A stretch of 64,000 nucleotides of DNA from a virus (Duplodnaviria > Heunggongvirae > Uroviricota > Caudoviricetes). The first letter of the stretch is position 1. The number at the start of each line of letters is the position of its first letter. The DNA lies in the IMG/VR virus record IMGVR_UViG_3300011113_000787, positions 47,269 through 111,268 of that record; one strand, given 5' to 3'. The position numbers and the translations under genes were made by a program. The notes below the pieces were generated by a model. It ran no database searches. It had not been told where the DNA came from and saw only the letters and a program-made list of their open reading frames with translations. This document shows positions 1 through 64,000 of this stretch, piece after piece.

Positions 1-57
1 ATCTTATAAAGAAGCATTCCCTAAGTTTGTTGAGAAATTTGATTTAAAAGATTTAAT

Positions 58-630
58 TTAAACGTCTTTCAAAATTTTTTCAATTTCCTTCCACTTTCTT
101 GTAATTTCCTTCGGGGTTTTTCCTTCGGTTAATATTAATGTTACACCGTCGTTTTTCTTAAGAGGAACTTTACCTTTGAGTTTTTCGTAAATATTCCCTT
201 CGTCCACCATACCCAAAACACCTTTTGTTTGGTATTTTCTAAGCTTTTTTAAAAAGTCATCTTTTGTGTAGGGGAGTTTATAATTCTGATTTTTATAGAA
301 GAATCTTCTATCTGTCTCAGGATTAATTAACTCGATTCCATCCTTTCTAATTTTATTTTTTGTGTGGGCTAACGTTTTGAATATCTTTTCATAATGGTCG
401 TCATTTTTGATATGACCTGAGCAAGATGGGGTCGTTGGGATTTTTTTTGAATGGAGGCTAATAACAATATCTTTCAAATCTTCATCTAAAGTATTGTAGA
501 AATTTTTGTTGTTTGGTAACTTAAAATCTCTCGGTGATTCATAAAAGAAAAACCACGGGCACTTTTCTGTTTTCAACCAGAAGCCTTTGTGAAAATTTTC
601 ATGTAGTATAAAATCAGAATTTAAAATCAT
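58..630 (-). CDS. hypothetical protein (190 aa)
   Basis: Long ORF in minus-strand operon context; no motif I can name with confidence (SCSGH motif noted). Confidence 0.4.
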   Translation of the reverse strand: MILNSDFILHENFHKGFWLKTEKCPWFFFYESPRDFKLPNNKNFYNTLDEDLKDIVISLHSKKIPTTPSCSGHIKNDDHYEKIFKTLAHTKNKIRKDGIELINPETDRRFFYKNQNYKLPYTKDDFLKKLRKYQTKGVLGMVDEGNIYEKLKGKVPLKKNDGVTLILTEGKTPKEITRKWKEIEKILKDV

Positions 631-935
631 GTTAACTCTTCAATTTCGACAACTAATGTGCCCTTTCCTTTTATAACTCTATGCCAAACAAATTTTGGAA
701 TATAAAGTTGTCTCGCATCTTCTAATTTGCTTGGCAATGAATCTTCAATTTGAAATTCCCATCCACCACCTTCGATAACAGTTACTTTTCTGTCTTTCAA
801 GTCTTGATGCCACTTCAACTCCTCTGACTCAATATCGGGTGTAAAAACTCTTCTTAGTTTATTATCTATTATTTCTTGTTGGAAGGGGTAGTTCATAACT
901 CCATAACTTTTTTCATGTTGGGTGACTTGTTCCAA
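627..935 (-). CDS. hypothetical protein (102 aa)
   Basis: ORF with stop/start overlap to neighbours (translational coupling). Confidence 0.35.
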   Translation of the reverse strand: MEQVTQHEKSYGVMNYPFQQEIIDNKLRRVFTPDIESEELKWHQDLKDRKVTVIEGGGWEFQIEDSLPSKLEDARQLYIPKFVWHRVIKGKGTLVVEIEELT

Positions 936-1198
936 TGTATTTTTACTCTGAATTTTATTGAGAAAATTTGAAAGAAATTACTGATGTCTTTTTCAATACC
1001 ACCCAAAGACATTCTTGGGGTCCAATGTGGTTCCACGTTAATGAATACGTGAATGATTGGAGGTTGGTAACTACCCTTAATTATGTGTTTTACATCCAAT
1101 GTAATTGGTTCTTCTCTCTCAGCATTTGAAGTTGGTAACACTACAGTATCTAAGTAATCCTGAAGAAAGCCCTTTATTCTTTCGAAGTCCATTACCAA
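893..1198 (-). CDS. hypothetical protein (101 aa)
   Basis: ORF in the same operon; start uncertain. Confidence 0.3.
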   Translation of the reverse strand: MVMDFERIKGFLQDYLDTVVLPTSNAEREEPITLDVKHIIKGSYQPPIIHVFINVEPHWTPRMSLGGIEKDISNFFQIFSIKFRVKIHWNKSPNMKKVMEL

Positions 1199-1809
1199 GA
1201 GTTTGAAGACGATAATCCCAACTGCTTAGCATATCTACCTACATTACATGACCAATATCCTGCAGTTGTTCTGTCTTTCTTTTGGTCACATCTGTGTCTT
1301 GCTCTGAAAGATTTTGCCGCTCCTTTATTTCTATTTCTCACTTTTAATTTTGGGTCACCAAAAGTGACTTTTTTTACACCACCACCTTTCGATTTAACAT
1401 ATACTGCAAATTTCTTTGGTCCTCCTGGTGTTCTGAATGGTTTACCTAATTTCACATTTTTACCTCTGTGTTTTGCCTCTTCCAAAACCTCTTCATCATC
1501 CAATTCAAATGGTGCATCCAAGTAAACTATTTCCTCTCCAATTTTAACTCTTTTACCTAAGTCAGATTCAACCATTAAAGTATCCTCTTCATTCAATTTT
1601 ATCTTACCTTGTTCCCAAAGATTTCTTACCTCATTGACCAAGTCAAAATAACCCTTAGAGTACACTCTAAACACATTATCAGTCAATGATAACTCTTCAT
1701 CTATATGATATTTAAGTGCCTCTGAAATCTCCACTTTTTCTGTTAGAATTAAAGTTTTATTCAGCTGTTTTTCTAAAGCCTCTTTAATAATCTGTTTCAA
1801 ATTTCTCAT
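1192..1809 (-). CDS. hypothetical protein with basic C-terminal domain (GGGVKKVTFGDP...FRARHRCD...YWSC motif)
   Basis: 205-aa ORF; N-terminus IIKEALEKQL resembles the shared family helix; conserved-looking Cys/His/Trp basic C-terminal region. Confidence 0.45.
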   Translation of the reverse strand: MRNLKQIIKEALEKQLNKTLILTEKVEISEALKYHIDEELSLTDNVFRVYSKGYFDLVNEVRNLWEQGKIKLNEEDTLMVESDLGKRVKIGEEIVYLDAPFELDDEEVLEEAKHRGKNVKLGKPFRTPGGPKKFAVYVKSKGGGVKKVTFGDPKLKVRNRNKGAAKSFRARHRCDQKKDRTTAGYWSCNVGRYAKQLGLSSSNSW

Positions 1810-1812
1810 ATA

Positions 1813-2919
1813 TTATAAATTTGGTTTGAGTACTGTTAATACCTCAGGGTATTCTTTATCAAGAACGCCTTCATTTTTTCCTTCATAAGGAATATTCTGA
1901 AGTACGTATCTAATTGCATTTAAACCTGATACTCTTTTATCTTCTGCATCAATAATAACCCATGGGTGATTAAGTGTAGATGTTTTATCGAATAATTTTT
2001 CTTTAAACTCAGTGAATCTGTCCCACAAATCTTGCATTTTTGAATCATTGGGTGAATATTTCCAATATTTCAACGGAGATTGTTGTCTCATTTTGAATCT
2101 TCTCGCTTGTGTGTCTTTGTCTATTGAAAACCACAACTTAAAAAGATAATCACCTTCTTTTACTAAATCACTTTCGAAATCCTCTACATTTTCCATAAAG
2201 TCCTCATACTCTTCAGGTGAACCATACCCCATCACAGGTTCGATAAGACCTCTGTTATACCAACTTCTATCAAAAAGGTTAATCATTCCTGGTCTGATTT
2301 GTTTACGATATCTACCCCACCAATCTTTCCTATCTTCAGGTGTAGGTACTCCTAAGGCAATTACGTTATAATATCTTGGATTTAGATTATCAACAAATTT
2401 TTTAATCGTCGAACCCTTACCTGCAGAATCTCTTCCTTCGAAAACAATAATCACCGTCTTATTTGTTTTTTTCAACCACTCTTGGAGTTTGAGTAGTTCT
2501 ACTTGTAGTTCGTAAAGTTCTTTTCTAAAAACTTTCTTTGGCACAATTGATGGTTCCTCTATTTCGAATTCATAGTCTTCGCTTTCGGGTTCAGTACCAT
2601 AACCCGACCTTTCTCTATATTTTAAGGATGTAATTATTTTTCCCAAATATTCTTCAACGTTTTTTTTCTTATCACCTTTTTTGAGAAGTACTTTTCTGAG
2701 ACCTCTATTCATCATATCAAAATCGATAATTTGAGTTGTCGCAAAATGTGTGATGTCCATCAACATTTTTTCAATCTTTGGTGAGTACAGTTTGAGGAAT
2801 TCCAAAGCCTCTACAAATTTTTTCAAATTCGTATTCATACTTGGACCTTCAATCCCCTTTTCTTCTTTCAATATACCCATTACAGAACGGATACGACTTA
2901 ATTCATTGAGAACAGACAT
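1813..2919 (-). CDS. ppk2: polyphosphate kinase 2 (PPK2) family protein with ~130-aa N-terminal extension
   Basis: Motifs VIIVFEGRDSAGKGSTIKK (PPK2 Walker A), FDRSWYNRG, WFSIDKDTQARRF, PWVIIDAEDK match the PPK2 consensus along the whole C-terminal 240 aa. Confidence 0.8.
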   Translation of the reverse strand: MSVLNELSRIRSVMGILKEEKGIEGPSMNTNLKKFVEALEFLKLYSPKIEKMLMDITHFATTQIIDFDMMNRGLRKVLLKKGDKKKNVEEYLGKIITSLKYRERSGYGTEPESEDYEFEIEEPSIVPKKVFRKELYELQVELLKLQEWLKKTNKTVIIVFEGRDSAGKGSTIKKFVDNLNPRYYNVIALGVPTPEDRKDWWGRYRKQIRPGMINLFDRSWYNRGLIEPVMGYGSPEEYEDFMENVEDFESDLVKEGDYLFKLWFSIDKDTQARRFKMRQQSPLKYWKYSPNDSKMQDLWDRFTEFKEKLFDKTSTLNHPWVIIDAEDKRVSGLNAIRYVLQNIPYEGKNEGVLDKEYPEVLTVLKPNL

Positions 2920-3003
2920 GCTAACTTTTCTTTATAAATATTATTTTAATCGGTATTTCTATATTTATCTATACCAAGATACTAAATCAAAAAAATCAAT
3001 AAA

Positions 3004-3306
3004 ATGGCGACAAGAAAAACCGCATTAGACTCTGCTGTTTCGACAGTAAAACCACCAATCACATTTAAGGAATTCTCAAAAGACCCAGTTAAAGGTCTTC
3101 TATTTATTGTGTTAATCGCAATCGGATACCTTTATGTTGATATCAAACTATCAAACAAAGAAATCGTTAGTAAGCAAGATGCTAAAATCGAAGCTTTGGA
3201 AGGTAAGGTCACAGTACTTGTAGACCAACTTCGTAAATCAGATAGTACCTCCGCCTCATTGGCATCAAAAATTTCAGTTCTACAAGAACTGGGTAAAATA
3301 AAATAA
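3004..3306 (+). CDS. lysis-associated membrane protein (i-spanin-like or holin; 1 TM + coiled coil)
   Basis: Single TM (GLLFIVLIAIGYLYV) followed by a coiled-coil-like segment; immediately upstream of lipoprotein and endolysin. Confidence 0.4.
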   Translation: MATRKTALDSAVSTVKPPITFKEFSKDPVKGLLFIVLIAIGYLYVDIKLSNKEIVSKQDAKIEALEGKVTVLVDQLRKSDSTSASLASKISVLQELGKIK

Positions 3307-3307
3307 G

Positions 3308-3640
3308 ATGAAATACTCAATACTACTTCTATTAATAGTGTTGGGATGTACATCACCAACGGAAACTAAAATCGAAAATAATGAAACATATTCAGCAATT
3401 GATTCAATCATTGGTCAAAGTAAAAAAAACCTTGTTGGACTTGATTCAACAATTAAAAGAACTGATTCTACCATCACAGGAAAAGTAGAAAAAACAGTTA
3501 AACAAATCTCAACTTTAAAAGAAGAGAACACAAAATTAAAAAAAGAAAATGAAACTCTTAAAAGCAAGCTTGACGATGCTAATGATGTTGGTCAGCCTTT
3601 CAAGCTACTCCCAGTATCCAACGGTCAAGACAATAGGTAA
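3308..3640 (+). CDS. lipoprotein, o-spanin candidate
   Basis: Lipobox MKYSILLLLIVLGC-TSP; starts 2 nt after previous stop; coiled-coil KLKKENETLKSKL. Confidence 0.4.
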   Translation: MKYSILLLLIVLGCTSPTETKIENNETYSAIDSIIGQSKKNLVGLDSTIKRTDSTITGKVEKTVKQISTLKEENTKLKKENETLKSKLDDANDVGQPFKLLPVSNGQDNR

Positions 3641-3974
3641 AGATACTGTTGTTATTATGACTGTAAAACAAGGCGAAGACATTAACCAAAGATTTATTTT
3701 ACTTAATGATAGTATTAAAAAAGTTAATGTAAGCTTCGATAAATACATGTTAGAAAACGGGATGCGTTTACAAAAAGTCTATTCCGATTATAACATGGAA
3801 TTAAACAATCACAGACAAACTAGAGCGGAAGCGGATAGTATCAAAAATCTCTATCTTCTTAACAAAAAACTTTATATGAACGCCGAAGAAGACCATAGAA
3901 GGGAAGTTAGAAATTTATTTGGTTTCACACTAATATCGTTTTTTCTTACAATATTCGTTTCTTTTAGTAAATAA
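3549..3974 (+). CDS. membrane protein with C-terminal TM (holin candidate); start uncertain (could be Met at about 3658)
   Basis: C-terminal hydrophobic segment LFGFTLISFFLTIFVSF; overlaps previous ORF if long start is used. Confidence 0.3.
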   Translation: MKLLKASLTMLMMLVSLSSYSQYPTVKTIGKDTVVIMTVKQGEDINQRFILLNDSIKKVNVSFDKYMLENGMRLQKVYSDYNMELNNHRQTRAEADSIKNLYLLNKKLYMNAEEDHRREVRNLFGFTLISFFLTIFVSFSK

Positions 3975-4025
3975 ATGTTGTATGTCCTAATATTAAAATA
4001 AAAATATTTATTAAAAAAATTATTT

Positions 4026-4841
4026 ATGTTACTGAAAAAAGGTTCTAAAGGTGACGAGGTAAAACAACTTCAATCAAAGTTAGGTTTGAATGCTGATGGG
4101 GATTTTGGTCTAAAAACAGAAGATGCCGTAAAAGCATATCAATTAAAAAATGGATTAACTCCTGACGGTATTGTTGGTCCAAATACTTGGCAGAAAATAA
4201 TGGGTGAGGGGGTTATTGTTACTCCACAATCTGCCCCTCAAGTAGGTGGTTTGAACTTAGATAAACTCAAAGGTCATATTCCTGATTCAGTAATTTCACA
4301 AATACCCGAAACCGCCGCTAAATTCAAAATAGACACTCCTTTAAAATTGGCACATTTCTTGGCTCAGTGTGGTCACGAATCTGGTGGATTCAAAGTTGTA
4401 AACGAAAACTTGAATTACTCTGCAGACGGTTTGAAAAAGATATTCACAAAATATTTCAAAGATGTACTTGCCGAAGGTTACGCTAGAAATCCTGAGAAAA
4501 TTGCAAACAGGGTTTACGGTGGTAGAATGGGAAATGGTCCAGAATCAACAGGTGAAGGCTTCAAATTCAGAGGTAGAGGATACATCCAATTAACAGGTAA
4601 AGACAACTATACTGCCTTTGGTAAGGCTATCAACGAAGACATCATTGGAAATCCTGATTTAGTATCCACAAAGTATCCGTTGTTATCTGCTGCATGGTTT
4701 TTCAGTAAAAATTGCTTGAGTAAATGTGTGGATGCTAGTGATGCCTCAGTTACCTCAGTTACAAAATGTGTTAATGGTGGAACAATAGGTTTACCAGATA
4801 GACTAAAGCATTTCAAAGAATACTATAAATTGTTATCTTAA
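4026..4841 (+). CDS. endolysin: peptidoglycan-binding domain (PG_binding_1) + GH19 lysozyme/chitinase-like domain
   Basis: N-terminus GSKGDEVKQLQSKLGL...DGIVGPNTWQKI is the PG_binding_1 pattern; HFLAQCGHESGGF and GRGYIQLTGKDNY are GH19 catalytic-region signatures. Confidence 0.8.
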   Translation: MLLKKGSKGDEVKQLQSKLGLNADGDFGLKTEDAVKAYQLKNGLTPDGIVGPNTWQKIMGEGVIVTPQSAPQVGGLNLDKLKGHIPDSVISQIPETAAKFKIDTPLKLAHFLAQCGHESGGFKVVNENLNYSADGLKKIFTKYFKDVLAEGYARNPEKIANRVYGGRMGNGPESTGEGFKFRGRGYIQLTGKDNYTAFGKAINEDIIGNPDLVSTKYPLLSAAWFFSKNCLSKCVDASDASVTSVTKCVNGGTIGLPDRLKHFKEYYKLLS

Positions 4842-4890
4842 GTTTTGGTGATTTTACCTTTGTTTGGTATCTTTGACCAAAATATAAAAT

Positions 4891-5115
4891 ATGAAACTCA
4901 AAGTGAAAGAAACTAAGGTAAATACAGAACTCAATTGGGTTATAAAGATTGTTAACTCAGTAAAAACTAAAGACCAACTTGATGTTGCTCTCAAATGTTT
5001 TTTGCTTTGGGACATCAAGCATAGTTGTGAACCAAGGTGTAAAGAAAAATCTCAATTAAAAGGGGTTTTTTGGTCGATATATAAAAACAAAGAAGCTAAC
5101 TTTTTTTGTCCTTAG
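4891..5115 (+). CDS. hypothetical small protein (74 aa)
   Basis: ORF only; weak. Confidence 0.2.
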   Translation: MKLKVKETKVNTELNWVIKIVNSVKTKDQLDVALKCFLLWDIKHSCEPRCKEKSQLKGVFWSIYKNKEANFFCP

Positions 5116-5202
5116 ACGTATCAAATAAAGATTTTTTTTATTTTTTTGATATATTTATTTCTACATCACTCTACAGAGTGTTCTCATATATCCCTTTTCC
5201 AA

Positions 5203-5240
5203 AAGACCCGTCAAATAATTTTGTCGGGTCTTATTTTTTT
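5203..5240 (+). terminator. rho-independent terminator downstream of lysis cassette
   Basis: Stem AAGACCCG / CGGGTCTT (8 bp) with 14-nt loop followed by ATTTTTTT. Confidence 0.5.
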
Positions 5241-5373
5241 AATATATTTGCTTTATGGACAAGTTATCTCTTTATCAACAAATTGAAACTGCCATCATTA
5301 GATGGTCAAACGATGGAACTAAAACAGCAGGTTCTCTAACAAGAGAAATTATGGAACTCATAAAAGATTTGAA

Positions 5374-5976
5374 ATGAAAATTACATACGCAGACTCATTT
5401 TGGAAATCTTTAAAAAGATTATCAAGACACCAAACTTGGTGGTACAAAACTTACGAAGTCTTTCGTTACAAAATTCCTATGTTCTTTGAAAACCTTTGGT
5501 ATTTCAGAAAAGAACTTTGGAGATTCAGGTCATGGGACTATACTTTTAACCTTAGTCTTTTTGCTCGTTCATTAGAAAAAAGTGCTAACACACTTGAATT
5601 TCATGGTAATGAGGTAGAAATATCAAGGATGAAGAAAGTTCTTAAAATGAAAAGAGTAATCGAAATTATCAGAAATTTGGACGAATCGAATTACATTTCA
5701 TTGGCTGAAAAAGAATTGGGAAAATTGAAAAATTCTGATGGTTGGTTCGACAACAGAGAGGACACACCTGAAGAAAAAGAACATAACAGAAAGGTTTTCG
5801 ATTTATCTACTGAGCTCGAAAAAAGGGATTGGGATGAGTTATGGTCAATCCTAAAAGGGCAAGACCATGAAGAATTCAAAAAGATATACGATAAACTAAC
5901 CGACGAAGAAAAATGGGAACATTCTCATTGGGAAAATTGGTTTGATGGTTCAGGCATAAAAACTTGGTGGGATTAA
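5374..5976 (+). CDS. hypothetical protein (200 aa), Trp-rich
   Basis: Long ORF on plus strand; no recognised motif. Confidence 0.45.
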   Translation: MKITYADSFWKSLKRLSRHQTWWYKTYEVFRYKIPMFFENLWYFRKELWRFRSWDYTFNLSLFARSLEKSANTLEFHGNEVEISRMKKVLKMKRVIEIIRNLDESNYISLAEKELGKLKNSDGWFDNREDTPEEKEHNRKVFDLSTELEKRDWDELWSILKGQDHEEFKKIYDKLTDEEKWEHSHWENWFDGSGIKTWWD

Positions 5977-5988
5977 AAAAATAAAAAT

Positions 5989-6147
5989 ATGATTGCTGGT
6001 ATTATAATTTCGTTTATCTTAGCTTTAATTATTTCAATTTTTTGGGTCAGGGGTATTGATTACATGCACAAAAATCATCCTGATTACAAAGGAGAAGACT
6101 TTTTAAATTGGGACAAAGATGAAGACGATGAAAATAACGTTTATTAG
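5989..6147 (+). CDS. small membrane peptide (52 aa), unannotated in ORF track
   Basis: ATG at 5989, one hydrophobic helix IAGIIISFILALIISIFWV, stop TAG 6145-6147; overlaps MPP start by 20 nt. Confidence 0.25.
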   Translation: MIAGIIISFILALIISIFWVRGIDYMHKNHPDYKGEDFLNWDKDEDDENNVY

Positions 6148-6802
6148 TGATACTCACAACAAACACGAGTATTTGACCTCCAAAGCCTATGGTAATATCT
6201 TAGGAAGTGGCGATGTACTTGTACATGCGGGTGATATTAGTATGATGGGTAAAACAGGTGAAATCAAAAGTTTTTTGGATTGGTTCTCTAATGTTGATTA
6301 CACTCACAAAATCTTCATTGCTGGTAACCACGATTGGGGTTTTGAGTTGGTGAGTGATATTGCTCCTGAATATAAAGAAAAAGGGGTTCATTACCTTTTC
6401 GATAGTGGTATCGAAATTGATGGTGTAAACTTTTACGGTAGTCCTTGGCAACCTGAATTTTTCAATTGGGCATTCAATCTACCAAGAGGAGAAAAACTTG
6501 CAGAAAAGTGGGCGATGATTCCTGGTAACACTGATATTTTGATAACTCATGGACCAGCACATGGAATGTTGGATTGGGTTCCAAATGGTCAAAGAGTAGG
6601 TTGTGAGGATTTGTTTCAAAGAGTTATGGATATCCAACCCAAAATACACGTATGTGGTCACATACACTGTGCTCACGGTCAGAAAAGTTTTAATGGGGTA
6701 GAATTCATCAACGCATCAGTCTTAGGTGAGAGATACACACATGAAAACAAACCTATAACCATTTTATTTGATACCTATACAAAACAAATTGATTACCCAT
6801 GA
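6128..6802 (+). CDS. calcineurin-like metallophosphoesterase
   Basis: MKITFISDTHN, GDVLVHAGDIS, GNHDW, ITHGP, GHIH = MPP motifs; the track start at 6119 is probably too early and the real start is Met 6128. Confidence 0.7.
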   Translation: MKITFISDTHNKHEYLTSKAYGNILGSGDVLVHAGDISMMGKTGEIKSFLDWFSNVDYTHKIFIAGNHDWGFELVSDIAPEYKEKGVHYLFDSGIEIDGVNFYGSPWQPEFFNWAFNLPRGEKLAEKWAMIPGNTDILITHGPAHGMLDWVPNGQRVGCEDLFQRVMDIQPKIHVCGHIHCAHGQKSFNGVEFINASVLGERYTHENKPITILFDTYTKQIDYP

Positions 6803-7281
6803 AAAATGAATCTGTAATTTCAGAACTCAAAAAGTTGAATCCTGATGATTACGTAAAAGTCACCATTGACCTTTATAGAAAGTCGCTACTCGAAATTTGT
6901 TACCACAATGGTTCCAAATTCGATAAAAACTTTTCTTGTGATTCGGAAACTACTTGGAGAGGAGCTAATTTAGTTTGTGAACAATTCAACGTCTCCGAAC
7001 TAATTGAACTCTTAGAATCCAAAGACATAACTGAAATGCAAGACCTTGACTTCCCTGATTTGTCTATAGAGACCTCTACGGACGGCGATGTTGACGTAAC
7101 TAATGTTGAGTGGGACGAACCCTTGACTGAAGAAGAAGAGTCAGAATTCAGTCCTATGGACCTTTATTGGGATTCTGAAATTACAGATTCTGAATTAAAT
7201 TTTGGTACGGGTAGTATTCATACCATGATTATAGAACATAACGATTCAATAATTGCAAAAATTACTGAAAATGAAGATTAA
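6799..7281 (+). CDS. acidic hypothetical protein (160 aa)
   Basis: ATGA overlap with upstream gene; strongly acidic C-terminal half (DEPLTEEEESEF...). Confidence 0.45.
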   Translation: MKNESVISELKKLNPDDYVKVTIDLYRKSLLEICYHNGSKFDKNFSCDSETTWRGANLVCEQFNVSELIELLESKDITEMQDLDFPDLSIETSTDGDVDVTNVEWDEPLTEEEESEFSPMDLYWDSEITDSELNFGTGSIHTMIIEHNDSIIAKITENED

Positions 7282-7522
7282 TGATGGACATTATTTAGAA
7301 TTAATGGATAGATTACACGTACAAACATGTATGATTGAATCTCATTTGGTGGGTCATCCGTTAACCAAAAGAATTAAGAAAGTAAAAAAATTAATAAATT
7401 CAGCACAGTGGGCTCTACTTGAAGCCTATCAAGTTGTTGGAGAAAAAGATTATGAAAGAGAACAAAAAAATAATCCAATTGCCGAAGTTGTACTTGGACG
7501 ACGTAAGAAATCCAAAGACTAA
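7253..7522 (+). CDS. hypothetical protein (89 aa), overlaps both neighbours
   Basis: ORF only; basic C-terminus. Confidence 0.25.
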   Translation: MQKLLKMKINDGHYLELMDRLHVQTCMIESHLVGHPLTKRIKKVKKLINSAQWALLEAYQVVGEKDYEREQKNNPIAEVVLGRRKKSKD

Positions 7523-7778
7523 GGGTTGGACTATTGTAAGAAATTACGAGGAATTCGTTAAACACATTGAAGAAAATGGTCTTCCTGATGAAATATCATT
7601 TGACCATGATTTGGGTGAAGATATCAAAACGGGTTACGATTGTGCAAAATGGTTGTGTAACTACTGTTGGACAAATGGGATTCCAATTCCGACTTATAAT
7701 GTTCACTCAGCTAACCCTGTTGGAAGAGATAACATAATTGGAGTACTCAAATCCTTCGAGCAAAAACTGAATGATTAA
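7419..7778 (+). CDS. receiver (REC)-like domain protein
   Basis: KLYLDDVRNP (beta1 with DD), ISFDHDLG (Asp pocket), VHSANP (Thr/Ser position) in REC-like order; assignment tentative. Confidence 0.35.
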   Translation: MKPIKLLEKKIMKENKKIIQLPKLYLDDVRNPKTKGWTIVRNYEEFVKHIEENGLPDEISFDHDLGEDIKTGYDCAKWLCNYCWTNGIPIPTYNVHSANPVGRDNIIGVLKSFEQKLND

Positions 7779-7807
7779 AAAAGGTGAGTTAATTCTCACC
7801 TTTTTTT
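7775..7807. terminator. bidirectional rho-independent terminator
   Basis: AAAAAA GGTGAG ttaatt CTCACC TTTTTTT. Confidence 0.6.
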
Positions 7808-7819
7808 GTATTTATAAAC

Positions 7820-8437
7820 ATGAGCGTGCTATCTAATCAACCATTAAAAGTTTTACTTGTATTATCAAAACAACTCATTGAAGATGAATTCGAATATAGA
7901 AATCCTTGGGACTATGAACATGATAATATGAAAAAATTAAATACTAGCGGGGCTTGGATTGGGGAAAATTTCGATGAAGACGACATGGAATTTATTGCCG
8001 CATTCATTTTGGAAAATCTCAAGATAATACTTAGTTCAATACATAATGAACTAACAAGCTCGGAAGCAATAGAAGCACTTTCAATCCCAAAAAAGAAAAA
8101 ATATACACTTTACTATGAAATTTGGGGTTCAGCGACTTTGACCGAAAAATATAAAACCACTTGGGAATCTTATTATAAAAATTGGGTCAAAGATTCACTA
8201 AGATACAGTTACAACGAGGGTCATTTTGACTACTATAATGGAGATTATTTAGAGCATGAATCAGACAACTTTGAACCTGATAATTTTGATATAACTTACG
8301 TGAATGAATTGAACGAAAACAAAGTGCCAATTTTAGACAAATTAGTTGTTGAAAACACTGAGGATTTGTTGAACAACTTAGACAGAGATACTCTAGTGAA
8401 ACTCAGAAATTTGATTAATCAGAAACTTTCTTCTTAG
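7820..8437 (+). CDS. hypothetical protein (205 aa)
   Basis: Long ORF following terminator; no recognised motif. Confidence 0.45.
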   Translation: MSVLSNQPLKVLLVLSKQLIEDEFEYRNPWDYEHDNMKKLNTSGAWIGENFDEDDMEFIAAFILENLKIILSSIHNELTSSEAIEALSIPKKKKYTLYYEIWGSATLTEKYKTTWESYYKNWVKDSLRYSYNEGHFDYYNGDYLEHESDNFEPDNFDITYVNELNENKVPILDKLVVENTEDLLNNLDRDTLVKLRNLINQKLSS

Positions 8438-8633
8438 CTTCTTTAGCAAGTTCCCCTAAGGTTTTCTTTTTTGAACCAGGATGAACATACCCCCTCTTAT
8501 ATTTGTATTCTACCTCGACAGGACCGTTTGTCGTAATTTTGGAATTATATTTCCAAATTGAAATACACTCCTCGTCTTCAAACACGTATTCGTATTTTGT
8601 AGGTTTTGGCTCAGGTTTTTTCTCAAAAGGCAT
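8415..8633 (-). CDS. hypothetical small protein (72 aa)
   Basis: ORF convergent with 7820..8437. Confidence 0.3.
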   Translation of the reverse strand: MPFEKKPEPKPTKYEYVFEDEECISIWKYNSKITTNGPVEVEYKYKRGYVHPGSKKKTLGELAKEAKKKVSD

Positions 8634-8642
8634 AGTACAAAA

Positions 8643-9803
8643 TTACTCAGTTTCACAATTCAAACCAAGAAAATCTTCATCAAAAGATTTTGGTAAACCT
8701 TTCCCTGTATCGTAGACCCAATTTCCACAATCTCTTTTTTTCTCCGCAGGATAGACTAAAATCCCTCCGATATCATAGGATAATAATTTTGAGTATTTGG
8801 CTTGTGAGCTCTTTATTTGAATTGGTACCCATTTGTCTTCAAATTTGACCATTAAATCACATTGAAATGTTATGTCTACAAGATTCCCATATGAAGAAAA
8901 AATTCTAATATTTTCTCTTGGAATACCATTATACAATAAATCACTTAAGAAGTCCCTTTCAGCAGATTCACCTTTTTCTGTAGTCTTTTTGATTCTTTCC
9001 AACATTCTTCTATAATCGTAATCGGATTCTGAATCATCCGCACTTATTAGTAAAGAGAGAACATCTCTGTCGGCTAAACTCAATTCAGGAACTTTTAGTT
9101 TTATTAAATCCCTTTGTTGTGGGCCGTATCCAGATAAATCAACTATATTTTCAATAGGTTTTTCTTTGAAGTAGTTTTTTACCTTTTCTGTAACTGTTCT
9201 CCCCTCCAACTCCCCTTCTACGTCGCTCTTTGCTATTAACTTTATCCAATTTGTATAGTTGGTGTTAATTCTATTGAGTATTGACCAATCGTCTTTTTCT
9301 ATAAATCCAAAAAAATCTCTAGCACCTAATTGTCTAATCAACTTATTACATTCATTCGTGATTGTAGATTTATACTCTCTATCAGGGAAATCAAATTTTT
9401 TTCCTGTGTCCTCGATGTTATTTTTGAAGAACACCAAGTCTCTAACGTTTTGTAGAATCCAACTCCTTTCAGGTTGACCAACCTTGATATTTTTGTTGTT
9501 GTTCAGCATGATTTTTTTGTTACTCCTGATTAGGTCGTTATATGTTTTTGTACCTAATTCTTTAATCAAATCATGAATTTTTTGGTTGGTTCTTATAGAA
9601 TCCAGAATCGATGTGGCGTAGTATTCCTTTTTAAATTGTGATACCGCCTTATTATATTCCGCCTTTGTAATTTTTCCGAAAACTCTTAGTTTACGACCAA
9701 TGTCCTGCAAGGTTATATCAGGTCCCTGATAATTCCTTAGCATTTCATATGTGTCGTATTTTTCCTCTTGCTCCTGTAAAAATTTTCGAATAGAACTTTT
9801 CAT
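8643..9803 (-). CDS. hypothetical protein (386 aa); possible PD-(D/E)xK-like C-terminus
   Basis: Start reassigned to ATG 9803 (TATTTATTACAG upstream; track start 9881 runs through a terminator hairpin). C-terminus VDITF..CDLMVKFEDK is weakly nuclease-like. Confidence 0.5.
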   Translation of the reverse strand: MKSSIRKFLQEQEEKYDTYEMLRNYQGPDITLQDIGRKLRVFGKITKAEYNKAVSQFKKEYYATSILDSIRTNQKIHDLIKELGTKTYNDLIRSNKKIMLNNNKNIKVGQPERSWILQNVRDLVFFKNNIEDTGKKFDFPDREYKSTITNECNKLIRQLGARDFFGFIEKDDWSILNRINTNYTNWIKLIAKSDVEGELEGRTVTEKVKNYFKEKPIENIVDLSGYGPQQRDLIKLKVPELSLADRDVLSLLISADDSESDYDYRRMLERIKKTTEKGESAERDFLSDLLYNGIPRENIRIFSSYGNLVDITFQCDLMVKFEDKWVPIQIKSSQAKYSKLLSYDIGGILVYPAEKKRDCGNWVYDTGKGLPKSFDEDFLGLNCETE

Positions 9804-9821
9804 CTGTAATAAATACCAAAA

Positions 9822-9853
9822 TAAAATAAAAATCCCCTCACTGTGGAGGGGAT
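9822..9853 (-). terminator. rho-independent terminator (minus strand)
   Basis: A-run + ATCCCCTC actgt GGAGGGGAT on plus strand = hairpin + U-run on minus strand. Confidence 0.55.
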
Positions 9854-9861
9854 TCAAAATC

Positions 9862-10158
9862 TTACTCTTGTACGGGTTCATCTGAGGACCCTTTGGATTT
9901 GTTAATCCATTTGTCCACAGAACCTATTCCAAACGAACCTAACACCAACCAAAGGAAAGCATTAAAGATAAAATCGTTTATCACAAGGTCCTTTCCAAGT
10001 GAGCCAGTAACGATGTCTGCAATTGCAAATAAAACCATCATCACAAAAGCTAAAAATCCAACGACACTTTTTTCATTAATTGAGTTGTTGTCGTTAAACA
10101 ACTGTCCGAAAAATTTTTTCATAGTATTTGGTAATTTACTTACCAATAAATATTTCAA
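9862..10158 (-). CDS. small membrane protein (98 aa)
   Basis: Two hydrophobic helices. Confidence 0.4.
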   Translation of the reverse strand: MKYLLVSKLPNTMKKFFGQLFNDNNSINEKSVVGFLAFVMMVLFAIADIVTGSLGKDLVINDFIFNAFLWLVLGSFGIGSVDKWINKSKGSSDEPVQE

Positions 10159-10176
10159 AATTTCAACGAATCAGTT

Positions 10177-11157
10177 TTAATTAACGACCAAACTTACATA
10201 AACAGGGAATCCAATTGTATAGTTAGTTGTTGCAGATTGTATAAGAACGGCAGCGCCTGATGGGGTACCACTTGGAGGAAGTCCTATATTAGCACCAAAC
10301 ACAAATCCTGAACCCATTGGTGATTGAATCCATTGTTTAAATGAGTTCGTGTCTCCTGAATAAATTGCAGTATTACCAGTTTGTGAGAATGTTATTGTTA
10401 CACTTTGACCTGTAAATGTAGAGTAGTAGCTTGTTCTATCAATTCCATCAGTATCAAAAGAATTGAAATAGAATCCTCTTCCTCCTGTTGCCAAGACATT
10501 AATTTCAGTACTTCCTGTAATCAAACCACCTGTATTATTCATAATTGAATTACCTGATGATGGGAAGTTATATGGTGTAGCAACTAAGTTGAAGGAATAT
10601 CCCGTTACAGGTTGAGGGGATGTTGAAGGTGTTGGTGTATTTGTTGGAGTACCTGTATTTGTTGGTGTAGGAGTAACTAAGATTTCTGTTGCTGTAGGCG
10701 TTGGAGTCGGTGTTACGACAACTTCTGTTGCTGTTGGGGTCGGTAATGAATCATAAGAAGTCCAAAACCCGTTTGCATTTAACCAAATTTTAGCATCATT
10801 GGGGTTAGTAAAAACCTGTGGGGTTGAATATTTTCCTGAAAGGTACTCCGCAAGATTAATAAATGAGGTATCATCACCAGGTATCTTACTTCTCCAAAAT
10901 TGTACAAATCCTGTTCCCGACAAAGGTAAAGGTTGTGTACCTCCTGATTGAGGATAACCGATAACATATCCTAAATCTTCATCAGGTCCGTTTTTCCATG
11001 TAAGTCCACCATACCCTTCCGATACAGGTAATTCATTTGTTCCAATTGCTAAATCACCAACTTGTGTTGTTGCTGAAACGGTGGAACCCGTATTATATGC
11101 GAAAGGTCTTGATGTTGCCATGATTGTATGTTCTTGGTAATTTTGATTTACTCTCAA
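10177..11157 (-). CDS. tail fibre / receptor-binding-like protein (N-terminal anchor domain + PT-rich linker + C-terminal domain)
   Basis: N-terminal ~110 aa ~80% identical to 11181..12227; PTPTATE(V/I)(V/L)VTPTPT repeats; no signal peptide. Confidence 0.5.
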   Translation of the reverse strand: MRVNQNYQEHTIMATSRPFAYNTGSTVSATTQVGDLAIGTNELPVSEGYGGLTWKNGPDEDLGYVIGYPQSGGTQPLPLSGTGFVQFWRSKIPGDDTSFINLAEYLSGKYSTPQVFTNPNDAKIWLNANGFWTSYDSLPTPTATEVVVTPTPTPTATEILVTPTPTNTGTPTNTPTPSTSPQPVTGYSFNLVATPYNFPSSGNSIMNNTGGLITGSTEINVLATGGRGFYFNSFDTDGIDRTSYYSTFTGQSVTITFSQTGNTAIYSGDTNSFKQWIQSPMGSGFVFGANIGLPPSGTPSGAAVLIQSATTNYTIGFPVYVSLVVN

Positions 11158-11180
11158 TAAATACCCTCAGTAAATTAAAA

Positions 11181-12227
11181 TTATATACCGTACAAAGATT
11201 TTCTAGAATTAAAGAAATTAGTTACTTGAGTTTGACTAATTGCACCATTCCAAACTCTCCATTGTCCAATGTAACCTTTGAAATAACCGTTTGCGCCACC
11301 CAAATATGAATTTGCTGTATCAGGTCTTCCTAATGTTAAAGTTGTTGCTGAAGGATTGGCTTTAACTCCGTTTGTTGTCGAAATTAGTGAACCGTTTACA
11401 TACAACTTGAGATTTCCACTAATAGGGTCGTATGTTAGTACAATATAATACCATGTGTTAACTGAAAAATTTGGTCCTTGAATATATGGGTTAGGTGAGA
11501 AATTATCAGGGTAAACACCACCATTTATTTTTCCTCCAACAAATGCGAGTTGAGCATCATTCCATCCTGTTGGTGGGAATCCACTCCATTCTGCAATCAA
11601 AGTACCGTTCTGTGTTTTAGTTGGATAAGCCCATATCTCATATGTTAGTCCACATGTATCCATATCATTACCGAAACCAGATATTGGTATTACAAATGAA
11701 GTTGTTCCACTCAAGGCAACAACTTGATTTCCATTAAATGTTGCTAACGCATAATCGTTATATAATGTGGCGTTTCTTCCATTACCTGAGATATCCGCCC
11801 AAATGTTACTTGTGATTCCTGTTGTAGAATCTAACTCCATCAGTTTGGATGCCGCACCACAACCAATCCCAAATGAAGTCCAATAACCGTTTGACTCTAA
11901 CCATGTTTTAGCGTCATTTCCTGTGGCAAAAGTTTGAGAAAAATTTGCAATATATTCAGCTAAACTTATGAATGTACCTTCGGTCAAATCCTCAGACCTC
12001 CAAAATTGAACGAATCCTGTTCCTGAAACGGGTAATGGTTGTGTACCTGCAAAGTTCGGATAACCAATCACATAACCCAAGTCTTCATCTGCACCATTTT
12101 TCCAAATCACACCACCATATCCTTCAGATACAGGTAAGTCATTTGTTCCGATTGCTAAATCTCCTATTTGTGTTGTTGCGGATATTGTTGAGCCTGTGTT
12201 ATAGGCGAAAGGTCTTGTTGTTGCCAT
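11181..12227 (-). CDS. tail fibre / receptor-binding-like protein with LamG/concanavalin-like C-terminal domain
   Basis: Shares N-terminal domain MAT(S/T)RPFAYNTGST..FVQFWRS with 10177..11157; C-terminus LKLYVNGSLI...YFKGYIGQWRVWNGAISQTQV is LamG-like. Confidence 0.55.
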   Translation of the reverse strand: MATTRPFAYNTGSTISATTQIGDLAIGTNDLPVSEGYGGVIWKNGADEDLGYVIGYPNFAGTQPLPVSGTGFVQFWRSEDLTEGTFISLAEYIANFSQTFATGNDAKTWLESNGYWTSFGIGCGAASKLMELDSTTGITSNIWADISGNGRNATLYNDYALATFNGNQVVALSGTTSFVIPISGFGNDMDTCGLTYEIWAYPTKTQNGTLIAEWSGFPPTGWNDAQLAFVGGKINGGVYPDNFSPNPYIQGPNFSVNTWYYIVLTYDPISGNLKLYVNGSLISTTNGVKANPSATTLTLGRPDTANSYLGGANGYFKGYIGQWRVWNGAISQTQVTNFFNSRKSLYGI

Positions 12228-12256
12228 TTTTTTTTATTTATAAATATCAAGTTTTT

Positions 12257-12823
12257 TTATCCACACTGACCCCAATTTATCACAAGGGTTCCAGTAACTT
12301 GAATAAAGGTTGCTCCATCAGTAATTGTAAATTTTGCACCTACAGGGGGTATTGTGAAAAGTCTATCCCCATAGACATTATCACCTGGTCTCAGTAAATG
12401 AAATGGTTTTGGTGCGTATATTTTTACGTTACTTGGAGTTCCATAATCAATTGACTCACATACATCTTGATACCAATTACCTGTAACTAAATTTTCTATA
12501 AAAACAGGTGTTGGTGTTAATGTTGGAGTTGGTGTATAGGTTGGTGTGGGGGTTGGCGTATGTACTGTTGGGGTTGGTGTAAGTGTTGGGGTTACTGAAG
12601 GCGTTAATGTTGCAGTTGGCGTAGCTGAAGGACACGGTCCAATGATTTCTATTGTTAGAGGGGAACTATATTCTTCTTGTATTAAGTTTTCTGCACAAAC
12701 ATATGCTCTATCTAAAGGATTCAAAGGAGAAACACTTATGATTCCTCCTGTACATCCAGTCCATCTATAATACCCCTCTTCAACGCTGTTATAATTGGTA
12801 ATTTCGTAGTAGTTACACGCCAT
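12257..12823 (-). CDS. PT-linker protein, probable fibre-associated
   Basis: Start reassigned to ATG 12823 (track start 12877 lies inside a terminator hairpin); PTPT repeats; TATTTATAGTT box upstream. Confidence 0.45.
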   Translation of the reverse strand: MACNYYEITNYNSVEEGYYRWTGCTGGIISVSPLNPLDRAYVCAENLIQEEYSSPLTIEIIGPCPSATPTATLTPSVTPTLTPTPTVHTPTPTPTYTPTPTLTPTPVFIENLVTGNWYQDVCESIDYGTPSNVKIYAPKPFHLLRPGDNVYGDRLFTIPPVGAKFTITDGATFIQVTGTLVINWGQCG

Positions 12824-12846
12824 AACTATAAATAGAATGGGTATAT

Positions 12847-12875
12847 AAAAAAAAAGGGGAAGCCGTCGCTTCCCC
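12847..12875 (-). terminator. rho-independent terminator (minus strand)
   Basis: A9 + GGGGAAGC cgtc GCTTCCCC perfect 8-bp stem. Confidence 0.6.
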
Positions 12876-13228
12876 AAATCTCCGTCGAGATAATTTTGGT
12901 CTAATTTTTTTTGGACTGTGGGCGAAAGACCGATAAACCCGAGGAAGTGGACAACTTCTGTTTCAAATTTTACGCCCGAAACATCCAGAAAAGGCAGTGG
13001 TTGTTAGTTTCTTAAGGTAAACTAGAATTTCCTTTCGTCTAAACCTCCCGTGTTTTGATTGACCTTCTATATCTAATTTATAGAGCGGAGAAGAAAGAGG
13101 GTCGGGTGAGTATGGGGAACCACCACGATAACAAACATTCCGCTGTCCATTTGTTTTACAAAGATAAGAAAGATTTTAATGCCTTCCAAATCTTTTCAAA
13201 AAATTCAGATAAAAATCTGAAAATTTCG

Positions 13229-13316
13229 TGGTTGGGAGTGGAGTCGAACCACTGGCTCACGGTTTTCACCCGCTGCTCTACCATAAACCCCGAAGAGTCA
13301 CTGAGCTACCTCAACC
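13229..13316 (-). tRNA. tRNA-Phe(GAA)-like with 17-nt D-loop insertion and bulged acceptor stem (possibly a pseudo-tRNA)
   Basis: Reverse complement reads GGTTG(A)GG-TA-GCTC-AGT[GACTCTTCGGGGTTTAT]GGTA-GAGC-A-..CGG-GTGAAAA-CCG..-AGTGG-TTCGACT-CCACT-CCCAACC-A. T-arm, D-stem, U33-GAA-A37 anticodon loop all present; CCA not encoded. Confidence 0.5.
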
Positions 13317-13476
13317 AATTGTCTTACAAAGATAAGTTATCTGTGCCTGACTTCCAAATTTTGTAAGAACTTTTTTTTGTTCGAATACCGAGTATCTTTC
13401 ATCACCTGTGAGTTCCGAACAGAATACAAAGTTATATTATTCTACTTGAATCGTCAAACTTTTTATATTTATTTTT

Positions 13477-14112
13477 ATGAAAATTTTTCTAACTACCATA
13501 GTTTTATTCTTGAGCCTGAACACTTATTCTCAAGATACTATTCGTATCAAACACACCAACTACTCAACAGTGTTTTCAATCTCAAAAAAATATCCCGTTC
13601 TTGTTGAATGGTGGGTTACTAAGTCTATGGTAACTTGTCCTACTCCTCTCAAAAGAAAAGACAATTTCAAACCTGACCCTAAACTGATTGAACATACCGA
13701 CATTGCAAAGGATTACGTGGGAAGTGGGTTTGATAGGGGTCATATGATGCCTGCCGCAGATAACTTATGCCAAACACCTCAAGTTCAAGACGAGTGTTTT
13801 TATTTTTCAAATATGTCCGCGCAATATCACAGTCTGAATGCTGGTGATTGGAAATCTTTAGAAACCTATGTTAGAGAAGAGGTAAAAAAAACAGATTCAA
13901 TACGTGTATGGACAGGTAATGTAGGTGAGATTCAAAAAATCGGCAAAGTGTCCGTACCAAAATATTGTTGGAAAGTAATATACATTAAGAGTTCGAATGT
14001 TTGGAAGTCTTTTTTGTTTGAAAATAACAAAAACAAACCAGATGGTTTTCAAAACAACGAGGTGAAATTAAGTGAAATAGAAAAGTTGACGGGTTTTATG
14101 TTCAAGAATTGA
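13477..14112 (+). CDS. secreted DNA/RNA non-specific endonuclease (EndoG/Serratia nuclease family)
   Basis: Signal peptide MKIFLTTIVLFLSLNTYSQ; active-site motif GFDRGHMMPAADN (DRGH beta-beta-alpha-Me). Confidence 0.7.
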   Translation: MKIFLTTIVLFLSLNTYSQDTIRIKHTNYSTVFSISKKYPVLVEWWVTKSMVTCPTPLKRKDNFKPDPKLIEHTDIAKDYVGSGFDRGHMMPAADNLCQTPQVQDECFYFSNMSAQYHSLNAGDWKSLETYVREEVKKTDSIRVWTGNVGEIQKIGKVSVPKYCWKVIYIKSSNVWKSFLFENNKNKPDGFQNNEVKLSEIEKLTGFMFKN

Positions 14113-14404
14113 TAACCCCATCAAGATATTTTTTTATTGTCCTTCTGATTTTTTGTTCTCCTAATGCAACCCACTCATCTTCAATCATCTGAAAAATTTT
14201 CCCCACAAGATATTTTTTGTTACCCAAAAGTGGTCTAGTTTTATCATCTATTTGTATAAATTTTGCAGGAGTTTTCATCCAATCAAAATTTATTTCGTGT
14301 GTCGGAAAATGTCTTTTGAGATAAGTCAAAAGCTCATCTGAAGTATCATCATTATATTTTGATAAAATTTCTTTTCTTTCTTCTTCTGTGATACGCATAT
14401 TCAT
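14102..14404 (-). CDS. small protein with family N-terminal motif (MRITEEERKEIL)
   Basis: TATTTATGAAT box directly upstream of second ATG (14398). Confidence 0.4.
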   Translation of the reverse strand: MNMRITEEERKEILSKYNDDTSDELLTYLKRHFPTHEINFDWMKTPAKFIQIDDKTRPLLGNKKYLVGKIFQMIEDEWVALGEQKIRRTIKKYLDGVINS

Positions 14405-14436
14405 AAATATAAGTCTATTTATTTGAAAATCTAACT

Positions 14437-14568
14437 ATGGCAAAAGCAAAAGGCGGTGCAAGTGTATCAAGAAAAATTTCCTTCGGTAAAAGAAAAGGGG
14501 GAGTTGCTAAAAAATCTTATAACAAACACAATCCGAAACCAAAACCTTATAGAGGTCAAGGACGCTAA
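14437..14568 (+). CDS. small highly basic protein (43 aa), not in ORF track
   Basis: MAKAKGGASVSRKISFGKRKGGVAKKSYNKHNPKPKPYRGQGR; ATG 14437, TAA 14566-14568; preceded by TATTTATTTG box. Confidence 0.3.
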   Translation: MAKAKGGASVSRKISFGKRKGGVAKKSYNKHNPKPKPYRGQGR

Positions 14569-14604
14569 CTTTAGTTTTACGATAATTCAATTATAATTTT
14601 TATC

Positions 14605-14892
14605 ATGTTAGATAAGAAAAGAAGACTTTTCCGCCTAATAGAAACCTACATCAATGACTACCAAAAAGAAGCGGTGGAGGAAATGTATGGTGTGGGCACC
14701 AAAATCAAAATTCACAATATCGCAGAATCTCAAACACAAAATTCAATTTTGTTTGAGGCAATCATTGTTTTGGGGGATACTATAACCGAACAAGTTATGG
14801 ATAGAAAATTAGCAGACATTTTAATTCAAGACGCTGTTGTCTATTTTTTCCCTGACCAATCTATTAAAACTTATGTAAGATGGGATGTTTAG
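14605..14892 (+). CDS. hypothetical protein (95 aa)
   Basis: ORF on plus strand in a short plus-strand island. Confidence 0.35.
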   Translation: MLDKKRRLFRLIETYINDYQKEAVEEMYGVGTKIKIHNIAESQTQNSILFEAIIVLGDTITEQVMDRKLADILIQDAVVYFFPDQSIKTYVRWDV

Positions 14893-15197
14893 AGAGTTCT
14901 TTTTCTCATTTCCTCAAGTAATTCACTATTTTCTTTTTGGAGGAATTCTACTTTTACAGTCAGAGCCGAAACCTTTTCTGTAAGTGATAAAATTGTTGTT
15001 CTCATGTCGTCTTTTTCTTTTGAGCTCAACTGAAGAAGGGCTTCTAATTTAGCGATTCTGTCTCTGCAGTCATCACGAACAAAATCCTCGTCTCTTTCTT
15101 TTCTCATTGCTCTTTTTTCGTAAAATCTCCAAGCACTTGTTGAACCCAAAACTGTGACGATGGTTATTAACACCGTCCAAACTGAATCACTCGTCAT
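14889..15197 (-). CDS. membrane-anchored coiled-coil protein (102 aa)
   Basis: N-terminal TM WTVLITIVTVLG then charged coiled coil. Confidence 0.4.
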   Translation of the reverse strand: MTSDSVWTVLITIVTVLGSTSAWRFYEKRAMRKERDEDFVRDDCRDRIAKLEALLQLSSKEKDDMRTTILSLTEKVSALTVKVEFLQKENSELLEEMRKRTL

Positions 15198-15210
15198 ATT
15201 TTAATTTTCT

Positions 15211-15347
15211 TGTATTTTCATAAATACACAAAAGTCAAGAAAAGAATATTTTTTTTAATTAAAAATTTCTGAAGGGAGGGAAATAATTATTATTCTTATA
15301 GAATAATAATATAAATTAAAATATATAAAAAACTAGTAATACTAGTT
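15211..15347. promoter_or_regulatory. AT-rich control region with three perfect palindromes (operator candidates)
   Basis: TGTATTT tcat AAATACA (15211-15228); ATTATTATTC ttata GAATAATAAT (15286-15310); AACTAGTA a TACTAGTT (15331-15347). Confidence 0.35.
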
Positions 15348-15357
15348 CTAGGTGATT

Positions 15358-15627
15358 TTAAACAAAATCAACACAGCATTCCAAATTCAAAAGACTTTCC
15401 AAAAAATTTGTAACTTCGTTAATTGTAAAATTTGACTCCAAGTAAGGGGAACCCGATTTATTTTTGATGGATAAAAAAATGGTGTGGGAATCAGGTAACC
15501 ATTGGTCACTAACTTGGTCGTACTTTTGTGTTGGTAGTATCACCATCTCTCTGATTTGTAAACTATCACCATATGAAAGTTCAAAAGAGGATTCAACTAA
15601 TCTTTTTATGCGTTTAATTTTGTCCAC
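15358..15627 (-). CDS. hypothetical protein (89 aa)
   Basis: ORF in minus operon. Confidence 0.35.
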   Translation of the reverse strand: MDKIKRIKRLVESSFELSYGDSLQIREMVILPTQKYDQVSDQWLPDSHTIFLSIKNKSGSPYLESNFTINEVTNFLESLLNLECCVDFV

Positions 15628-15992
15628 GTCATATCAGAATTTAAAACGACCGAGTATAAGTATTTTTTATTCCATTCTTTGGGTCCAATTAAAGATAGTG
15701 TGCGTCCACCATCACTTTCCTCATATAAGTGATATATCTCCCCTATAATCGGTTCAAATTTGTATCTTGACTCGTAGACCTCTTGTTGTAAAAGGATTGA
15801 ATTTTGAAGGGTTTCTGCGTCTCTAATGAGTTCTTCATACCGTCTCTTGATAACCCTATCTACTTTATTTAGACCGTGACTTTTGAATGCGGTCAAATCG
15901 GTGGGCTCAATCTTTGGAGCACCAACATGTGTAGGGTATGGAATACTCTTTGGCTGTAGATTTACCTTATCGATATGAGATTGTGTCGACAT
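15606..15992 (-). CDS. hypothetical protein (128 aa)
   Basis: ORF in minus operon. Confidence 0.4.
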   Translation of the reverse strand: MSTQSHIDKVNLQPKSIPYPTHVGAPKIEPTDLTAFKSHGLNKVDRVIKRRYEELIRDAETLQNSILLQQEVYESRYKFEPIIGEIYHLYEESDGGRTLSLIGPKEWNKKYLYSVVLNSDMTWTKLNA

Positions 15993-15995
15993 TTT

Positions 15996-16625
15996 TTATA
16001 AAACTTCTAAAATTGTTTCGGAATGTGAAGGAGAAAATATAATCAAAGGATTTCCTCGACTATTCTCATACATACATGTTAATAACGGTAAAAGGAATAG
16101 ATAAAGTTTATCTCTAACTAATTTTTCAATATTTGGGTTCATAAGCTCACTGTGATGAGTTGGTGAGACCGTGATATGAATTTCTAATGGTCCGAAATAT
16201 ATTACTCCCTCAAGATTTGGGTCAATCCTTCCTTTTGGTTTAATTCTAACTTCAGTAACATCAATTATCCATGGAAATGTTTTCATGAGTAACCTTTTGA
16301 GAGGTTTTTCATCAAGCTTCAAAGGGTCTTTTTTTTCATAGGTTGATGATGCAACATAATTCAAGGTGGAACCACACCATTGAACAAAATATTCTACGGG
16401 CATAGAGGTTGGACTAGGTGTTTTTTCTTGATATGTGTTGGTTTTATTAGTTAAAATAGATGCAGTCATCGGGGTATCGTGTGCGAGTGGTAGATTTGTC
16501 GGCACAAAAAGTAATTGGTTCAAAACATGTGGGTCTTGTTGGTTGTTGAATCTCACTTGAGTTTCCTCAACTTCCCTGTTTTCTTCTTTAGTGAAAAATG
16601 AGATTAAAGTCTTAAGTACGGTCAT
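15996..16625 (-). CDS. hypothetical protein (209 aa) with FPWIIDV motif
   Basis: Shares KxFPWIIDV block with 39158..39661. Confidence 0.45.
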   Translation of the reverse strand: MTVLKTLISFFTKEENREVEETQVRFNNQQDPHVLNQLLFVPTNLPLAHDTPMTASILTNKTNTYQEKTPSPTSMPVEYFVQWCGSTLNYVASSTYEKKDPLKLDEKPLKRLLMKTFPWIIDVTEVRIKPKGRIDPNLEGVIYFGPLEIHITVSPTHHSELMNPNIEKLVRDKLYLFLLPLLTCMYENSRGNPLIIFSPSHSETILEVL

Positions 16626-16627
16626 AA

Positions 16628-16651
16628 ATAAAAAAGTCCCTTTATAGGGAC
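16628..16651 (-). terminator. rho-independent terminator (minus strand)
   Basis: A-run + GTCCCTTTATAGGGAC hairpin. Confidence 0.5.
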
Positions 16652-16681
16652 AATTTTAAAAAATATATTTCAAAAAAACAA

Positions 16682-17179
16682 TTACTGACCTTTAATCATT
16701 CCAATACCATGTTTCAAGAATTCCTTAGCTCTTGGTGAAATGTGTTGCATCGCATAAACTTTTTCGATGTCTTTAACAAGTTCCTCACCATGTTCGTTTT
16801 CCTTGTACAGTTCGATGATTTTGTCCATTGCCTTGGTACATTCTTTCTTAGTTTCATCAAAATAATTGTAAGGTTTAAAACCTTTTAGATGATTCATAAT
16901 CTCGTAAGCCAAGTGTTCCCCACCATCCGAAACCTTCGGGTGTAGTCTAAGGGTTTTAAGTAATTCAAGTTTATCAACTAAACCTCTAACCCCATTTTTT
17001 CTCATCTTAACCCCTTCGATATAATCATCATCTTCGTCATCACCCACAATTTCCTCTAATGATTTTGTATTTCCTGCGTGGCAAAATTTTCTATCTTCAG
17101 TTTTTTCCGATTCACTGACTTGATAGATTCCTCTAATTCTTTGTTTTTCTTCTTCAGTTAAAATAAATCTTTTACCCAT
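16682..17179 (-). CDS. hypothetical protein (165 aa) with family N-terminal motif (FILTEEEKQRIRGIY)
   Basis: TATTTATAGTC box 4 nt upstream of ATG. Confidence 0.45.
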   Translation of the reverse strand: MGKRFILTEEEKQRIRGIYQVSESEKTEDRKFCHAGNTKSLEEIVGDDEDDDYIEGVKMRKNGVRGLVDKLELLKTLRLHPKVSDGGEHLAYEIMNHLKGFKPYNYFDETKKECTKAMDKIIELYKENEHGEELVKDIEKVYAMQHISPRAKEFLKHGIGMIKGQ

Positions 17180-17212
17180 GACTATAAATACTGCACTTTC
17201 GTTAAAATTTAA

Positions 17213-17914
17213 TTACTCCAAATCCTGATGTAAAAATAAAATTCTATCGTTATCTGTAAGTTTTTCGGTTGTAAAAGAAAATGGTGAATAGTCAAACTTA
17301 TAAAAACAAGGTTTGAAAAATTCGTAAACTAAAACAGCAGACTTAAAATCATAAACATCCTGATAGGAAAAATGTCTTTCATTTATGAATCGATTATCTT
17401 CCAAAAGAGAACTTATTCTCGATATTTCATTTTCAGTTTTTGTAATAAAAGGGAGATTCAGTATGTCTTCTTCGAGATTTTCAAATCTTATATAAAAGTC
17501 GACATCAATAGTATCATAAGTCCATTTCTGAAAAAAATTGTTTTTATCATCATACCATGGACTTAGAAAAACGTGAGGACCATTGTGCCAAAAATTTTCA
17601 GAAACCCATTTGGTAAATTTTGATTTGTAATCTTTTGAGTTTCTATATATAGGTTTTTCCAGAATGAATTTCTGATAGCAGGCAAACACTCTATCATAAG
17701 GATTTCTAACATTGGCAACAATTTGGAAATCTAAAAAGTCCTCTTCAATATGATTTTCTTGTGAATGGGTATCATTACGAAAATTCACCAATTTGAATTT
17801 GTTTTTTTTCTTTTTGGTGAAAAAATGATAATTTTCTAAGATTTTTTTCGTGATTGAACTTGCGGTTCTTTCAGGTGCCAACCATATTACTTGGTTTTCA
17901 ATGGAAACATTCAT
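17213..17914 (-). CDS. sulfotransferase-like protein
   Basis: IWLAPERTASS (5'-PSB-like) and RNPYDRVFACY (3'-PB-like RNPxDR..S/C.Y) in correct order and spacing; tentative. Confidence 0.35.
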   Translation of the reverse strand: MNVSIENQVIWLAPERTASSITKKILENYHFFTKKKKNKFKLVNFRNDTHSQENHIEEDFLDFQIVANVRNPYDRVFACYQKFILEKPIYRNSKDYKSKFTKWVSENFWHNGPHVFLSPWYDDKNNFFQKWTYDTIDVDFYIRFENLEEDILNLPFITKTENEISRISSLLEDNRFINERHFSYQDVYDFKSAVLVYEFFKPCFYKFDYSPFSFTTEKLTDNDRILFLHQDLE

Positions 17915-18162
17915 ATTTTAATGAAATTATTAACATTTTGGATAGTGTAAACAGACTCTATCTTGTCTTCACAATAATCCCAAAGCGTTTTTAAATTCAT
18001 ATACGGGTGTTTTTGAGTTTTGGACCATTTTTTTGCATATTTGTAGTCTTCGACTGTCCATGTAAGTTTTCTGGTGGGTTTTTCTACGAAAAAACCACGA
18101 ATTTTCAATAAAATTGAAAAAAAGAATAATTTCAAACTATAAATAAAGTCTTGATGTTTCAT
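17911..18162 (-). CDS. hypothetical small protein (83 aa)
   Basis: ORF coupled to upstream gene (overlap ATGA). Confidence 0.3.
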   Translation of the reverse strand: MKHQDFIYSLKLFFFSILLKIRGFFVEKPTRKLTWTVEDYKYAKKWSKTQKHPYMNLKTLWDYCEDKIESVYTIQNVNNFIKI

Positions 18163-18331
18163 TGAAGATTTTTTTTGCGATGATTTCTAATCTATCAATT
18201 TCTTTTTGGTCGTTTTCTGAAATCTCAAAGTTTTTACCTTTTATTTCCCTAATTTGTTCCTGTATTCTTTGATATTGGAACAAATATTTGTTGTAAAGCT
18301 CGGCTTTTTGGTCGTTTGTTAGTCTTTGCAT
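18137..18331 (-). CDS. hypothetical small protein (64 aa)
   Basis: ORF; coiled-coil-like. Confidence 0.3.
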   Translation of the reverse strand: MQRLTNDQKAELYNKYLFQYQRIQEQIREIKGKNFEISENDQKEIDRLEIIAKKIFNETSRLYL

Positions 18332-18351
18332 TTTTCTGTTTTAATAAAAAT

Positions 18352-18384
18352 AAAAAAAGGGTACTAAATGTAAATCAAGTACCC
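18352..18384 (-). terminator. rho-independent terminator (minus strand)
   Basis: A7 + GGGTACT..AGTACCC hairpin. Confidence 0.45.
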
Positions 18385-18659
18385 TCTTTAGTTTTGTTAT
18401 ATATTGAATTTAGGTCATCGACCACCTTAAAAACATCGTTTTTGGTATTATGTTCAATTTTTTTTCCAACTTTGAATAAAGAATTCAATTCTTTAAGTTT
18501 TCCAATGATATCCTCAATAGAATCCTCTAAATTTTCATTACCTGTACTTGTATCGTATTCCACTGGTTGTACATAAATGTCCAAATCCATTGCAGCACTA
18601 TTTGAACCAGTCTCAACAAGTCTTTTGTATTGTTTTTCGGTTATAAGAATTGTCTTCAC
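18375..18659 (-). CDS. small protein with family N-terminal motif (MKTILITEKQYKRLVE)
   Basis: ORF; N-terminal helix motif. Confidence 0.4.
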   Translation of the reverse strand: MKTILITEKQYKRLVETGSNSAAMDLDIYVQPVEYDTSTGNENLEDSIEDIIGKLKELNSLFKVGKKIEHNTKNDVFKVVDDLNSIYNKTKEGT

Positions 18660-18667
18660 AAAAAGTA

Positions 18668-19030
18668 TTACTTAGATAAAGTAATGTTGATAATAGAAGA
18701 AGGAATAACGTTAGCCCAATCCGCTAATTTTATCTCACTATCTGCTAAAACCTCAATATTTCCATTGAAATTCAAGTCAGCTTGAATTTTAGTGCCAGGA
18801 ATATTAGCTAAGTTCAAATATACTCCGTCATTATCTCTGAAAATAACTTTCATGATACCCAAAAAAGTGGAACATGATTCTTCAGCATATACATTGAATA
18901 TTTTATCTGAGGACACATCCAATAATTGTACTGTAACATCCTCCGTTTCTCCTGATGGTTTATGAACAAAACTATCATTGAATAGTTTGATGAATCTATC
19001 TGATTCGTTTCTTACATTAAGTGTTGCCAT
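18668..19030 (-). CDS. hypothetical protein (120 aa)
   Basis: ORF in minus operon. Confidence 0.4.
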   Translation of the reverse strand: MATLNVRNESDRFIKLFNDSFVHKPSGETEDVTVQLLDVSSDKIFNVYAEESCSTFLGIMKVIFRDNDGVYLNLANIPGTKIQADLNFNGNIEVLADSEIKLADWANVIPSSIINITLSK

Positions 19031-19083
19031 GGTTTTATTTTCTATATAAATAGTCTTATTTTTGTTTAGAAATATTTATTGAT

Positions 19084-19899
19084 ATGAAAATAGCACTATA
19101 TCTACTCCTTTTTTTACCTATTTTAGGGTTTTCACAAACAAGTTCGTGGAGAACACAGCCTCCATCAAACACTCAATCCAAAACCACTACGAATACAACC
19201 CCCTCAACCCAATCCAACAACTCAATTAGTTCATGGAGAAATGAGAGTCCAAGAGAATTTAACAAACCGAGAACAAATCCAACTGTTTTAGTTAGAGACC
19301 CTTGGTTTGATATGGGTTGGAATAGATGGGGAATGTGGGGGGCACCTCGATTCGGATGGAATAGTTATCTTCCCACTTGGTATTACAATGATTGGGGTTA
19401 CAGACAACCTGCAAGAGTCTATTATTACAATGATGGGAAAGTAGATACTGTAAGAGGTAAAAGACCGATTTATAGTTTCGGTTTACATCATACTTCTAAC
19501 CGACAGATGGGTGCATTTTTCACAATTGGTAATAAAGGATATTTTATTTTTGATTTCAACACAACTTACGAAAGGGACCGTTCCACCTTTTTTCCATACG
19601 GAACGATAGACCAAGTAGATTTTCCCTTAATTTCAGATTTAGTTAAACAAAATAGTTTCTACTTAGGTGCGGGTAAGAGGATAAATAGATTTGGAGTTCA
19701 CGCAATGGTCGGTTTCGCAAACGAGAGAATCCTTTGGAGAGGTAAAGACGATGTGGGTGAAATAACATTTCCTAAATCCCAACAAAATTTTGTTACGTTC
19801 AAGTTTGGAGCAATGAAAGACTTCAAAAATTTTACATTTAAGATGGATTATGACCCTGTTGTAAGATACGGGCAGATAGGTGCGGGTCTTAACTTTTGA
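19084..19899 (+). CDS. secreted outer-membrane beta-barrel-like protein
   Basis: Signal peptide ...LGFSQ; Thr/Ser/Asn-rich linker; alternating beta-strand pattern; C-terminal ...GAGLNF (terminal Phe typical of OMPs). Confidence 0.45.
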   Translation: MKIALYLLLFLPILGFSQTSSWRTQPPSNTQSKTTTNTTPSTQSNNSISSWRNESPREFNKPRTNPTVLVRDPWFDMGWNRWGMWGAPRFGWNSYLPTWYYNDWGYRQPARVYYYNDGKVDTVRGKRPIYSFGLHHTSNRQMGAFFTIGNKGYFIFDFNTTYERDRSTFFPYGTIDQVDFPLISDLVKQNSFYLGAGKRINRFGVHAMVGFANERILWRGKDDVGEITFPKSQQNFVTFKFGAMKDFKNFTFKMDYDPVVRYGQIGAGLNF

Positions 19900-20092
19900 T
19901 TTTTTTCTTTTCCTCCTGCCATTCATACCAAAAAGCAAGAAGTACGACCAAATTAATTCCGAGAGACATCATAATTTCTTTAAAATCATCATATACACTC
20001 ATTGTTAGGTGAATATGTCCAACCACCCAAAACGGCACCGCTAACTTGGATGCAACATACCTTATAAAAAATTTGAAAAATTCCATTATCAA
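19889..20092 (-). CDS. small membrane protein (67 aa)
   Basis: Two hydrophobic helices. Confidence 0.3.
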   Translation of the reverse strand: MIMEFFKFFIRYVASKLAVPFWVVGHIHLTMSVYDDFKEIMMSLGINLVVLLAFWYEWQEEKKKIKS

Positions 20093-20097
20093 TAAGT

Positions 20098-21171
20098 ATG
20101 GTATTTATAGTTAGAGTTATGAAGAAAAATATTATAGAAGCTGTAGGTGTTCCTGCAAACATTCACGAAACATCTGAAAAGATATTCAAAAAGGTTTTCA
20201 GTTGGGTCAAAAATCTCCAAGAAGAAGATTTAGAACCAGGTGTCGGTGCCCAAAAAGACTTCAGAGGACAATTTCAAATTGCAGATTATCCTTTTTCAAC
20301 AGTAAGAGTAAAACTTGGTGTAGAGCCTCACAAAAAAGTCACTGAACCTGAGTTGATGTCGATGAGTGTACAAACACAATCCAAGAAAACTGAAGATTTC
20401 AAACTACAGACAATGAAAAGTAAGACAATCAATATTCTTATTCTGATTGTTGTACCGAAAGGTTGGGACTACAGTGAATTACCTTCATTTTTTGAAAAAA
20501 ACAAAAATGAAATATTAGAGAACTTTAGTCATGAGTTAAAACACGCATACGACCATCATAAGAAAGAGTATGATAGTATGGAAAATAGAGCGATTTATCA
20601 AGGTGCTGTTGGCTCAGGTATTGGAATTGACGCTGTTGATAGATTTATTCATGATATCTACTTCACTTCTGCAAATGAAAATTTAGTCAGACCGAGTGAG
20701 ATGTTAAGTGCAATCAAAGCCAACAAAATTTCACAAAAAGATTTTTTAAATTTCTTAACAAATCACGCAACATATCAAAATTTTAAAAGAATACAGAATT
20801 TCAATTATGAACAGTTTGTTCAGGAAATTCTTTCCAAACCAAAACAAGTAGACAAATTCTTAAGAAAACTCGGTTTGGACCCAACTACCATGATGGATAA
20901 AACCAAAGTTAGAAGAGTGTTGGAAGCGACCTATAACTACATTGTAAACACAACAATTTCGAATTACAGTGATATGTTAAAACAATCAATTTTAGACGAA
21001 CTCATCGGTTTCCAAGGTGAACAACAAGTTATGTTTACTAATTTCATAAAGAAAGTAACTAGATTCAAAAAACCTGAAGATTTTTACAAATATTATGAAA
21101 AACAGTTCAAATATGTGGCAGATGAAATGATTAGGAAAATTTCTAAAGTATATTCTTTAGTTGATAAGTAG
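20098..21171 (+). CDS. hypothetical protein (357 aa)
   Basis: Long plus-strand ORF; no recognised motif. Confidence 0.5.
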   Translation: MVFIVRVMKKNIIEAVGVPANIHETSEKIFKKVFSWVKNLQEEDLEPGVGAQKDFRGQFQIADYPFSTVRVKLGVEPHKKVTEPELMSMSVQTQSKKTEDFKLQTMKSKTINILILIVVPKGWDYSELPSFFEKNKNEILENFSHELKHAYDHHKKEYDSMENRAIYQGAVGSGIGIDAVDRFIHDIYFTSANENLVRPSEMLSAIKANKISQKDFLNFLTNHATYQNFKRIQNFNYEQFVQEILSKPKQVDKFLRKLGLDPTTMMDKTKVRRVLEATYNYIVNTTISNYSDMLKQSILDELIGFQGEQQVMFTNFIKKVTRFKKPEDFYKYYEKQFKYVADEMIRKISKVYSLVDK

Positions 21172-21690
21172 GTAATCCTCAACAAAAACTTTACCCTTCC
21201 CTTGTTTCAAAGTAAGATATTTCTTGGTGAATCCGTAAGTGAATCCGTATCTGTTATTATATTCTAAAAGTCCTTTTTTCTTTTTCAAAAAGTCTGAAAT
21301 ATAATACTCCTGTGAACCTCCCCTCCTATGAACTGTTCTCAGAGGTAAATCAAAGTTTTTTTCGAACCATTCACGAATTAAATTGGATAATTCTTTTGAC
21401 TCTAATGAAAATAAACTTTTATAAGGTTTAAAAAATGCCTGATTATAGAAGAGTTCTCCATTGGAAGTAGCTTTTAAAAACCATTCACGAGTATCTTCTT
21501 CGATTATCCAAAAATCACTTTCGTTTGTAAAAATTCCTTTGTCTGCAATGTCTTCTACAAGCTTATTAAAAACAAACTTTTTAAGATTTGGGTGAATTTC
21601 AGACATACTTTTAGTTATCAACAGTTTTAACTGGTTCGTCAAAATTGTGAATGAACCATTTTCTGAATGGTTCTTTCCACATATCACCAA
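21157..21690 (-). CDS. hypothetical protein (177 aa) carrying the family C-terminal WFEKNFDLPLRTV block internally
   Basis: Shares REWFxxNFDxPxxTV with 21611..21982 C-terminus. Confidence 0.4.
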   Translation of the reverse strand: MVICGKNHSENGSFTILTNQLKLLITKSMSEIHPNLKKFVFNKLVEDIADKGIFTNESDFWIIEEDTREWFLKATSNGELFYNQAFFKPYKSLFSLESKELSNLIREWFEKNFDLPLRTVHRRGGSQEYYISDFLKKKKGLLEYNNRYGFTYGFTKKYLTLKQGKGKVFVEDYLLIN

Positions 21691-21982
21691 AATATCCGTT
21701 CAAAATGTTTTCATATTTATACTCTACGGTTACCGTAGGACAAATATCTCTTACATAACTACCAGGACTGAAATATTCACAATCATACCATCTGAAACAA
21801 GTATCATCGTTTTCATAATCCCCAATGTAAAACTCCATCCTCGTTAAATCATCACCCTCTTCCCCTGTCTCGTCATTATATTCATAAGGTACAGTGTAGT
21901 GAATATTATCCACATCGAAAAGTAGGTCCAAATAATTTGTTATTGTCTTTTCTAACTTAGACTCAGAGATTATATATTTCAT
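21611..21982 (-). CDS. MKYIISE-family small protein (group A)
   Basis: N-terminus MKYIISESKLEKTITNYL; C-terminus FRKWFIHNFDEPVKTV. Confidence 0.5.
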   Translation of the reverse strand: MKYIISESKLEKTITNYLDLLFDVDNIHYTVPYEYNDETGEEGDDLTRMEFYIGDYENDDTCFRWYDCEYFSPGSYVRDICPTVTVEYKYENILNGYFGDMWKEPFRKWFIHNFDEPVKTVDN

Positions 21983-22683
21983 TATGCTAAATTGGAATCT
22001 TGTTTTTTGATGGAAGCGAATATAGGTTGACTCATATTTTTGACTTGGTTAGCAATCTGAGATACAGGACCTTCGTATTTTGAAGTTGCATACCTTAATC
22101 CATTCTTATTTACAAAATTATTTAAAAGGTCTGAGGCTGTTTTATCTCCAACCAAATAGTCTCTCGCTATCAAGTCATAATATCTTTGAATACCGCTCTG
22201 AACACTTGAATGAAATTCATTTTTTCCACTATCGGTATTACCTACATTGTAAGGGTTTTTTGTTCTAATAGGTCTTGAATTTGGGTCCTTAGAGAATCCT
22301 CCCTCCGCAGCAAGTTGTGCTAAAGAAAGTTCCACAGGAACATATTTCCCATATTTGTTTTGGGTCTTTTTTGCTGCATCCGCTAACATGGAACCTGTAA
22401 TCCCTAAAAGATTGGAAGACCTTGATGAAATAAAATTGTTTGCAACTTTTTCATATGCTTGGAAGTCTTCAGGCTTATTTAAATCCAACTGTTGAAATTC
22501 CCCAGCAGTATTTGACGAACTTTTAGTCGTTCCGTCACTTGAATCTTCTGTCGATTTTTTATCCCCTTTCAAGTCTTTAAGAATATCACCGATAACATCT
22601 TTTCCTTTCCCACCGAAGACATTTCTAACCAACAAGTCAGTAAAATCTTGTTCTGAAATTATTACTTTAAATTTTTTTCCCAT
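21982..22683 (-). CDS. GH73-type N-acetylglucosaminidase (FlgJ-like) with family N-terminal helix motif
   Basis: AQLAAEGGF, NPYNVG, RYATSKYE resemble GH73 blocks; N-terminus KFKVIISEQDFTDLL then Ser/Thr/Gly linker. Confidence 0.5.
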   Translation of the reverse strand: MGKKFKVIISEQDFTDLLVRNVFGGKGKDVIGDILKDLKGDKKSTEDSSDGTTKSSSNTAGEFQQLDLNKPEDFQAYEKVANNFISSRSSNLLGITGSMLADAAKKTQNKYGKYVPVELSLAQLAAEGGFSKDPNSRPIRTKNPYNVGNTDSGKNEFHSSVQSGIQRYYDLIARDYLVGDKTASDLLNNFVNKNGLRYATSKYEGPVSQIANQVKNMSQPIFASIKKQDSNLA

Positions 22684-22697
22684 ACAAATAAATACAA

Positions 22698-22720
22698 CAA
22701 AAAACCCTCTTTTCAGAGGG
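22698..22720 (-). terminator. rho-independent terminator (bidirectional-capable)
   Basis: AAAAAA CCCTC ttttca GAGGG TTTTATTT. Confidence 0.55.
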
Positions 22721-22726
22721 TTTTAT

Positions 22727-23137
22727 TTAATCGATTACTTCAGTTAGAAAATATCTCAAATTGTACCCTTCTGAAACATTAATGATTGAAATAACAGCAG
22801 TTTTGGACTCTTTATGTGATAAGACATCAATTTTAACCATTTGGTCTTCTCTTAAATCTTTCGCAGTATATCTATACCCTGAAAGACTTTTAGTATTCAT
22901 TTCCTCTTTGCTATTCTCATAAACCTTAAACATAGAAGGTTTTTTAGCTTGGAAACTAATAAACTGAGGTTCAACAACTACAGTGATACTAACATCAGAA
23001 TTTTTTGTATATAACTCCCATGATTTGTTAACGTTGTCGTAAGTGTACATCTCAGTTAGAGTTGCTTTGTAATAAGTTTGTGCGGTTAGCATTAATGTCG
23101 ATACAACCAAAATGAGAGTTAAAAAAAGTTTTTTCAT
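22727..23137 (-). CDS. secreted hypothetical protein (136 aa)
   Basis: Signal peptide MKKLFLTLILVVSTLMLTAQ. Confidence 0.45.
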   Translation of the reverse strand: MKKLFLTLILVVSTLMLTAQTYYKATLTEMYTYDNVNKSWELYTKNSDVSITVVVEPQFISFQAKKPSMFKVYENSKEEMNTKSLSGYRYTAKDLREDQMVKIDVLSHKESKTAVISIINVSEGYNLRYFLTEVID

Positions 23138-23139
23138 TA

Positions 23140-23571
23140 TTAAAGTATTGTAATTGAATTGATTTTGTCTCCTGCTTGGATTCTGTCTACGATATCAACA
23201 CCTTCGGTTACCTTACCAAAACAAGTATGGTTTCTATCCAAGTGTTGGGTATTTTGTCTATTGTGGCAAATGAAGAATTGAGAACCACCTGTGTTTCTAC
23301 CAGCATGTGCCATAGATAAAACACCTCTATCGTGAAATTGATTAGGTCTGTCCACCTCACAAGGGATTTGATAACCAGGACCACCCGTTCCCGTACCAAG
23401 AGGACATCCACCCTGAATCATAAACCCAGGTATTACTCTGTGAAAGTTTAATCCATCATAGAATTTTTTTTCAATCAACTCTATAAAGTTTTTTACTGTT
23501 ACTGGTGTTGCGTCATCATATAAGTCCGCAATCATATCACCTTTGTCTGTTGAAATTTTTACTTTAGTCAT
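23140..23571 (-). CDS. cyclophilin-type peptidyl-prolyl cis-trans isomerase
   Basis: FHRVIPGFMIQGGCP, LSMAHAGRNTGGSQFFI, cyclophilin signature blocks. Confidence 0.8.
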   Translation of the reverse strand: MTKVKISTDKGDMIADLYDDATPVTVKNFIELIEKKFYDGLNFHRVIPGFMIQGGCPLGTGTGGPGYQIPCEVDRPNQFHDRGVLSMAHAGRNTGGSQFFICHNRQNTQHLDRNHTCFGKVTEGVDIVDRIQAGDKINSITIL

Positions 23572-23574
23572 AAT

Positions 23575-23910
23575 TTAAAAAATATATGCTCTTTTTTTCA
23601 AAACGTCAACATCTGGTTTTGGATTTGGGGCACTCTCCCATTCAACTATAAAAAGTTGATTCATAAAATAATCAAATTTGACTTTGTCTATGGATAGATA
23701 TTGGAGTGCAGAATATAACTCCTCAGTTATAGTGTTATTAAATTCTCTTATGACTACTCCAGTCATCTTTTTTTCTAAAAAGAAATCCTTTTTAGTGGAA
23801 TAGATTTGTATGGAACCTAAAATGTTACCATCAACGTGAAACGGAGATATGATTGTGGGTCCAATTTTTATGCCCCCAACAGAGAAAAATTTTTCAAATA
23901 ATGGATTCAT
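23575..23910 (-). CDS. hypothetical protein (111 aa)
   Basis: ORF 3 nt from cyclophilin gene. Confidence 0.4.
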   Translation of the reverse strand: MNPLFEKFFSVGGIKIGPTIISPFHVDGNILGSIQIYSTKKDFFLEKKMTGVVIREFNNTITEELYSALQYLSIDKVKFDYFMNQLFIVEWESAPNPKPDVDVLKKRAYIF

Positions 23911-23936
23911 ATAAAATCCAATTTAAAAATAAAGTT

Positions 23937-24953
23937 TTATTTTCTCAAGTGATTGAATTTAAATTCAATTACCGACTTCTCGGGTAATGGTTCATGGTAT
24001 CTGTATCTCGGTCCGATAAATTCTCTAAAATCACCTTTTAGTTTTTTTGTTATAGACTTTTCAACTCTTTCTTTAGTTACGCCTTCCATTTCTCCTTTCA
24101 AATAATTTTCGGGTGTTTTCACTCCTTTGTTGGTCATGGTGTCTAGCTTAAGAACGTCTACAACATCAACATTTATAATAACTTTGTCTCCTGTATCATC
24201 TATGGAGTTAATTCTGTATTTCGCCTTAAATCCTTGTTGATTATCTTGTGGCTCTCCCCAAGTGTATCTGTTTTGAGTAAGGGTTGCAAGTCTTTTGTTT
24301 TGTAATTCTTGTTCTTTTGATTTAAGAGATTTTCTTTTGTGTTTGATAATGTCTTCGTGAGTTGCACCCATTTCTAACATTTCCATCTCTTTTCTTGTTA
24401 CAATATAAACTCTATCGTCCAACACATCACTCCACTCAACGGGGTTTGTATTTCTCATCTGACGACCTGTTGAAGATGAGTAGTGTTCAAATATCTCATA
24501 CCATCTATCGTTTTTGAAAATGTATATTGGATACCATCCGTATGATTTAACAACATAATAAGGTACTCCTTTTGCATCTTTGGACCAATATCCATGCAAG
24601 TTTGAACCTTTAAATGGTAGTTGAGCAACTGTATATAAATCGGCTTGAGTATTAGGAGTTGTTTTCCCTTTCATTTCTCTTGGGTCCACAAAGTTTTCCT
24701 TTGTTATTGAACTATAATCTCCGTCTTTTCTATAATTTAATAGGTATAATTCAAGGAGATAAAGCTCATGTCCTTTTGGTAAGTTCATATAGTCTGTTAA
24801 ACTCTTGATTACGTCCAAAAGTTGTGCTCTCGTTTTTTTGGTTTTTTTCTCTTCATTAAGGAAACGGAATAACTTTACAATACGAGGTTCTATAACTTTC
24901 TCGTCTTGTTCAAAAATGAACTTATATTTCTCTAATAAATCGACTAATCCCAT
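23937..24953 (-). CDS. hypothetical protein (338 aa)
   Basis: Long ORF; no recognised motif. Confidence 0.5.
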   Translation of the reverse strand: MGLVDLLEKYKFIFEQDEKVIEPRIVKLFRFLNEEKKTKKTRAQLLDVIKSLTDYMNLPKGHELYLLELYLLNYRKDGDYSSITKENFVDPREMKGKTTPNTQADLYTVAQLPFKGSNLHGYWSKDAKGVPYYVVKSYGWYPIYIFKNDRWYEIFEHYSSSTGRQMRNTNPVEWSDVLDDRVYIVTRKEMEMLEMGATHEDIIKHKRKSLKSKEQELQNKRLATLTQNRYTWGEPQDNQQGFKAKYRINSIDDTGDKVIINVDVVDVLKLDTMTNKGVKTPENYLKGEMEGVTKERVEKSITKKLKGDFREFIGPRYRYHEPLPEKSVIEFKFNHLRK

Positions 24954-24962
24954 TCTAAACTA

Positions 24963-25382
24963 TTATTGTGTTTTACATTTTTCAGTCGCCATGTCCGACA
25001 AAACCTTTGAATAATATTTTACATTTCCTTTTGAAAAAGCACCATCAGTTGGTAAAGTGCTACAGTTAGCAGTTAAGTTGAAATTGACGGTTCCCTTCAA
25101 ACTAACATCAAGTTTACCTCCATTGTTAGTCATAGATTCAAATTGATAGGTTGCATACTTATTTCTCAATTCTTTATCAGTAAACAAATCTATATTTTGT
25201 CCTGCACCTACGTTAGCTGCAACTGTTTGTGCTTCAGGTGTTGAACTTCTTGTGATATCTCCATATGCTGCAAATCCTGATGAAGGTGTTGTTGAGGTAG
25301 CTGTTGTTGCACCCTCTTCGCCCTGCTCGGAGATAAGTTTAATTAGTTTTTGGTACTGTGTTTCTTTGATAATGTATCTCAT
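24963..25382 (-). CDS. MRYIIKE-family protein (139 aa)
   Basis: N-terminus MRYIIKETQYQKLIKLISEQ. Confidence 0.45.
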   Translation of the reverse strand: MRYIIKETQYQKLIKLISEQGEEGATTATSTTPSSGFAAYGDITRSSTPEAQTVAANVGAGQNIDLFTDKELRNKYATYQFESMTNNGGKLDVSLKGTVNFNLTANCSTLPTDGAFSKGNVKYYSKVLSDMATEKCKTQ

Positions 25383-25490
25383 GATTGGTATTTTTTTAAA
25401 ACGAGATGATTTTCGGCAATTCTCTTTGCCGTTTTTATTCCCGATTTCTTACTTCTCATCGGTTTTGGTTTTTTTGATTTCTTAGCCATC

Positions 25491-26357
25491 TTAAATATCT
25501 ATTCTTATTTTATTATCAGGGAATCCCAGTTTTGAAAAATATGACTTAACTTTATCTTTAAGAGCACTTCTACTCTGATACGATGGGTAACCCTTAAAAA
25601 TGAATTTCATATTAGCACCTGTTGTGTTCGGTTCAAACCTTATACTTTTTAAATCTCTTGCTTCAGGGAAAGTACGAATTTCTTTTTTTATAACTTTATT
25701 CAAAACGTCTTTGACCCACGGCTCTAAACCGACAAGTTTTGGCTCTTCTACTTGTATATTTAATTCTCCATGAGCAGGATTACCTAATTCCAATCCCAAA
25801 TAATTTTTCACAAAATCTTCAATCTTTCTTGAAATGGTATATGTGCTTATTGATTTGGTGCTTGGAGAAAGTAACATAGTGGCAAATGGAACGTCAACGA
25901 ATACTTTAACGAATTTTGGGTCATCCTCCACAAATCGTATACTTGCATATTCAGGTAATTCCAATTGCTCAATTATCTCGGGTAATATTTTATTATATTT
26001 TTCTGTGAATTTTTCCTCAGAATACAAACTAGGTAATTGATATCCTCCCCTTTTAACAACTGACTTAACGATTTTTTCAATATCCCACTTACTAATTTCA
26101 TAATCATTGTAATCGTCCATATTACGATAATCGGTACCAGTCATATCTATCAAAAATTGTTTGGAATATTTTTTTACTAAAAATCCAAAAGGATATGACC
26201 AAAATTTTTCAGGGGTGTTTTTTCTAATCCAATCCATGAATATATGGACGAATGCTGCCATGTAATCAAGCTCATCGTATTCAAGGTTAACTTGTTCTAC
26301 GATGTTCTTGATTACTGAAATTAGTTCTGATTCTTTTAAAAATATCTTGGACGCCAT
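25491..26357 (-). CDS. hypothetical protein (288 aa) with family N-terminal helix (KIFLKESELISVIKNIVEQ)
   Basis: Long ORF; N-terminal motif. Confidence 0.5.
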   Translation of the reverse strand: MASKIFLKESELISVIKNIVEQVNLEYDELDYMAAFVHIFMDWIRKNTPEKFWSYPFGFLVKKYSKQFLIDMTGTDYRNMDDYNDYEISKWDIEKIVKSVVKRGGYQLPSLYSEEKFTEKYNKILPEIIEQLELPEYASIRFVEDDPKFVKVFVDVPFATMLLSPSTKSISTYTISRKIEDFVKNYLGLELGNPAHGELNIQVEEPKLVGLEPWVKDVLNKVIKKEIRTFPEARDLKSIRFEPNTTGANMKFIFKGYPSYQSRSALKDKVKSYFSKLGFPDNKIRIDI

Positions 26358-26378
26358 ATAGAATAAATATGAAGAAAT

Positions 26379-26672
26379 TTAATCTTCTTCTTCACAGGTG
26401 TCCCTATAAAGTTCCAATAGTTCAAACCCAAATGTTTCTTTGATGTAATCGTATACTAAACTATAAATTTCGTCGTAATCTTCACCTAATGAAAGATTTT
26501 CTTCTACAGTTAGAAAGTCGTCACAAGCCCATGAAATTATATTATCGGCATATTCAAATTCATCACTAAAATCAGAACAAGGTGTGGGCTGTTGTTGAAT
26601 TGATTGGTCAACAAATGTTTTGAGATTATTTTCTCCAATTCTTCTTTTTAACCATAAAGGAATATTGTTCAT
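26379..26672 (-). CDS. acidic small protein (97 aa)
   Basis: Very acidic (DEFEYADN...EEED C-terminus). Confidence 0.4.
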   Translation of the reverse strand: MNNIPLWLKRRIGENNLKTFVDQSIQQQPTPCSDFSDEFEYADNIISWACDDFLTVEENLSLGEDYDEIYSLVYDYIKETFGFELLELYRDTCEEED

Positions 26673-26953
26673 AGTATCATATATTTAATACTTCTTGAAA
26701 ATAATTCGGGGAATCCAAAAACTGAAATAATCTGTCTGATAGTTTCTGTGTGTTTATCCAAAATTAAGTCAGTATCAAAGTCATATTTTCTTTTGATTTT
26801 TGCAGGTATTGCCAACATGATTGTAACCAAAGGTCTTCTCCCACTCAAATGGTCAATTATGAAATCAAAGTCAACTATTTCCCCTTTAGTTGCATCACTA
26901 ATTGCTTTTGAAATTTTCTCTCTATTCTTCAGTAAATCGTCAAAAGTATTCAT
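26669..26953 (-). CDS. hypothetical protein (94 aa)
   Basis: ATGA overlap coupling. Confidence 0.4.
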   Translation of the reverse strand: MNTFDDLLKNREKISKAISDATKGEIVDFDFIIDHLSGRRPLVTIMLAIPAKIKRKYDFDTDLILDKHTETIRQIISVFGFPELFSRSIKYMIL

Positions 26954-26955
26954 GG

Positions 26956-27363
26956 TTAATCATTTGTCTTAGCGTCAATTGTCCCTCCAGCATCAAATGT
27001 ACTGAACTTAAGTCCAGCATATTGTGATAACTCAACCATTTTTACTCTTAAATCATGAAAATAGAGTTCACCATAACATTTATCCACCATTTCTTTATTA
27101 ATCGGACCACCATCCCACCCATTTTCAATCAAAGGAGTTTTATCTATAATAACATCACAATCATAATCAATAAAGTTCTCACTCATAGTGTATGGTCCCA
27201 TTTTTCTTTTTACTAAAACTTCAACAGATTTGTTTGTTTTAAATTCGAGAACATAGGGATATGATAGAGGCATAAGATTATCCCAAACCTTACTAAGAGT
27301 TTTAGTGTAGTCTTTGACTATATCCTTTTCCTCATATTCAGAAGTCCATCCCATACTATGCAC
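26956..27363 (-). CDS. hypothetical protein (135 aa)
   Basis: ORF coupled to upstream gene. Confidence 0.4.
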   Translation of the reverse strand: MHSMGWTSEYEEKDIVKDYTKTLSKVWDNLMPLSYPYVLEFKTNKSVEVLVKRKMGPYTMSENFIDYDCDVIIDKTPLIENGWDGGPINKEMVDKCYGELYFHDLRVKMVELSQYAGLKFSTFDAGGTIDAKTND

Positions 27364-28783
27364 CTACTTTCTTTACAACACCTGAGGTCCCTTGCTGCAC
27401 ATCTCTTGCCTTGGCACCTTGATAATCAAATTCACCTCTGGCGGTGTTAGCTCCTACATCCGCTACTTTCAGATACTTACCCTCATTATTATATTTGAAT
27501 AGTTTTTTTCCACCTAAGTACGCCAAATATAAATCACCATACGCTGTACCAAAATTCGAATCTACCCATCTCAAAAATTCTTCAGTAGGTCGTTCTTTAA
27601 ACCTACTGTTAGACTCTTTCTCAATATACTTTAATGTTGTTTTTTCTAATTCTTTTCCGACATATTCTCCAATTTCTTGTTCAGTCAATGCTGCAACTTT
27701 AGAAAAAACAGCAGGTTCAAATTTAGTTGCAAGAATTGTTGAAGTTCTGAGTAGTGTTGGTGATAATATTGAAGAAATTAATGAACCTACTTTTTGAGCA
27801 CTACCTTGTAAGTTTTTTGAAAACCACGCAACTATTTGAGTATAATAAGGTTCAATTTTAGAAATTAAGTTTGATACCCAATTAATCCCCATCCTGTCTT
27901 TCATAAATTTAGCAGCTTGTCCAAACCAGTACATGAGAGTTTTAAAACCTCCAATAATAATTTGAATAAATGGTTTTACTGAAGTTCCCGCATTACTTTT
28001 CATTAATGCAGCTAAGAAACCTTCAACAGAAGTGAAAACCTTGCCAGCAAAGGCGGATAAAGGTTTTCCTAAATAACCTGAACTTACACAACAAATAATA
28101 TCAATTAATAAATTACCTAAATAACCTGTGTTACCATTAACAACAACTTGATATAAATCATAAAGGCCCATTATACCCCAAACAATCGTAACCGCAACAG
28201 CACCCGCACCTGTAAAAGACAAAGCAATTTGTATTGCAGTTCCAACACCACTGAAAAGTGCCTGTCTGATGTTTTCCATCACATAAGTAAGACCTTTTTC
28301 TTTGATGTAGTTAATTGCATCCATTAAACCTGAGGTTGCTTGTTGATTATAAGTCTTCATAGCATTTCTTTCACTTTGAGACATAAACCTCGATTCAGGT
28401 TGTTCAACAAGGGTAACTTTCAAGGATTCTAATATGAAGTTATGGAGTCTTTCCAATTCTTTCGAAAAATCGTCTATGGATTCGTTAAGTACATTTAAAA
28501 ATTTGTTGTTAAAATTTTCTAAAATATTTGAGTTATTTCCAAACAACCCTAAAGCATAATCATTTTGAACATTTCTGAGGTAAATGTTCTTATCAACGCC
28601 AACAAGCATAGAGATTCTATGTAAGTGTACTCCCTTTTGAAACTCAAATTCTTCTTGTATGAATGAAAATTGTTCTGATAATTTTGTGGGACAGGCTTTT
28701 TTATATCTTTTTGGAACGAATTTATCGTGTAATCCTAAAATTCTATCTTTTTCGGACTCAGATATGATAAGTGAATTATTCAT
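27356..28783 (-). CDS. large membrane protein (475 aa) with Gly-zipper TM region and family N-terminal helix
   Basis: MNNSLIISESEKDRILGLH N-terminus; central GVGTAIQIALSFTGAGAVAVTIVWGIMG hydrophobic region; adjacent to the M23 peptidase gene. Confidence 0.5.
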   Translation of the reverse strand: MNNSLIISESEKDRILGLHDKFVPKRYKKACPTKLSEQFSFIQEEFEFQKGVHLHRISMLVGVDKNIYLRNVQNDYALGLFGNNSNILENFNNKFLNVLNESIDDFSKELERLHNFILESLKVTLVEQPESRFMSQSERNAMKTYNQQATSGLMDAINYIKEKGLTYVMENIRQALFSGVGTAIQIALSFTGAGAVAVTIVWGIMGLYDLYQVVVNGNTGYLGNLLIDIICCVSSGYLGKPLSAFAGKVFTSVEGFLAALMKSNAGTSVKPFIQIIIGGFKTLMYWFGQAAKFMKDRMGINWVSNLISKIEPYYTQIVAWFSKNLQGSAQKVGSLISSILSPTLLRTSTILATKFEPAVFSKVAALTEQEIGEYVGKELEKTTLKYIEKESNSRFKERPTEEFLRWVDSNFGTAYGDLYLAYLGGKKLFKYNNEGKYLKVADVGANTARGEFDYQGAKARDVQQGTSGVVKKVGA

Positions 28784-28801
28784 TGAATATAAATACCTCT
28801 A

Positions 28802-29419
28802 TTAAAATTTAAAATTGAATATAGACCCGAAGCCTGTGTCTTTGGTTAAATCTTCCTCATCATTGTCTACATCATCCGACGGTTGTGCTGTGCCTATGTT
28901 TACTTTATTGAGATTTATATTACCTCCGCATTTGATAGTACCATCATCGTTAATAAGTTCTCTGATGTTATGGCCCGACTCAATCCCAATATGTAAGTGG
29001 TCGTATGAACTTCCTGGGAAATCCATAACATAACCTAAGAGTTGACCACACTCAATCTTGTCTCCTTTGTTTACCTGTGGGTCTTTCAAGTGTGTATAAT
29101 AAACATCAGGTAAACCCTCATCACTTTTCACTGTGAATCCTGCACCAAATAATTTCTTTCCGTTTGTTTTGATTACCTTAGGACCATAGTCTTTGAATGT
29201 TACTACAGTTCCTGGTGCAACTGCATAAACAGGGTCCCCTATATCTGCTTTAATATCCCAAGCATTGTTACTTTGCCATCCTGATTGTCCTGCGTGAGCT
29301 CCATCTCTTGGTATTTTGATGTCGTTATCTCCCATTATTTTATCTGAGGCGTTTGGGGCTTCATTAATTCCTGACTTAATCAACCTTAATAGTTGTGACT
29401 CTGTTAAAATGTACTTCAT
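28802..29419 (-). CDS. M23 (LytM-type) metallopeptidase with family N-terminal helix motif
   Basis: MKYILTESQLLRLIKSGINE N-terminus; HAGQSGWQ..D..IGDPVYAVAPGTV...YYTHL...GQLLGYV...HLHIGIE = M23 HxxxD / HxH blocks. Confidence 0.65.
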   Translation of the reverse strand: MKYILTESQLLRLIKSGINEAPNASDKIMGDNDIKIPRDGAHAGQSGWQSNNAWDIKADIGDPVYAVAPGTVVTFKDYGPKVIKTNGKKLFGAGFTVKSDEGLPDVYYTHLKDPQVNKGDKIECGQLLGYVMDFPGSSYDHLHIGIESGHNIRELINDDGTIKCGGNINLNKVNIGTAQPSDDVDNDEEDLTKDTGFGSIFNFKF

Positions 29420-29421
29420 AA

Positions 29422-29751
29422 TTAAAATGATTTTTCAAAAAATTTCTTTGCTTCATATCTTGCGAGACTCTCTAAATAATTCTCTACGTCTCTATTATTA
29501 CCAAGGTAAGCCAAAATTCCCTCTTCAACACCCATTTCTTTATTACCCTCAGAATAAGCAATCTTATCATTTCTTAATTCATAGCAATGATATGAGATAT
29601 ATTCTTTTCTATCTTTATAGTGGACAATTACTTTAACACAAACACTTTTTCTGCCGTTGTGATTCCTGTAAGACCTAGCGATATCAACGGATACTCTCAT
29701 ACCCATCTGATTCATAAATTTTATGATTGATATTACAAAATCTCTGTCCAT
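29422..29751 (-). CDS. hypothetical protein (109 aa)
   Basis: ORF 3 nt upstream of M23 gene. Confidence 0.4.
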   Translation of the reverse strand: MDRDFVISIIKFMNQMGMRVSVDIARSYRNHNGRKSVCVKVIVHYKDRKEYISYHCYELRNDKIAYSEGNKEMGVEEGILAYLGNNRDVENYLESLARYEAKKFFEKSF

Positions 29752-29792
29752 ATCATATAAATACTCAAATAAAATTATGTTTTCTATAAAAT

Positions 29793-29816
29793 AAAAAAAG
29801 GGTCTTGTAAGACCCT
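29793..29816 (-). terminator. rho-independent terminator (minus strand)
   Basis: A7 + GGGTCTTGTAAGACCC. Confidence 0.55.
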
Positions 29817-29838
29817 TTCTTAATAATATTCTTTTGAA

Positions 29839-30246
29839 TTACAATCCCCAAGCTGGGTTAGCAATTATCAATTTTCCGTCTTCTACTCTTGGTAAATCAC
29901 CTAAGTCTTGATAACCTGCATATTCAATCTCATGAGGGAAGAATTTTTGACCATTAAACATGATATAATTGTCCCCTTCTTCTTCTTTTCCAATATGACT
30001 ATATCCGTGTTTTTTTAAATGTGTTTTTGCCGCGTCATCTACAGTTGGTCTACCAAAGTTCAAATCCCAAAAACTTTCTTTAGTTTCTTTTTTCTCAACT
30101 TTTTGTTCTACTAATGTTTTAACGTCACCGAGTCTTGATTTCACAAGTTTATTGAACTTCTCATTTGAAAGTTTCATTCCACCTGTATGCTGTTCGCGGA
30201 TTGCATTTTTCTCTTGCTCCGACAAATTATTTAAAAGATGCTTCAT
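29839..30246 (-). CDS. hypothetical protein (135 aa)
   Basis: N-terminus LSEQEKNAIREQH weakly family-like. Confidence 0.4.
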   Translation of the reverse strand: MKHLLNNLSEQEKNAIREQHTGGMKLSNEKFNKLVKSRLGDVKTLVEQKVEKKETKESFWDLNFGRPTVDDAAKTHLKKHGYSHIGKEEEGDNYIMFNGQKFFPHEIEYAGYQDLGDLPRVEDGKLIIANPAWGL

Positions 30247-30294
30247 AAAAATGTTTTTTTATATAAATAGTCAAATATCTTACAATATTTCGTT

Positions 30295-30669
30295 TTAATT
30301 CATCCACTTACTAATAACCTGACCATCAGGTCTTACTACCGCAAAACCAGTTTTTTTGTTTGGTTCGATACCGATATAAGGTAAAAACTTTTTGAAGTGA
30401 TAATCAACCAAGTAATGGGGGTCTAGCTCCTTATCATACATATTTTCTTCATCCATCTCGGGGTCATTCACATAAATTCTCAAAATAAAATAATTAATAT
30501 CCTCGAGTTCATAAACATCAATATGGTCTACCATAGGGTAGATATCTTTGATACTACTTTGGTTGACGTATTTTGTTAATGGTTTATTGATGTATTTGGC
30601 AACTTCATCCAATTTAGAATTTGCTATCTGATAATGTTTAACTGTAGGATATGTTATAGTTTCCTTCAC
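30295..30669 (-). CDS. hypothetical protein (124 aa)
   Basis: ORF in minus operon. Confidence 0.4.
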   Translation of the reverse strand: MKETITYPTVKHYQIANSKLDEVAKYINKPLTKYVNQSSIKDIYPMVDHIDVYELEDINYFILRIYVNDPEMDEENMYDKELDPHYLVDYHFKKFLPYIGIEPNKKTGFAVVRPDGQVISKWMN

Positions 30670-30672
30670 GTT

Positions 30673-31194
30673 TTATTTTGTTTCAGTTTTTTTCAGTTTG
30701 ATTTGGTTTCCCAAAATAGCCAATATTACACCTAAAACAATTGAAATCTGATTGTCCAAAAACCCACCTGCAATTTGAGGATATAATGTATCAATTAAAT
30801 AAGATATCGGTGCACCAAAAAGGGCAAGGTTTAAAAAACCAATTGATGCAAGAGTTCCGAATACGCCATTTTTGATTTTATCTTTAACACTAAGCTTTTC
30901 ATCATCTTCGGTCATTTCTAAAGAATTTTCCGAAGAAGTTGAATCAACTAAGTCATCAGCAATTGCTATTGCAGTCAATGGGTTAGTATTTGAACTTATT
31001 CCAATTGAACTTAGTCTATTTTGGACATTCGATAGTTCTTTAGGTGTTAACATGTCCAAGGCTTTATCTACCATTCTATTCAATTTTGGGGAATTAACGA
31101 TTTCAGATGCAAGTTCGAGTTGTTCTTGTTCTTTGATGACTCTTTTTACAAGTCTTGTTAAATCTGATTCAGTAAGTCTTATTATTCTACTCAT
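30673..31194 (-). CDS. family-B protein (RLTESDLTRLVKRVIKE) with C-terminal TM segments
   Basis: N-terminal motif; C-terminal hydrophobic helices. Confidence 0.45.
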   Translation of the reverse strand: MSRIIRLTESDLTRLVKRVIKEQEQLELASEIVNSPKLNRMVDKALDMLTPKELSNVQNRLSSIGISSNTNPLTAIAIADDLVDSTSSENSLEMTEDDEKLSVKDKIKNGVFGTLASIGFLNLALFGAPISYLIDTLYPQIAGGFLDNQISIVLGVILAILGNQIKLKKTETK

Positions 31195-31204
31195 AAAATA
31201 TTGA

Positions 31205-31492
31205 TTACATTCTATGTTTTATATACAAAATAACATCTCCGAGTCTATTCCAATCCTCGTCTTGAATAATATCTTTTAACCATGAAATAAGATAATCCTT
31301 TTTCTTCATCACTTCACCTCTCAGGTCACCAGAATAATCAGTAAGTCTTACATCTTCATCACCAGCTAAATCTTTTTGCAAATTACGTATTTGCTGAGTA
31401 CCATAACCGATTCTACGTTCGTCATCCTCTTTTATAATTCTCTTAACCAATTTTTGTAGGTCAGACTCGTTTAATTTCACAATTTTTGGCAT
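31205..31492 (-). CDS. family-B small protein (KLNESDLQKLVKRIIKE)
   Basis: N-terminal motif nearly identical to 30673 and 38698 proteins. Confidence 0.45.
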   Translation of the reverse strand: MPKIVKLNESDLQKLVKRIIKEDDERRIGYGTQQIRNLQKDLAGDEDVRLTDYSGDLRGEVMKKKDYLISWLKDIIQDEDWNRLGDVILYIKHRM

Positions 31493-31525
31493 AATAGTTC
31501 TTTTGTAATAAATACAACATATAAC

Positions 31526-31548
31526 AAAAAACCCTCCGAGTGGAGGGT
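31526..31548 (-). terminator. rho-independent terminator (minus strand)
   Basis: A6 + ACCCTCC gagt GGAGGGT. Confidence 0.55.
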
Positions 31549-31552
31549 TTAA

Positions 31553-31906
31553 TTAGTTTTGATAGGATTTGGGTGAAGGTAGGTCTGAATATTCACACCA
31601 TAACTCCTCACGTTTCTTTCTAAGGTCTTCTTTCACATCATCAGGAAAATATACTCCGTCAGATTCCATGTCTGCAATGGTCTTACTAACGGCCTTATAA
31701 AGGGTACGTTTTTCTTTTACTGGAATCTTCTCATCTTCAAATAACTTAGCCATCAAGTTGAAAAGGTAAACACGCGGCCCACCTTCCCTATGAATTTTGT
31801 AAGAGTTTTCATCAACACTACTAAGTTCTCTGTATACGACAACTCCGAACACAATGAACAAAGTGCTAATGATAGATGTAAGGATGAATATTTCTAAATT
31901 CTCCAT
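31553..31906 (-). CDS. membrane-anchored protein (117 aa)
   Basis: N-terminal TM IFILTSIISTLFIVFGVVVY. Confidence 0.4.
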   Translation of the reverse strand: MENLEIFILTSIISTLFIVFGVVVYRELSSVDENSYKIHREGGPRVYLFNLMAKLFEDEKIPVKEKRTLYKAVSKTIADMESDGVYFPDDVKEDLRKKREELWCEYSDLPSPKSYQN

Positions 31907-31909
31907 TTT

Positions 31910-32083
31910 TTATTTTCTTTTTGAATTGATAAAGTTGAGAAGTCCGAGGATTGTTGGTGGCCATAGACCAATAAAAATTGCTTTAAGTGGGTCACCATGA
32001 GATAGATAGATATATTCTGAGACGAAGATACATACCACACACAAAATTAAGATTCCGAGTTCGGAAATTGAGAATTTTTTCAT
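31910..32083 (-). CDS. small membrane protein (57 aa), not in ORF track
   Basis: ATG at 32083; two hydrophobic helices; stop TAA at 31910-31912. Confidence 0.3.
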   Translation of the reverse strand: MKKFSISELGILILCVVCIFVSEYIYLSHGDPLKAIFIGLWPPTILGLLNFINSKRK

Positions 32084-32190
32084 TTTTTTTAGTTTTTTAA
32101 TGAGTTGTTTACGTTTTCAATTGTGACCAAACCCAAATAGATAACAATCAAAATCACGAAAAGTTTTGTAAGACCGATACCTATCATATA

Positions 32191-32364
32191 TTATTTTTTT
32201 TCTTGTAGAGCCTCAACTAATACCCAACCAAAAAACATAATTCCTATTGGGAGATTCAAAGATACTGCAAAAGAAACAGATAATCCAATTCCGATTATAG
32301 TTTTTATATAACGGAGTCCATCACTAATAATTCGTTTTGCCCAAAAGTTATAAAAGTTATTCAT
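32191..32364 (-). CDS. small membrane protein (57 aa), not in ORF track
   Basis: ATG at 32364; two hydrophobic helices; ends ...EALQEKK. Confidence 0.3.
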   Translation of the reverse strand: MNNFYNFWAKRIISDGLRYIKTIIGIGLSVSFAVSLNLPIGIMFFGWVLVEALQEKK

Positions 32365-32374
32365 AATTGCACAC

Positions 32375-33319
32375 TTATTTCAAATTAAGTAATACGTTTC
32401 CATTTGAACCTAGCACGGTGGTTGGAACATCTCCTTTCCACTTTTGAACTTTGAGATAGTCAATGTAAAGTGGTGTAAGATATTGTTGTTCTTTCCTAAC
32501 AGCTTCCGCTCTACCTGAGGCAGCGATTACAGCTTGTGCCGAATCACCCTTAGCTCTGGCAATCTTTTCAAATGCCTCAGCTTCCGCAACTGCTTTACGT
32601 TGCATTGCCGCTTGGGCTTCTTGTACGGCTTTAGTTTTTTCTTCAATAGCTTTGGTAATCGCTGGTGGAGGGGCAATGTTTGTTCTCAATTGAGACACAG
32701 TGAACCACTTACCAACACGCTTATTACATTCAACAATGATGGCAGATTCAAATTCAGCTCTATGATTAAAAATTGAATCAACTGTGAATAAGTTTGCAAC
32801 ATCATTAACTGATGAAACAATTGCATTTCTTAACCAACCTTGTTCAACCGTTTTAATATCAACACGCAAGTTTTGAAACATTTGGTCTACTGCGGTTGGG
32901 TTTAATGAATAGTTGAAACTTGGTTTAATAGTTACTTGGAATCCACCCTTAGTGATTATGGTATTCTCTTCATAATCAATGTGTTGTTGGTAAACAGGGA
33001 ATTCATAGTACTGCTGAGTAAATGAGTTATATAAAACCCATCCACGTTTGTATTCAACCTTTGCCATACCACGGCTGTCTCCAATATTATCAACAAGAAT
33101 TGCAACTTTACCTGAGTCTACTCTTTCAACTTCATAAGGGTTTAAAATTGCAATGGTGAAGGCCGCAACCAAAGTGAGAACCGATTTGATTACTTGAGAG
33201 GTGTTTGTTTTTCTGTCTCCCCATTTATCTACTTCACCCAAGTAGTTTTTCATGTTAAATACTCCGAGGAATAGTCCCATTATTCCGAATACCAAAAGGA
33301 ACGTGATTAGTCCAATCAT
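32375..33319 (-). CDS. SPFH / band-7 (stomatin-prohibitin-HflK/C-like) membrane protein
   Basis: N-terminal TM, central SPFH-like region, Ala/Glu-rich coiled coil (AQAAMQRKAVAEAEAFEKIARAKG) typical of the family. Confidence 0.55.
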   Translation of the reverse strand: MIGLITFLLVFGIMGLFLGVFNMKNYLGEVDKWGDRKTNTSQVIKSVLTLVAAFTIAILNPYEVERVDSGKVAILVDNIGDSRGMAKVEYKRGWVLYNSFTQQYYEFPVYQQHIDYEENTIITKGGFQVTIKPSFNYSLNPTAVDQMFQNLRVDIKTVEQGWLRNAIVSSVNDVANLFTVDSIFNHRAEFESAIIVECNKRVGKWFTVSQLRTNIAPPPAITKAIEEKTKAVQEAQAAMQRKAVAEAEAFEKIARAKGDSAQAVIAASGRAEAVRKEQQYLTPLYIDYLKVQKWKGDVPTTVLGSNGNVLLNLK

Positions 33320-33573
33320 AATTTTTCTTTTTTATTGTTTTTTGATTTGTTTTCCAAAGTTGAGAAAATTTCTTGATAAAGTCCAATTGATATGACCATT
33401 ACCAAAGCACTTATGAGTAAAACTCCAATGAATTGAGCGTTCCTCAAGAATCCATATACACCGACTGCTGCAACAATCCATATGAAAATCGTGATAAGAA
33501 CGGCTTTGAATTTGTTTTCCATTTGATTTTTTTTATTTAACCAAAGAATAAAAAAAAAATTCTGAACAAACAA
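33316..33573 (-). CDS. small 2-TM membrane protein, NfeD-like partner candidate
   Basis: Stop overlaps SPFH start (ATGA); two hydrophobic helices; SPFH genes are typically paired with a small membrane partner. Confidence 0.35.
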   Translation of the reverse strand: MFVQNFFFILWLNKKNQMENKFKAVLITIFIWIVAAVGVYGFLRNAQFIGVLLISALVMVISIGLYQEIFSTLENKSKNNKKEKL

Positions 33574-33590
33574 AATTAGACGACCACTTT

Positions 33591-33770
33591 TTATTCCACA
33601 TCATTTATTTTATGAATTCCTATATTTCCCCCATGTTCATCCCTTTCAAGTTTAATATTATAGTCCATCATTCGTTTCAAAAAATCATCAAGTTTTTCTG
33701 GTTTAATTCCATACATCTTGGCAAGTTCCACATGATACTCAACATTAAAATTATCACCAAACTCTTTCAT
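33591..33770 (-). CDS. hypothetical small protein (59 aa), not in ORF track
   Basis: ATG 33770 to TAA 33591; fills gap between flanking genes. Confidence 0.3.
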   Translation of the reverse strand: MKEFGDNFNVEYHVELAKMYGIKPEKLDDFLKRMMDYNIKLERDEHGGNIGIHKINDVE

Positions 33771-33771
33771 A

Positions 33772-33957
33772 TTAATTTGTTAAATGTATCCCTTTAGCTC
33801 CACCCATTGCGGAACGAATCAGATGGATACGATATATTTCTTTGTAGTTCTCCATCGCGATTTCTTCTTCTTTAGTTAAAGGTGGACCTGTAGGAATCTT
33901 CCGAGTTTCAATTCGGATTAATTCAACAGGATATGAATTATTTTCATTCATATCCAA
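33772..33957 (-). CDS. hypothetical small protein (61 aa)
   Basis: ORF. Confidence 0.3.
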   Translation of the reverse strand: MDMNENNSYPVELIRIETRKIPTGPPLTKEEEIAMENYKEIYRIHLIRSAMGGAKGIHLTN

Positions 33958-33983
33958 AAAATAATGAAAAGAAATTAAAAAAC

Positions 33984-34010
33984 AAAAAAGGGTCTCACGG
34001 GACCCTTTTT
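33984..34010. terminator. bidirectional rho-independent terminator
   Basis: AAAAAA GGGTC tcacg GGACCC TTTTT. Confidence 0.55.
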
Positions 34011-34013
34011 CAT

Positions 34014-34826
34014 TTATATCTTATTTCCACAAGATGGACAGAACTTATAATTCTTTTTGACTTTAACACCACATTCCGTGCAGTATTGTCTTATTTCTTC
34101 AACGGTGGTATTTTTTGTTGAAATTGGTAAAATTTTATACTCAATAACATTTGTGGTATAGTATTCAAAGTTCTGATATGAATTTGTAAAAGTTTGGTTG
34201 GACTTTTCACCCTTTTCAACTCTACCTGTATCAATAGAATTTTTTGATTTCAGGTTTCTTGGTTTCCCGCTCAATAAAGTGTTGGATGTATCAAATTTAC
34301 TTCTAATATTTGGACCTGTAGGAGTGGTGTTGGAATAAAAACTTGTAGAGGTGTTAGACGCACCCATACTTGTTGTTACAAACATATTTCCTCCCATATA
34401 AGGTGTTCCCGTGTTTATTGTGCTCCAACCAGTGTTCCAACTACCGTTTGTAAGATGGATAGGATTAAATGATGGTGTTTGTTCATCATAAAACTCAATT
34501 CTCACATCTCCGTTCAAATCAATTGCACGTTTGTTTTCTGCAGTGTTTGCAACTTGATATACCGAAAACTTAAATTTATTTTGGGTATCCAAAAATCTTT
34601 CCAAAAATATTCTCTGACCTGGTTTTATTACAATACCACTTTGTGATATATAAAAACCATCAAGTTTGATTTTAACAAGAACCGATTTTTGTTTTGGATT
34701 GTAGAGTTCTAACTCAAAATTATCACCGTCGTTTAAGAAAACATTATGTCCCTTATAGATTTTTAGACGGGACTTCTTTTTGGTGATGTGCGCTGTGGGA
34801 TTACCCACTTGTGTTGTGTAATTCAT
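34014..34826 (-). CDS. hypothetical protein (270 aa) with C-terminal zinc ribbon
   Basis: C-terminus CTECGVKVKKNYKFCPSCGNKI (CxxC..CxxC). Confidence 0.5.
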   Translation of the reverse strand: MNYTTQVGNPTAHITKKKSRLKIYKGHNVFLNDGDNFELELYNPKQKSVLVKIKLDGFYISQSGIVIKPGQRIFLERFLDTQNKFKFSVYQVANTAENKRAIDLNGDVRIEFYDEQTPSFNPIHLTNGSWNTGWSTINTGTPYMGGNMFVTTSMGASNTSTSFYSNTTPTGPNIRSKFDTSNTLLSGKPRNLKSKNSIDTGRVEKGEKSNQTFTNSYQNFEYYTTNVIEYKILPISTKNTTVEEIRQYCTECGVKVKKNYKFCPSCGNKI

Positions 34827-34965
34827 TTTTTTTAATTTTACAATAGTTTAATTGACTATGTTACCAATCCCTTTGCATCCGTGAATACTCTACAGTCATT
34901 TAGACTGGGGACTAATAAACTAAAATCTACCAATAAATATCATGAATTATTTTTCAAAGACAATA

Positions 34966-35090
34966 GAAGACGACCCCTTTTTCTGAGATGGTTTCTACGA
35001 CGGGGGATATTCGGTCCGACGAAGTCGGTCGGGGACGGCGGTCGGAGGATTTCGGGGGAAAATACCGACGGAGTCGGTTTCGGTTTGCGA
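34966..35090. other. GC-rich intergenic island with two copies of hairpin CCGAC-NNA-GTCGG (possible structured RNA or protein-binding site)
   Basis: CCGACgaaGTCGG at 35016-35028 and CCGACggaGTCGG at 35065-35077 within a ~120-bp >60% GC patch in a ~33% GC genome. Confidence 0.35.
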
Positions 35091-35119
35091 ATACAGACCA
35101 AAAAGAAGAATAAAAGATA

Positions 35120-35452
35120 CTAATCCATATCCCAATTATAAATTATTTTTTTAACAGGAAGTCCCGAATTATCTTCAAACCATTTTACAAATACAGGTCT
35201 CCATCTATCACCAAATAAAGTATCAAGTTTGTTTTCAACCCATGTTCTAATTAATAGTTCCCCTCTTCCTTGTCCACGGTAAGCATATGCTCTTCTATCA
35301 TTAATTGCAAAATCATAAAACCCAAACTTTGCAATATCCTTTTTATAAAAGTCATGAAGCTCAGGTCCCCAATTATAATCGGGGTGATAATTTGTTGTTA
35401 GATATTCATAAATGAAATCATTAAGACGAGACTCGGATATAAGATATTTCAT
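35120..35452 (-). CDS. MKYLISE-family small protein (group A)
   Basis: MKYLISESRLNDFIYEYL N-terminus; C-terminus KWFEDNSGLPVKKI family block; TATTTATAATTA box upstream. Confidence 0.5.
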   Translation of the reverse strand: MKYLISESRLNDFIYEYLTTNYHPDYNWGPELHDFYKKDIAKFGFYDFAINDRRAYAYRGQGRGELLIRTWVENKLDTLFGDRWRPVFVKWFEDNSGLPVKKIIYNWDMD

Positions 35453-35478
35453 TAATTATAAATACCCTGACCCCCACT

Positions 35479-35646
35479 TCTAAAATTTGTGGGCATAAGA
35501 ATTAGTTATTAGTTTTTCGGCTCTATACTTTATACTATCGTGTTTTTTATACTCACGGTCCATGACCTCCTCAATCTCATCTTTCGGAACATTTGCAGCT
35601 TCAAGAAGTCTTCTTATAATTTCAATATCAATATGTTGCGTGGACA
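35479..35646 (-). CDS. small protein (55 aa), paralog of 35803..36000; not in ORF track
   Basis: MSTQHIDIEIIRRLLEAANVPKDEIEEV vs IDIEILTEVLRTANVSEEEIQV in neighbour. Confidence 0.35.
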
Positions 35647-35876
35647 TTTTTATTTGTTAAGTCATTTAATTCTCTATGTAATATATCAACTTGCTCCCTA
35701 CCCACTCTGATGTACATATACTTCATAAGGTCAGACATATCTGAGAGTTTTTTTATAGCATCTTCATACTTTTCCATAAACCCCTCGGGGAGACAATATG
35801 TATTATTTTTCGGTTCCATGTATTTGTTTTGTTCCTCCCATAAACTGTCTTTCAAATTCAGTGTCCTGTGAATCAA
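35628..35876 (-). CDS. hypothetical small protein (82 aa)
   Basis: ORF. Confidence 0.35.
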   Translation of the reverse strand: MIHRTLNLKDSLWEEQNKYMEPKNNTYCLPEGFMEKYEDAIKKLSDMSDLMKYMYIRVGREQVDILHRELNDLTNKNVHATY

Positions 35877-36000
35877 TTAGTTTTTCAATATTAACTTGAA
35901 TCTCTTCTTCTGAGACATTTGCAGTTCTTAATACTTCAGTTAATATCTCAATATCAATTTCGTTGGAGAGTTTTTTTGCGAGTAATTCTTCTACGGTCAT
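35803..36000 (-). CDS. small protein (65 aa), paralog of 35479..35646
   Basis: Shared IDIEI..L..ANV..EEI motif. Confidence 0.35.
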   Translation of the reverse strand: MTVEELLAKKLSNEIDIEILTEVLRTANVSEEEIQVNIEKLIDSQDTEFERQFMGGTKQIHGTEK

Positions 36001-36338
36001 TTAATTATTAATTTCAAAAGGTCACTTAAAACTTTAATATTATTCCTCTCACCAAACCAATCTCTAATATATTTCCATGATTCGTTGGGGTCGATAGAAA
36101 AATACCCTTCAATCTTATCACATAACTCCTCTGACCTATAAACTTTGACCATATCTTGTCTGATAGAAAACCATATAATTAAGGTTCCATTGGATGACCT
36201 AACGTCATAGTTTTCTGACCATGTTCTAAAAAGTCCTGAAGGTCTTGGTTCACATAAAGTGCCATCACCAACATACTCATCCAAAAAATTATAAATCTTG
36301 TCTTTCATATACCAAATGTATTTTTTCAATTCCTCCAA
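35997..36338 (-). CDS. hypothetical protein (113 aa)
   Basis: ORF with ATGA coupling. Confidence 0.4.
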   Translation of the reverse strand: MEELKKYIWYMKDKIYNFLDEYVGDGTLCEPRPSGLFRTWSENYDVRSSNGTLIIWFSIRQDMVKVYRSEELCDKIEGYFSIDPNESWKYIRDWFGERNNIKVLSDLLKLIIK

Positions 36339-36525
36339 TCTTATACCTCTCCTTCCACGTATCCATTACATCACTATACTCATTATCAACCTGATTTTGA
36401 TGTCCCTTCAAATATTGCCTACCCTCAGGTGTGTAATCCCTTCCCAATCTTTGAAACTCAAACATGTGAGGGAATTTATTTTTAGGATAATCCATATCTT
36501 TTGTGTATTTGTGCGTTGGAACCAA
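36289..36525 (-). CDS. small protein, tandem paralog 1 of 3 (FPHMFEFQRLGRDY)
   Basis: Shares (K/R)FP(H/Y)xxxLxxxxxxY(T/C/K) N-terminal block and IHK/IHL C-terminal block with next two ORFs. Confidence 0.4.
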   Translation of the reverse strand: MVPTHKYTKDMDYPKNKFPHMFEFQRLGRDYTPEGRQYLKGHQNQVDNEYSDVMDTWKERYKIGGIEKIHLVYERQDL

Positions 36526-36691
36526 ATTTTATTCTTTCCGATATTGCTTCCATTATTTCTGTATACTCACATTGAAGTTCCTCCTCATGGTCCTCATAAT
36601 ACTCCTCCCCTTTCGCACAATATCTTCCACCAAGAATTTTTAATTTATAAACATGGGGAAACCTCTCTTTATTGTGTATTGTTAACTGCAT
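36482..36691 (-). CDS. small protein, tandem paralog 2 of 3 (RFPHVYKLKILGGRY)
   Basis: See paralog 1. Confidence 0.4.
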   Translation of the reverse strand: MQLTIHNKERFPHVYKLKILGGRYCAKGEEYYEDHEEELQCEYTEIMEAISERIKFGSNAQIHKRYGLS

Positions 36692-36884
36692 CCAATTTAT
36701 GAATTTTATTATTACCCCCCAAAATTAAAACTCTATGTTCAATAAGGTCAAGTCTATCTCGATACTCCTTCCATAGTTCATGCTTATAATCCCTTCGAAA
36801 CAACCAACTATCTTGCCTTGGAATTTCAAATTCCATTCTCTCAAGTTCATAAAGATAAGGAAACATTTTCTTTGGAAATTTCAT
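36669..36884 (-). CDS. small protein, tandem paralog 3 of 3 (MFPYLYELERMEFEI)
   Basis: See paralog 1. Confidence 0.4.
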   Translation of the reverse strand: MKFPKKMFPYLYELERMEFEIPRQDSWLFRRDYKHELWKEYRDRLDLIEHRVLILGGNNKIHKLDAVNNTQ

Positions 36885-37104
36885 TACTCCTCATCTTTTT
36901 TATCAAACAAATACTCATGTAAAATTGTACCCCCAAATATCAGAAGAGTTACACCAAAGAAAATTATAATTGAATAGTCCATGTCTTACCTTTTCATGCA
37001 AACTTAGGTCTTTTAGAAAAATTTTCCAAAAATTTTTTTTTGAGTATAAAGGGGTATTTTGAAATGGGGGGTCTTGTCTATGGAACGTAGTGGAATACTT
37101 GTTT

Positions 37105-37179
37105 TGGAAATATATTTCCATTTGTGTGAATATGGGTGGACTTTTACCCCACCATTATTTGAAATAAGAAATATATTTC
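37105..37179. promoter_or_regulatory. pair of perfect palindromes TGGAAATATATTTCCA / GAAATATATTTC, 63 bp apart (operator candidates)
   Basis: 16-bp perfect palindrome at 37105-37120 and 12-bp copy at 37168-37179, upstream of the 36289-36884 paralog array. Confidence 0.35.
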
Positions 37180-37192
37180 CAATTCCCACAAA

Positions 37193-37220
37193 TAAAAAAC
37201 CCCTCTTGTTGGGGAGGGGG
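37193..37220 (-). terminator. rho-independent terminator (minus strand)
   Basis: A-run + CCCCTC ttgttggg GAGGGG. Confidence 0.5.
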
Positions 37221-37224
37221 TGAA

Positions 37225-37542
37225 TTAATAATATATTGAACAATATGCGTGGAGGATAAGCTCATCGGGAAACCTATATTCAAACCATTTCCTAAATAGG
37301 ATTCCAGTTTCAGCCTGATTCAGGTTTAAATAATTCATAATGGTTAAGAATAGTTGTTGTTTAATTCCCAAGCTATGGTCCACAAATTCAAAGACAAGGT
37401 CTTCATTTTCATCAATCATTTCAAAGTCCCCTTCTTTAGCATTCACATTGGTTGAATCAACAACCTGAAGTTCCCCCACCGTATCAGTGATATACTTATC
37501 AATTATTTTTACAAGTCTACTTTCTGCAATGATATAATCCAT
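37225..37542 (-). CDS. MDYIIAE-family small protein (group A)
   Basis: MDYIIAESRLVKIIDKYI N-terminus; C-terminus FRKWFEYRFPDEL. Confidence 0.5.
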   Translation of the reverse strand: MDYIIAESRLVKIIDKYITDTVGELQVVDSTNVNAKEGDFEMIDENEDLVFEFVDHSLGIKQQLFLTIMNYLNLNQAETGILFRKWFEYRFPDELILHAYCSIYY

Positions 37543-37544
37543 AA

Positions 37545-37790
37545 TTAAAAATTGTGAACCAACTTATAAGTCCATCTAGGATTGGATGGTTTATATATCT
37601 TTCCGTGAAAATTGAACAGGGTTTCTATTGTCTCAGCCAATTCCCTAACTTGCTCAGAAGAAGGAACAGGATATTTTAAATAAATAATCACCTCCCCATC
37701 CTCTATTTGAGCATCATCAACAAAACGTTTTTGTTCCAAAAAACTCAAAACAAGTTTCTCCAATCTGCTCTCACTTATAATATATTTCAT
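37545..37790 (-). CDS. MKYIISE-family small protein (group A); start reassigned to ATG 37790
   Basis: MKYIISESRLEKLVLSFL; GGTATTTATTTTT box immediately upstream of this ATG (track start 37817 lies upstream of the box). Confidence 0.5.
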   Translation of the reverse strand: MKYIISESRLEKLVLSFLEQKRFVDDAQIEDGEVIIYLKYPVPSSEQVRELAETIETLFNFHGKIYKPSNPRWTYKLVHNF

Positions 37791-37869
37791 AAAAATAAAT
37801 ACCCAAAAAAGGGACAATTTTTTCCCAAAAATTTTTAAATGAAAAAACCCCCTTCTTTTCAGAAGAGGG
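37791..37869. repeat. intergenic terminator-promoter cassette, copy 1 (~75 bp)
   Basis: AAATAAATACC...AAAAGGGACAATTTTTTCCCAAAAATTTTTAAATGAAAAAACCCCCTTCTTTTCAGAAGAGGGTC. Confidence 0.6.
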
Positions 37870-37875
37870 TCGTGT

Positions 37876-38172
37876 TTAAACTTCTTTATTCAATTTCATT
37901 TCTTCCCATTCCTCCCTACTGAAAGGGTTATTATAAACCCCACAAATTTCAACGTCCATATATTTTGCAAGATTTCTAACAAATTCATTAACATCCTCAT
38001 AGTTTACGTTTTCCAAATTTTCATCTAAGATACCAAGAAATACTTCATAACATTTGTTACGAGGAGTATAGACATACCCTATACCTGAATCTTCCTTAAC
38101 TCTGAAATCCAAATACATTGGGAATTTATCGAAAAACATTTGTCTTAAAAAGTTCTCAAAACCTTTTTTCAT
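37876..38172 (-). CDS. hypothetical small protein; start reassigned to ATG 38172 (MKKGFENF...)
   Basis: GGTATTTATTTTAT box directly upstream of 38172. Confidence 0.45.
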   Translation of the reverse strand: MKKGFENFLRQMFFDKFPMYLDFRVKEDSGIGYVYTPRNKCYEVFLGILDENLENVNYEDVNEFVRNLAKYMDVEICGVYNNPFSREEWEEMKLNKEV

Positions 38173-38252
38173 ATAAAATAAATACCACCCCGAAAGGACA
38201 ATTTTTTCCAAAAATTTTTAAATGAAAAAACCCCCTTCTTTTCAGAAGAGGG
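38166..38252. repeat. intergenic terminator-promoter cassette, copy 2
   Basis: Near-identical to copy 1 including hairpin CCCCCTTCTTTTCAGAAGAGGG. Confidence 0.6.
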
Positions 38253-38266
38253 TCTTGTTTTAGAAA

Positions 38267-38605
38267 TTACATTTTTGGACTTGTGTCTTGGAGTTGTTCA
38301 AAGGTTGGAAGAGTTACCCCCGTTATTTTCTTTGCTGTTAAATCATCTTGAACAAGCTTGACCACTTGAGGATATAACTGAGCTGCGTCTTTTCCTTCTG
38401 CACCTTTACTTGTGATAATTTGACTTGTTGTCTTATCAATAACTTTTATATCAACTCTACATGAACCATAGAAACAAAACTTTGTTCCCGCAGCCATGTA
38501 CTGTGTATTAGGAGCAGGTTGTTGCGGTTGAGTCTGCTCAGAAAGATTATGCATCCCCAAGATACTTCTTCTTTCTTCTTCTGTAATTATTACTAAGTTT
38601 TTCAT
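38267..38605 (-). CDS. family-B small protein (MKNLVIITEEERRSILGMH); start ATG 38605
   Basis: TATTTATTGAAT box directly upstream. Confidence 0.45.
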   Translation of the reverse strand: MKNLVIITEEERRSILGMHNLSEQTQPQQPAPNTQYMAAGTKFCFYGSCRVDIKVIDKTTSQIITSKGAEGKDAAQLYPQVVKLVQDDLTAKKITGVTLPTFEQLQDTSPKM

Positions 38606-38610
38606 ATTCA

Positions 38611-38672
38611 ATAAATACCAAAATTTTCCAAAAATTTTTAAATGAAAAAACCCCCTTCATTTCTGAAGAGGG
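38611..38672. repeat. intergenic terminator-promoter cassette, copy 3
   Basis: ATAAATACCAAAATTTTCCAAAAATTTTTAAATGAAAAAACCCCCTTCATTTCTGAAGAGGGTC. Confidence 0.6.
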
Positions 38673-38697
38673 TCTTATTTCTAAAATATTTTTTAAT

Positions 38698-38931
38698 TTA
38701 TTTTACAGGTGAACCTTGTGAAGGTGCTGAACAATCCAATCCTATTTTTTGACCGTTAATGATGAAAACCAAATCATCACCCTCAACAACTACTTGAGCT
38801 GTTTTGTTAGGTAATGTATTTAATTTAGCAACTAAATCAGCAGGATTCAAATCCATTCTAAAACCTTCTTTTAAAATTTTTTTGGTTAATCTAACCAAAT
38901 CAGATTCTCTCAATTTTATAGTCTTTGCCAT
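38698..38931 (-). CDS. family-B small protein (KLRESDLVRLTKKILKEG)
   Basis: N-terminal motif; preceded by partial copy 4 of cassette (38945-38992). Confidence 0.45.
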   Translation of the reverse strand: MAKTIKLRESDLVRLTKKILKEGFRMDLNPADLVAKLNTLPNKTAQVVVEGDDLVFIINGQKIGLDCSAPSQGSPVK

Positions 38932-39157
38932 GTTTAAATGTTTTCAATAAATACCTCAAAAAAGGACAATTTTTTCCCAAAAATTTTTTTTGCGTTACTC
39001 AAGGTATTATCCCCCCCAAACTGACGTTTTGTCCTATAGTAAGGGGGGATACGGGGGGAGGGGCCCCCACCTAGGGGGTATACCCCCATGCCGAAGGGGG
39101 GTTATGTGGATAAATAGTTATCCCCACCTCCCCTGTGGATAAATAAATTTGGTTTTG

Positions 39158-39661
39158 TTAAAATGTCGTTTTGTCTTTTCTTGCAAACACGGCGTCTTCA
39201 GGGACCTCCATCTTAGGAGCGAGCCATGACCCCACCACGAACTGTCTATCTTTGCCGAGCTTAAGGTCTTCGGGAATGGCGGGGGACTTAGCAATTTGTT
39301 TCATTGTCTTTTCTATATCCTCTTGTATGTAGTTACTATCTTCACGGGGTACATCATACATGGTTGTGAGATATGCTGTCGAGTAGGCGTATGGGTCGTG
39401 GGTGTGAAGGAATGTATTCTCGGTCCCGAAATAGAATTTCATGTATGAGTTAAGTGGCCACCCCGTCTCACGTTGTAACATGTATGGGTCAATTAGCACA
39501 TTAACAAATATTAAGGCGTATTGGTTTATCTCCTCATCTGAGGGGAGAAGGACATCTATAATCCATGGGAACTCACGTTTAAGAATTTTCTTAATTAGCT
39601 TAAACTCATAGGAGTTTTCCACCTCTTCTTTTGTGACGAATCTTTGGGGGTCATTAAACAT
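39158..39661 (-). CDS. hypothetical protein (167 aa) with FPWIIDV motif; higher GC than surroundings
   Basis: KREFPWIIDVLLP block shared with 15996..16625. Confidence 0.45.
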   Translation of the reverse strand: MFNDPQRFVTKEEVENSYEFKLIKKILKREFPWIIDVLLPSDEEINQYALIFVNVLIDPYMLQRETGWPLNSYMKFYFGTENTFLHTHDPYAYSTAYLTTMYDVPREDSNYIQEDIEKTMKQIAKSPAIPEDLKLGKDRQFVVGSWLAPKMEVPEDAVFARKDKTTF

Positions 39662-39724
39662 GAAAAATAAATTTGTTTAATTGATAAATAGTTTGGACCT
39701 TTGATAATCTAAATCTTAACTAAT

Positions 39725-39859
39725 ATGAAGAAGTTTATTAAAGCTGTGATTATCGGGTACGTTGTATTGTGGGGGGTTCAGTGGATGAAAGACCTTTTCC
39801 GTGATGAGAACATTAACACTTTGGATGACGTGAAGCGTCTGTTGAAGGAGAAGTTATAA
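39725..39859 (+). CDS. small membrane peptide (44 aa), not in ORF track
   Basis: MKKFIKAVIIGYVVLWGVQWM...; ATG 39725 to TAA 39857-39859. Confidence 0.3.
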   Translation: MKKFIKAVIIGYVVLWGVQWMKDLFRDENINTLDDVKRLLKEKL

Positions 39860-40279
39860 CCCCGACATTAGTATTCTGTTTCTACACTCACTTATAATCT
39901 GAGCTGGGGTGATGGACTCGTCTTTTGTATAGAGTCCTTCCACCTTGGCATCTACGCATGCCCATGAGTTAAGACCTATGGGTTTTCTCACATAACCTCT
40001 TTTTGCTTTCTCGAAGTATAGTATACCGAGACTCTCTGTGAGCTCCCCCACCTTGAAGAGTACCTCCACAGATATTCGCTCAGGCGTGATTAGTGTTATA
40101 TCATACGACAGTTTGGCGGATGTATCGACGTTAGTTGATTCCATATACGGTAAAACATAGTTATGGAACATATAAAAATAAAGGGTCCCACTCACACGAT
40201 ATCCACCTGACGATATGTCTGTGTGGATAAAAAAGTTTTCCACACGAGGTTTGGGGATAACTTTTTTTGGAAAAGACAA
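39854..40279 (-). CDS. hypothetical protein (141 aa); N-terminal part overlaps DnaA-box cluster so true start may be internal Met
   Basis: ORF; first ~35 codons coincide with DnaA boxes at 40198-40245. Confidence 0.35.
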   Translation of the reverse strand: MSFPKKVIPKPRVENFFIHTDISSGGYRVSGTLYFYMFHNYVLPYMESTNVDTSAKLSYDITLITPERISVEVLFKVGELTESLGILYFEKAKRGYVRKPIGLNSWACVDAKVEGLYTKDESITPAQIISECRNRILMSGL

Positions 40280-40587
40280 AAAGTCAGGGGAGCTTTAGAT
40301 GGGGGATAATCCCCTCGACCCATTTTCCCCCACTTTTCCCCACCACTCATTCCCACTTTCTCCCACCCATTATGGTCATGGCATACCCTAAAACCCCACT
40401 TTTTCCCTTCTGACGGTATCAGGAGGACCAGTTTTTTACTATGTATATTTCTTAGCAAAAAAAGGAAGATTAAGTATAATGAGCGGGGAGTGAGTGTAAC
40501 GAACCTTTAATATGATTAAATTACCTTCAACGAGATGGACATGTAGTGTCCCATAGTATGGACAATTCATATATGGTGGGTAAATGT

Positions 40588-40740
40588 GGGAGTTAATTAT
40601 ACGATATTTCATTTAATCGTGTGAATACACGATACTCTATTTTATCGTTTCATTTGACGATACTATGGTCATGTCGAAAATATCGTTTCGTTTCATCACG
40701 AAGTGTTGTCTAATGACGATATGATATACATGACCATTAT
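40588..40740. repeat. iteron-like direct repeats (ACGATAyT / TTTCATTT) and inverted TATGGTCATG copies
   Basis: ACGATA at 40591, 40618, 40648, 40705; TTTCATTT at 40597, 40638, 40681; TATGGTCATG at 40371 and 40654, inverted copy at 40719-40729. Confidence 0.45.
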
Positions 40741-40810
40741 ATCACCATCTCACGAGTCCCCTCACTTATGCGGGGGGATAATTAGGGTGGGGTAAGTTTT
40801 ACATTATAAT

Positions 40811-41203
40811 GTGTTTTATGGTGGACATTTTACTACATCTTTATCCTTTTTACGACACATTTGGAAGAATATAGAGTTGTTATATTTCTCCAAAACCCCT
40901 AAAAAAAGTGAGATTTGGAGAAATATAAATGATATATTTATGAGTATGGAAGAAGCTTTCGAAAAGATATTAAATAGTATAGTTGTACCTATGAACCACA
41001 GACTATCAGGTGTGAGGGTAAATAAACATAATCGACTTAAGGGTACTTATGATGTAACTTATTTCTTTAATGATAGAGTTGATTTTCATGATGGTCAGAA
41101 AATACAGATAGAAACAGATAACATGTTTAGATTATTAGGACTTAAGGGAAAGGAAACTTTCATTATTTCATTTGAAAAAGCAGACGATTTCGTAAACATA
41201 TAA
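40811..41203 (+). CDS. hypothetical protein (130 aa), first gene of plus-strand module
   Basis: ORF downstream of origin-like region; start uncertain. Confidence 0.4.
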   Translation: MFYGGHFTTSLSFLRHIWKNIELLYFSKTPKKSEIWRNINDIFMSMEEAFEKILNSIVVPMNHRLSGVRVNKHNRLKGTYDVTYFFNDRVDFHDGQKIQIETDNMFRLLGLKGKETFIISFEKADDFVNI

Positions 41204-41442
41204 TGGTACAGTTAGAAAGAATATTAGAACAGATTATTATCCCCCGATATAAAGAACTTGTGGGTGTTAACGTAACCACTATGGGATTGGATAGTACATG
41301 GTTTAAAGTTGTATATTATTTCAGACCCCCTTTAGATAGAAGTGATGCTATTGAGATTATGGAAGAGACCACATCACTCTATAAGATGCTTGGAGTCAGA
41401 GGTGGAGATATTGTCGTATCATTTGAACCATATATAGGGTAG
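41203..41442 (+). CDS. hypothetical small protein (79 aa)
   Basis: TAATG overlap with upstream ORF. Confidence 0.4.
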   Translation: MVQLERILEQIIIPRYKELVGVNVTTMGLDSTWFKVVYYFRPPLDRSDAIEIMEETTSLYKMLGVRGGDIVVSFEPYIG

Positions 41443-41557
41443 ATTATACAATTAAAGAGAGAAGTGAGGGACATCCACGGAACGTAGTGTAGTGGATTGT
41501 ATTTGTCCCGAACTGAACGAATTAATTGGATAATCTAATAGAATTATATTTATTTAC

Positions 41558-41938
41558 ATGAGATACATTATAACACAGACGCAGCTTCATACACTTATAT
41601 ACAAGTATTTGGATGAGATGTTCTCTTCACAAGACTTTAGAAAAGAAATTAATCCATACGTTAAAGACGGTAATACTTGGAGGATTAATATGTTTGATAA
41701 TGAAGGTAATGAACTCATGAACTATTTTTGGTTTGGACCAGGTAATTCTTGGGACGACGATGAAGACACTCCTCCACACAATGGTGTTGGTAATCTTCAT
41801 ATCCACCACAAAGTTGTTGATACGTTAAAGAAGACATTCTCCATTAGGGAGAGCAAAGTTCTTGATATTGTTGCTGATTGGGTTAGTGAGACTTTGGGTG
41901 CAGATATTGATGATATTGATATCTACCCTGAAAAATAA
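41558..41938 (+). CDS. MRYIITQ-family small protein (group A, plus strand)
   Basis: MRYIITQTQLHTLIYKYLDEMF. Confidence 0.45.
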   Translation: MRYIITQTQLHTLIYKYLDEMFSSQDFRKEINPYVKDGNTWRINMFDNEGNELMNYFWFGPGNSWDDDEDTPPHNGVGNLHIHHKVVDTLKKTFSIRESKVLDIVADWVSETLGADIDDIDIYPEK

Positions 41939-41996
41939 AACCCCCACCATTTCTGATGAGGGTCTCCCTTCGGTAGCGTTCCGTTAGGAAAGAATG

Positions 41997-42371
41997 TTAT
42001 TGTTTGTCGAAGGTTAGTGAAATATCTCCACCATTTTCGAATAGATTCCACGCTAATAGTGTTGCCCCACCGTTTGCGGTTTGTACCCACTGTATACCAT
42101 TTGCAACTGCGGTCATCTTAATTGTTTGGTCATTATCTGCCATCCATCCACGGTCCACATATACTCCTGCTTCAGGACCAAAAGATAGATTACCTTGCAT
42201 GTACCATACGTTTGGTGTTACCCAAAATAGTAATGACTTTGTATTATGTACTTCTTCAGAGGACCACTGCGTCTGAGAGTTTGGTCCTATGGTTGTGTTG
42301 CCAGGACCTACACCGTCAACTGTTAAGTTGTATTCAGTGTTGTTTTGAATTGTGATGTTTGCTTGCCACAT
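41997..42371 (-). CDS. hypothetical beta-rich protein (124 aa)
   Basis: ORF; Gly/Asn/Thr/Trp-rich, lectin-like composition. Confidence 0.4.
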   Translation of the reverse strand: MWQANITIQNNTEYNLTVDGVGPGNTTIGPNSQTQWSSEEVHNTKSLLFWVTPNVWYMQGNLSFGPEAGVYVDRGWMADNDQTIKMTAVANGIQWVQTANGGATLLAWNLFENGGDISLTFDKQ

Positions 42372-42435
42372 ATTTTTTTTATCTATAAATATAAGTTGGT
42401 TGTCCTACTTAAATTTTATTTATATCTTTGATAAC

Positions 42436-42747
42436 ATGGAAAGAATTTATTCTGCGGCAATTTGGTATAAAGATATGCCAACACCAAAATATAAACCAAC
42501 AAATGTTGAAGTGGGTCTCGTTGTTGAAGGACATAGACATGCCGATATTATTAGAACTATGGTTAATCTTCTCGGCAAACGCACTTGCACAAATGGTGAA
42601 GACTGCACTGGTGAATCTGTACAGGGTTTTGTGACCAATAAGAATCGATTTGTTGATAGAGTTGAAGCACTCAAAATCGCTCGTGAAGCAAATCAATTAA
42701 TTTCAGAAACATCATTCTCTGAGCTTTACTCTGAAGACCTATATTAA
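42436..42747 (+). CDS. hypothetical protein (103 aa); start reassigned to ATG 42436
   Basis: MERIYSAAIWYKDM...GLVVEGHRHADII; possible small hydrolase, not assigned. Confidence 0.35.
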   Translation: MERIYSAAIWYKDMPTPKYKPTNVEVGLVVEGHRHADIIRTMVNLLGKRTCTNGEDCTGESVQGFVTNKNRFVDRVEALKIAREANQLISETSFSELYSEDLY

Positions 42748-42773
42748 TTGAGAAAATTAATGTATTTATCGTT

Positions 42774-43025
42774 ATGAAGTACATCATAACAGAACAACAA
42801 GCCTCAGAGATTTTTGCTCTCTATAGAAAACTAATTCAGGATGTCTTGGAACAAAAAGATATCTATGTGAAAGATGTTGAAATCACTCCTATATATTTCC
42901 CGAGAGGGTTGAAAGTGATTGTTAAATTGGAAAAAGGTCAAGATAAGGAGCTCGCAAGGAAACTTATTAAAGGTATAGTTGGAAGTCTTTCAGGTTTTGG
43001 TCAAAGAGAAGTTAGTCTCCCTTAA
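42774..43025 (+). CDS. MKYIITE-family small protein (plus strand)
   Basis: MKYIITEQQASEIFALYRKLIQ. Confidence 0.45.
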   Translation: MKYIITEQQASEIFALYRKLIQDVLEQKDIYVKDVEITPIYFPRGLKVIVKLEKGQDKELARKLIKGIVGSLSGFGQREVSLP

Positions 43026-43309
43026 TTTTTATTGAAATCTAAAACGGTTGATATTTCTCCTGTCCGTCCATCAGCTAAGTAACCGTTCTGTAAGTTTTTA
43101 ATTGCGTATATTGCTTCTGATTCTGATTTAAATACTATAGCTGTTTTATAACAGTCTCCGATTCCACATACCATTTCTTTTATTGTATACCACCTCTCCC
43201 AAAAGAATAAGAATTTCTTTTTAACTTGTATTGTATACTGTTCTGTTTTGATATCACACCTTTCGAAGTAAGTGTGTTTGATTACTCTAAATAATGGAAG
43301 TTTTTTCAT
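43022..43309 (-). CDS. hypothetical small protein (95 aa)
   Basis: ORF convergent with 42774..43025. Confidence 0.35.
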   Translation of the reverse strand: MKKLPLFRVIKHTYFERCDIKTEQYTIQVKKKFLFFWERWYTIKEMVCGIGDCYKTAIVFKSESEAIYAIKNLQNGYLADGRTGEISTVLDFNKN

Positions 43310-43375
43310 AATACGATATGTAATTTTTTTGATATATCAAAAAGTTATTTTACTTTTGAAACAAATTCAAATTAT

Positions 43376-44104
43376 ATGAAAAAAATAACCTTGATTATTC
43401 TTTTGTCCACCCTATTTGTGGCATGTCGAAAGAAAAACTACGTGCAACCCATCTCGAGTTTGTATAACGGTTTGGTTGCCTATTATCCTATGGATGGTAA
43501 TACCAATGACCTTACTCGTTACTCAAATCACGGTGTATCTACAGCTTCATTCACCACTGACCGAAATGGAATACCAAACAAAGCATCTGATTTTATCAGT
43601 GACGAATTTCAATCAACCAATATTCCCATCAATCTTAAATCACAATATACTTTTTCATTTTGGGTTAAAATGAATGCTTATGACGATGGTATGGCAGTGA
43701 TGGAGTTAACCAAAAATAAATCTTGTGAACTTAATCCTCAGATTTGGCAATGGCAAGACACCATCTTTCTATCCACATCATCTAATGTTAACGGTAGAAT
43801 GCCAATAATGTCTATGCAAAGAATCAAAGGTGGAGCTACACCAACTTGGAGTCATGTTCTGTGGACGGTAAAAAATGAAATAACCAAACTCTATGTGAAT
43901 GGTATTTTGATAAATCAAAAAGTTATTAATTGGCCTGACCTCACTAATGTCGATTTGACCTTGGGTAACTCAGGTAATCAGTGTACAGGAGACTTAGGTG
44001 CATCAAATTATCATAATCAACCGTCCAAGGTTTCAATTGATGAGGTCAGAGTATATAATCGTGTGTTATCTGATAGTGAGATATTGAACCTATCAAGAAA
44101 ATAG
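43376..44104 (+). CDS. lipoprotein with LamG / concanavalin-A-like lectin domain
   Basis: Lipobox LSTLFVAC; KLYVNGILINQKVI...SIDEVRVYNRVLSDSEILNL is the LamG_3 pattern. Confidence 0.55.
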   Translation: MKKITLIILLSTLFVACRKKNYVQPISSLYNGLVAYYPMDGNTNDLTRYSNHGVSTASFTTDRNGIPNKASDFISDEFQSTNIPINLKSQYTFSFWVKMNAYDDGMAVMELTKNKSCELNPQIWQWQDTIFLSTSSNVNGRMPIMSMQRIKGGATPTWSHVLWTVKNEITKLYVNGILINQKVINWPDLTNVDLTLGNSGNQCTGDLGASNYHNQPSKVSIDEVRVYNRVLSDSEILNLSRK

Positions 44105-44111
44105 AATTGAA

Positions 44112-44148
44112 GGGTTATTTGGAAATTGAATCTAAATAACCCTTTTTT
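44112..44148. terminator. bidirectional rho-independent terminator
   Basis: GGGTTATTT (13-nt loop) AAATAACCC + TTTTTTATTT. Confidence 0.55.
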
Positions 44149-44162
44149 ATTTCATATTAAAT

Positions 44163-44837
44163 TCATTTTTTCTTTTTCACACAGTTCGGATATCTTTTAC
44201 CAAACATAGTTTTCATGCCCTTTTGAGTGTATCCTTTCCAGCATCTCTCTTTGAGTTCACCCTCGGTCTGTTCCATCTTTTTCTCACCTCCAGGTCTGAT
44301 AACAATTATCTGACCAACATATAGGTTTTGTGGCGTTATTGGAGTTTCATAAAAATCAAACCAACATCTTCTGAAGTCGTACTTACTCACAACTCTCATC
44401 TCTTCTAAGTAAGGGTCTAAGATAAATAAGTTTTCATCATTATACCCTATGACTACTGATGAATGTCCCTCGGGTGGGTCACCACAGAACCAATCGACAA
44501 TCACAGGAACGTTGGCATCAATCAAACGAACAACTTCTTCGATTGTTGAGTTGTTTTTCATATAAACTTTGAAACCTAAAGACTCAGCTGCACAAGCCAT
44601 GTCTTCACTCTTACATCCTAATTCATATGTGTGGTCACAAATTTCAGCAATATCTTTCTCACTCAACATTGTACCATAGTATCCGAAAACCATTCTTAGT
44701 GAAGCAGGTCCGCAAGTTGAATCATCTGATTGTAGAAAATGAGGAACATCCAAAATCTTTGTTGGAGTTTGGTTAGTTTCCTCAATTATCAGAGAAACCA
44801 ATTCGATAAGTTGTGTTTCAGTTAATCTACGTATCAT
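44163..44837 (-). CDS. C39-like papain-fold cysteine peptidase with family N-terminal helix
   Basis: MIRRLTETQLIELVSLIIEE N-terminus; FLQSDDSTCGPASLRMVFGYYG (Q..CG.ASL.M) and GHSSVVIGY...DP blocks as in peptidase C39. Confidence 0.55.
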   Translation of the reverse strand: MIRRLTETQLIELVSLIIEETNQTPTKILDVPHFLQSDDSTCGPASLRMVFGYYGTMLSEKDIAEICDHTYELGCKSEDMACAAESLGFKVYMKNNSTIEEVVRLIDANVPVIVDWFCGDPPEGHSSVVIGYNDENLFILDPYLEEMRVVSKYDFRRCWFDFYETPITPQNLYVGQIIVIRPGGEKKMEQTEGELKERCWKGYTQKGMKTMFGKRYPNCVKKKK

Positions 44838-45400
44838 GCTCTTGAAAATATAAATTCAATGTCTCTTGGGAAACCATCTTTTTGATGAGGACTATCTATA
44901 CCACCCATTCTTATAAAATCTTTGAAGTTTGACCTAAAGACTTCTAAATCGTCGTGAAACTTTTGGTTTTTAACCCAATTGAACCAATCATCAGTCACAG
45001 GTGTTAGTACAACAATCCATTTATCAGATTGAGGCGTTACTTTATTAACTTTGAGTCCTTTGAGACGCTCGAAGTTGTTCATTTTCCTGGTTTTTCTGAA
45101 AACAAAGTCTACAAGTTTTTGGAACTCTTCCTCATACGGTTCCCACTGAGGGTCCTTAATATATTTTGGTTCCCCATCAATCTTATTTTTCAGATAATAT
45201 AATGGGTCGAAATATTCTTTTAAGTCCTCATGAGTTCCACAGTGAGGACATATTGGCTTAGATTTCTTTCCTTTATGTATAGTTTGGGTGTACTTCTTTT
45301 TACAATTTCTACATTTGATAAATTTTGCAGTCTCATCTTTTTCTTCCATGAGTTTTTTCATCAAATCAAGATGTTGTTTTTCAGAAATTAAAATGTTCAT
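44834..45400 (-). CDS. zinc-ribbon protein (188 aa) with family N-terminal helix (MNILISEKQHLDLMKKLMEE)
   Basis: CRNCKKK...CPHCG zinc ribbon. Confidence 0.45.
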   Translation of the reverse strand: MNILISEKQHLDLMKKLMEEKDETAKFIKCRNCKKKYTQTIHKGKKSKPICPHCGTHEDLKEYFDPLYYLKNKIDGEPKYIKDPQWEPYEEEFQKLVDFVFRKTRKMNNFERLKGLKVNKVTPQSDKWIVVLTPVTDDWFNWVKNQKFHDDLEVFRSNFKDFIRMGGIDSPHQKDGFPRDIEFIFSRA

Positions 45401-45449
45401 ATTGATAAATATTCTGAATTACGTAACTTGCATCAAAGTATTTATTGTT

Positions 45450-45722
45450 ATGATATCGAACACAGTTTCATTATTAGAGAAGTTTTTAGAAGAGTATGAA
45501 GTACCAGGTATTTGTGGGTATTGGGTTGATGACGAACCCGATGACCACGATAAGTTTTGGGTGTATATAATCTTGGACTTGGATATGTTAGAGGACCATC
45601 CGACTAAACCTGGCTTTGTTGCGGATAGATATAGGAGAGGAATACAGCAGGAAATAAAAAAATTCTTAGGGATTGATGTTATGGTTGGTAGTACATCAAG
45701 AAGGTGTTCGGAACTTAACTAA
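45450..45722 (+). CDS. hypothetical small protein (90 aa); start reassigned to ATG 45450
   Basis: TATTTATTGTT box immediately upstream; the track's 5' extension has low-complexity hydrophobic codons. Confidence 0.35.
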   Translation: MISNTVSLLEKFLEEYEVPGICGYWVDDEPDDHDKFWVYIILDLDMLEDHPTKPGFVADRYRRGIQQEIKKFLGIDVMVGSTSRRCSELN

Positions 45723-45904
45723 TCCTTTTTTTCTTTAGGTATCAACCTAAATGTACAAGCTCTCTTTCCATTTATTGTTGGCATTCCGTACTCATCAACA
45801 CCAATTGTTTTAACTGTAGTCTTCTTGTTTTTGAATCTACCTGTGTAGATTATGTCCCCCACTTTTAGAGGGACATAAATTCCACTGAATTTCTTTTCAC
45901 TCAT
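45719..45904 (-). CDS. hypothetical small protein (61 aa)
   Basis: Overlaps umuC start (ATGA coupling). Confidence 0.35.
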   Translation of the reverse strand: MSEKKFSGIYVPLKVGDIIYTGRFKNKKTTVKTIGVDEYGMPTINGKRACTFRLIPKEKKD

Positions 45905-47109
45905 ACAAATACTTTTGGTATTTCATCCCACGAAGTTGTATACTTTTGAGACATGAAATCTTGTTTCATTTCCCACTCCTTGGTTTTATTTACAGGCGCC
46001 TGAACAAGTTGTATTGAACTTGAAAATAGTGTTGGTTGTTCGATGTTCTCAGGCATAAGGTCGTTAAAGATTATACCACACTTTTTATAGTTTTTCTTTG
46101 AGTTATACATCTTTCTAAGGTGTGGATATACTTGTGACCATATTTGGTCTATATCACGGGTTTGTGATTCAAATTTAATCTGTTTTGAACTATAATGTTT
46201 CTCACCTTTGTGTACATTACCACTCAGAAAGATTGTTGCCCTGTTTGGTGATATCTCATTATCAATAAGTTTCTTTACACCGTTTTTGATGTATGTGTAC
46301 ATCGCTTCAGCAAGTTGGTCAAAGTCATTCACATCTTTACCAAATGAACGAGTTGATGCCACGTTTTTCTTTAACTTCGGGATTGGTTTTACAGGGTGGC
46401 AGTACATTCCGAGTAGTTCGCATTTGGTTCTCAAACCATTCACATTCATCATTCCTCTAACAATAGAATCAGACATCATAACAAACTGTCCAATACTTTC
46501 TACCCCTTGAAGTTTTAACTTCTTTGTCCACTTTCTTCCTACACCCCAAACTTCATCGACAGGTATTGTATAAAGTGAATCTCTGAAATTTTGTAAACCC
46601 CAATACGAACAAACACCATCATAAGATGGTTGTTGTTTTGCCATGTATGACGTAAGTTTGGCGAGTGTCTTGTTTGGACCAACACCAATTGATACAGGAA
46701 TACCAGTAAGTCTTTTGACTTCGTTTCTGATTAGATGTAATCTGTCTTGAAGTTCTTCGTCAGGTATGTTAGAGAAGTCAACGAAACATTCATCGATTGA
46801 ATACACCTCCACTTCGTTCGCATACTTTTTGATTGTGGTCATAACCCTGTCGGACATATCACCATAAAGATTATAGTTGGAAGAGTATACACAGAATCTA
46901 TGTTCGTCCATGAATTCCTTTTTCATAAAGAATGGTTCCCCCATCTTTATTCCGAGGTCTTTGGCTTCTTGTGAGCGAGCAATAACACAACCGTCGTTAT
47001 TTGATAACACGACAGTTGGCCTTCCTATGGAAATAGGATTAAACACTCTCTCACAACTTACATAGAAATTGTTACAGTCAACAATACCAATCTTCTTATT
47101 GGACTTCAT
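45901..47109 (-). CDS. umuC: Y-family DNA polymerase (UmuC/DinB-like)
   Basis: IGIVDCNNFYVSCERVF (D.D.FY.S.E), SIDECFVD, IPVSIGVGPNKTLAKL blocks of the IMS/UmuC family. Confidence 0.75.
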   Translation of the reverse strand: MKSNKKIGIVDCNNFYVSCERVFNPISIGRPTVVLSNNDGCVIARSQEAKDLGIKMGEPFFMKKEFMDEHRFCVYSSNYNLYGDMSDRVMTTIKKYANEVEVYSIDECFVDFSNIPDEELQDRLHLIRNEVKRLTGIPVSIGVGPNKTLAKLTSYMAKQQPSYDGVCSYWGLQNFRDSLYTIPVDEVWGVGRKWTKKLKLQGVESIGQFVMMSDSIVRGMMNVNGLRTKCELLGMYCHPVKPIPKLKKNVASTRSFGKDVNDFDQLAEAMYTYIKNGVKKLIDNEISPNRATIFLSGNVHKGEKHYSSKQIKFESQTRDIDQIWSQVYPHLRKMYNSKKNYKKCGIIFNDLMPENIEQPTLFSSSIQLVQAPVNKTKEWEMKQDFMSQKYTTSWDEIPKVFV

Positions 47110-47476
47110 CTTTATCTAATTTAGGTTTTCCGTGTGGTTTTGGTTTTCCGTTTTCATCAAGTAATACAAACACAATCTTGTCTATTCTAACAATAGATTG
47201 TTTTGTAATTTTATTCCTAACGTCACACGCTATCGTAATTGAACTCGTACCCACTTTAACCATATCCATCCCGAACTCTATGATATCACCAAGAACTGCG
47301 GTTGATACAAAGTTAATCTCAGACATCGCTTTTGTTACAATGTTCGGACTACCGAGTTGGCAGATTGCAAATATCGCAGCCTCTTCATCAATCCATTTTA
47401 GGACCTGTCCTCCAAACAAAGTTCTTCTTGGATTTAGGTCACCTGGCTTTACCAATTTTCTTGTTCTATATTTCAT
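47096..47476 (-). CDS. hotdog-fold acyl-CoA thioesterase-like protein
   Basis: LVKPGDLNPRRTLFGGQVLKWIDEEAAIFA resembles the 4HBT/YciA thioesterase N-terminal block; inserted between umuD-like and umuC. Confidence 0.45.
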   Translation of the reverse strand: MKYRTRKLVKPGDLNPRRTLFGGQVLKWIDEEAAIFAICQLGSPNIVTKAMSEINFVSTAVLGDIIEFGMDMVKVGTSSITIACDVRNKITKQSIVRIDKIVFVLLDENGKPKPHGKPKLDKDEVQ

Positions 47477-47790
47477 ACCTTATTCAATATCCACGAAACT
47501 CTCCCCCATAAATTGGTTTGACCTTCGTACTTTCTTATTTTAAAATGATTAGTTTCGGTTAACACTACAAGGTCACCTTCGACAGGGTCAATAGAACGGT
47601 CTATAACGAGGATATTTCCCGTCTTGACTCCAAGAGTACTTGGACCCATATAACGGAAATAAAACGTCGTATAAGTGTTCTGAATGATTAATTCGTTGAG
47701 GTCTAACCTCTTGTCCACGTACGATTCGGCAGGAGATGCGAATCCTGTGGTTCTTGATTTAATATTTAATTCCTTTGTAGTAGTTTCCAC
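47473..47790 (-). CDS. umuD: UmuD-like (LexA/S24 peptidase family) protein
   Basis: GFASPAESYVDKRLDLNELIIQ closely parallels UmuD GFPSPAADYVEQRIDLNQLLIQ; Ser and Lys of the dyad present (GPST ... FKIRKY). Confidence 0.6.
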   Translation of the reverse strand: METTTKELNIKSRTTGFASPAESYVDKRLDLNELIIQNTYTTFYFRYMGPSTLGVKTGNILVIDRSIDPVEGDLVVLTETNHFKIRKYEGQTNLWGRVSWILNKV

Positions 47791-47831
47791 ACTACAAAAA
47801 TAAGAAAATATTTCCTATCTTCAAATGTATT

Positions 47832-48446
47832 TTAGATTTCCCCGATTAAAACTTTGGGTTTCATTCCCATTGCACTTGCAGTACAGAGTCTCGTGTTACC
47901 AGCAACAAGGTGATACCTATCACCAAATTTGAGAATTAGTGGTCTTTTGTAATCACCACTTTCTAAGGCTTTTTTCAACACTAATGGGTTTTCTTTGTTG
48001 TATTTCTTGGCAATTGCAATGACCTTTTTCATTTCCCCTTTCTTAACTTTATTTGCTTCAGTGTTTTCTAATTTTTCCAACACTTTGGTTGGTAGTGTAA
48101 CTTCGCTAGCATCATCAAATGCATTATAAACATCCTCTACAGAAACATCTATTCCTTCTTCTCTGTTAAGATATTGAACAACTCTTTCAATCTCTTCCAT
48201 CTCGGCTTTGAGATATCTTTTTCTCCTGTTTATAAAAAACTCAACTTCATTTTTTATTTGTTGGAACTCGGAATAATCTGCATCTAAAAGGTATTCTTTG
48301 AGACTTTTCATGGAACCAAAATTCAGATGTGCAAGTACTTCGGGGTAGTGCGTCACAAGGTCATATAACTCTTGAAATCCGCTTGAATCGGGGGACAACT
48401 CGTTAATTAATTTTTTAATTCTTGTTATTTGTTCGTTAATTCTCAT
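47832..48446 (-). CDS. ParB/Srx-like nuclease-domain protein (204 aa)
   Basis: C-terminus PLILKFGDRYHLVAGNTRLCTA resembles ParB N-terminal domain core; tentative. Confidence 0.35.
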   Translation of the reverse strand: MRINEQITRIKKLINELSPDSSGFQELYDLVTHYPEVLAHLNFGSMKSLKEYLLDADYSEFQQIKNEVEFFINRRKRYLKAEMEEIERVVQYLNREEGIDVSVEDVYNAFDDASEVTLPTKVLEKLENTEANKVKKGEMKKVIAIAKKYNKENPLVLKKALESGDYKRPLILKFGDRYHLVAGNTRLCTASAMGMKPKVLIGEI

Positions 48447-48844
48447 TCGCCAAATAGTTTTTTTTCAAATTGAGGATATTTTTTCTGAAACTTTTTCAAG
48501 AATATCGATGATAAAACACTTGCCATGTTCTCCTCAGGTCCCCCGATATCTTGAATTGGTTCCTCATCTGAAACCCCCATCTTTTGAACTTGGTATTCGT
48601 GTACCCATTCATGAGACAGAGTCCTCAATACGTCTATCAACATTCTATCACCTGATAGTATGAAAATTTCATGATGAGGCATTCTAACACCCGTAGTCAT
48701 TGGTCTGTTTCTTTCTGATACAAAATTGATGTGAACGTCATCAGACAATTTCAATTCGTTTTGTAACATTTCACAGAATTTTTTGATTACAGAAATGTTA
48801 TCTTGTAAATTATTTTTTTGAATGTTTTTTAAACAAACTCTCAT
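48443..48844 (-). CDS. hypothetical protein (133 aa)
   Basis: TATTTATTAAC box upstream of ATG; HEWVHEY motif. Confidence 0.4.
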   Translation of the reverse strand: MRVCLKNIQKNNLQDNISVIKKFCEMLQNELKLSDDVHINFVSERNRPMTTGVRMPHHEIFILSGDRMLIDVLRTLSHEWVHEYQVQKMGVSDEEPIQDIGGPEENMASVLSSIFLKKFQKKYPQFEKKLFGE

Positions 48845-49041
48845 GTTAATAAATATACATGAAAGAGGAAGGTCAGAGAAAAGTCAGAAAATAATAAACT
48901 AAATGAGTTTTGATAAAAAGAATTTCTGAAGTTTGAAACAGTTGAGTTTTGAATTTTGAAATTCATATCATTATCTGCAGAAGCATTTTCTAGGTGCTAA
49001 TATTGTTTGTCTATTAATTCCTTCTTAACCCGACCCTCCAA

Positions 49042-49479
49042 TTAGATATGAGTTGTAGCGTTGTGAACGTCTAACTCATCTTGAATTTTTTCTACAAGTT
49101 CCTCTAACTTACTAATCATCGCATCTTTCTCAACCACAGAAATTACTGAAGTTTTTTCAACTGATGCGCTTTCAGAGAAACGATATTTGTCTTTAGTTTT
49201 ACCCTCAGAACAATCTAACTCTTTCAACTTTGAAATCTGAGATTTCAATTCCGACATCTCAAAAATCTTACTGTAAACAGCTGCGTTAGCAGTGTGTATT
49301 TTTGTTTTCAAATCTACTAATTCACGGGTGAGTTTGAAGTACTCATCCAATAAATCTTCAACATTATATGGTCTAACTTGACCTTCTTCAACAGAATTAT
49401 ATAACGCAACTTTGGCGTAGGCTTCGTTGATTTTCTTTGTTAACTTGTTTTTGTACTTAAGTGCTTGCTTGATAGTCAT
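49042..49479 (-). CDS. coiled-coil hypothetical protein (145 aa)
   Basis: ORF, heptad-like pattern. Confidence 0.4.
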   Translation of the reverse strand: MTIKQALKYKNKLTKKINEAYAKVALYNSVEEGQVRPYNVEDLLDEYFKLTRELVDLKTKIHTANAAVYSKIFEMSELKSQISKLKELDCSEGKTKDKYRFSESASVEKTSVISVVEKDAMISKLEELVEKIQDELDVHNATTHI

Positions 49480-49510
49480 AAAATAAAAATTGTTTTGAAA
49501 GTGTAATAAA

Positions 49511-50626
49511 TTAATTCTCTAAGTCAAGTTGCTTAACCAAATTAAGTGCTTGAGCAATAATTTGATGCATATCATAATAAACATATGTTGCAAGTCTTCC
49601 ACCAAAATAATAGTTTGGTAAACTCTCGGTCATTTTTTTGTATTGTTCGTACACCTCAGTATTTTTATCATCTCTGATTGGATAGTAAGGTTCGTTATTT
49701 CCGTTGTAATCAACAGGATATTCGTGACTTATGATTGTACCTTTTTGGCCTTGATGGTCGAACCATTTGTGTTCTAAAATTCTTGTGAACTTAGTTTCAC
49801 GGTCTGTGTAATTTACTACTGGTACTCCTTGGAAGTTGTCGATGGGTAAAACTTGAGTTTCCCAATCCAAACTTCTGTATTCTAATTGACCGTGTTCGTA
49901 GTTAAAAAATTTATCAATTGGTCCCGTGTAAATTACTTTGTTAGCCAAACCATCGAAATACTTTTTATTATCGAAGTAATCCACACCAAGTTCCACATCA
50001 GAACTCTCTAACATTTTTTCGAATATTTGAGTATAACCTCCAATCGGCATACCTGTGTACTTGTCGTTGAAATAATTACTATCCCAAGTAAACCTCACAG
50101 GTAGTCTTTTAATTATTGATGGTGGAAGTTCTTCACAGGTTTTGTTCCATTGTTTTTCAGTATAACCCTTAATCAACCTTTCATAAATCTCTTCTCCGAC
50201 CATAGACTTAGCTTGCTCTTCGAGATTAGAGATTTTTCCTTTATACTTAACCTTTTCAAGTTTTTCTTTTGCTTGTTCAGGTTCATTAACATCCCATAGT
50301 TGATTGAAGGTCCACATGTTGAAGGGTAAGGTATACATATCTCCCTTATAATTTGCAATAACATTGTGTGTATATTGCTTAAATTCAGCGAACTGATTCA
50401 CATAATCCCATATGTTCTTGTCGTTGGTATGAAAAATGTGAGCACCATATCTATGTACGTGTATACCGTTAACATTTTCTGTATAACAATTACCACCAAT
50501 CACTTTTCTTTTATCTATTACAAGACATTTAAATCCTTTCTTGGTTAACTCGTAAGCACAAACCGAACCGAAAGGACCTGCCCCTACAATAAGATAATCA
50601 TACTTTGGTTTTTCTAATAATATCAT
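49511..50626 (-). CDS. glf: UDP-galactopyranose mutase
   Basis: YDYLIVGAGPFGSV FAD-binding Rossmann motif; HRYGAHIFHT and overall length match Glf. Confidence 0.8.
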   Translation of the reverse strand: MILLEKPKYDYLIVGAGPFGSVCAYELTKKGFKCLVIDKRKVIGGNCYTENVNGIHVHRYGAHIFHTNDKNIWDYVNQFAEFKQYTHNVIANYKGDMYTLPFNMWTFNQLWDVNEPEQAKEKLEKVKYKGKISNLEEQAKSMVGEEIYERLIKGYTEKQWNKTCEELPPSIIKRLPVRFTWDSNYFNDKYTGMPIGGYTQIFEKMLESSDVELGVDYFDNKKYFDGLANKVIYTGPIDKFFNYEHGQLEYRSLDWETQVLPIDNFQGVPVVNYTDRETKFTRILEHKWFDHQGQKGTIISHEYPVDYNGNNEPYYPIRDDKNTEVYEQYKKMTESLPNYYFGGRLATYVYYDMHQIIAQALNLVKQLDLEN

Positions 50627-51777
50627 TTGAAATCAAATGTAAAACTTTCACTATCGATGAAGTGTTCCCCCATCTTATTGGTTATCTTTTCTCTAAATTC
50701 GTTTAAGAAATTGCTCGTGTTGAGATAACATCTATCTTCAATTAAGAAAGCTAAATCAGGGAAAGGATTTGTTCTCTCAGGTTTAGCCATCAAATCGATA
50801 GTTTCCAAAACCTTATCAAACATTCCAAGACGTTCATAATAAAAAGCCAAATACATAAAATGTTCATTTCTTCTTAATGAGAACTGTCCTGCTAACATGT
50901 AAGTTTCCTCAGCCTTTTGATGGTCACCAATAAACTCATAAGCCCATCCCATTACAATCAGTCCGAAATAAGCCATTTCGTCGCTATACTTAGCAGTCTT
51001 GGACTCATTCCACTTATGTGTAAGTTCTAAGAATCTTTCGTAATACCAAATAGACCTTCTTGCATATTCTTCTGAGTGTTTTCTACCAAAAGGTAATTCA
51101 CTTGAATTACCGTAGCAGTCCGCATAACTTTTAGCAATATACCAAAGGTGGTAATAATCTTCATTAACTTTGTCTCCAACGACTTTATCAATTTCAAGTT
51201 CCAAAGCATCTCTAAGAAACTTTCTTGGTGCTAACCATGTGTTACCATCTTGAGAAACCAAATGTCTAAACCCATAAGGCATTGAAAGTCTCTGAAACTC
51301 TTCTCCAACTTCAGGAAGATGGATTGTTTCGTGTCTTTTATCGTGAGCGAAATAGAATGGTAATTTAGCATTCCAAAACCAACATCTGAAATATCTCATC
51401 CCACCTGTGTCTGCAGTAATGTTATAACTCTGAACTGATGTGTCGTTTAAAATTGACCAATCAAAGTCTTCATCTACCTGAAGTCTTTCATCGGCATCCA
51501 TTCTGAGTATCCAATCACAACCATGGTCCGCCTGTAAACACTTTTGGAGTGTGTGGTCACGGTTCCAACCTGGGAAATTCCACTCAACCTGATAGGTGAA
51601 TCCAGGTATGTTCTTTTCCTTAAAGAAGTTATCAATCTTTTGTTGAGTATCGTCATTTCCGTTACATTGAATAACATAGTAGTCAACATAAGGTGCAACA
51701 GATTCTAACATTCTTGTAATGGTGGCAGATTCGTTACCGACCATTGAGTTTACACAAATTTTTGTAGTTTTATTCAT
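50623..51777 (-). CDS. glycosyltransferase (GT2-like N-terminal domain) with TPR-like C-terminal region
   Basis: ICVNSMVGNESATITRMLESV...RMDADERL (DxD) ; overlaps glf start by 4 nt. Confidence 0.5.
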   Translation of the reverse strand: MNKTTKICVNSMVGNESATITRMLESVAPYVDYYVIQCNGNDDTQQKIDNFFKEKNIPGFTYQVEWNFPGWNRDHTLQKCLQADHGCDWILRMDADERLQVDEDFDWSILNDTSVQSYNITADTGGMRYFRCWFWNAKLPFYFAHDKRHETIHLPEVGEEFQRLSMPYGFRHLVSQDGNTWLAPRKFLRDALELEIDKVVGDKVNEDYYHLWYIAKSYADCYGNSSELPFGRKHSEEYARRSIWYYERFLELTHKWNESKTAKYSDEMAYFGLIVMGWAYEFIGDHQKAEETYMLAGQFSLRRNEHFMYLAFYYERLGMFDKVLETIDLMAKPERTNPFPDLAFLIEDRCYLNTSNFLNEFREKITNKMGEHFIDSESFTFDFK

Positions 51778-53017
51778 AAATGTAATTCATTACTCCCTCT
51801 TCTTCGAAGAATTTCTTTACGGGAGTGTGTTTTTGAAATTTATGGGAATGTCCCAACTCTTCGTCCCAATACCAATCATCATATCCGAGTTCTTTAATTC
51901 TTTCATGGATTCTTGTATCGTAATGGTCTCTTATTAATCTAGCTCTTCTGTTGATATCAATTGCGTTGTTATCAACTGTACTATTTCTGTTGTTGTATTG
52001 TAAGTATAACATTTTTTTCACATGAATAAATCTTGTATGAAGAAATGACCTTACAATAATTTCAAAATCATCAGCCACAGGAGTGGACTTATTATGACCA
52101 CCGATATCGTGGTAGAAGTTTCTTTCCCACATCCTTATGTGATTTGGCATTGATATGTTAAATCTGATGGTAAGAGGGTTGATATCAGGGTACCAATGTG
52201 CTAAGTACCTTTTACCATCCGCAACCACCCAACTATGTCCAGCATAACCAAAATCAAAGTAGTTATCGGGTCTTGCATACCAATTACCACTCCAATCGTG
52301 GTCGTAAGATTTCATTTCACCATCTTCATAAACCTCACAACTGTCGGTATATAAAAACTTACCATCAGGGTATTTCTGAATCGCACTCAAACATGTTTCC
52401 AAACAGTTTGAAATCAAAGCGTCGTCATGGTCTAATTCACAAACCCAATCTCCATCACAAAGCATTGCTGCTCTATGTTTAGACAAACCCACATTACCAC
52501 CAGTAAGAGGGTAAATTTTATGTATTTTTACTCTAAAGTCTTGGTTTGAAATTAGTTGGAGTTTTTTCCAAGTATCATCATCAGGGGAGTCATCAACAAC
52601 TACCCATTCCCAATCTCTAAAGGTCTGATTTTTGAGACTTTCATACGTTCTGAATATTCTATCACCCGTTTTATATGTTGGAGTGAATATGGAGAACTTA
52701 GGACGACGGTATTTACAATTTCTAAAAACCGATTGGCATACAATTATGTTAGCCAAAACGTTATCCCCCAAAACCTCGTCAAGGTGAACGTGAATATCGT
52801 GTAATTTTGAATCATTAATTTCTATAGGTTCAACGATAGAAACAATTAAATCGGGTTCATATTTCGAATAGTCTGAGAATACATCGTCAGTATAGGGTAA
52901 TGATATAAGTTGAACCTCATCTTCCAAACCTTCCTCAAAATAAACATCCGACTGTAAAATGTGGTGACCTTGAAAATGCCATCCATAAACTATTGCACTA
53001 GGTTTCTTTGTCTTCAT
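51770..53017 (-). CDS. family 2 glycosyltransferase
   Basis: FSIFTPTYKTGDRIFRTYESLKNQTFRDWEWVVVDDSPDD and ELDHDD (DxD). Confidence 0.55.
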   Translation of the reverse strand: MKTKKPSAIVYGWHFQGHHILQSDVYFEEGLEDEVQLISLPYTDDVFSDYSKYEPDLIVSIVEPIEINDSKLHDIHVHLDEVLGDNVLANIIVCQSVFRNCKYRRPKFSIFTPTYKTGDRIFRTYESLKNQTFRDWEWVVVDDSPDDDTWKKLQLISNQDFRVKIHKIYPLTGGNVGLSKHRAAMLCDGDWVCELDHDDALISNCLETCLSAIQKYPDGKFLYTDSCEVYEDGEMKSYDHDWSGNWYARPDNYFDFGYAGHSWVVADGKRYLAHWYPDINPLTIRFNISMPNHIRMWERNFYHDIGGHNKSTPVADDFEIIVRSFLHTRFIHVKKMLYLQYNNRNSTVDNNAIDINRRARLIRDHYDTRIHERIKELGYDDWYWDEELGHSHKFQKHTPVKKFFEEEGVMNYIYE

Positions 53018-53318
53018 CGGTTAAGTGAACTTTTTTATTTGATGGTCTATGTTTTTTATTTTTTAGTTTTTTGAAATTATGTTCCAAGGTTTTTGCTTGT
53101 GACTCTTCCAACTCCGCATCTATTTTATAGATTCTTCCATCACTCCCGTCTAAATCTAATCTTACTCCATTAGTTGTAAAGATGGAAACAGATTGATATC
53201 TACATAAATTCTTGGTATCCCACACAGTTGTATAATGAAGTTCTGAAACTTCACCTTTATTTACACCACTGTGTTTTGTGAATTGAATAAACTTGTCTCC
53301 TTTTTTAAACATCTCCAT
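52998..53318 (-). CDS. hypothetical protein (106 aa)
   Basis: ORF coupled to GT genes. Confidence 0.35.
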   Translation of the reverse strand: MEMFKKGDKFIQFTKHSGVNKGEVSELHYTTVWDTKNLCRYQSVSIFTTNGVRLDLDGSDGRIYKIDAELEESQAKTLEHNFKKLKNKKHRPSNKKVHLTDEDKET

Positions 53319-53637
53319 CTGAATCCCATTCTGTTAATACAAATTCTAATCTTAATCCTTCAATATGTCCATACCTGTTAATCCAAGCATTACCTTTGAG
53401 ACCACCACTTGAACTGAAGTAGGTCGCCTTTGAACACTTTTGTTCTTTAGCGAGTTCAATCGCAGCTTTAAGTCTACTCCTTGCAGCATCTTTCAATCTT
53501 TCAATTGAAGGTGTTTGTTCTTGGAATCCCCAGGTCCATCCGAGTGCAATCATGGTGAGTTCACATTTTCCGAAATCAAAATTTTCAATGATTTCTTCAA
53601 TCATTTTGTTTTCTTGTTCTAATACTCTATTTGCCAT
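53305..53637 (-). CDS. hypothetical protein (110 aa)
   Basis: N-terminus MANRVLEQENKMIEEII family-like. Confidence 0.4.
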   Translation of the reverse strand: MANRVLEQENKMIEEIIENFDFGKCELTMIALGWTWGFQEQTPSIERLKDAARSRLKAAIELAKEQKCSKATYFSSSGGLKGNAWINRYGHIEGLRLEFVLTEWDSDGDV

Positions 53638-53646
53638 ATGTTAAAG

Positions 53647-53672
53647 ATAAAAAAAATCCCACAAAGTGGGAT
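53647..53672 (-). terminator. rho-independent terminator (minus strand)
   Basis: A8 + ATCCCAC aaa GTGGGAT. Confidence 0.55.
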
Positions 53673-53678
53673 TTAAGA

Positions 53679-53894
53679 TTAACCATTCATTTCAGATAAG
53701 AACTCATGAATCACTTCTTGAGCTTCATCTTCAGAACCCCCTTCATCATCCCACATTATCTCGGATGCGTCAGCGGCCCAGTCATACCATTCGTCCCATA
53801 TAGCAACGATGGTGAATTTTCTTCCGTCTGAGGTTTCGCCAGGAAACCATACGGTTTTGGAGGTTGTTTTTGGTGATTCGTAGTCGATGAACAT
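53679..53894 (-). CDS. acidic small protein (71 aa)
   Basis: ORF; acidic C-terminus. Confidence 0.35.
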   Translation of the reverse strand: MFIDYESPKTTSKTVWFPGETSDGRKFTIVAIWDEWYDWAADASEIMWDDEGGSEDEAQEVIHEFLSEMNG

Positions 53895-53898
53895 AGAA

Positions 53899-54237
53899 TT
53901 AGATTGTTCTCAAAATATAAGAAACAATAGCTAAAATTCCAACAATCACAGGCATATATGTTTTTGAACCATTCATCAAAGACAAATGAAGCACTGCCGC
54001 CGCACTCATAAATGATGTAATAAGAACCATACCATAAAGAGAAGTCATTGGGATTGCCAAAAGCACAACTCCGAGAATTTCTCCTACACCTGTTGGGACT
54101 CTGTATTTTTCCAATTTCATGTAGGCAAAATTTCCTACCATTTCTTGAGTTCCGATGATTTTTTCAATCGCACCTTTACCCAAAAAGATTGCAACAATAC
54201 CTGTAAACAACCAACCGATTAGTGATAATGTAATCAT
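53899..54237 (-). CDS. polytopic small membrane protein (112 aa)
   Basis: 3-4 hydrophobic helices. Confidence 0.4.
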   Translation of the reverse strand: MITLSLIGWLFTGIVAIFLGKGAIEKIIGTQEMVGNFAYMKLEKYRVPTGVGEILGVVLLAIPMTSLYGMVLITSFMSAAAVLHLSLMNGSKTYMPVIVGILAIVSYILRTI

Positions 54238-54286
54238 AATTTATAGATTTTTTTTATAATGATAACACTTAAATCTATAATATCAA

Positions 54287-54311
54287 TAAAAAACCCCTCA
54301 CGTTGGAGGGG
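54287..54311 (-). terminator. rho-independent terminator (minus strand)
   Basis: A7 + CCCCTC acgttg GAGGGG. Confidence 0.55.
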
Positions 54312-54319
54312 TAAGATTG

Positions 54320-54631
54320 TTACGACCTTTTTCTGTGGGGTTTACCGTGGTGTCTTTTACATTTGGAACATGTAAGTTGAGGTCTGTGATTGGCCAGTCT
54401 ATATATTTGAGCCGCTCTCATTTGTTTCATTCTGTTGAATTGTTCCTCGGACATTGTGATTATCACCTTACCGTCTTTTTTTTCAATGTGAGGTCTTTGT
54501 CTTTCAAGGGCTTGTTGATGGTCCAAAAAGTCCCTAAATTGATTTGGCAAAGGTCTTTGACCTCTTGGTTGTTGTGCAACGAGCGAAAGTGTAGCAAATA
54601 GGCTCATTACGATTAGCATCATTTTTTTCAT
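54320..54631 (-). CDS. secreted basic small protein (103 aa)
   Basis: Signal peptide ...LSLVAQQ; His/Arg-rich C-terminus. Confidence 0.4.
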   Translation of the reverse strand: MKKMMLIVMSLFATLSLVAQQPRGQRPLPNQFRDFLDHQQALERQRPHIEKKDGKVIITMSEEQFNRMKQMRAAQIYRLANHRPQLTCSKCKRHHGKPHRKRS

Positions 54632-54632
54632 A

Positions 54633-56276
54633 TTATTCTATTGTAAATTTATCTGTATTAAAATAATTATTTTCCCAATAAGGAGGTTCAATTTTTTTAG
54701 CACTTATTTTCTTCAAAAACTGACCATCCTTATCATAGACCTTTACTTTATCCGATGGCATACCTCCAATGAAATCCGCTTCAAAAATATATCTATTCCC
54801 ATCCTTTGATTTAACAACATCCGTCCAAGTACCATTTCTATAACCTTTTAGAAAACTACCTTCGGAACGAATACTACCATCAGGGAAATAATAAGTCCAT
54901 TTACCCAAATAGTTTCTTGAAGCACCGATTTTACCAATGGCCTCAACTTTCCCTGTTCTTCCGTAGAAAATAGTTTTACCAAATGGGTAAGAATCCGATT
55001 GGTTTTTTATCTGAGAAACATACCTTATCCTACCTGTACTAGTATAACCAGTTTGAGTCATATCTGAAAAATTCATTTTCTTATAAACTCCGTCATAATC
55101 ACCCAAAGTCCAAAGTCCTTCAGGTTTTCCACTTTTATCGTAAGTGCCTTTTTTATAGGTTCTTCCGTTTTTGAAATTCTCTTCAAATTCACCTATTAAT
55201 TCGTCATATTTTGTACGAATTCCTTTTTTTTCAATCTTTCCATCTGAATAATATTGAACAAAAGGTCCTTCAAGTTTACCCTTATTATATGTCTGAATTC
55301 CAGCAAGTTGACCTCCCCCGTAAAAATACTTCCAAAGACCCTCTTTTTTGCCTTTGTCGTCTTCAAAACCTTTATCTTTAACAGGAATTTCAAATTGACT
55401 TGGGAAATTTTCAGCCTCAATACTGTATTTAGGTACCCTATCACCAACAAATTTGAAAAAATCAATTTGTTTTATATTATGAAGTTCACGGTCATTTTTG
55501 TCCATAAATTGACCTGATTCATGATGTAGTTGATAAGGAGACCTTGTATCATCCAAATTGAAAAGTAAAAAATAACTTGAACCCTTTGGGTCGGTAAGGT
55601 AATTTTTGAAGAAACTATATTGACCTATGGTACATATATCAATTTTGGCACCTTTGTCCCTTCCCTTACATCTTCCGAGTATGTCTCTATATAACTTCCA
55701 AACGTCCTTGTTAACACCAAAAACTTCGAATACCTGATACTTGTAGTCACCGTTATCGTATATCCCCAAGTATTTTATACCACCCGATGATTCGAGCTTC
55801 TCGATATCATTTTGTGAAACAAAGTTGTCTTTACCCTGAATTTCATCATAGACAATATTTCCCTCTCTGAGTTTAATAACCTCTTGTAAAAACTTTTTAA
55901 CGTCCTCAGCTGTTTTGTATAGGTGAATGTCTCTATGTTCGAACTTTTTCTTGTTCTTCTCGTAAAGGTCAAAGTATTCTTTGTATTTGTAGATGTCTTC
56001 GGCTTTGATAATACCAGTCCCAACCTTTTTTGTAAGCCAACTCAGTAAGTAAAATTTGTCTCCTGTAACCTCAGCCAATTTGTTGAAGTCTTCTTCAGAA
56101 ATAGGCTTACCTTCACCAACATATTTGTTTTTCAAATTGATGGTGTTTTGGTCTACTTGTTCTCTAAGAAGTTTCAAAATGAGTGAGCGTAATTCCATAC
56201 CCATAAATACTTTAGAGGAACAGTTTGTGAACGCTGTCCTGTTGGAACTTAAGACATAGGTAGGAACCACCGTCAT
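54633..56276 (-). CDS. large protein (547 aa) with C-terminal MORN-like repeats
   Basis: Repeated G..(E/D)G.w..yY.nGk motifs (e.g. EGLWKYFYGGGQL, EGPFVQYYSDGKI, GKWTYYFPDGSI) in C-terminal half. Confidence 0.45.
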   Translation of the reverse strand: MTVVPTYVLSSNRTAFTNCSSKVFMGMELRSLILKLLREQVDQNTINLKNKYVGEGKPISEEDFNKLAEVTGDKFYLLSWLTKKVGTGIIKAEDIYKYKEYFDLYEKNKKKFEHRDIHLYKTAEDVKKFLQEVIKLREGNIVYDEIQGKDNFVSQNDIEKLESSGGIKYLGIYDNGDYKYQVFEVFGVNKDVWKLYRDILGRCKGRDKGAKIDICTIGQYSFFKNYLTDPKGSSYFLLFNLDDTRSPYQLHHESGQFMDKNDRELHNIKQIDFFKFVGDRVPKYSIEAENFPSQFEIPVKDKGFEDDKGKKEGLWKYFYGGGQLAGIQTYNKGKLEGPFVQYYSDGKIEKKGIRTKYDELIGEFEENFKNGRTYKKGTYDKSGKPEGLWTLGDYDGVYKKMNFSDMTQTGYTSTGRIRYVSQIKNQSDSYPFGKTIFYGRTGKVEAIGKIGASRNYLGKWTYYFPDGSIRSEGSFLKGYRNGTWTDVVKSKDGNRYIFEADFIGGMPSDKVKVYDKDGQFLKKISAKKIEPPYWENNYFNTDKFTIE

Positions 56277-56925
56277 CTTTGTTTATGAGTTTTGTTATAC
56301 CGTTGTTAAGGTGAACTCTTACTCTTAGACCTAAGTCAAGTTTATTTCCATCAGGGGAAACACATAATACTTTCCAAGAGGTTTTACCTTTTGTGTTGTC
56401 TGATAGGACTAACTTGTAACCTTCAGTTATAAGTCTGAAGATTTTGGGATTTAATAGGTGGAGAGTCTTTGTACTTTCTTCCAAAAGAATAAGTTTCAAT
56501 GACTGACCTTTGTATTTTTCAATCACTTTGGACTTGAAGAGTTCCGTAAGAGTTTCAGGTGTTGTTTTAGATAACTCCTCATGAATCTTGGATTTGATGG
56601 ACTCAGCCCCAATTCGGTTACCCGATTTTCTGAACGTATCAATTAGGTGAATACTATCTTTGAATAGGTGTTTGTCGAAGTTTGCTGTGTTTACATAATC
56701 GAAAGACCCAGTCTTAATTTGTTTTTTTCTTTTGAGTGAGAAAACCGATAACGTGTCGTCCTCAAATAATATTTGGAAGTCTATGGTTGTTTTAGTCCCA
56801 CCAAGGTGAGTTATTTGTTTAACCGACTTACCAAATTTATCCTCGAACCAAGGAGTATACTCGTGGATGTTCTTTTCAGAATCAACCGCCGCCCAATGAT
56901 TTCTACCGTCTGAAGGAAATGCCAT
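56212..56925 (-). CDS. hypothetical protein (237 aa)
   Basis: ORF; overlaps upstream gene 5' end. Confidence 0.4.
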   Translation of the reverse strand: MAFPSDGRNHWAAVDSEKNIHEYTPWFEDKFGKSVKQITHLGGTKTTIDFQILFEDDTLSVFSLKRKKQIKTGSFDYVNTANFDKHLFKDSIHLIDTFRKSGNRIGAESIKSKIHEELSKTTPETLTELFKSKVIEKYKGQSLKLILLEESTKTLHLLNPKIFRLITEGYKLVLSDNTKGKTSWKVLCVSPDGNKLDLGLRVRVHLNNGITKLINKDDGGSYLCLKFQQDSVHKLFL

Positions 56926-56951
56926 AAGGCAAAGATAAGGGAAATATGTTA

Positions 56952-56979
56952 AAAATAAAAACCCCCGATTTCTCGGGGG
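56952..56979 (-). terminator. rho-independent terminator (minus strand)
   Basis: A-run + CCCCCGA tttc TCGGGGG. Confidence 0.55.
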
Positions 56980-57123
56980 CTTTACTTATTTCTTTATTTT
57001 AGAAACAAGCTTTAGAATATGTGGTCCCACCACAAATCCGACAACTACACCCAATAAAAAGTGCCAGTGCCATAAAAATTCTAATTGTTCCATAGTTTTT
57101 AAAAAGGTTTAATTTTGTTTAGA

Positions 57124-57576
57124 CTATAAATGATAGTTTAGACCCAAACCTACAAGGTTAGAGTGCTTACCATCTTTTACAGTTCTTAGAATTGATTGTT
57201 CTAAGCACCATTTCTTGTTTATCTTGTATCCAATGGTTGGGACATAAGTAAATTGTCCTTTTTGACCATTGAACAAAGTAACACCCCCATCAAGACCAAC
57301 ATATAGGTTCTTTTTAAGGTGCTTACGGTACCCAACTAACACAGGCATTCTTACAAAAGACGCCTTGTCTTGCATGAACTGAAAAGATACATTCAAATTC
57401 TTTTTATGAAAGTTAACTTTCTGACCCCATGCTTTTGAGTCCCAACCAACATTTCCTGCTAACGGTGCGTTCACAGTTGCCCCCACAGAGATGTCCCATC
57501 CCTTTTTGTCGTGTTTTTGTGCAAATGTTACTAGCGAACATGTGATAGCAAGAAATAACAAAAATTGTTTCTTCAT
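57124..57576 (-). CDS. small outer-membrane beta-barrel protein (OmpA/OmpW-like 8-strand type)
   Basis: Signal peptide ...LVTFAQ; alternating hydrophobic beta pattern; aromatic-rich C-terminal strand. Confidence 0.45.
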   Translation of the reverse strand: MKKQFLLFLAITCSLVTFAQKHDKKGWDISVGATVNAPLAGNVGWDSKAWGQKVNFHKKNLNVSFQFMQDKASFVRMPVLVGYRKHLKKNLYVGLDGGVTLFNGQKGQFTYVPTIGYKINKKWCLEQSILRTVKDGKHSNLVGLGLNYHL

Positions 57577-57602
57577 TTTCGTTTTATTTAACGGTTTATA
57601 AA

Positions 57603-57641
57603 TAAAAATCCCATCTTCACCTGCAACGTAGTTGAGATGGG
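57603..57641 (-). terminator. rho-independent terminator (minus strand), long hairpin
   Basis: CCCATCT...AGATGGG with nested CAAC gta GTTG. Confidence 0.4.
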
Positions 57642-57690
57642 ATGGGACTTATATTCTCTTATAAATATCTTTGAGTTTCTAAAAATCGAC

Positions 57691-58014
57691 TTACATGAAC
57701 CTTTTGACTCTCATTCCCTTAGATGCAAAGTAATCTTTAAACACCTTTTTTGTAGATTCTGCATTCAAATTAAACATATCTTGTATCTTATGATAAAGTT
57801 CATCTAAAACAAATAAAAGTTGTTCCCCTTTGTCGTAAGCTATTTGATTTCGCTTTCCTCTACCGTAAACAATAAGGTTATCATTTTCCTCAGGAGTATA
57901 GTCTTTTAGATATGAATCCAAAAATAAAAAAATAATTTTATCAACTTTGGATTCACTGATGTAATTCACTTTCAAAAAGTCTTTAATCCTATTTTCAGTT
58001 ATAATGTATCTCAT
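57691..58014 (-). CDS. MRYIITE-family small protein (array member 1)
   Basis: MRYIITENRIKDFLKVNYI. Confidence 0.5.
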   Translation of the reverse strand: MRYIITENRIKDFLKVNYISESKVDKIIFLFLDSYLKDYTPEENDNLIVYGRGKRNQIAYDKGEQLLFVLDELYHKIQDMFNLNAESTKKVFKDYFASKGMRVKRFM

Positions 58015-58319
58015 GGCTCTACGAATTCTATTTTAACATTGAATTTATTTTCAAACCATAACTTGATTAAAACTTTCATTCTTCCTTGACTCAAAGCAAA
58101 CATGTCGGTCAACATTTTTTGGAAATTACGGTTAACCCATAATCTTCCATCTGAGTGGTCAAACTCCATAATATCCTCCCAATCATCCTCATCATCCCCA
58201 ACTTTTTGAGATACAACAATGTAAGGATGGAGTCTGTTAACAACCTTTCTTCCAACCAAATCCTCAAGGTAATCGAGTATAAACTGATTTAATCTATTTT
58301 CTGATATTACGTACTTCAT
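58011..58319 (-). CDS. MKYVISE-family small protein (array member 2)
   Basis: MKYVISENRLNQFILDYL; C-terminus LWFENKFNVK. Confidence 0.5.
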   Translation of the reverse strand: MKYVISENRLNQFILDYLEDLVGRKVVNRLHPYIVVSQKVGDDEDDWEDIMEFDHSDGRLWVNRNFQKMLTDMFALSQGRMKVLIKLWFENKFNVKIEFVEP

Positions 58320-58605
58320 GGTTAATATTTCTTATTGTTGCGGTGGCTGAATGAACGGGAACTCCAACCATATCCTCAACGAACTGTGCAAGTTCGTGTT
58401 TAAACAAATGAAAATCAGGACCCATAGTTCTTTCGGTAACATAAAATATTGGATGAAGAATATAATAGGTTCCACCCATCATTGCTTTACCTTCTTCAAT
58501 CGCAACCTCAGTTTTCATAACAGAGTTGTTTGTGAAAGTCTCAGCAACCTGTTTGATAATTTCTTTTATCCTATCGTTTTGTTCCTCAGTTATAATGTAT
58601 CTCAT
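58294..58605 (-). CDS. MRYIITE-family small protein (array member 3)
   Basis: MRYIITEEQNDRIKEIIKQ. Confidence 0.5.
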   Translation of the reverse strand: MRYIITEEQNDRIKEIIKQVAETFTNNSVMKTEVAIEEGKAMMGGTYYILHPIFYVTERTMGPDFHLFKHELAQFVEDMVGVPVHSATATIRNINHEVRNIRK

Positions 58606-59012
58606 AAGTTTCCTTGGTTACCCCAGCCAAAGTTATCAACTTTTTTTACTTTCAAACCCGTATTATTTTGGAACCATTCAATAAAGATAGGTTTCCAACC
58701 TTCACCAAAATATGCAGACAGAGAGTTTACAATACCATCAGGTAACAAAACTAATGGACAATCTTCTTTTTTCAAACTCACATTGGGATTGGTATAAACT
58801 GAATACCACATATGACTTCCATCATCGGGTGTATCAACATCATCGATGAAGATGAAAACCTCACCGTCATTTTCCTTTAACTCACTTTTGTACTTTTTGG
58901 GAGATTGCCAACCATCAAATGGCGTTAGATTTTTGTCGAAATACTCGATAATTTGGTCTACCAACCTTCTGTTTTGTTCCTCTGTTATAATATAAATCAT
59001 ACTTTTGTCCAA
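58602..59012 (-). CDS. MIYIITE-family small protein (array member 4)
   Basis: MIYIITEEQNRRLVDQII; C-terminus IEWFQNNTGLKVKKV. Confidence 0.5.
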   Translation of the reverse strand: MDKSMIYIITEEQNRRLVDQIIEYFDKNLTPFDGWQSPKKYKSELKENDGEVFIFIDDVDTPDDGSHMWYSVYTNPNVSLKKEDCPLVLLPDGIVNSLSAYFGEGWKPIFIEWFQNNTGLKVKKVDNFGWGNQGNL

Positions 59013-59452
59013 TTTAATGAATAGACATCCACATCAAGAGGTGTCCCATAATATGTTACATCAATATTGAAAAAGGATTTTAGGTCTTTGAATATTTCCC
59101 TTTTGGTTACAGCAGCCCAATTTCTATCATTTTCCATATTATTGAAATCAAAATAAAACTTCAGATTTGGTTTCTGAATTGAAAAGTTTTCATGTCCATA
59201 GTGAGAGGGTTTCTCCTTAATCTCAATCTTTACCAATAAGTCACCGTACTTAGATTCGAAGTAATCAACTATCCTTGGAATAATACTTTCAATATGACTT
59301 TTATATTCTTTAATGAACTCAATTCTGCCTTCCGTCGGTAGGTTGTGAAACTTCACCACCCAATCTGGTGTATTAGGTTCAACTTTGAGTGCTTCCTTTA
59401 AAACCTTTCTAATGAGTTCTTTCATCGTCCCCTTTCTGTTTTTTTGTTCCAA
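58997..59452 (-). CDS. hypothetical protein (151 aa), family-like N-terminus (MKELIRKVLKEALK)
   Basis: ORF, array member 5. Confidence 0.45.
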   Translation of the reverse strand: MEQKNRKGTMKELIRKVLKEALKVEPNTPDWVVKFHNLPTEGRIEFIKEYKSHIESIIPRIVDYFESKYGDLLVKIEIKEKPSHYGHENFSIQKPNLKFYFDFNNMENDRNWAAVTKREIFKDLKSFFNIDVTYYGTPLDVDVYSLNWTKV

Positions 59453-59723
59453 AATAATATGAGAATATCATCAGAGTCAATGTTTTTATAAGGTCAAAAA
59501 GTTCAGCATTTTGTTCTTCATCAACAAGTTTTATCTTAAATGCAATTACCTTATCAACAATAAAGAGTGCCACAAGAGCGGTAAAAACCATCAGAATAAA
59601 CCTTACCAATACCTCTTGAGTGGAATCTTTGAATAACTTACTTACATACCATATCGACCCCATGATGAAACCAAGGGCTAATAGTATACCAAAAATCATT
59701 ACAATTCCACCTTCGCTAAACAT
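59409..59723 (-). CDS. small membrane protein (104 aa)
   Basis: Two hydrophobic helices; TATTTATTGTT box upstream. Confidence 0.4.
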   Translation of the reverse strand: MFSEGGIVMIFGILLALGFIMGSIWYVSKLFKDSTQEVLVRFILMVFTALVALFIVDKVIAFKIKLVDEEQNAELFDLIKTLTLMIFSYYFGTKKQKGDDERTH

Positions 59724-59745
59724 AACAATAAATACAAAAGAAAAT

Positions 59746-59771
59746 AAAAAACCCCTCCGTTTCTGAAGGGG
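59746..59771 (-). terminator. rho-independent terminator (minus strand)
   Basis: A-run + CCCCT..AGGGG hairpin. Confidence 0.5.
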
Positions 59772-59777
59772 TTTAAA

Positions 59778-60980
59778 TTAGTTTCCTTTTGTTGGGAATC
59801 TTGTCCAACCGTTGGTCCAAGTTGGTTTGGATAACAAATCCATTTCCCCTTTGGTGTATTGTTTTTCTGAATTACCTTCGGATAGTGCCTTGGTTTTCAT
59901 GTCTGTTGCTGTAAACACTGTAGAGGTAGATTTAAAATTGAGAAGTGGGTCAAATGCCTGAATCTCATTATTCAAAAATTTAGAGACCCTGTCCTTGTAA
60001 GACTGAGCAGTTTCATTACTTTCAATTGAAAATGAACCCTTTTGATATCCAAGTATTTTTGAGTTTGTTATTGTGAATTGAGTTGCTCTTCTCCATCTCA
60101 AACCTAGATTATGGTTTGATAAAGAAGTGTTGCTAAATGGTCCAATCAAAATCATTTGGTTTAACTTTGGATGTGTAAATGGTTGTGCAGATGAACCTGT
60201 TCCATCATTATCACATTCAACACCATTTCCTGCATCTCCGTTATCAACAAATAAAGGGTCTCTTTTGGAAACACCGTAATTAAGTTCACCTGTGTAACCA
60301 AAGTCAAAGTCATAATCATCATCTGCTGTTGCGAATGCATAAAGATATCTTGGTGATACAGTTCCACCGAAGAATTCAAATGCGTCGTCGTTAGCATAAA
60401 TTGTTTGGACATATTGGATAATTGTTCCTCTGCCAACTGCACCTAACGTCAAAGCATTTATCTCAGAATTTGGAAGTGCTGCAATTCCAGCGTACTCAAT
60501 TCTAACATACTTGATTATACCACTGTTGTCTTCATCATTTGTTCCACCATAAGGTCTCCCGATTCCACCTTCAATTGTTGGTTCAGAACTTCTGTTTGTT
60601 TTTGCTCTACCAAGGATTACAATCCCACCCCAATCACCAGGACTTCTTTGTCCTTCAGGTTGACCTGATGTGAAAACAATTGGTCTATCAGGTGTGCCTT
60701 CAGCAATTATCTTTGCACCCCTCTCAATACATAGTGCACCTTTTTCTGCAACATCTGATTTGATTACAGTTCCTGGTTGGATTATTAATGAAGCCCCATC
60801 TGTAACATACACATAGCCCTTCAATGTCCATACTTTGTCTGAAGTCAAAGTTGTTGTTGCGTTAATGTTACCTGATAGAGTAGTTGATGATGGTACGTTT
60901 ATTGGTCCCTCATCACCTCCAAGGTCTTTAGTACAACTGATAAATGATAATAAAGTCAGAGACAATAATAATTTTTTCAT
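59778..60980 (-). CDS. surface lipoprotein (400 aa), partner of the TonB-dependent receptor
   Basis: Lipobox LLSFISC; overlaps upstream TBDR stop (ATGA). Confidence 0.5.
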   Translation of the reverse strand: MKKLLLSLTLLSFISCTKDLGGDEGPINVPSSTTLSGNINATTTLTSDKVWTLKGYVYVTDGASLIIQPGTVIKSDVAEKGALCIERGAKIIAEGTPDRPIVFTSGQPEGQRSPGDWGGIVILGRAKTNRSSEPTIEGGIGRPYGGTNDEDNSGIIKYVRIEYAGIAALPNSEINALTLGAVGRGTIIQYVQTIYANDDAFEFFGGTVSPRYLYAFATADDDYDFDFGYTGELNYGVSKRDPLFVDNGDAGNGVECDNDGTGSSAQPFTHPKLNQMILIGPFSNTSLSNHNLGLRWRRATQFTITNSKILGYQKGSFSIESNETAQSYKDRVSKFLNNEIQAFDPLLNFKSTSTVFTATDMKTKALSEGNSEKQYTKGEMDLLSKPTWTNGWTRFPTKGN

Positions 60981-63508
60981 AGATTTAAATTAATTGATAG
61001 AGAGATTGATTGTTCGTTGTTTGTTTTAATCAAATCCCTATTGTTTATTTTTTGATAAAATCTTGTTGGTTGTGCTAGCAAATCCCCAACAGATAATTTT
61101 ATTTCTCCTTTTTTTAATTTTCTTAATATAACCATGTCTACAACATCTCTTGAGTTTTCGAAGATATCAGGATATCCTTGAAATCCAACTGCAGATATTC
61201 TTTCTCCGATTCTATTATATGTTATTGAAACAGAGTTGTTGTTCTTGTGGAAATTCAATCCACCATTGATAATATAATTTGATTGTCCTTGTAATTGTCT
61301 TTTGATTTGACCGACATTCACATTTGAATTGATAAGTGCTGAGTTTGTGTAAACATCAAGCCAGTCGCTCATCTTTTTTCTAAATTCAAATTCAATTCCA
61401 ATTACAGATGCTTGATTTGGATTTGTATATGTTAGAAGAAGATTTGATGGTACTGAACCGTCAGCAACTATTTGTTCAATTGGTCTGATAAAGTTTTTTG
61501 AGAAAACTCCAATTGAAAAGTTTTCACCAAGTTTTGGATAATGTTCCCACTTCAAATCGAAGTTGTAGATATCAGTTTTCTCAAGGTTTGGATTACCTAA
61601 AAGTTGTGCGTTTCTAACGAAGTCATAGTATGCAAAGTTTGCTACTTCTCTGAACTCAGGTCTTGCAAGTGTCTTAGACATCGAGAATCTAAACTTATCT
61701 TTCTCCAAGTTATATGATAGGTTAACTGATGGTAAGAAGTCCAAGTATTCTCTGTTAACTCTCACTCTTGTACCACTGAAATCTGATGTGTTAACTTGAA
61801 ATACATTGTACTCTGTTCTAAGACCACCATTAAATTTCCATTTGTTCCATGTCTTATCGTATTGGACATAACCATTCGAAAGGTCGAAGTCTGCGGAATA
61901 TCTATCAGCGTTGTTTGTGATTTCGTTCAACAGGTCTGCCGCATCATATCTGAATATTCTTGCTTGAAAGTTTCTGAACTTTTTTAGGTGTCCTACACCT
62001 ACTTTAAAGTCACCAAAGTCTTTGTCTACCGAACCATTAAATTGGTTTTCATCCATCACAGACCAGAATCTATAAGTGTCTCTCCAAGCAACTGAGAAGT
62101 TATCATTTGTTCCCAATGACTTTGTTATTGGATTAACTCTATAATCAGGTTGGTCTCTTAACATCAAGTTATAACCCAAGATGAAATCCCATGTCTTTAT
62201 CTTACCTTCGAATTGAGAGTTGAAGATTGTTTTAACCACCGTGTTTGATGAATTACTTTTAACATATTGAACGTTATCATAATTCTCACCGTTTCTTTGT
62301 AGATAAGAACGTTCAACCTGATGATTCAAAATTGACTTCCAAGAGAATTTATTATCACCAATATAAGTTAGGTTGAATAATCCACTCACAGAACTGTTAT
62401 CAGTAAACAAAGTGTCTCTGTATTTGTAAGCAAGCTCTGTTGAACTTTGATAGTCCAATCTATCTGTGTAGTTAAGACCAAATGATTTTCTTGCGTTTGA
62501 GCTAAACAAATAATTCCACTTGGAATTTTTCAAACCAAATGAAAGACCTCCATTAAAGTTTGGCGTGGATAGGAAGTTACGTTCATTTCCATCAACCATT
62601 AGTTTTGTGTATGCCCTTCTGTCTCCGATTGTTCCAACTCTGAATTTGTATGTTGACGGAAACTTGGTGGGGAAGGTTATATTTTCCACCAATCTGAAAT
62701 CTCTTAAACTCGAAACCGTTCCATAACTTGTTCCGAGTGATAAGGACAAAAAATTGTCGTTTACCTCCTTTGTTGTAACTTGAACAACTCCACCAGCGAA
62801 GTCACCAGGAAGTGATGGAGAAGCCGATTTCAATACCATCACGTTATCTATAAGACCCGCTGGTATGATATCAAAAGAAAATGACCTTCTATCTGGTTCT
62901 GTCGAAGGTAAAATTGTTTTATTTAAAAATGAAAGGTTATATCTATCAGAAAGTCCTCTTACCAAAACAAACTTATCGTTTTGGATTGTAACCCCATTAA
63001 CCCTTTTCAATACGTCACCAACTGTTCTATCAGGAGTCTTCTCAATGTATTCAATCGATACTCCATCAGATACAACATTATTGTTTCTTATTGTTCTGAT
63101 AACAGAAACTTCAGTAACTTTCTGTGGGACACTCCTTACTACAACCTCATTTAATTGAGTTGTATTGTCTTCAAATACGATATCATAATTCATATCACCC
63201 TGAACCAATAAGTCCTGTAGATACTCCTTATATCCAACGTAGGTTGCTTTAATCTGGTACTTACCCTCGGCTAAAGTGATTGAGTAAATTCCGTCCTTGT
63301 CTGATAATGTGGTGAAGACCTCACCTTTTTCGTTCTTAAAAGTAATGTGCGAAAAATAGATTGTCTCAGTCTTTGATTTTGTTACCCCTTTGATGTTCAC
63401 TTGAGAGAACAAAAAGTTTGGTAAAATTAGAAATAAAAATAAAAGTTGTTTCATGTCCACAATAATTATGAACTCAACTTTACATGCCCATAGTTTTTGT
63501 ATTAACAA
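60977..63508 (-). CDS. TonB-dependent outer-membrane receptor (CarboxypepD_reg-like N-domain + plug + barrel)
   Basis: Signal peptide ...FLFSQ; VNIKGVTKSK...YQIKATYVGYKEY carboxypeptidase-regulatory-like domain; plug block DNVMVLKSASPSLPGDFAGGVVQVTTK. Confidence 0.65.
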   Translation of the reverse strand: MLIQKLWACKVEFIIIVDMKQLLFLFLILPNFLFSQVNIKGVTKSKTETIYFSHITFKNEKGEVFTTLSDKDGIYSITLAEGKYQIKATYVGYKEYLQDLLVQGDMNYDIVFEDNTTQLNEVVVRSVPQKVTEVSVIRTIRNNNVVSDGVSIEYIEKTPDRTVGDVLKRVNGVTIQNDKFVLVRGLSDRYNLSFLNKTILPSTEPDRRSFSFDIIPAGLIDNVMVLKSASPSLPGDFAGGVVQVTTKEVNDNFLSLSLGTSYGTVSSLRDFRLVENITFPTKFPSTYKFRVGTIGDRRAYTKLMVDGNERNFLSTPNFNGGLSFGLKNSKWNYLFSSNARKSFGLNYTDRLDYQSSTELAYKYRDTLFTDNSSVSGLFNLTYIGDNKFSWKSILNHQVERSYLQRNGENYDNVQYVKSNSSNTVVKTIFNSQFEGKIKTWDFILGYNLMLRDQPDYRVNPITKSLGTNDNFSVAWRDTYRFWSVMDENQFNGSVDKDFGDFKVGVGHLKKFRNFQARIFRYDAADLLNEITNNADRYSADFDLSNGYVQYDKTWNKWKFNGGLRTEYNVFQVNTSDFSGTRVRVNREYLDFLPSVNLSYNLEKDKFRFSMSKTLARPEFREVANFAYYDFVRNAQLLGNPNLEKTDIYNFDLKWEHYPKLGENFSIGVFSKNFIRPIEQIVADGSVPSNLLLTYTNPNQASVIGIEFEFRKKMSDWLDVYTNSALINSNVNVGQIKRQLQGQSNYIINGGLNFHKNNNSVSITYNRIGERISAVGFQGYPDIFENSRDVVDMVILRKLKKGEIKLSVGDLLAQPTRFYQKINNRDLIKTNNEQSISLSINLNL

Positions 63509-63529
63509 ATGGTTAAGATATCAATAAGT

Positions 63530-63556
63530 AAAAAACCCCTCCGTTTCGGGAGGGGT
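63530..63556 (-). terminator. rho-independent terminator (minus strand)
   Basis: A6 + CCCCTCC gtttcg GGAGGGG. Confidence 0.6.
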
Positions 63557-63562
63557 TGGCTC

Positions 63563-64000
63563 TTAGATTGTTTCAACAATCGAAGCGGTTACGCCATCCC
63601 ACTTCTTAATCTGAGTCTTGGGAACCCAAAACTCCATTTCACCAATTTCATCCACACGCTTCAGATATTCCTCACGGAAACGCTGAGTCTGTGATTTGTC
63701 GGTGATGTACTCCACACCCACATGTTTAGCACAAATCTTACCAAACCCAGTCAACATTGAAAACTCATCAGTCAAAGTCTTCAAACAACAAGTACAAACA
63801 TCACCACGCTTGATAGTCAACTTACCAGTGAAAAGAACCGCCTTTGGAGACACAGCTTTAAGAGCTGTGATGTCGATAAGGATTGGGTTGAACTTCAGAC
63901 CGTATTTCTCATTAAGTTCGATACCCTTCTTACGACCAAGTTTGATGGTCTCTCCGATTGTCGGCCAGTTCATACGAACTGTCTTTTCTTTGTCCTCCTC
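63563..64000 (-). CDS. C-terminal part of a larger protein running off the window; distinctly higher GC and codon bias (likely highly expressed)
   Basis: Reading frame stays open upstream of the listed Met to the window edge (..EEDKEKTVR-MNWPT..); GC ~42% versus ~33% average. Confidence 0.45.
   Translation of the reverse strand, partial: EEDKEKTVRMNWPTIGETIKLGRKKGIELNEKYGLKFNPILIDITALKAVSPKAVLFTGKLTIKRGDVCTCCLKTLTDEFSMLTGFGKICAKHVGVEYITDKSQTQRFREEYLKRVDEIGEMEFWVPKTQIKKWDGVTASIVETI

Follow-up and report, generated by a model that had tools for sequence, protein, structure and literature searches.

A conserved R-TATTTAT box close to start codons in Bacteroidota-type jumbo phages, a probable promoter for leaderless or short-leader mRNAs

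Described promoter systems

The primary-sigma promoter of Bacteroidota combines a -7 element, TAnnTTTG, with TTTG at -33. In a 64,000-nucleotide stretch of phage DNA (the window) we examined a box, R-TATTTAT, that resembles this -7 element in being AT-rich, opening with TA and ending 4-5 nt before the inferred transcription start. The host phylum is the same, and the genomes that carry the box also contain TAnnTTTG itself, equally far from ATG (PMC6847099). The box differs in carrying A for T-7, no G-5 and fixed bases for nn, and in standing without a -33 element. Most box-led mRNAs would moreover have no leader, against a mean of 24-33 nt for host leaders (PMC6847099, PMC9723704).

Leaderless mRNAs are rare in studied Bacteroidota, which counts against a leaderless reading: F. 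psychrophilum has 5.5% (PMC9723704), and in F. johnsoniae leaders predicted at <=10 nt account for only about 13% (PMC6847099).

The leaderless TA-like signal of Actinobacteria and Deinococcus (TANNNT some 12 nt upstream of the start codon) shares with the box a promoter-like TA, a first T 11-12 nt before the ATG, and an ATG-only start without ribosome-binding context (PMC3160421). The box belongs to another host phylum, is viral rather than chromosomal, and has all of its 7-8 bases specified, in the pattern TANNNNT and not TANNNT.

Among phages, the T4 late promoter (TATAAATA), which gp55 recognises together with gp33 and the sliding clamp, is likewise a single element of ~8 bp near -10 with no -35, in a large phage that combines host core polymerase with phage sigma(s), and it serves lysis and structural genes, among others. 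Its sequence differs: ATAAATA read on the complementary strand gives TATTTAT. Late mRNAs of T4 carry leaders that contain Shine-Dalgarno (SD) sequences, unlike the leaderless reading of box-led genes. Group 2 jumbo phages, Bacteroidetes phages included, encode sigmas (PMC7824862). The jumbo phages phiKZ and AR9 also use AT-rich conserved elements a few bases before the start (PMC5312081, PMC8244752). Those phages, however, carry genes for multisubunit polymerases of their own and for no sigma, whereas relatives of the window encode an RpoD-like sigma; their consensus sequences are AAATATATATTAT-N6-G, AACA-N6-TA/G and TATG, their leaders run to 26-491 nt, and leaderless transcripts are absent in phiKZ.

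The box and its distance to start codons

The jumbo phages to which the window belongs form an uncultivated clade, represented by IMG/VR contigs about 320 kb long, and show signals of Bacteroidota type. At many genes, in the window and its relatives, the box keeps a fixed gap of 4-5 nt to the ATG (N4, N5). All 11 examples in a preliminary description of this DNA were recovered, each at its ATG coordinate, among the following boxes and hairpins; L001, L422 and L078 are related loci.

7809-7815, plus strand: box, N4 to ATG 7820 (205 aa); terminator 7777-7806 adjoins; identical in L001
9809-9815, minus: box, N5 to ATG 9803 (386 aa); after terminator 9855-9830; kept in L001
12828-12834, minus: box, N4 to ATG 12823 (188 aa); after terminator 12875-12856
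13466-13472, plus: box, N4 to ATG 13477 (211 aa); L001 keeps the box, both flanks diverged
14403-14409, minus: box, N4 to ATG 14398 (98 aa); divergent partner box 14416-14422 (plus)
17184-17190, minus: box, N4 to ATG 17179 (165 aa); GCAGTATTTATAG kept in L001, upstream flank strongly diverged
19073-19079, plus: box, N4 to ATG 19084 (271 aa); divergent partner box 19046-19052 (minus)
22688-22694, minus: box, N4 to ATG 22683 (233 aa); after terminator 22724-22701; kept in L001 and L422
22701-22724, minus: terminator-like hairpin; T-run ends 4 nt before box 22694
26363-26369, minus: box, N5 to ATG 26357 (288 aa); 21-nt spacer
28789-28795, minus: box, N5 to ATG 28783 (475 aa, weak tape-measure-like match); 18-nt spacer
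29757-29763, minus: box, N5 to ATG 29751 (109 aa); N4 in the L422 ortholog
35458-35464, minus: box, N5 to ATG 35452 (110 aa)
37795-37801, minus: box, N4 to ATG 37790 (81 aa); in repeated terminator-promoter module
37846-37871, minus: intrinsic-terminator-like hairpin and T-run of that module; sister copies 38227-38256 and 38647-38676
38178-38184, minus: box, N5 to ATG 38172 (98 aa); repeated terminator-promoter module
38611-38617, minus: box, N5 to ATG 38605 (112 aa); repeated terminator-promoter module
40935-40941, plus: box, N4 to ATG 40946 (85 aa)
41547-41553, plus: box, N4 to ATG 41558 (126 aa)
42763-42769, plus: box, N4 to ATG 42774 (83 aa)
45405-45411, minus: box, N4 to ATG 45400 (188 aa); divergent partner box 45439-45445 (plus)
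45439-45445, plus: box, N4 to ATG 45450 (90 aa)
48849-48855, minus: box, N4 to ATG 48844 (133 aa); kept in L078; heads an operon running on to UmuD/UmuC-like genes
56203-56209, minus: box, N4 to ATG 56198 (521 aa, MORN-repeat protein); 13-nt spacer
59728-59734, minus: box, N4 to ATG 59723 (104 aa); after terminator 59774-59749

Comparing motif frequency with composition, a check proposed in the preliminary description, confirmed that the box lies far above chance. The composite TATTTAT-N4/5-ATG occurs 23 times in the window (16 at N4, 7 at N5) against 1.09 +/- 0.96 expected and a maximum of 5 in 300 dinucleotide shuffles. TATTTAT alone occurs 55 times (31.0 +/- 5.2 expected, shuffle maximum 45), and GTATTTAT has 20 matches (4.9 +/- 2.1 expected, shuffle maximum 11). 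No other 7-mer comes close to TATTTAT in frequency at the N4/5 offset in the window; the other 20 permutations of T5A2 appear there 0-6 times despite equal window frequency.

The box had been placed 0-16 nt upstream of start codons. Its proximity held; the range did not, since spacings fall into the N4/N5 peak and a second, looser group of 14-17 window sites 10-23 nt from the ATG. No window box lies at 0-3 or 6-9 nt. The clade-wide histogram reads N4=39, N5=23, N3=1 and N6=2. Long-spacing boxes in the window are as follows.

2934-2940, minus: box with short A-rich leader, N14 to ATG 2919 (PPK2, 368 aa)
4005-4011, plus: box, N14 to ATG 4026 (endolysin, 271 aa); kept in L001, which does not keep a nearby copy at 4021
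12240-12246, minus: box, N12 to ATG 12227 (348 aa, Laminin_G_3 virion-structural-like)
15220-15226, minus: box, N22 to ATG 15197 (102 aa)
19046-19052, minus: box, N15 to ATG 19030 (120 aa)
20102-20108, plus: box, N10 to ATG 20119 (350 aa); L001 spacer rearranged, with its own GGTATTTAT
30263-30269, minus: box, N16 to ATG 30246 (135 aa)
31508-31514, minus: box, N15 to ATG 31492 (95 aa); after terminator 31550-31529
38947-38953, minus: box, N15 to ATG 38931 (77 aa); fourth copy of repeated upstream module
39684-39690, minus: box, N22 to ATG 39661 (167 aa)
42385-42391, minus: box, N13 to ATG 42371 (124 aa); divergent partner 42417-42423 (plus)
57598-57604, minus: box, N21 to ATG 57576 (150 aa); after a hairpin

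Comparisons with L001 and L422 revealed an unchanged box between diverged orthologous flanks, or one that had moved with a rearranged spacer.

Flanks, gene starts and host-type boxes

We compiled flank statistics from the related phage loci, which hold 307 unique sites; about 90% of these have a purine directly 5' of the box. Box-led starts are ATG only: a separate count gave ATG in 163 (N4) and 144 (N5) cases, with neither GTG nor TTG in the top ten. At N4 sites the ATG follows a pyrimidine in 39/39 clade cases and in 159/167 (95%) across all phage loci; at long-leader sites in the clade, A stands 4 nt past the box in 32/42. Box spacers lack the A-rich Bacteroidota initiation context found at other genes: A at -3 stands at 0.26, against 0.51 for genes with no box and 0.67 for long leaders. 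Upstream of R-TATTTAT no position carries information and no -35/-33 element is conserved; the upstream TTG (-33) that the preliminary description wished to see checked is not present. A host-type box lies within 60 nt upstream (<=60 nt) at only 20/307 sites, against 13.6 +/- 3.6 expected.

The preliminary description had the box usually following a terminator, which applies to some sites but not as the rule. A strong hairpin and T-run directly precede 9/23 N4/5 sites in the window, plus the long-spacing box ending at 31514; boxes directly after an intrinsic terminator amount to roughly 40% of window cases and 18-25% in the wider phage set. The T-runs end 4-20 nt upstream of the box (4 nt at hairpin 22701-22724), leaving no room for another promoter. 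Divergent spacers in the window hold one box per direction. The suspicion that ORFs had been over-extended at their 5' ends was borne out: longest-ORF calls at 9881, 12877, 37817, 38211, 38611, 45288 and 56276 cross the box and often a hairpin. Independent gene calls on L422 begin at box-defined ATGs (products of 475, 109, 288 and 233 aa), and orthologs of the MORN-repeat protein (ATG 56198) in L077 and L078 begin at the same MELRSL.

Host-type boxes share this geometry. Three sets of phage loci each show a TAnnTTTG peak at N4/N5 (counts of 23/14, 39/14 and 21/13, against 0-7 at N0-3 and N6-7), and bacterial control loci show a flat distribution. In F. johnsoniae, mapped transcription starts lie 4-5 nt 3' of TAnnTTTG (PMC6847099). 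The following host-type elements were listed in the window.

5243-5250, plus: host-type -7 element TATATTTG, N4 to ATG 5255
8638-8645, minus: host-type TAATTTTG, N4 to ATG 8633 (72 aa)
36313-36320, minus: host-type TACATTTG, N4 to ATG 36308 (103 aa)
42417-42423, plus: box overlapping host-type TATCTTTG at 42423-42430, the latter N5 to ATG 42436
56930-56937, minus: host-type TATCTTTG, N4 to ATG 56925 (237 aa); after terminator 56983-56958

First genes behind host-type boxes are of early type (Pnk, RNA ligase, sigma, primase), and those behind TATTTAT boxes include a head-tail adaptor and endolysin. Contigs of 321 kb and 200 kb that hold the window's closest relatives encode an RpoD/RpoS-like sigma, and in the 321-kb relative TATATTTG-N4-ATG heads the sigma operon. 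This sigma has region 4, yet a -35-like element is not conserved at boxes; some sigma-carrying loci have few boxes locally.

A proposed promoter and its alternatives

The most likely reading, drawn from sequence comparison, is that the box is a phage-specific promoter giving mRNAs that begin at the start codon. The earlier proposal of a -10/-7-like element with a start at or next to the ATG gains computational support from position, conservation, the pyrimidine before ATG, ATG-only starts, spacer composition and the TAnnTTTG geometry. We think it probable that a clade of Bacteroidota-infecting jumbo phages uses R-TATTTAT as a core promoter of one element, -10/-7-like and without a -35/-33 partner, at which host core polymerase with a phage sigma makes leaderless or very short-leader mRNAs. 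RNA polymerase would melt DNA at the box and start 4-5 nt downstream, at an A after a pyrimidine; we infer this start from geometry. That A would coincide with the A of the ATG in about 60% of box-led genes, whose 5'-terminal AUG the ribosome would take up without any upstream signal. The other genes would share the start point, followed by 6-19 nt of A-rich leader. Intrinsic terminators often lie immediately upstream, which would make compact terminator-promoter-ATG units. Host-type boxes 4-5 nt before ATGs may drive early genes, including that of the phage sigma.

The box does not match the host consensus TAnnTTTG, with which the preliminary description compared it. We consider it unlikely that unmodified host sigma-A reads the box as a weak or variant -7 element, with no need for a phage factor. 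Box and TAnnTTTG lie at equal distances from ATG and share the leading TA and a T-rich core; the N5 register matches the host consensus at T-12, A-11, T-8 and T-6 (PMC6847099), and F. psychrophilum has several -7 variants, including TAnnTTGY (PMC9723704). Against this, the box violates two positions near-invariant in host promoters, with A at -7 and no G-5 (G follows the box in only 22/307 sites). It is also invariant, quite unlike the degenerate nn of the host motif, box and host-type box are split between gene classes and genome regions, and relatives have their own sigma. The two departures from consensus point to a phage-encoded sigma acting with host core polymerase; the RpoD-like sigma of close relatives and a gp55-like late sigma are candidate readers. 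With box and host 8-mer aligned by TA, the predicted start of the commonest class, N4, falls within the ATG by one base, which requires a geometry slightly unlike that of host sigma-A.

Somewhat less probable still is that UAUUUAU recruits ribosomes in place of an SD sequence, perhaps through S1 or a phage-encoded S21/S1 of the type reported for huge phages (PMC7162821), on transcripts that begin further upstream. Bacteroidota lack SD sequences (PMC6847099), the fixed 4-5 nt gap is RBS-like, and boxes occupy 12-21 nt intercistronic spacers without terminators (56198, 28783 and 26357 in the window; 5014, 5673 and 6070 in L422). But the box is confined to true intergenic spacers and is missing from about 50 tight or overlapping junctions of the window, where translation still must begin, and about 40% of boxes, 10-23 nt from the ATG, are too distant. 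Terminators adjoin the box with no promoter-like element found upstream, the purine before the box and the pyrimidine before ATG (95%) have no obvious translational rationale, and a known promoter element, TAnnTTTG, has the identical spacing peak.

Very improbably, the box marks cassette boundaries, as a regulator site, a mobile cassette end or an RNA-processing site at which an endonuclease trims mRNAs to the AUG. Many of the genes next to it are small and rapidly exchanged, the genes it leads include HNH and homing endonucleases, and in L422 every non-homologous cassette comes with a box of its own. Large conserved genes (475 aa, 521 aa, endolysin, PPK2) are nevertheless box-led too, the box is always oriented toward the gene, and the uninformative flanks outside R-TATTTAT leave no cassette end or inverted repeat apparent. 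A chance or compositional artefact of AT-rich intergenic DNA in a 34% G+C genome has negligible probability, being refuted by the shuffle enrichment (23 sites against 1.09; isocompositional 7-mers 0-6 at the same offset), the clade-wide spacing peak and retention of the box across relatives.

The breadth of a terminator-box-ATG pattern also speaks for the phage-promoter reading. In bacterial genomes, 85/120 of the matches listed for it had no ORF. The same pattern matched at least 120 IMG/VR stretches; among those listed, 111 were ORF-linked and 59 had two or more sites.

A heptamer at fixed distances from start codons

The window contains 55 copies of TATTTAT and 20 of GTATTTAT, where 31 and 4.9, respectively, are expected. 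An ATG opening a frame of 40 codons or more follows 40 of the TATTTAT copies within 25 nt, at distances of 4 nt (n = 16), 5 nt (n = 7) or 10–23 nt (n = 17), with none at 0–3 or 6–9 nt. The composite TATTTAT-N4/5-ATG, in which 4 or 5 nt separate box and start codon, is present 23 times and so exceeds the expectation for this AT content (1.09 ± 0.96, maximum 5, in 300 dinucleotide shuffles). TATTTAT is the most frequent 7-mer at this offset; the 20 further permutations of its letters, which are just as abundant across the window, appear there 0–6 times. The enrichment of the box before start codons is real, and all 11 examples listed in a preliminary description of this DNA are present.

The sole conserved element is R-TATTTAT (R, purine), with no −35 element alongside. 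In the window, the box is preceded by G at 14 sites and by A at 8, and never by T. Counted from its first T, the box is 11 nt (N4) or 12 nt (N5) ahead of the ATG at the 23 window sites and at 307 unique sites across all phage loci; A invariably occupies position 6 of the box, and G follows the box at only 22 of the 307. Among 110 unique sites across the clade to which the window belongs (hereafter clade sites), the spacing is N4 in 39, N5 in 23, N3 in 1 and N6 in 2.

With gene starts reset to box-defined ATGs, none of the ~50 window junctions with at most 12 nt between genes, overlaps included, holds a box. All window boxes occupy genuine spacers of at least 13 nt, some of them divergent. The box had been described as usually right after a terminator, which should be softened to 'often': this applies to 9 of the 23 N4/5 sites in the window and to 25% of the 307 sites, or 18% once loci selected by pattern are removed. 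At box 22694, GTTG alone separates the T-run from the box, so that this box is the sole candidate promoter there if the terminator is functional.

Spacers and terminators associated with boxes in the window
14403/14416; 19046/19073; 42385/42417; 45405/45411 with 45439: divergent spacers with one box each way
7809, 9815, 12834, 22694, 29763, 31514, 37801, 38184, 38617, 59734: boxes with a strong hairpin and T-run ending 4–20 nt before them

On the minus strand at 37800–39010, a ~60-nt unit occurs four times ahead of small genes, consisting of a hairpin terminator (missing in copy four), followed by CATTTAAAAATTTTTGG(G)AAAAAATTGTCC... and finally GGTATTTAT. These repeats are a local duplication of the entire terminator–promoter unit. 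AAAATTGTCC, from the repeated module, was rejected as a promoter part, being unenriched (18 versus 15.4 expected) and belonging to the local duplication. At 38985–39150 (minus strand) lies a tract unusually rich in G/C for this 34% G+C genome, containing G runs and C runs, and TATTTATCCACA occurs twice there, once just upstream and once inside the 5′ part of the tract. We also discarded a structured RNA at 38985–39135, for which the fold was unconvincing against shuffles (z = −1.8) and no Rfam family matched.

The phage, its relatives and conservation of the box

The window is part of an uncultivated jumbo phage. Its genes are small, closely packed and largely on the minus strand, in DNA of 34% G+C. 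No tRNA genes or Rfam families were detected in it, and megablast and tblastn searches against INPHARED returned no GenBank phage similar to its DNA. Recognisable genes encode lysis-related proteins (endolysin, holin and M23 peptidase), two structural candidates (a virion-structural-like Laminin_G_3 protein and a weak tape-measure-like hit), UmuC, UmuD, PPK2, glycosyltransferases, Glf and a SusC-like outer-membrane protein. Host-like accessory genes at 45901–47476, 49511–53017, 1813–2919 and 60977–63454 comprise a UmuC/UmuD-like translesion polymerase, UDP-galactopyranose mutase with glycosyltransferases, polyphosphate kinase 2 and a SusC/TonB-dependent-receptor-like outer-membrane protein; exact look-up of the UmuC-like protein found no identical protein. 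The absence of a Shine-Dalgarno sequence in the window, the A-rich surroundings of its start codons, signal peptides terminating in AQ or SQ, and host-type boxes (TAnnTTTG, the Bacteroidota sigma-A −7 element) together point to a Bacteroidota host.

Two IMG/VR loci, L001 and L002, align with window positions 4001–22698 at 75–90% identity, and L422, a contig of 200,929 bp from an ENA metagenome, shows synteny with 20–41 kb of the window. The MORN-repeat protein at 54633–56198 has counterparts at 83–87% identity on three viral contigs (317,210, 321,139 and 321,283 bp). In the L001 alignment (85% identical), the box is unchanged amid scrambled flanks at 13466, 17190, 15226 and 19046/19073. The spacer at 20102 is rearranged in L001, which has a new GGTATTTAT there, and of the adjacent copies near 4005 and 4021, the upstream one alone is conserved. 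Orthologous sites in L422 retain the box, one having changed from N5 to N4; each non-homologous replacement cassette carries a box of its own, and independent gene calls on this contig begin at the box-defined ATGs.

Scanning IMG/VR with the pattern GGGGTTTTTT-N4-25-TATTTAT-N4/5-ATG matched at least 120 stretches; among the matches listed, 111 were ORF-linked and 59 held at least two box sites. In bacterial genomes, used as a negative control, the same pattern gave 85 hits without an ORF and 5 with a second site among 120 matches listed. Since the phage hits are ORF-linked and the bacterial hits mostly are not, the terminator–box–ATG arrangement is widespread in AT-rich phage contigs and not in bacteria. 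The bacterial matches, scattered over unrelated phyla, were attributed to chance and rejected as a host prediction. In locus L342 (3560–3580), where the MORN protein is 51% identical, GTATTTAC-N5-ATG leads into the 56198 ortholog. GTATTTAC differs from the box by a single base, and more distant relatives may use a slightly different box consensus.

Promoter or ribosome signal

The box is probably a promoter at which transcription starts at or beside the ATG, a coherent mechanism that we infer from sequence. Transcription start sites follow a Y(−1)R(+1) rule. A pyrimidine directly precedes the ATG in the N4 class at 39 of 39 clade sites and at 159 of 167 overall, and this agreement with the start-site rule favours a promoter. 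At long-spacing clade sites, an A lies 4 nt past the box in 32 of 42. ATG stands at N4 in 163 cases and at N5 in 144, with GTG and TTG outside the top ten; as leaderless mRNAs need an ATG start codon, this again favours a promoter. The frequency of A at −3 is 0.26 in box spacers, 0.51 in other window genes and 0.67 in long leaders, and a spacer without A-rich context is expected if it is untranscribed.

A ribosome-binding element would have to act from too great a distance at the ~40% of boxes that lie 10–23 nt from the ATG, a range natural for a promoter followed by a short leader; predicted leaders of box-led genes are 0–19 nt. One arrangement suits both readings equally. At L422:5000–6080, three successive small genes have spacers of exactly 12 nt, TGA-TATTTAT-TGTTG-ATG, in which the box occupies the whole intercistronic gap and a terminator is absent.

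Host-type boxes provide a parallel that favours the promoter reading. In F. johnsoniae, TAnnTTTG spans −12 to −5, 4–5 nt from the mapped start (PMC6847099). Spacing of this box peaks at the same N4/N5 as TATTTAT, both in the window (N4 = 4, N5 = 1; N2, N3 and N6 = 0) and in three sets of phage loci (N4/N5 of 23/14, 39/14 and 21/13, with 0–7 at N0–3 and N6–7), and is flat in bacterial control loci. For the phage genes concerned, this geometry directly predicts a 5′-terminal AUG, and such leaderless design thus seems habitual in this group of phages. Together, the pyrimidine before the ATG, the restriction to ATG, the spacer composition, the spacing and the host-type parallel support the core of the earlier interpretation, a −10/−7-like element with a start near the ATG; its emphasis on terminators was overstated.

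No −35/−33 partner accompanies the box: the position logo is flat, at most 0.42 bits, from −45 to −2 relative to it, so an upstream TTG (−33), whose spacing had been proposed as a check, is not conserved. Scan counts for the sigma-70 consensus were at or under shuffle expectation. Host-type boxes lie within 60 nt upstream of 20 of the 307 boxes, near the 13.6 ± 3.6 expected, so no hidden promoter lies upstream.

By analogy, the box would work like a −10-only promoter giving leaderless mRNA. A TA-box ~12 nt before the start codon is an accepted computational signature of leaderless genes (PMC3160421), and the phage box is alike in position (first T 11–12 nt upstream), in the AUG start and in the lack of an upstream ribosome-binding context. 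It also shares the architecture of T4-type late promoters, a single element near −10 without a −35. However, the T4 late consensus is TATAAATA on the non-template strand, where the box reads TATTTAT, and the reverse complement of the site is not TATAAATA either, as A follows the box in only 131 of 307; we rejected membership in this class on sequence.

The host −7/−33 class was rejected on the same grounds. TATTTAT plus any base does not match the sigma-A 8-mer T−12 A−11 n n T−8 T−7 T−6 G−5, breaking near-invariant positions with A at −7 and no G at −5, and the TTTG/TTG near −33 of host promoters is missing. Sigma-A transcripts start 4–5 nt past the element, which agrees with an ATG 4–5 nt past the 7-mer only if the A of ATG is the start. 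TAnnTTTG itself is barely enriched in the window (112 versus 92 ± 8 expected, a count reached in 1 of 100 shuffles). Promoters of the phiKZ/AR9 type, served by the phage's own polymerase and followed by long leaders (26–491 nt in AR9, PMC5312081; phiKZ has no leaderless transcripts, PMC5312081, PMC8244752), were dismissed given the short predicted leaders, the lack of an RNA-polymerase domain in the window and the sigma-70-family gene of its relatives.

Leaderless mRNAs amount to 5.5% in F. psychrophilum (PMC9723704), and only ~13% of predicted leaders in F. johnsoniae are 10 nt or shorter (PMC6847099). Literature searches for the motif, and for leaderless mRNAs in Bacteroidota, crAss or Flavobacterium phages, turned up no description of the box.

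Candidate reader, expression order and N-terminal peptide

Window proteins contain no RNA-polymerase or sigma domain and no recognisable gp55 or gp33. In related loci, phmmer identified a sigma-70-family protein, RpoD/RpoS-like but under equivalog cut-offs, and an RpoD-like sigma was all that those loci yielded. When an alignment of these proteins was used to scan IMG/VR, at least 564 relatives emerged, many of which sit on contigs of 180–326 kb. Two sigma-bearing contigs, IMGVR_UViG_3300032050_000001 and IMGVR_UViG_3300008113_000010, are also where the window's closest relatives lie; on the former (321 kb), the related locus L081 lies at 228–249 kb and the sigma at 286–299 kb.

Sigma gene in close relatives of the window's phage
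L354:6001–6798 (IMGVR_UViG_3300032050_000001): sigma gene, found also in L352

Group 2 jumbo phages, Bacteroidetes phages included, lack a polymerase of their own and encode RpoD-like and/or minimal gp55-like sigmas with gp33 (PMC7824862); either kind of sigma could read the box. That a phage sigma does so is a tentative assignment, which we rate at slightly under an even chance. A phage-encoded RNA polymerase was rejected as the reader, since no domain of this kind turned up in the window and its relatives have the sigma-70-family gene.

The sigma operon (L354/L352) is led by the host-type TATATTTG-N4-ATG and a neighbouring operon by TACATTTG-N4-ATG. The 12.8-kb sigma region contains no TATTTAT-N4/5 sites and uses host-type boxes, and is suggestive of an early region. 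First genes after host-type boxes encode polynucleotide kinase, RNA ligase, sigma and primase; those after TATTTAT boxes encode a head-tail adaptor, endolysin, HNH nucleases and a glycosyltransferase, and TATTTAT-led genes in the window include the endolysin, virion-structural-like and tape-measure-like genes. These differing gene classes fit a possible cascade from early host sigma-A to middle/late phage-sigma transcription. Host sigma-A boxes 4 nt before ATGs would drive early genes, the phage RpoD-like sigma among them; this sigma would then redirect host polymerase to R-TATTTAT boxes, and transcripts would start with AUG.

More speculative, and rather unlikely at present, is the full proposal, in which a clade of Bacteroidota jumbo phages, large and widespread in the environment, has two-tier, mainly leaderless expression (sigma-A early, phage sigma on R-TATTTAT). 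If true, it would amount to a private phage channel joining transcription to translation, given hosts in which Shine-Dalgarno pairing is absent and leaderless mRNAs are rare. A leaderless phage promoter would mean that R-TATTTAT-N4/5-ATG marks transcription and translation starts together, across hundreds of uncultivated, mostly unannotated IMG/VR phage contigs, some of ~320 kb. Many over-extended ORF calls would be corrected, and operon maps and early/late classes could be read from sequence. It would add a second promoter specificity in Bacteroidota, where transcription signals are unusual and engineering parts few, and the phage sigma and cognate box together would be an orthogonal expression module. 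Wholesale leaderless translation in a phylum where it was thought marginal would bear on how ribosomes choose start codons without Shine-Dalgarno sequences.

Many otherwise unrelated small proteins start M-[KR]-[YF]-I-[IL]-[ST]-E-[SEQ]-[QR]-L....

N-terminal peptides in the window, by ATG position
35452, 37790, 41558, 42774, 21982, 25382, 29419, 37542, 58014, 58319: shared peptide
31194, 31492, 38931: variant ...[KR]-L-[TN]-E-S-D-L-x-[RK]-L-V-K-R-[IV]-I-K-E

The strict pattern falls within the first 16 residues of 15 of 123 proteins, versus 0.56 expected from its internal frequency, and by visual count the peptide is on about half of box-N4/5 genes. It is plentiful in related phage loci, and likeness in several protein pairs is confined to the first 19–29 residues. 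No Pfam family matched it, and every homolog of one such protein is 'hypothetical'. The peptide may act as a tag for targeting or packaging or form a common N-terminal helix, and the conserved M-K-Y-I-I-S/T-E-S-Q-L N-termini of box-led proteins might be connected to the leaderless channel.

Elsewhere, the divergent spacer at 43310–43375, between genes 43309 (minus strand) and 43376 (plus strand), contains a perfect palindrome, TTTTTGATATATCAAAAA, beside the host-type box TACTTTTG; the palindrome looks like an operator at a host-type promoter.

What the first reader, a model, noticed from the sequence alone, without database searches (positions are those of the whole stretch)
14102..59452. Family of >25 ORFs sharing a ~20-aa N-terminal helix motif fused to unrelated C-termini, including three cell-wall hydrolases
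Seen directly: N-termini M(K/R)YII(S/T)E(S/N/E)(Q/R)L..(L/I)(I/V) (21611, 24963, 28802, 35120, 37225, 37545, 41558, 42774, 57691, 58011, 58294, 58602) and the related ..(I/L)x(L)(T/S)ESDL.RLVKR(I/V)IKE (30673, 31205, 38698, plus looser 25491, 44163, 44834, 21982, 18375, 16682, 27356, 38267, 14102). The parts downstream of the helix are unrelated (M23 peptidase, GH73 glucosaminidase, C39-like peptidase, a 475-aa Gly-zipper membrane protein, zinc ribbon, many 90-130-aa proteins), and the enzymes are joined to the helix by low-complexity linkers. The invariant [IL]-x-E core matches the T4-type prohead-protease cleavage / capsid-targeting consensus (L/I-x-E). My inference is that this helix is a virion-targeting or docking propeptide, marking a large arsenal of packaged/ejected proteins (the lysins for cell-wall penetration, the small ones as internal or anti-defence proteins). 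I know of no described family with this architecture.
Basis: partly seen in the sequence, partly recalled or inferred. Interest (0 to 1): 0.85.

Follow-up and report, generated by a model that had tools for sequence, protein, structure and literature searches.

The report
Capsid-targeting-like tags on phage proteins
About two dozen genes in this piece of a giant T4-related phage start with short, highly conserved "address tags" that end in the cutting motif of the T4-type head protease, so they probably mark proteins that are loaded into the virus head and injected into the host, which nobody has yet shown by experiment.

Summary
The quoted N-termini are real, sit only at gene starts, and are far more frequent than chance. 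They are not one family. There are at least four tag classes:
- A: MKYIITESQL.
- B: the 22-aa MKKIIRLTESDLTRIVKRVIxE.
- C: about 28 aa.
- D: about 47 aa.

B, C and D end in [LIV]-x-E, after which similarity stops.

The B tag occurs on 7,634 protein clusters in public metagenomes, nearly always at residue 1 and in front of unrelated sequences. It varies freely at synonymous codon positions. Orthologous cargo proteins carry different tags.

Related contigs, up to 321 kb, encode T4-type portal, major capsid protein and an S77 prohead protease. Window tag genes are enriched for the promoter-like motif that precedes scaffold and capsid genes.

This fits the T4 capsid-targeting-sequence and internal-protein model, on a much larger scale.

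Caveats:
- No proteomic evidence exists.
- No protease gene lies in the window.
- Tag genes are only occasionally next to the head module.
- Seven class-A proteins are full-length paralogues in which the helix is part of the fold.
- The GH73 call is unconfirmed.

Verdict: a new variant of a known kind, and interesting.

The parts
30673..31194 (-). Class B tag protein, 173 aa. N-terminus MSRIIRLTESDLTRLVKRVIKE|Q. C-terminal hydrophobic Gly-rich segments.
   Evidence: B-model E 1.8e-13. Matches the IMG/VR consensus. No Pfam family above threshold.
31205..31492 (-). Class B tag protein, 95 aa. N-terminus MPKIVKLNESDLQKLVKRIIKE|D.
   Evidence: Promoter-like motif upstream.
38698..38931 (-). Class B tag protein, 77 aa. 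N-terminus MAKTIKLRESDLVRLTKKILKE|G.
   Evidence: (P0001 is identical). Promoter-like motif upstream.
25491..26357 (-). Divergent class B tag protein, 288 aa. N-terminus MASKIFLKESELISVIKNIVE|Q.
   Evidence: B-model E 4.9e-7. No Pfam or PHROG family.
28802..29419 (-). M23 peptidase with an A/B-type tag, 205 aa. N-terminus MKYILTESQLLRLIKSGINE|APNASD, followed by a linker and the M23 domain (residues 51-148).
   Evidence: Peptidase_M23 1.3e-12. Hits both the modA and B models. Homologues elsewhere carry a different N-terminal helix ending (L/V/I)NE|(V/A).
44163..44837 (-). C39-like cysteine peptidase with a B-like tag, 224 aa. N-terminus MIRRLTETQLIELVSLIIEE|T. Also carries a conserved C-terminal CWKGY..PNCV module.
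   Evidence: Peptidase_C39_2 5.5e-18. B-model 9.3e-6. PHROG 'endolysin' 2e-8.
16682..17179 (-). Class C tag protein, 165 aa. N-terminus MGKRFILTEEEKQRIRGIYQVSE|S.
   Evidence: modC 2.4e-9. The same cargo carries B-like tags in L040 and L138.
27356..28783 (-). Class C tag protein, 475 aa. N-terminus MNNSLIISESEKDRILGLH...KLSE|Q. Hydrophobic Gly-rich central region.
   Evidence: modC 1.5e-6. Weak PHROG tape-measure hit.
38267..38605 (-). Class C tag protein (112 aa from the ATG). N-terminus MKNLVIITEEERRSILGMHNLSE|QTQPQQP, followed by a low-complexity linker.
   Evidence: modC 1.7e-8. L094 has a homologous tag on a different cargo.
14102..14404 (-). Class C-like tag protein, 100 aa. N-terminus MNMRITEEERKEILSKY. 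No clear [LIV]xE boundary.
   Evidence: modC 7.2e-7.
29839..30246 (-). Class D (long, 47-aa) tag protein, 135 aa.
   Evidence: modD 4.7e-24. The tag precedes unrelated cargos in L083, L094, L106, L118 and L121. The same cargo sits behind a B tag in L139.
21611..21982 (-). Class A N-terminus (MKYIISESKL). Member of the small paralogous alpha/beta family ('A-1'), 123 aa.
35120..35452 (-). Class A N-terminus (MKYLISESRL). A-1 family, 110 aa. This is the protein that was modelled.
   Evidence: AF2 pLDDT 91.9: residues 1-6 are flexible and helix 7-21 lies inside the fold. 205 homologues. No PDB fold match.
37225..37542 (-). A-1 family, 105 aa. Loose tag MDYIIAESRL.
   Evidence: Not found by modA.
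41558..41938 (+). A-1 family, 126 aa. N-terminus MRYIITQTQL.
   Evidence: E 0.043.
57691..58014 (-). A-1 family, 107 aa. N-terminus MRYIITENRI.
58011..58319 (-). A-1 family, 102 aa. N-terminus MKYVISENRL.
58602..59000 (-). A-1 family, 132 aa from the internal ATG. N-terminus MIYIITEEQN.
37545..37790 (-). Class A tag protein, 81 aa from the ATG at 37790. N-terminus MKYIISESRLEKLVLSFLE|Q. Cargo unrelated to A-1.
   Evidence: modA 1.1e-5. Start site. Promoter-like motif upstream.
42774..43025 (+). Class A tag protein, 83 aa. N-terminus MKYIITEQQASEIF...VLE|Q.
   Evidence: modA 1.4e-4. Promoter-like motif upstream.
58294..58605 (-). Class A tag protein, 103 aa. N-terminus MRYIITEEQNDRIKEII.
   Evidence: modA 0.031.
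24963..25382 (-). Loose class A tag, 139 aa. N-terminus MRYIIKETQYQKLIKLISE|QGEEGATTATS, followed by a low-complexity linker.
   Evidence: No HMM hit.
21982..22683 (-). Loose tag (MGKKFKVIISEQDF), 233 aa.
   Evidence: No family in Pfam, PHROGs or PDB. Promoter-like motif upstream.
44834..45400 (-). Loose tag (MNILISEKQHLDLMKKLMEE|K), 188 aa. Contains CxxC...CxxC.
   Evidence: Sub-threshold zinc-ribbon hits. Promoter-like motif upstream.
18375..18659 (-). Loose tag (GTG start; MKTILITEKQYKRLVE|TGSNS), 94 aa.
   Evidence: No HMM hit.
21157..21606 (-). A-1 family paralogue without the MKYII tag.
35997..36338 (-). A-1 family paralogue without the MKYII tag. Its subfamily starts at MKDKIYKFLD.

Best explanation
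The window is an accessory-gene region of an uncultured T4-related jumbo phage, probably with a Bacteroidota host. The short N-terminal modules are propeptide 'address tags' analogous to the T4 capsid-targeting sequence.

**Proposed mechanism**
1. The basic amphipathic helix docks the protein onto the acidic prohead core or scaffold during head assembly (inferred).
2. The S77 (gp21-type) prohead protease then cuts after the Glu of the [LIV]-x-E that ends the tag. It may also cut at the internal L-T-E (inferred).
3. The mature cargo stays in the head and is ejected with the DNA (inferred). Cargo includes M23 and C39-like peptidases, membrane-active proteins and many small proteins that may be anti-defence or takeover factors.

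**Shown versus inferred**
- Shown: tag anatomy, N-terminal exclusivity, tag exchange between orthologous cargos, selection at the protein level, presence of S77, portal and capsid genes in the lineage, and a shared promoter-like motif.
- Inferred: docking, cleavage, packaging and ejection.

For the A-1 small-protein family, only the first 6-7 residues could act as a tag. The helix that follows belongs to the fold.
For: 1. **Sharp tag boundary.** In 111 distinct B tags, positions 1-6 and Glu22 are nearly invariant although they were not part of the search pattern (E22 in 109 of 111). Position 21 is free, and similarity vanishes after residue 22-23.
2. **Other tag classes end the same way.**
   - Class C ends in [LIVM]xE within 17 residues in 28 of 32 cases, against 9 expected.
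   - Class D ends L[IV]xE.
3. **Scale and position.**
   - 7,634 cluster representatives match the B profile at E<=1e-3, mostly from residue 1.
   - At least 120 IMG/VR stretches match the DNA pattern, with Met 6-7 residues upstream in 121 of 127.
4. **Selection acts on the peptide.** Synonymous codons vary freely. Identity is 0.85 at codon positions 1+2 and 0.62 at position 3. Beyond codon 22 it falls to 0.32 and 0.34.
5. **Tags are exchangeable.**
   - The cargo of 29839 sits behind a B tag in L139.
   - The cargo of 16682 sits behind B-like tags in L040 and L138.
   - M23 homologues use another helix ending xNE|V/A.
6. **The lineage is T4-type.**
   - phmmer finds homologues of T4 gp17, 18, 19, 20, 21, 23 and 25.
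   - Pfam finds Peptidase_S77, Gp23 and Portal_T4.
   - The window shares orthologues with loci that carry these genes.
7. **Matching cleavage motifs.**
   - The capsid protein N-terminus has ...SFLINE|ATS, against T4 SFLTE|AE.
   - T4 tags themselves end I-A-E, I-T-E and L-R-E.
8. **Tag genes do occur in head modules.** They lie between the S77 gene and the scaffold gene in L079, L087, L102, L112, L120 and L162.
9. **Shared promoter-like motif.** [GTA]TATTTA[TC] precedes scaffold, capsid and p238 head genes.
   - It is enriched before window tag genes: 12 of 25 against 13 of 105, p=2e-4.
   - Among genes with their own upstream gap: 9 of 12 against 12 of 53, p=1e-3.
10. **The ordinary endolysin-like gene has no tag.** ORF 4026-4841 (PG_binding_1 + GH19) lacks one.
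11. **Precedent.** T4 internal proteins share only a CTS and are otherwise diverse. Tags of 10-20 residues are removed by gp21.
Against: - There is no virion proteomics and no cleavage data.
- No protease, portal or capsid gene lies in the window itself. The link to the T4-type lineage is through orthologues and shared tags.
- In loci selected by the protease alone, a tag gene lies between protease and scaffold in only 1 of 61. Only 6 of 79 such loci hold any B tag. Adjacency is therefore occasional.
- [LIV]xE is a common tripeptide, about 0.019 per position. Its density in the scaffold protein is only 1.5-2 times background.
- In the A-1 family the helix is part of a confident globular fold, and some subfamilies lack the MRYIIT start.
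- There is no detectable sequence similarity to the T4 CTS.
- Some cargos are hydrophobic, or only 20-30 residues long once the tag is removed.
Confidence: 0.55

Rival explanations
1. The tags are binding helices for some other common partner and are neither cleaved nor packaged. Candidate partners are a phage or host chaperone, the membrane, DNA, or each other through coiled-coil oligomerisation.
For: - The B tag is a basic amphipathic helix with heptad-like hydrophobic spacing.
- Its extreme conservation regardless of cargo points to a common partner, but does not say which one.
- In the A-1 family the helix is structural.
- Tags occur two or three times inside some proteins.
Against: - This does not explain why four unrelated tag classes all end in [LIV]xE exactly at the conservation boundary.
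- It does not explain the restriction of the tags to an S77-encoding T4-type lineage.
- It does not explain the promoter-like motif shared with head genes.
Confidence: 0.2
2. The tags have no common function. They are leftovers of paralogue expansion and of recombination at gene starts, or they reflect favourable translation-initiation sequences in an AT-rich genome without Shine-Dalgarno sites.
For: - Seven class-A genes are true paralogues.
- The tags are AT-rich at the codon level.
- The region is a mosaic of small accessory genes, with repeated terminator-promoter cassettes.
Against: - Amino acids are conserved while synonymous codons vary.
- 7,634 clusters with unrelated cargos keep an almost invariant 22-mer.
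- The conservation includes specific charged residues, which initiation efficiency does not need.
Confidence: 0.1
3. The tags are export leaders of the double-glycine or bacteriocin type, removed by the C39-like peptidase in the window.
For: - The core L-T-E-S-D-L-x-R-I resembles the LSxxELxxIxGG leader consensus (my own knowledge).
- A C39-like peptidase is encoded at 44163-44837.
- Some tagged proteins elsewhere are small and Cys-rich.
Against: - There is no Gly-Gly at the boundary. Positions 21-22 are x-E in 109 of 111.
- The C39-like protein has no fused ABC transporter and carries a tag itself.
- It matches a PHROG annotated as endolysin.
- The cargos include large enzymes.
- The context is a lytic T4-type phage.
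Confidence: 0.05

Closest known systems
T4 capsid-targeting sequence (CTS) of internal proteins IPI, IPII, IPIII, Alt and gp24, removed by the gp21 (S77) prohead protease
   Same: - Short N-terminal tag shared by otherwise unrelated proteins.
- The tag ends in [LI]-x-E.
- The phage lineage encodes an S77 protease, a T4-type portal, a capsid protein and an acidic scaffold.
- Cargo genes lie in variable accessory regions.
   Different: - No sequence similarity to MKTYQEFIAE.
- The tags are longer (22, about 28 and about 47 aa) and fall into at least four classes.
- There are two dozen tagged genes in 45 kb, against a handful in T4.
- The cargos include peptidoglycan peptidases and membrane proteins.
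- Tag-delimited multi-cargo proteins exist.
- Packaging is not demonstrated.
Propeptides of ejection and inner-body proteins in phiKZ-like giant phages (phiKZ, 201phi2-1, SPN3US), processed by a gp21-related protease at S/A/G-x-E
   Same: - Many head-internal proteins with N-terminal propeptides, cut after Glu.
- Conserved N-termini between diverged paralogues.
- Some cargos have transmembrane helices (PMC5694885).
   Different: - Those propeptides are mostly longer than 100 residues and are not a portable, near-invariant tag.
- The cleavage motif there is A/S/G-x-E, not [LIV]-x-E.
- It is a different phage lineage.
Phage P1 Dar system, with N-terminal capsid-targeting of DarB and related proteins
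   Same: Anti-defence proteins are packaged in the head through N-terminal information (listed: PMC9024508, PMC12810830).
   Different: - No shared short consensus tag across many cargos.
- Incorporation is ordered through DarA and Hdf.
- No S77-type cleavage motif.
- These papers were not read in detail here.
Moraphages, T4-related aquatic jumbo phages of Bacteroidota (PMC12619734)
   Same: - Freshwater metagenomic origin.
- Genomes up to 307 kb.
- Bacteroidota hosts predicted.
- Core genes include the prohead core protease, portal, gp23-type capsid protein, gp25 and a ClpA-like ATPase.
- Contigs carrying the tags reach 294-321 kb and carry the same core genes.
   Different: - Whether the window belongs to this lineage was not tested.
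- A word search of the paper found no occurrence of 'N-terminal'.

Membership tests
T4-type capsid-targeting propeptide (CTS) | Located at the extreme N-terminus of the precursor | tested here: met
   - The tag starts at the initiator Met in all window members.
- Met lies 6-7 residues upstream in 121 of 127 IMG/VR cases.
- The profile match starts at residue 1 in most of the top 150 hits.
T4-type capsid-targeting propeptide (CTS) | Same tag on otherwise unrelated cargo proteins | tested here: met
   - Similarity collapses after residue 22.
- Tags are swapped between orthologous cargos.
- Exception: the A-1 family members are paralogues of each other.
T4-type capsid-targeting propeptide (CTS) | Tag ends at a prohead-protease site ([LI]-x-E, cut after Glu) | tested here: inconclusive
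   - The motif is present at the boundary of classes B, C and D.
- The motif is also present in T4 tags.
- Actual cleavage cannot be tested.
- Several class-A members and 14102 lack a clear terminal site.
T4-type capsid-targeting propeptide (CTS) | The phage encodes an S77 (gp21) prohead protease and a T4-type prohead | tested here: met
   - Met for the lineage: Peptidase_S77, Gp23 and Portal_T4 occur in loci that carry the tags.
- These genes are not present within the 64-kb window.
- The link to the window runs through orthologues.
T4-type capsid-targeting propeptide (CTS) | Sequence homology to the T4 CTS (MKTYQEFIAE) | tested here: not met
   - The T4 IP N-termini were read directly. Apart from a starting MK and the final x-E, nothing is shared.
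- phmmer with T4 gp67 and gp68 found nothing.
T4-type capsid-targeting propeptide (CTS) | Cargo found in virions with the tag removed; the tag is sufficient to package a foreign protein | not testable with these tools
   This needs virion proteomics or N-terminomics, or reporter fusions.
Double-glycine (C39-processed) export leader | Gly-Gly (or GA/GS) at the cleavage site, and a PCAT transporter | tested here: not met
   - Positions 21-22 are x-E, and 17-18 are K-R or variable.
- The C39-like ORF has no transporter domains.
Sec or lipoprotein signal peptide | Hydrophobic h-region followed by a signal-peptidase site | tested here: not met
   - The tags are charged amphipathic helices.
- True signal peptides in the window look different, for example 13477, 43376 and 59778.
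Any curated protein family (Pfam, PHROGs) | A profile match covering the N-terminal module or the A-1 family | tested here: not met
   - No Pfam or PHROG match covers the tags or A-1 proteins.
- Precomputed Pfam is '-' for all listed hits.
- Only uncharacterised phage proteins match the A-1 fold.
GH73 glucosaminidase (claimed for ORF 21982-22683) | Match to PF01832 or a solved GH73 structure | tested here: not met
   - No hit was found even at E<=10.
- No fold-level test was run.

The most novel reading that the evidence does not exclude
The tags form a modular, multi-class address code: at least four interchangeable classes on thousands of protein clusters. With this code, T4-related jumbo phages of Bacteroidota would load dozens of different effectors per genome into the head and inject them. 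The effectors would include peptidoglycan peptidases, membrane-active proteins, possibly a polyphosphate kinase, and many orphan small proteins. Some would be made as tag-delimited polyproteins that the prohead protease cuts apart. If so, the injected proteome of uncultured phages could be read directly from sequence.
Probability: 0.35. Interest if true: 0.8.

Novelty: new variant of a known kind. Interest (0 to 1): 0.65.

Why it matters
Proteins injected with phage DNA act first in an infection. In T4 they are anti-restriction factors. They are very hard to recognise from sequence, because they are small, diverse orphans.

A portable, near-invariant tag would help in several ways:
- **A sequence-only handle on injected proteins.** The tag ends in the head-protease motif and sits on more than 7,600 protein clusters, so it would flag the injected arsenal of a large, uncultured, environmentally common phage group.
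- **A source of candidates.** The tagged proteins would be a rich pool of anti-defence and host-takeover candidates.
- **A new targeting peptide.** It could be used to load foreign proteins into capsids, as the T4 CTS already is.
- **A view of tag evolution.** It would show how such tags diversify and get exchanged between cargos.

Tried and rejected
- **Phage database searches.** Megablast of 24 kb of the window, tblastn of a class-A protein and tblastn of the 23-aa B consensus against 50,697 GenBank phage records all found nothing.
- **Contig walking.** Exact-protein look-ups gave only short Logan contigs. The protease could therefore not be sought on the window's own contig.
- **Shallow structure model.** AlphaFold with 9 paralogues gave pLDDT 62 and was discarded. 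A 48-sequence alignment was needed.
- **Fold searches.** PDB gave nothing significant. The viral library gave only uncharacterised phage proteins.
- **Synteny hypothesis.** The idea that tag genes belong to the head module failed in protease-selected loci, at 1 of 61.
- **[LIV]xE density in the scaffold.** Tested as a read-out of protease specificity and found inconclusive, because the proteins are very Glu-rich.
- **DNA-level conservation.** Rejected by the codon analysis.
- **Class E tag.** A possible fifth class (xIxRIKxLM) was not N-terminal-specific under a loose pattern, with 9 N-terminal and 13 internal hits.
- **Literature.** A search for the motif strings found no paper.
- **GH73.** The assignment for ORF 21982 was not reproduced.

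Full report
**1. What the window is**

The sequence has about 33% G+C and is densely packed with small ORFs, mostly on the minus strand. It has no tRNA genes. It occurs only in metagenome assemblies.

It has no nucleotide or protein-level match among 50,697 GenBank phage records. IMG/VR holds many relatives:
- L006 and L007 are close relatives. Their M23 proteins are 85% and 75% identical to the window's, and most other shared genes are 65-99% identical.
- More distant relatives lie on contigs of 118-317 kb.

The window also encodes:
- Bacteroidota-style lipoprotein and signal sequences;
- a TonB-dependent-receptor-like protein;
- UmuC/UmuD-like proteins, PPK2, UDP-galactopyranose mutase and an SPFH protein;
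- an ordinary-looking endolysin, PG_binding_1 + GH19.

**2. Checking the observation**

The enrichment is real.
- The simple pattern [ILVF]x[ST]E begins within the first nine residues of 16 of 130 genes, against about 2 expected from its internal frequency.
- Codons differ between copies. Ser is TCT, TCC, AGT or TCA, and Lys is AAA or AAG. The conservation is therefore in the peptide.

The 'family' is heterogeneous.
- All-against-all comparison and alignment show that 21611, 35120, 37225, 41558, 57691, 58011 and 58602 are full-length paralogues.
- They share an N-terminal helix and a C-terminal '...WF...' helix.
- 21157 and 35997 are further members that lack the MKYII start.
- The remaining ORFs share only their N-termini.

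Domain checks gave mixed results:
- M23 is confirmed for 28802.
- C39-like is confirmed for 44163.
- The GH73 call for 21982 could not be reproduced with Pfam (even at E<=10), PHROGs or PDB sequences.

**3. Four tag classes, all strictly N-terminal**

Related sequences resolved the motif into classes.

| Class | Form | Window members |
|---|---|---|
| A | MKY[IL]I[ST]E[SN][QR]L | the A-1 paralogues plus 37545, 42774, 58294 (and, loosely, 24963) |
| B | 22-residue MKK[IV][IV][RK]LTESDLxRIVKRVIxE | 30673, 31205, 38698; divergent 25491, 44163; 28802 is an A/B intermediate |
| C | about 28 residues, MKxFIITEEEKSRILGMHxxAxxxQYLxE | 16682, 27356, 38267, 14102 |

Evidence that the classes are real:
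- HMMs for A, C and D were built without the window or its close relatives. They recover 9, 4 (+1 weak) and 1 window ORFs, always at the start Met.
- Across 1,711 distinct N-termini from related loci, the A pattern occurs 25 times and the C pattern 32 times. Internally they occur 1 and 0 times in 261,182 residues.

**4. The B tag is a very large, sharply bounded module**

The contigs reach 321 kb.
- In 121 of 127 cases a Met lies 6-7 residues upstream. The proteins are mostly 80-200 aa and unrelated after the tag.
- In 111 distinct copies, residues 1-6 and Glu22 are nearly invariant although the pattern did not require them (E22 in 109 of 111).
  - Residue 21 is free.
  - Residue 23 is mostly Q, N, E, S or D.
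  - Everything after that is random.
- At the DNA level, identity is 0.85 at codon positions 1+2 and 0.62 at position 3 within the tag. In the next ten codons it is 0.32 and 0.34, and synonymous codons are used freely.
- A profile search of 1.84 billion cluster representatives found 7,634 proteins at E<=1e-3. Most matched from residue 1.
- None of these proteins has a Pfam domain or an informative name.
- No paper in the library contains the motif strings.

**5. Tags are exchangeable**

- The cargo domain of 29839 (D tag) sits behind a B tag in L139.
- The cargo of 16682 (C tag) sits behind B-like tags in L040 and L138.
- Homologues of the M23 protein in other contigs are about 650-aa proteins. 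Their N-terminal helix is different but again ends ...(L/V/I)NE|(V/A)... before a Ser-rich linker.
- Some database proteins contain two or three tags, each in front of a different cargo. One second cargo also exists elsewhere as a stand-alone tagged gene.

**6. The lineage has the T4 head machinery**

I took T4 proteins from the GenBank record and compared them with all ORFs of the fetched loci.
- Homologues of gp17, gp18, gp19, gp20, gp21, gp23 and gp25 were found. The gp21 matches had E 1e-17 to 1e-20.
- Pfam confirmed Peptidase_S77 (84.8 bits), Gp23 (156.7 bits) and Portal_T4 (253 bits).
- The window shares orthologues with such loci. For example, ORF 57124 is 77% identical and the M23 protein 74% identical to proteins in L009 and L010, which carry terminase and portal genes.
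- At least 596 IMG/VR stretches encode close relatives of this protease.

The conserved head module runs portal, 238-aa protein, 155-aa protein, S77 protease, 71-aa protein, acidic scaffold, capsid protein.

The capsid protein begins MGALLES...ENQASFLINE|ATSEGS. This resembles T4 gp23 ...AFGSFLTE|AEIGG, where the precursor is cut after Glu65 (established T4 knowledge). The following VRR...VQ[PA]MN segment aligns.

T4's own tags, read from the record, are:
- MKTYQEFIAE|A, identical in IPII and IPIII, which diverge afterwards;
- ...STITE|A in IPI;
- MAKINELLRE|S in gp24.

The literature describes T4 internal proteins as diverse, with only a conserved CTS. It describes CTSs as 10-20-residue propeptides removed by gp21, with cleavage after Glu in T4 and in giant phages.

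**7. Further indirect support**

*Class C boundary.* Class C tags end in [LIVM]xE within 17 residues of their His/Tyr in 28 of 32 cases, against 9 expected. The next residue is Q, N, S, A or D.

*Promoter-like motif.* The element [GTA]TATTTA[TC] lies upstream of scaffold, capsid and p238 head genes in related loci. It is often preceded by an AATTTTT element.
- In the window it precedes 12 of 25 tag genes against 13 of 105 other ORFs (Fisher p=2e-4).
- Among genes with their own upstream gap it precedes 9 of 12 against 12 of 53 (p=1e-3).
- Other window genes with the motif include the endolysin-like gene, a LamG protein and outer-membrane-like proteins.
- This is compatible with a late class, although the timing is inferred.

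*Endolysin.* The endolysin-like gene has no tag, whereas the M23 and C39-like peptidases do.

**8. Evidence that cuts the other way**

- Tag genes lie between protease and scaffold in six loci that were found through the tag. In loci chosen by the protease alone this is true of only 1 of 61, and only 6 of 79 hold any B tag. The tag genes are accessory genes scattered through the genome, as in this window, and are not head-module genes.
- [LIV]xE density in the scaffold is only 1.5-2 times background.
- The A-1 family is a widespread family with 205 homologues.
  - With a 48-sequence alignment, AlphaFold gives pLDDT 91.9. Residues 1-6 are loose, but helix 7-21 is packed into an alpha/beta domain.
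  - Some subfamilies lack the first ten residues or so.
  - The fold matches only uncharacterised phage proteins.
- Nothing here shows packaging or cleavage.

**9. Conclusion**

The best reading is a T4-style capsid-targeting and propeptide system. It is much expanded and diversified, and it sits in a T4-related jumbo-phage lineage that probably infects Bacteroidota. That lineage may be the recently named moraphages or related to them, which I did not test.

It is a new variant of a known kind rather than a new category. I put 0.55 on this explanation. The main rival is a shared binding helix with no packaging role.

Noticed in passing
window 37794-37901, 38177-38284, 38598-38704, 38946-38988: A repeated intergenic cassette, read on the minus strand. 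It consists of a GC-rich hairpin plus T-run (terminator-like), then AAAAATTTTTGGGAAAAAATTGTCC, then GGTATTTATT just before the next small gene. There are three or four copies.
   Followed up: partly
window-wide (for example upstream of 4026, 7820, 11181, 13477, 19084 and 59409); related loci L154-L232: The promoter-like element [GTA]TATTTA[TC] lies 5-45 nt upstream of many genes and upstream of scaffold, capsid and p238 head genes in relatives. The 155-aa/protease operon instead has TTGATATATAT...AAATAAAC. This suggests two promoter classes.
   Followed up: partly
window 59778-63508 (minus strand): A lipoprotein (400 aa) sits next to a TonB-dependent-receptor-like protein with Plug, beta-barrel and CarboxypepD_reg domains. 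The pair is conserved in five viral contigs, at 83% identity (lipoprotein, L023-L027) and 64-67% (receptor), so it appears to be phage-borne.
   Followed up: partly
window 44163-44837, residues 186-224; also 1192-1809: A conserved C-terminal module ...ERCWKGYTQKGMKTMFGKRYPNCVKKKK is shared at 75-82% identity with unrelated proteins in six loci (L104, L122, L037, L070, L066, L143). It also matches PHROGs 9737, 727 and 4359, whose function is unknown.
   Followed up: no
window 1813-2919, 47832-48446, 15358-15627 (minus strand): A possible fifth N-terminal class, xE[IL]xRI[KR]x[LIVM][LM]G[ILV][IL]xE.
- It sits on a PPK2 whose catalytic domain starts only at residue 128 (MSVLNELSRIRSVMGILKE|E).
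- It also sits on two other ORFs.
- Relatives have MNLQENIQRIREMMGLLNE.
- Under a loose pattern it was not N-terminal-specific, with 9 N-terminal and 13 internal hits.
   Followed up: partly
database proteins P0251, P0252, P0260, P0333, P0339: These proteins carry two or three B tags, each in front of a different cargo. Two of them are Cys-rich. They may be tag-delimited polyproteins or fused neighbouring genes.
   Followed up: partly
window 45901-47790 (minus strand): A UmuC-like Y-family polymerase (IMS domains) lies next to a short S24/UmuD-like protein, with an acyl-CoA-thioesterase-like ORF between them.
   Followed up: no
window 10177-12877 (minus strand): Two paralogous proteins share a 120-aa N-terminal domain (71% identity). 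They continue into Pro/Thr-rich linkers and a LamG domain. A third PT-rich protein lies next to them. They may be fibre or adhesin proteins.
   Followed up: no
window 36289-36884 (minus strand): Three small tandem paralogues (about 70-78 aa) share ...GG..KIHK near the C-terminus. A similar ending occurs in 33591-33770 and 35803-36000.
   Followed up: no
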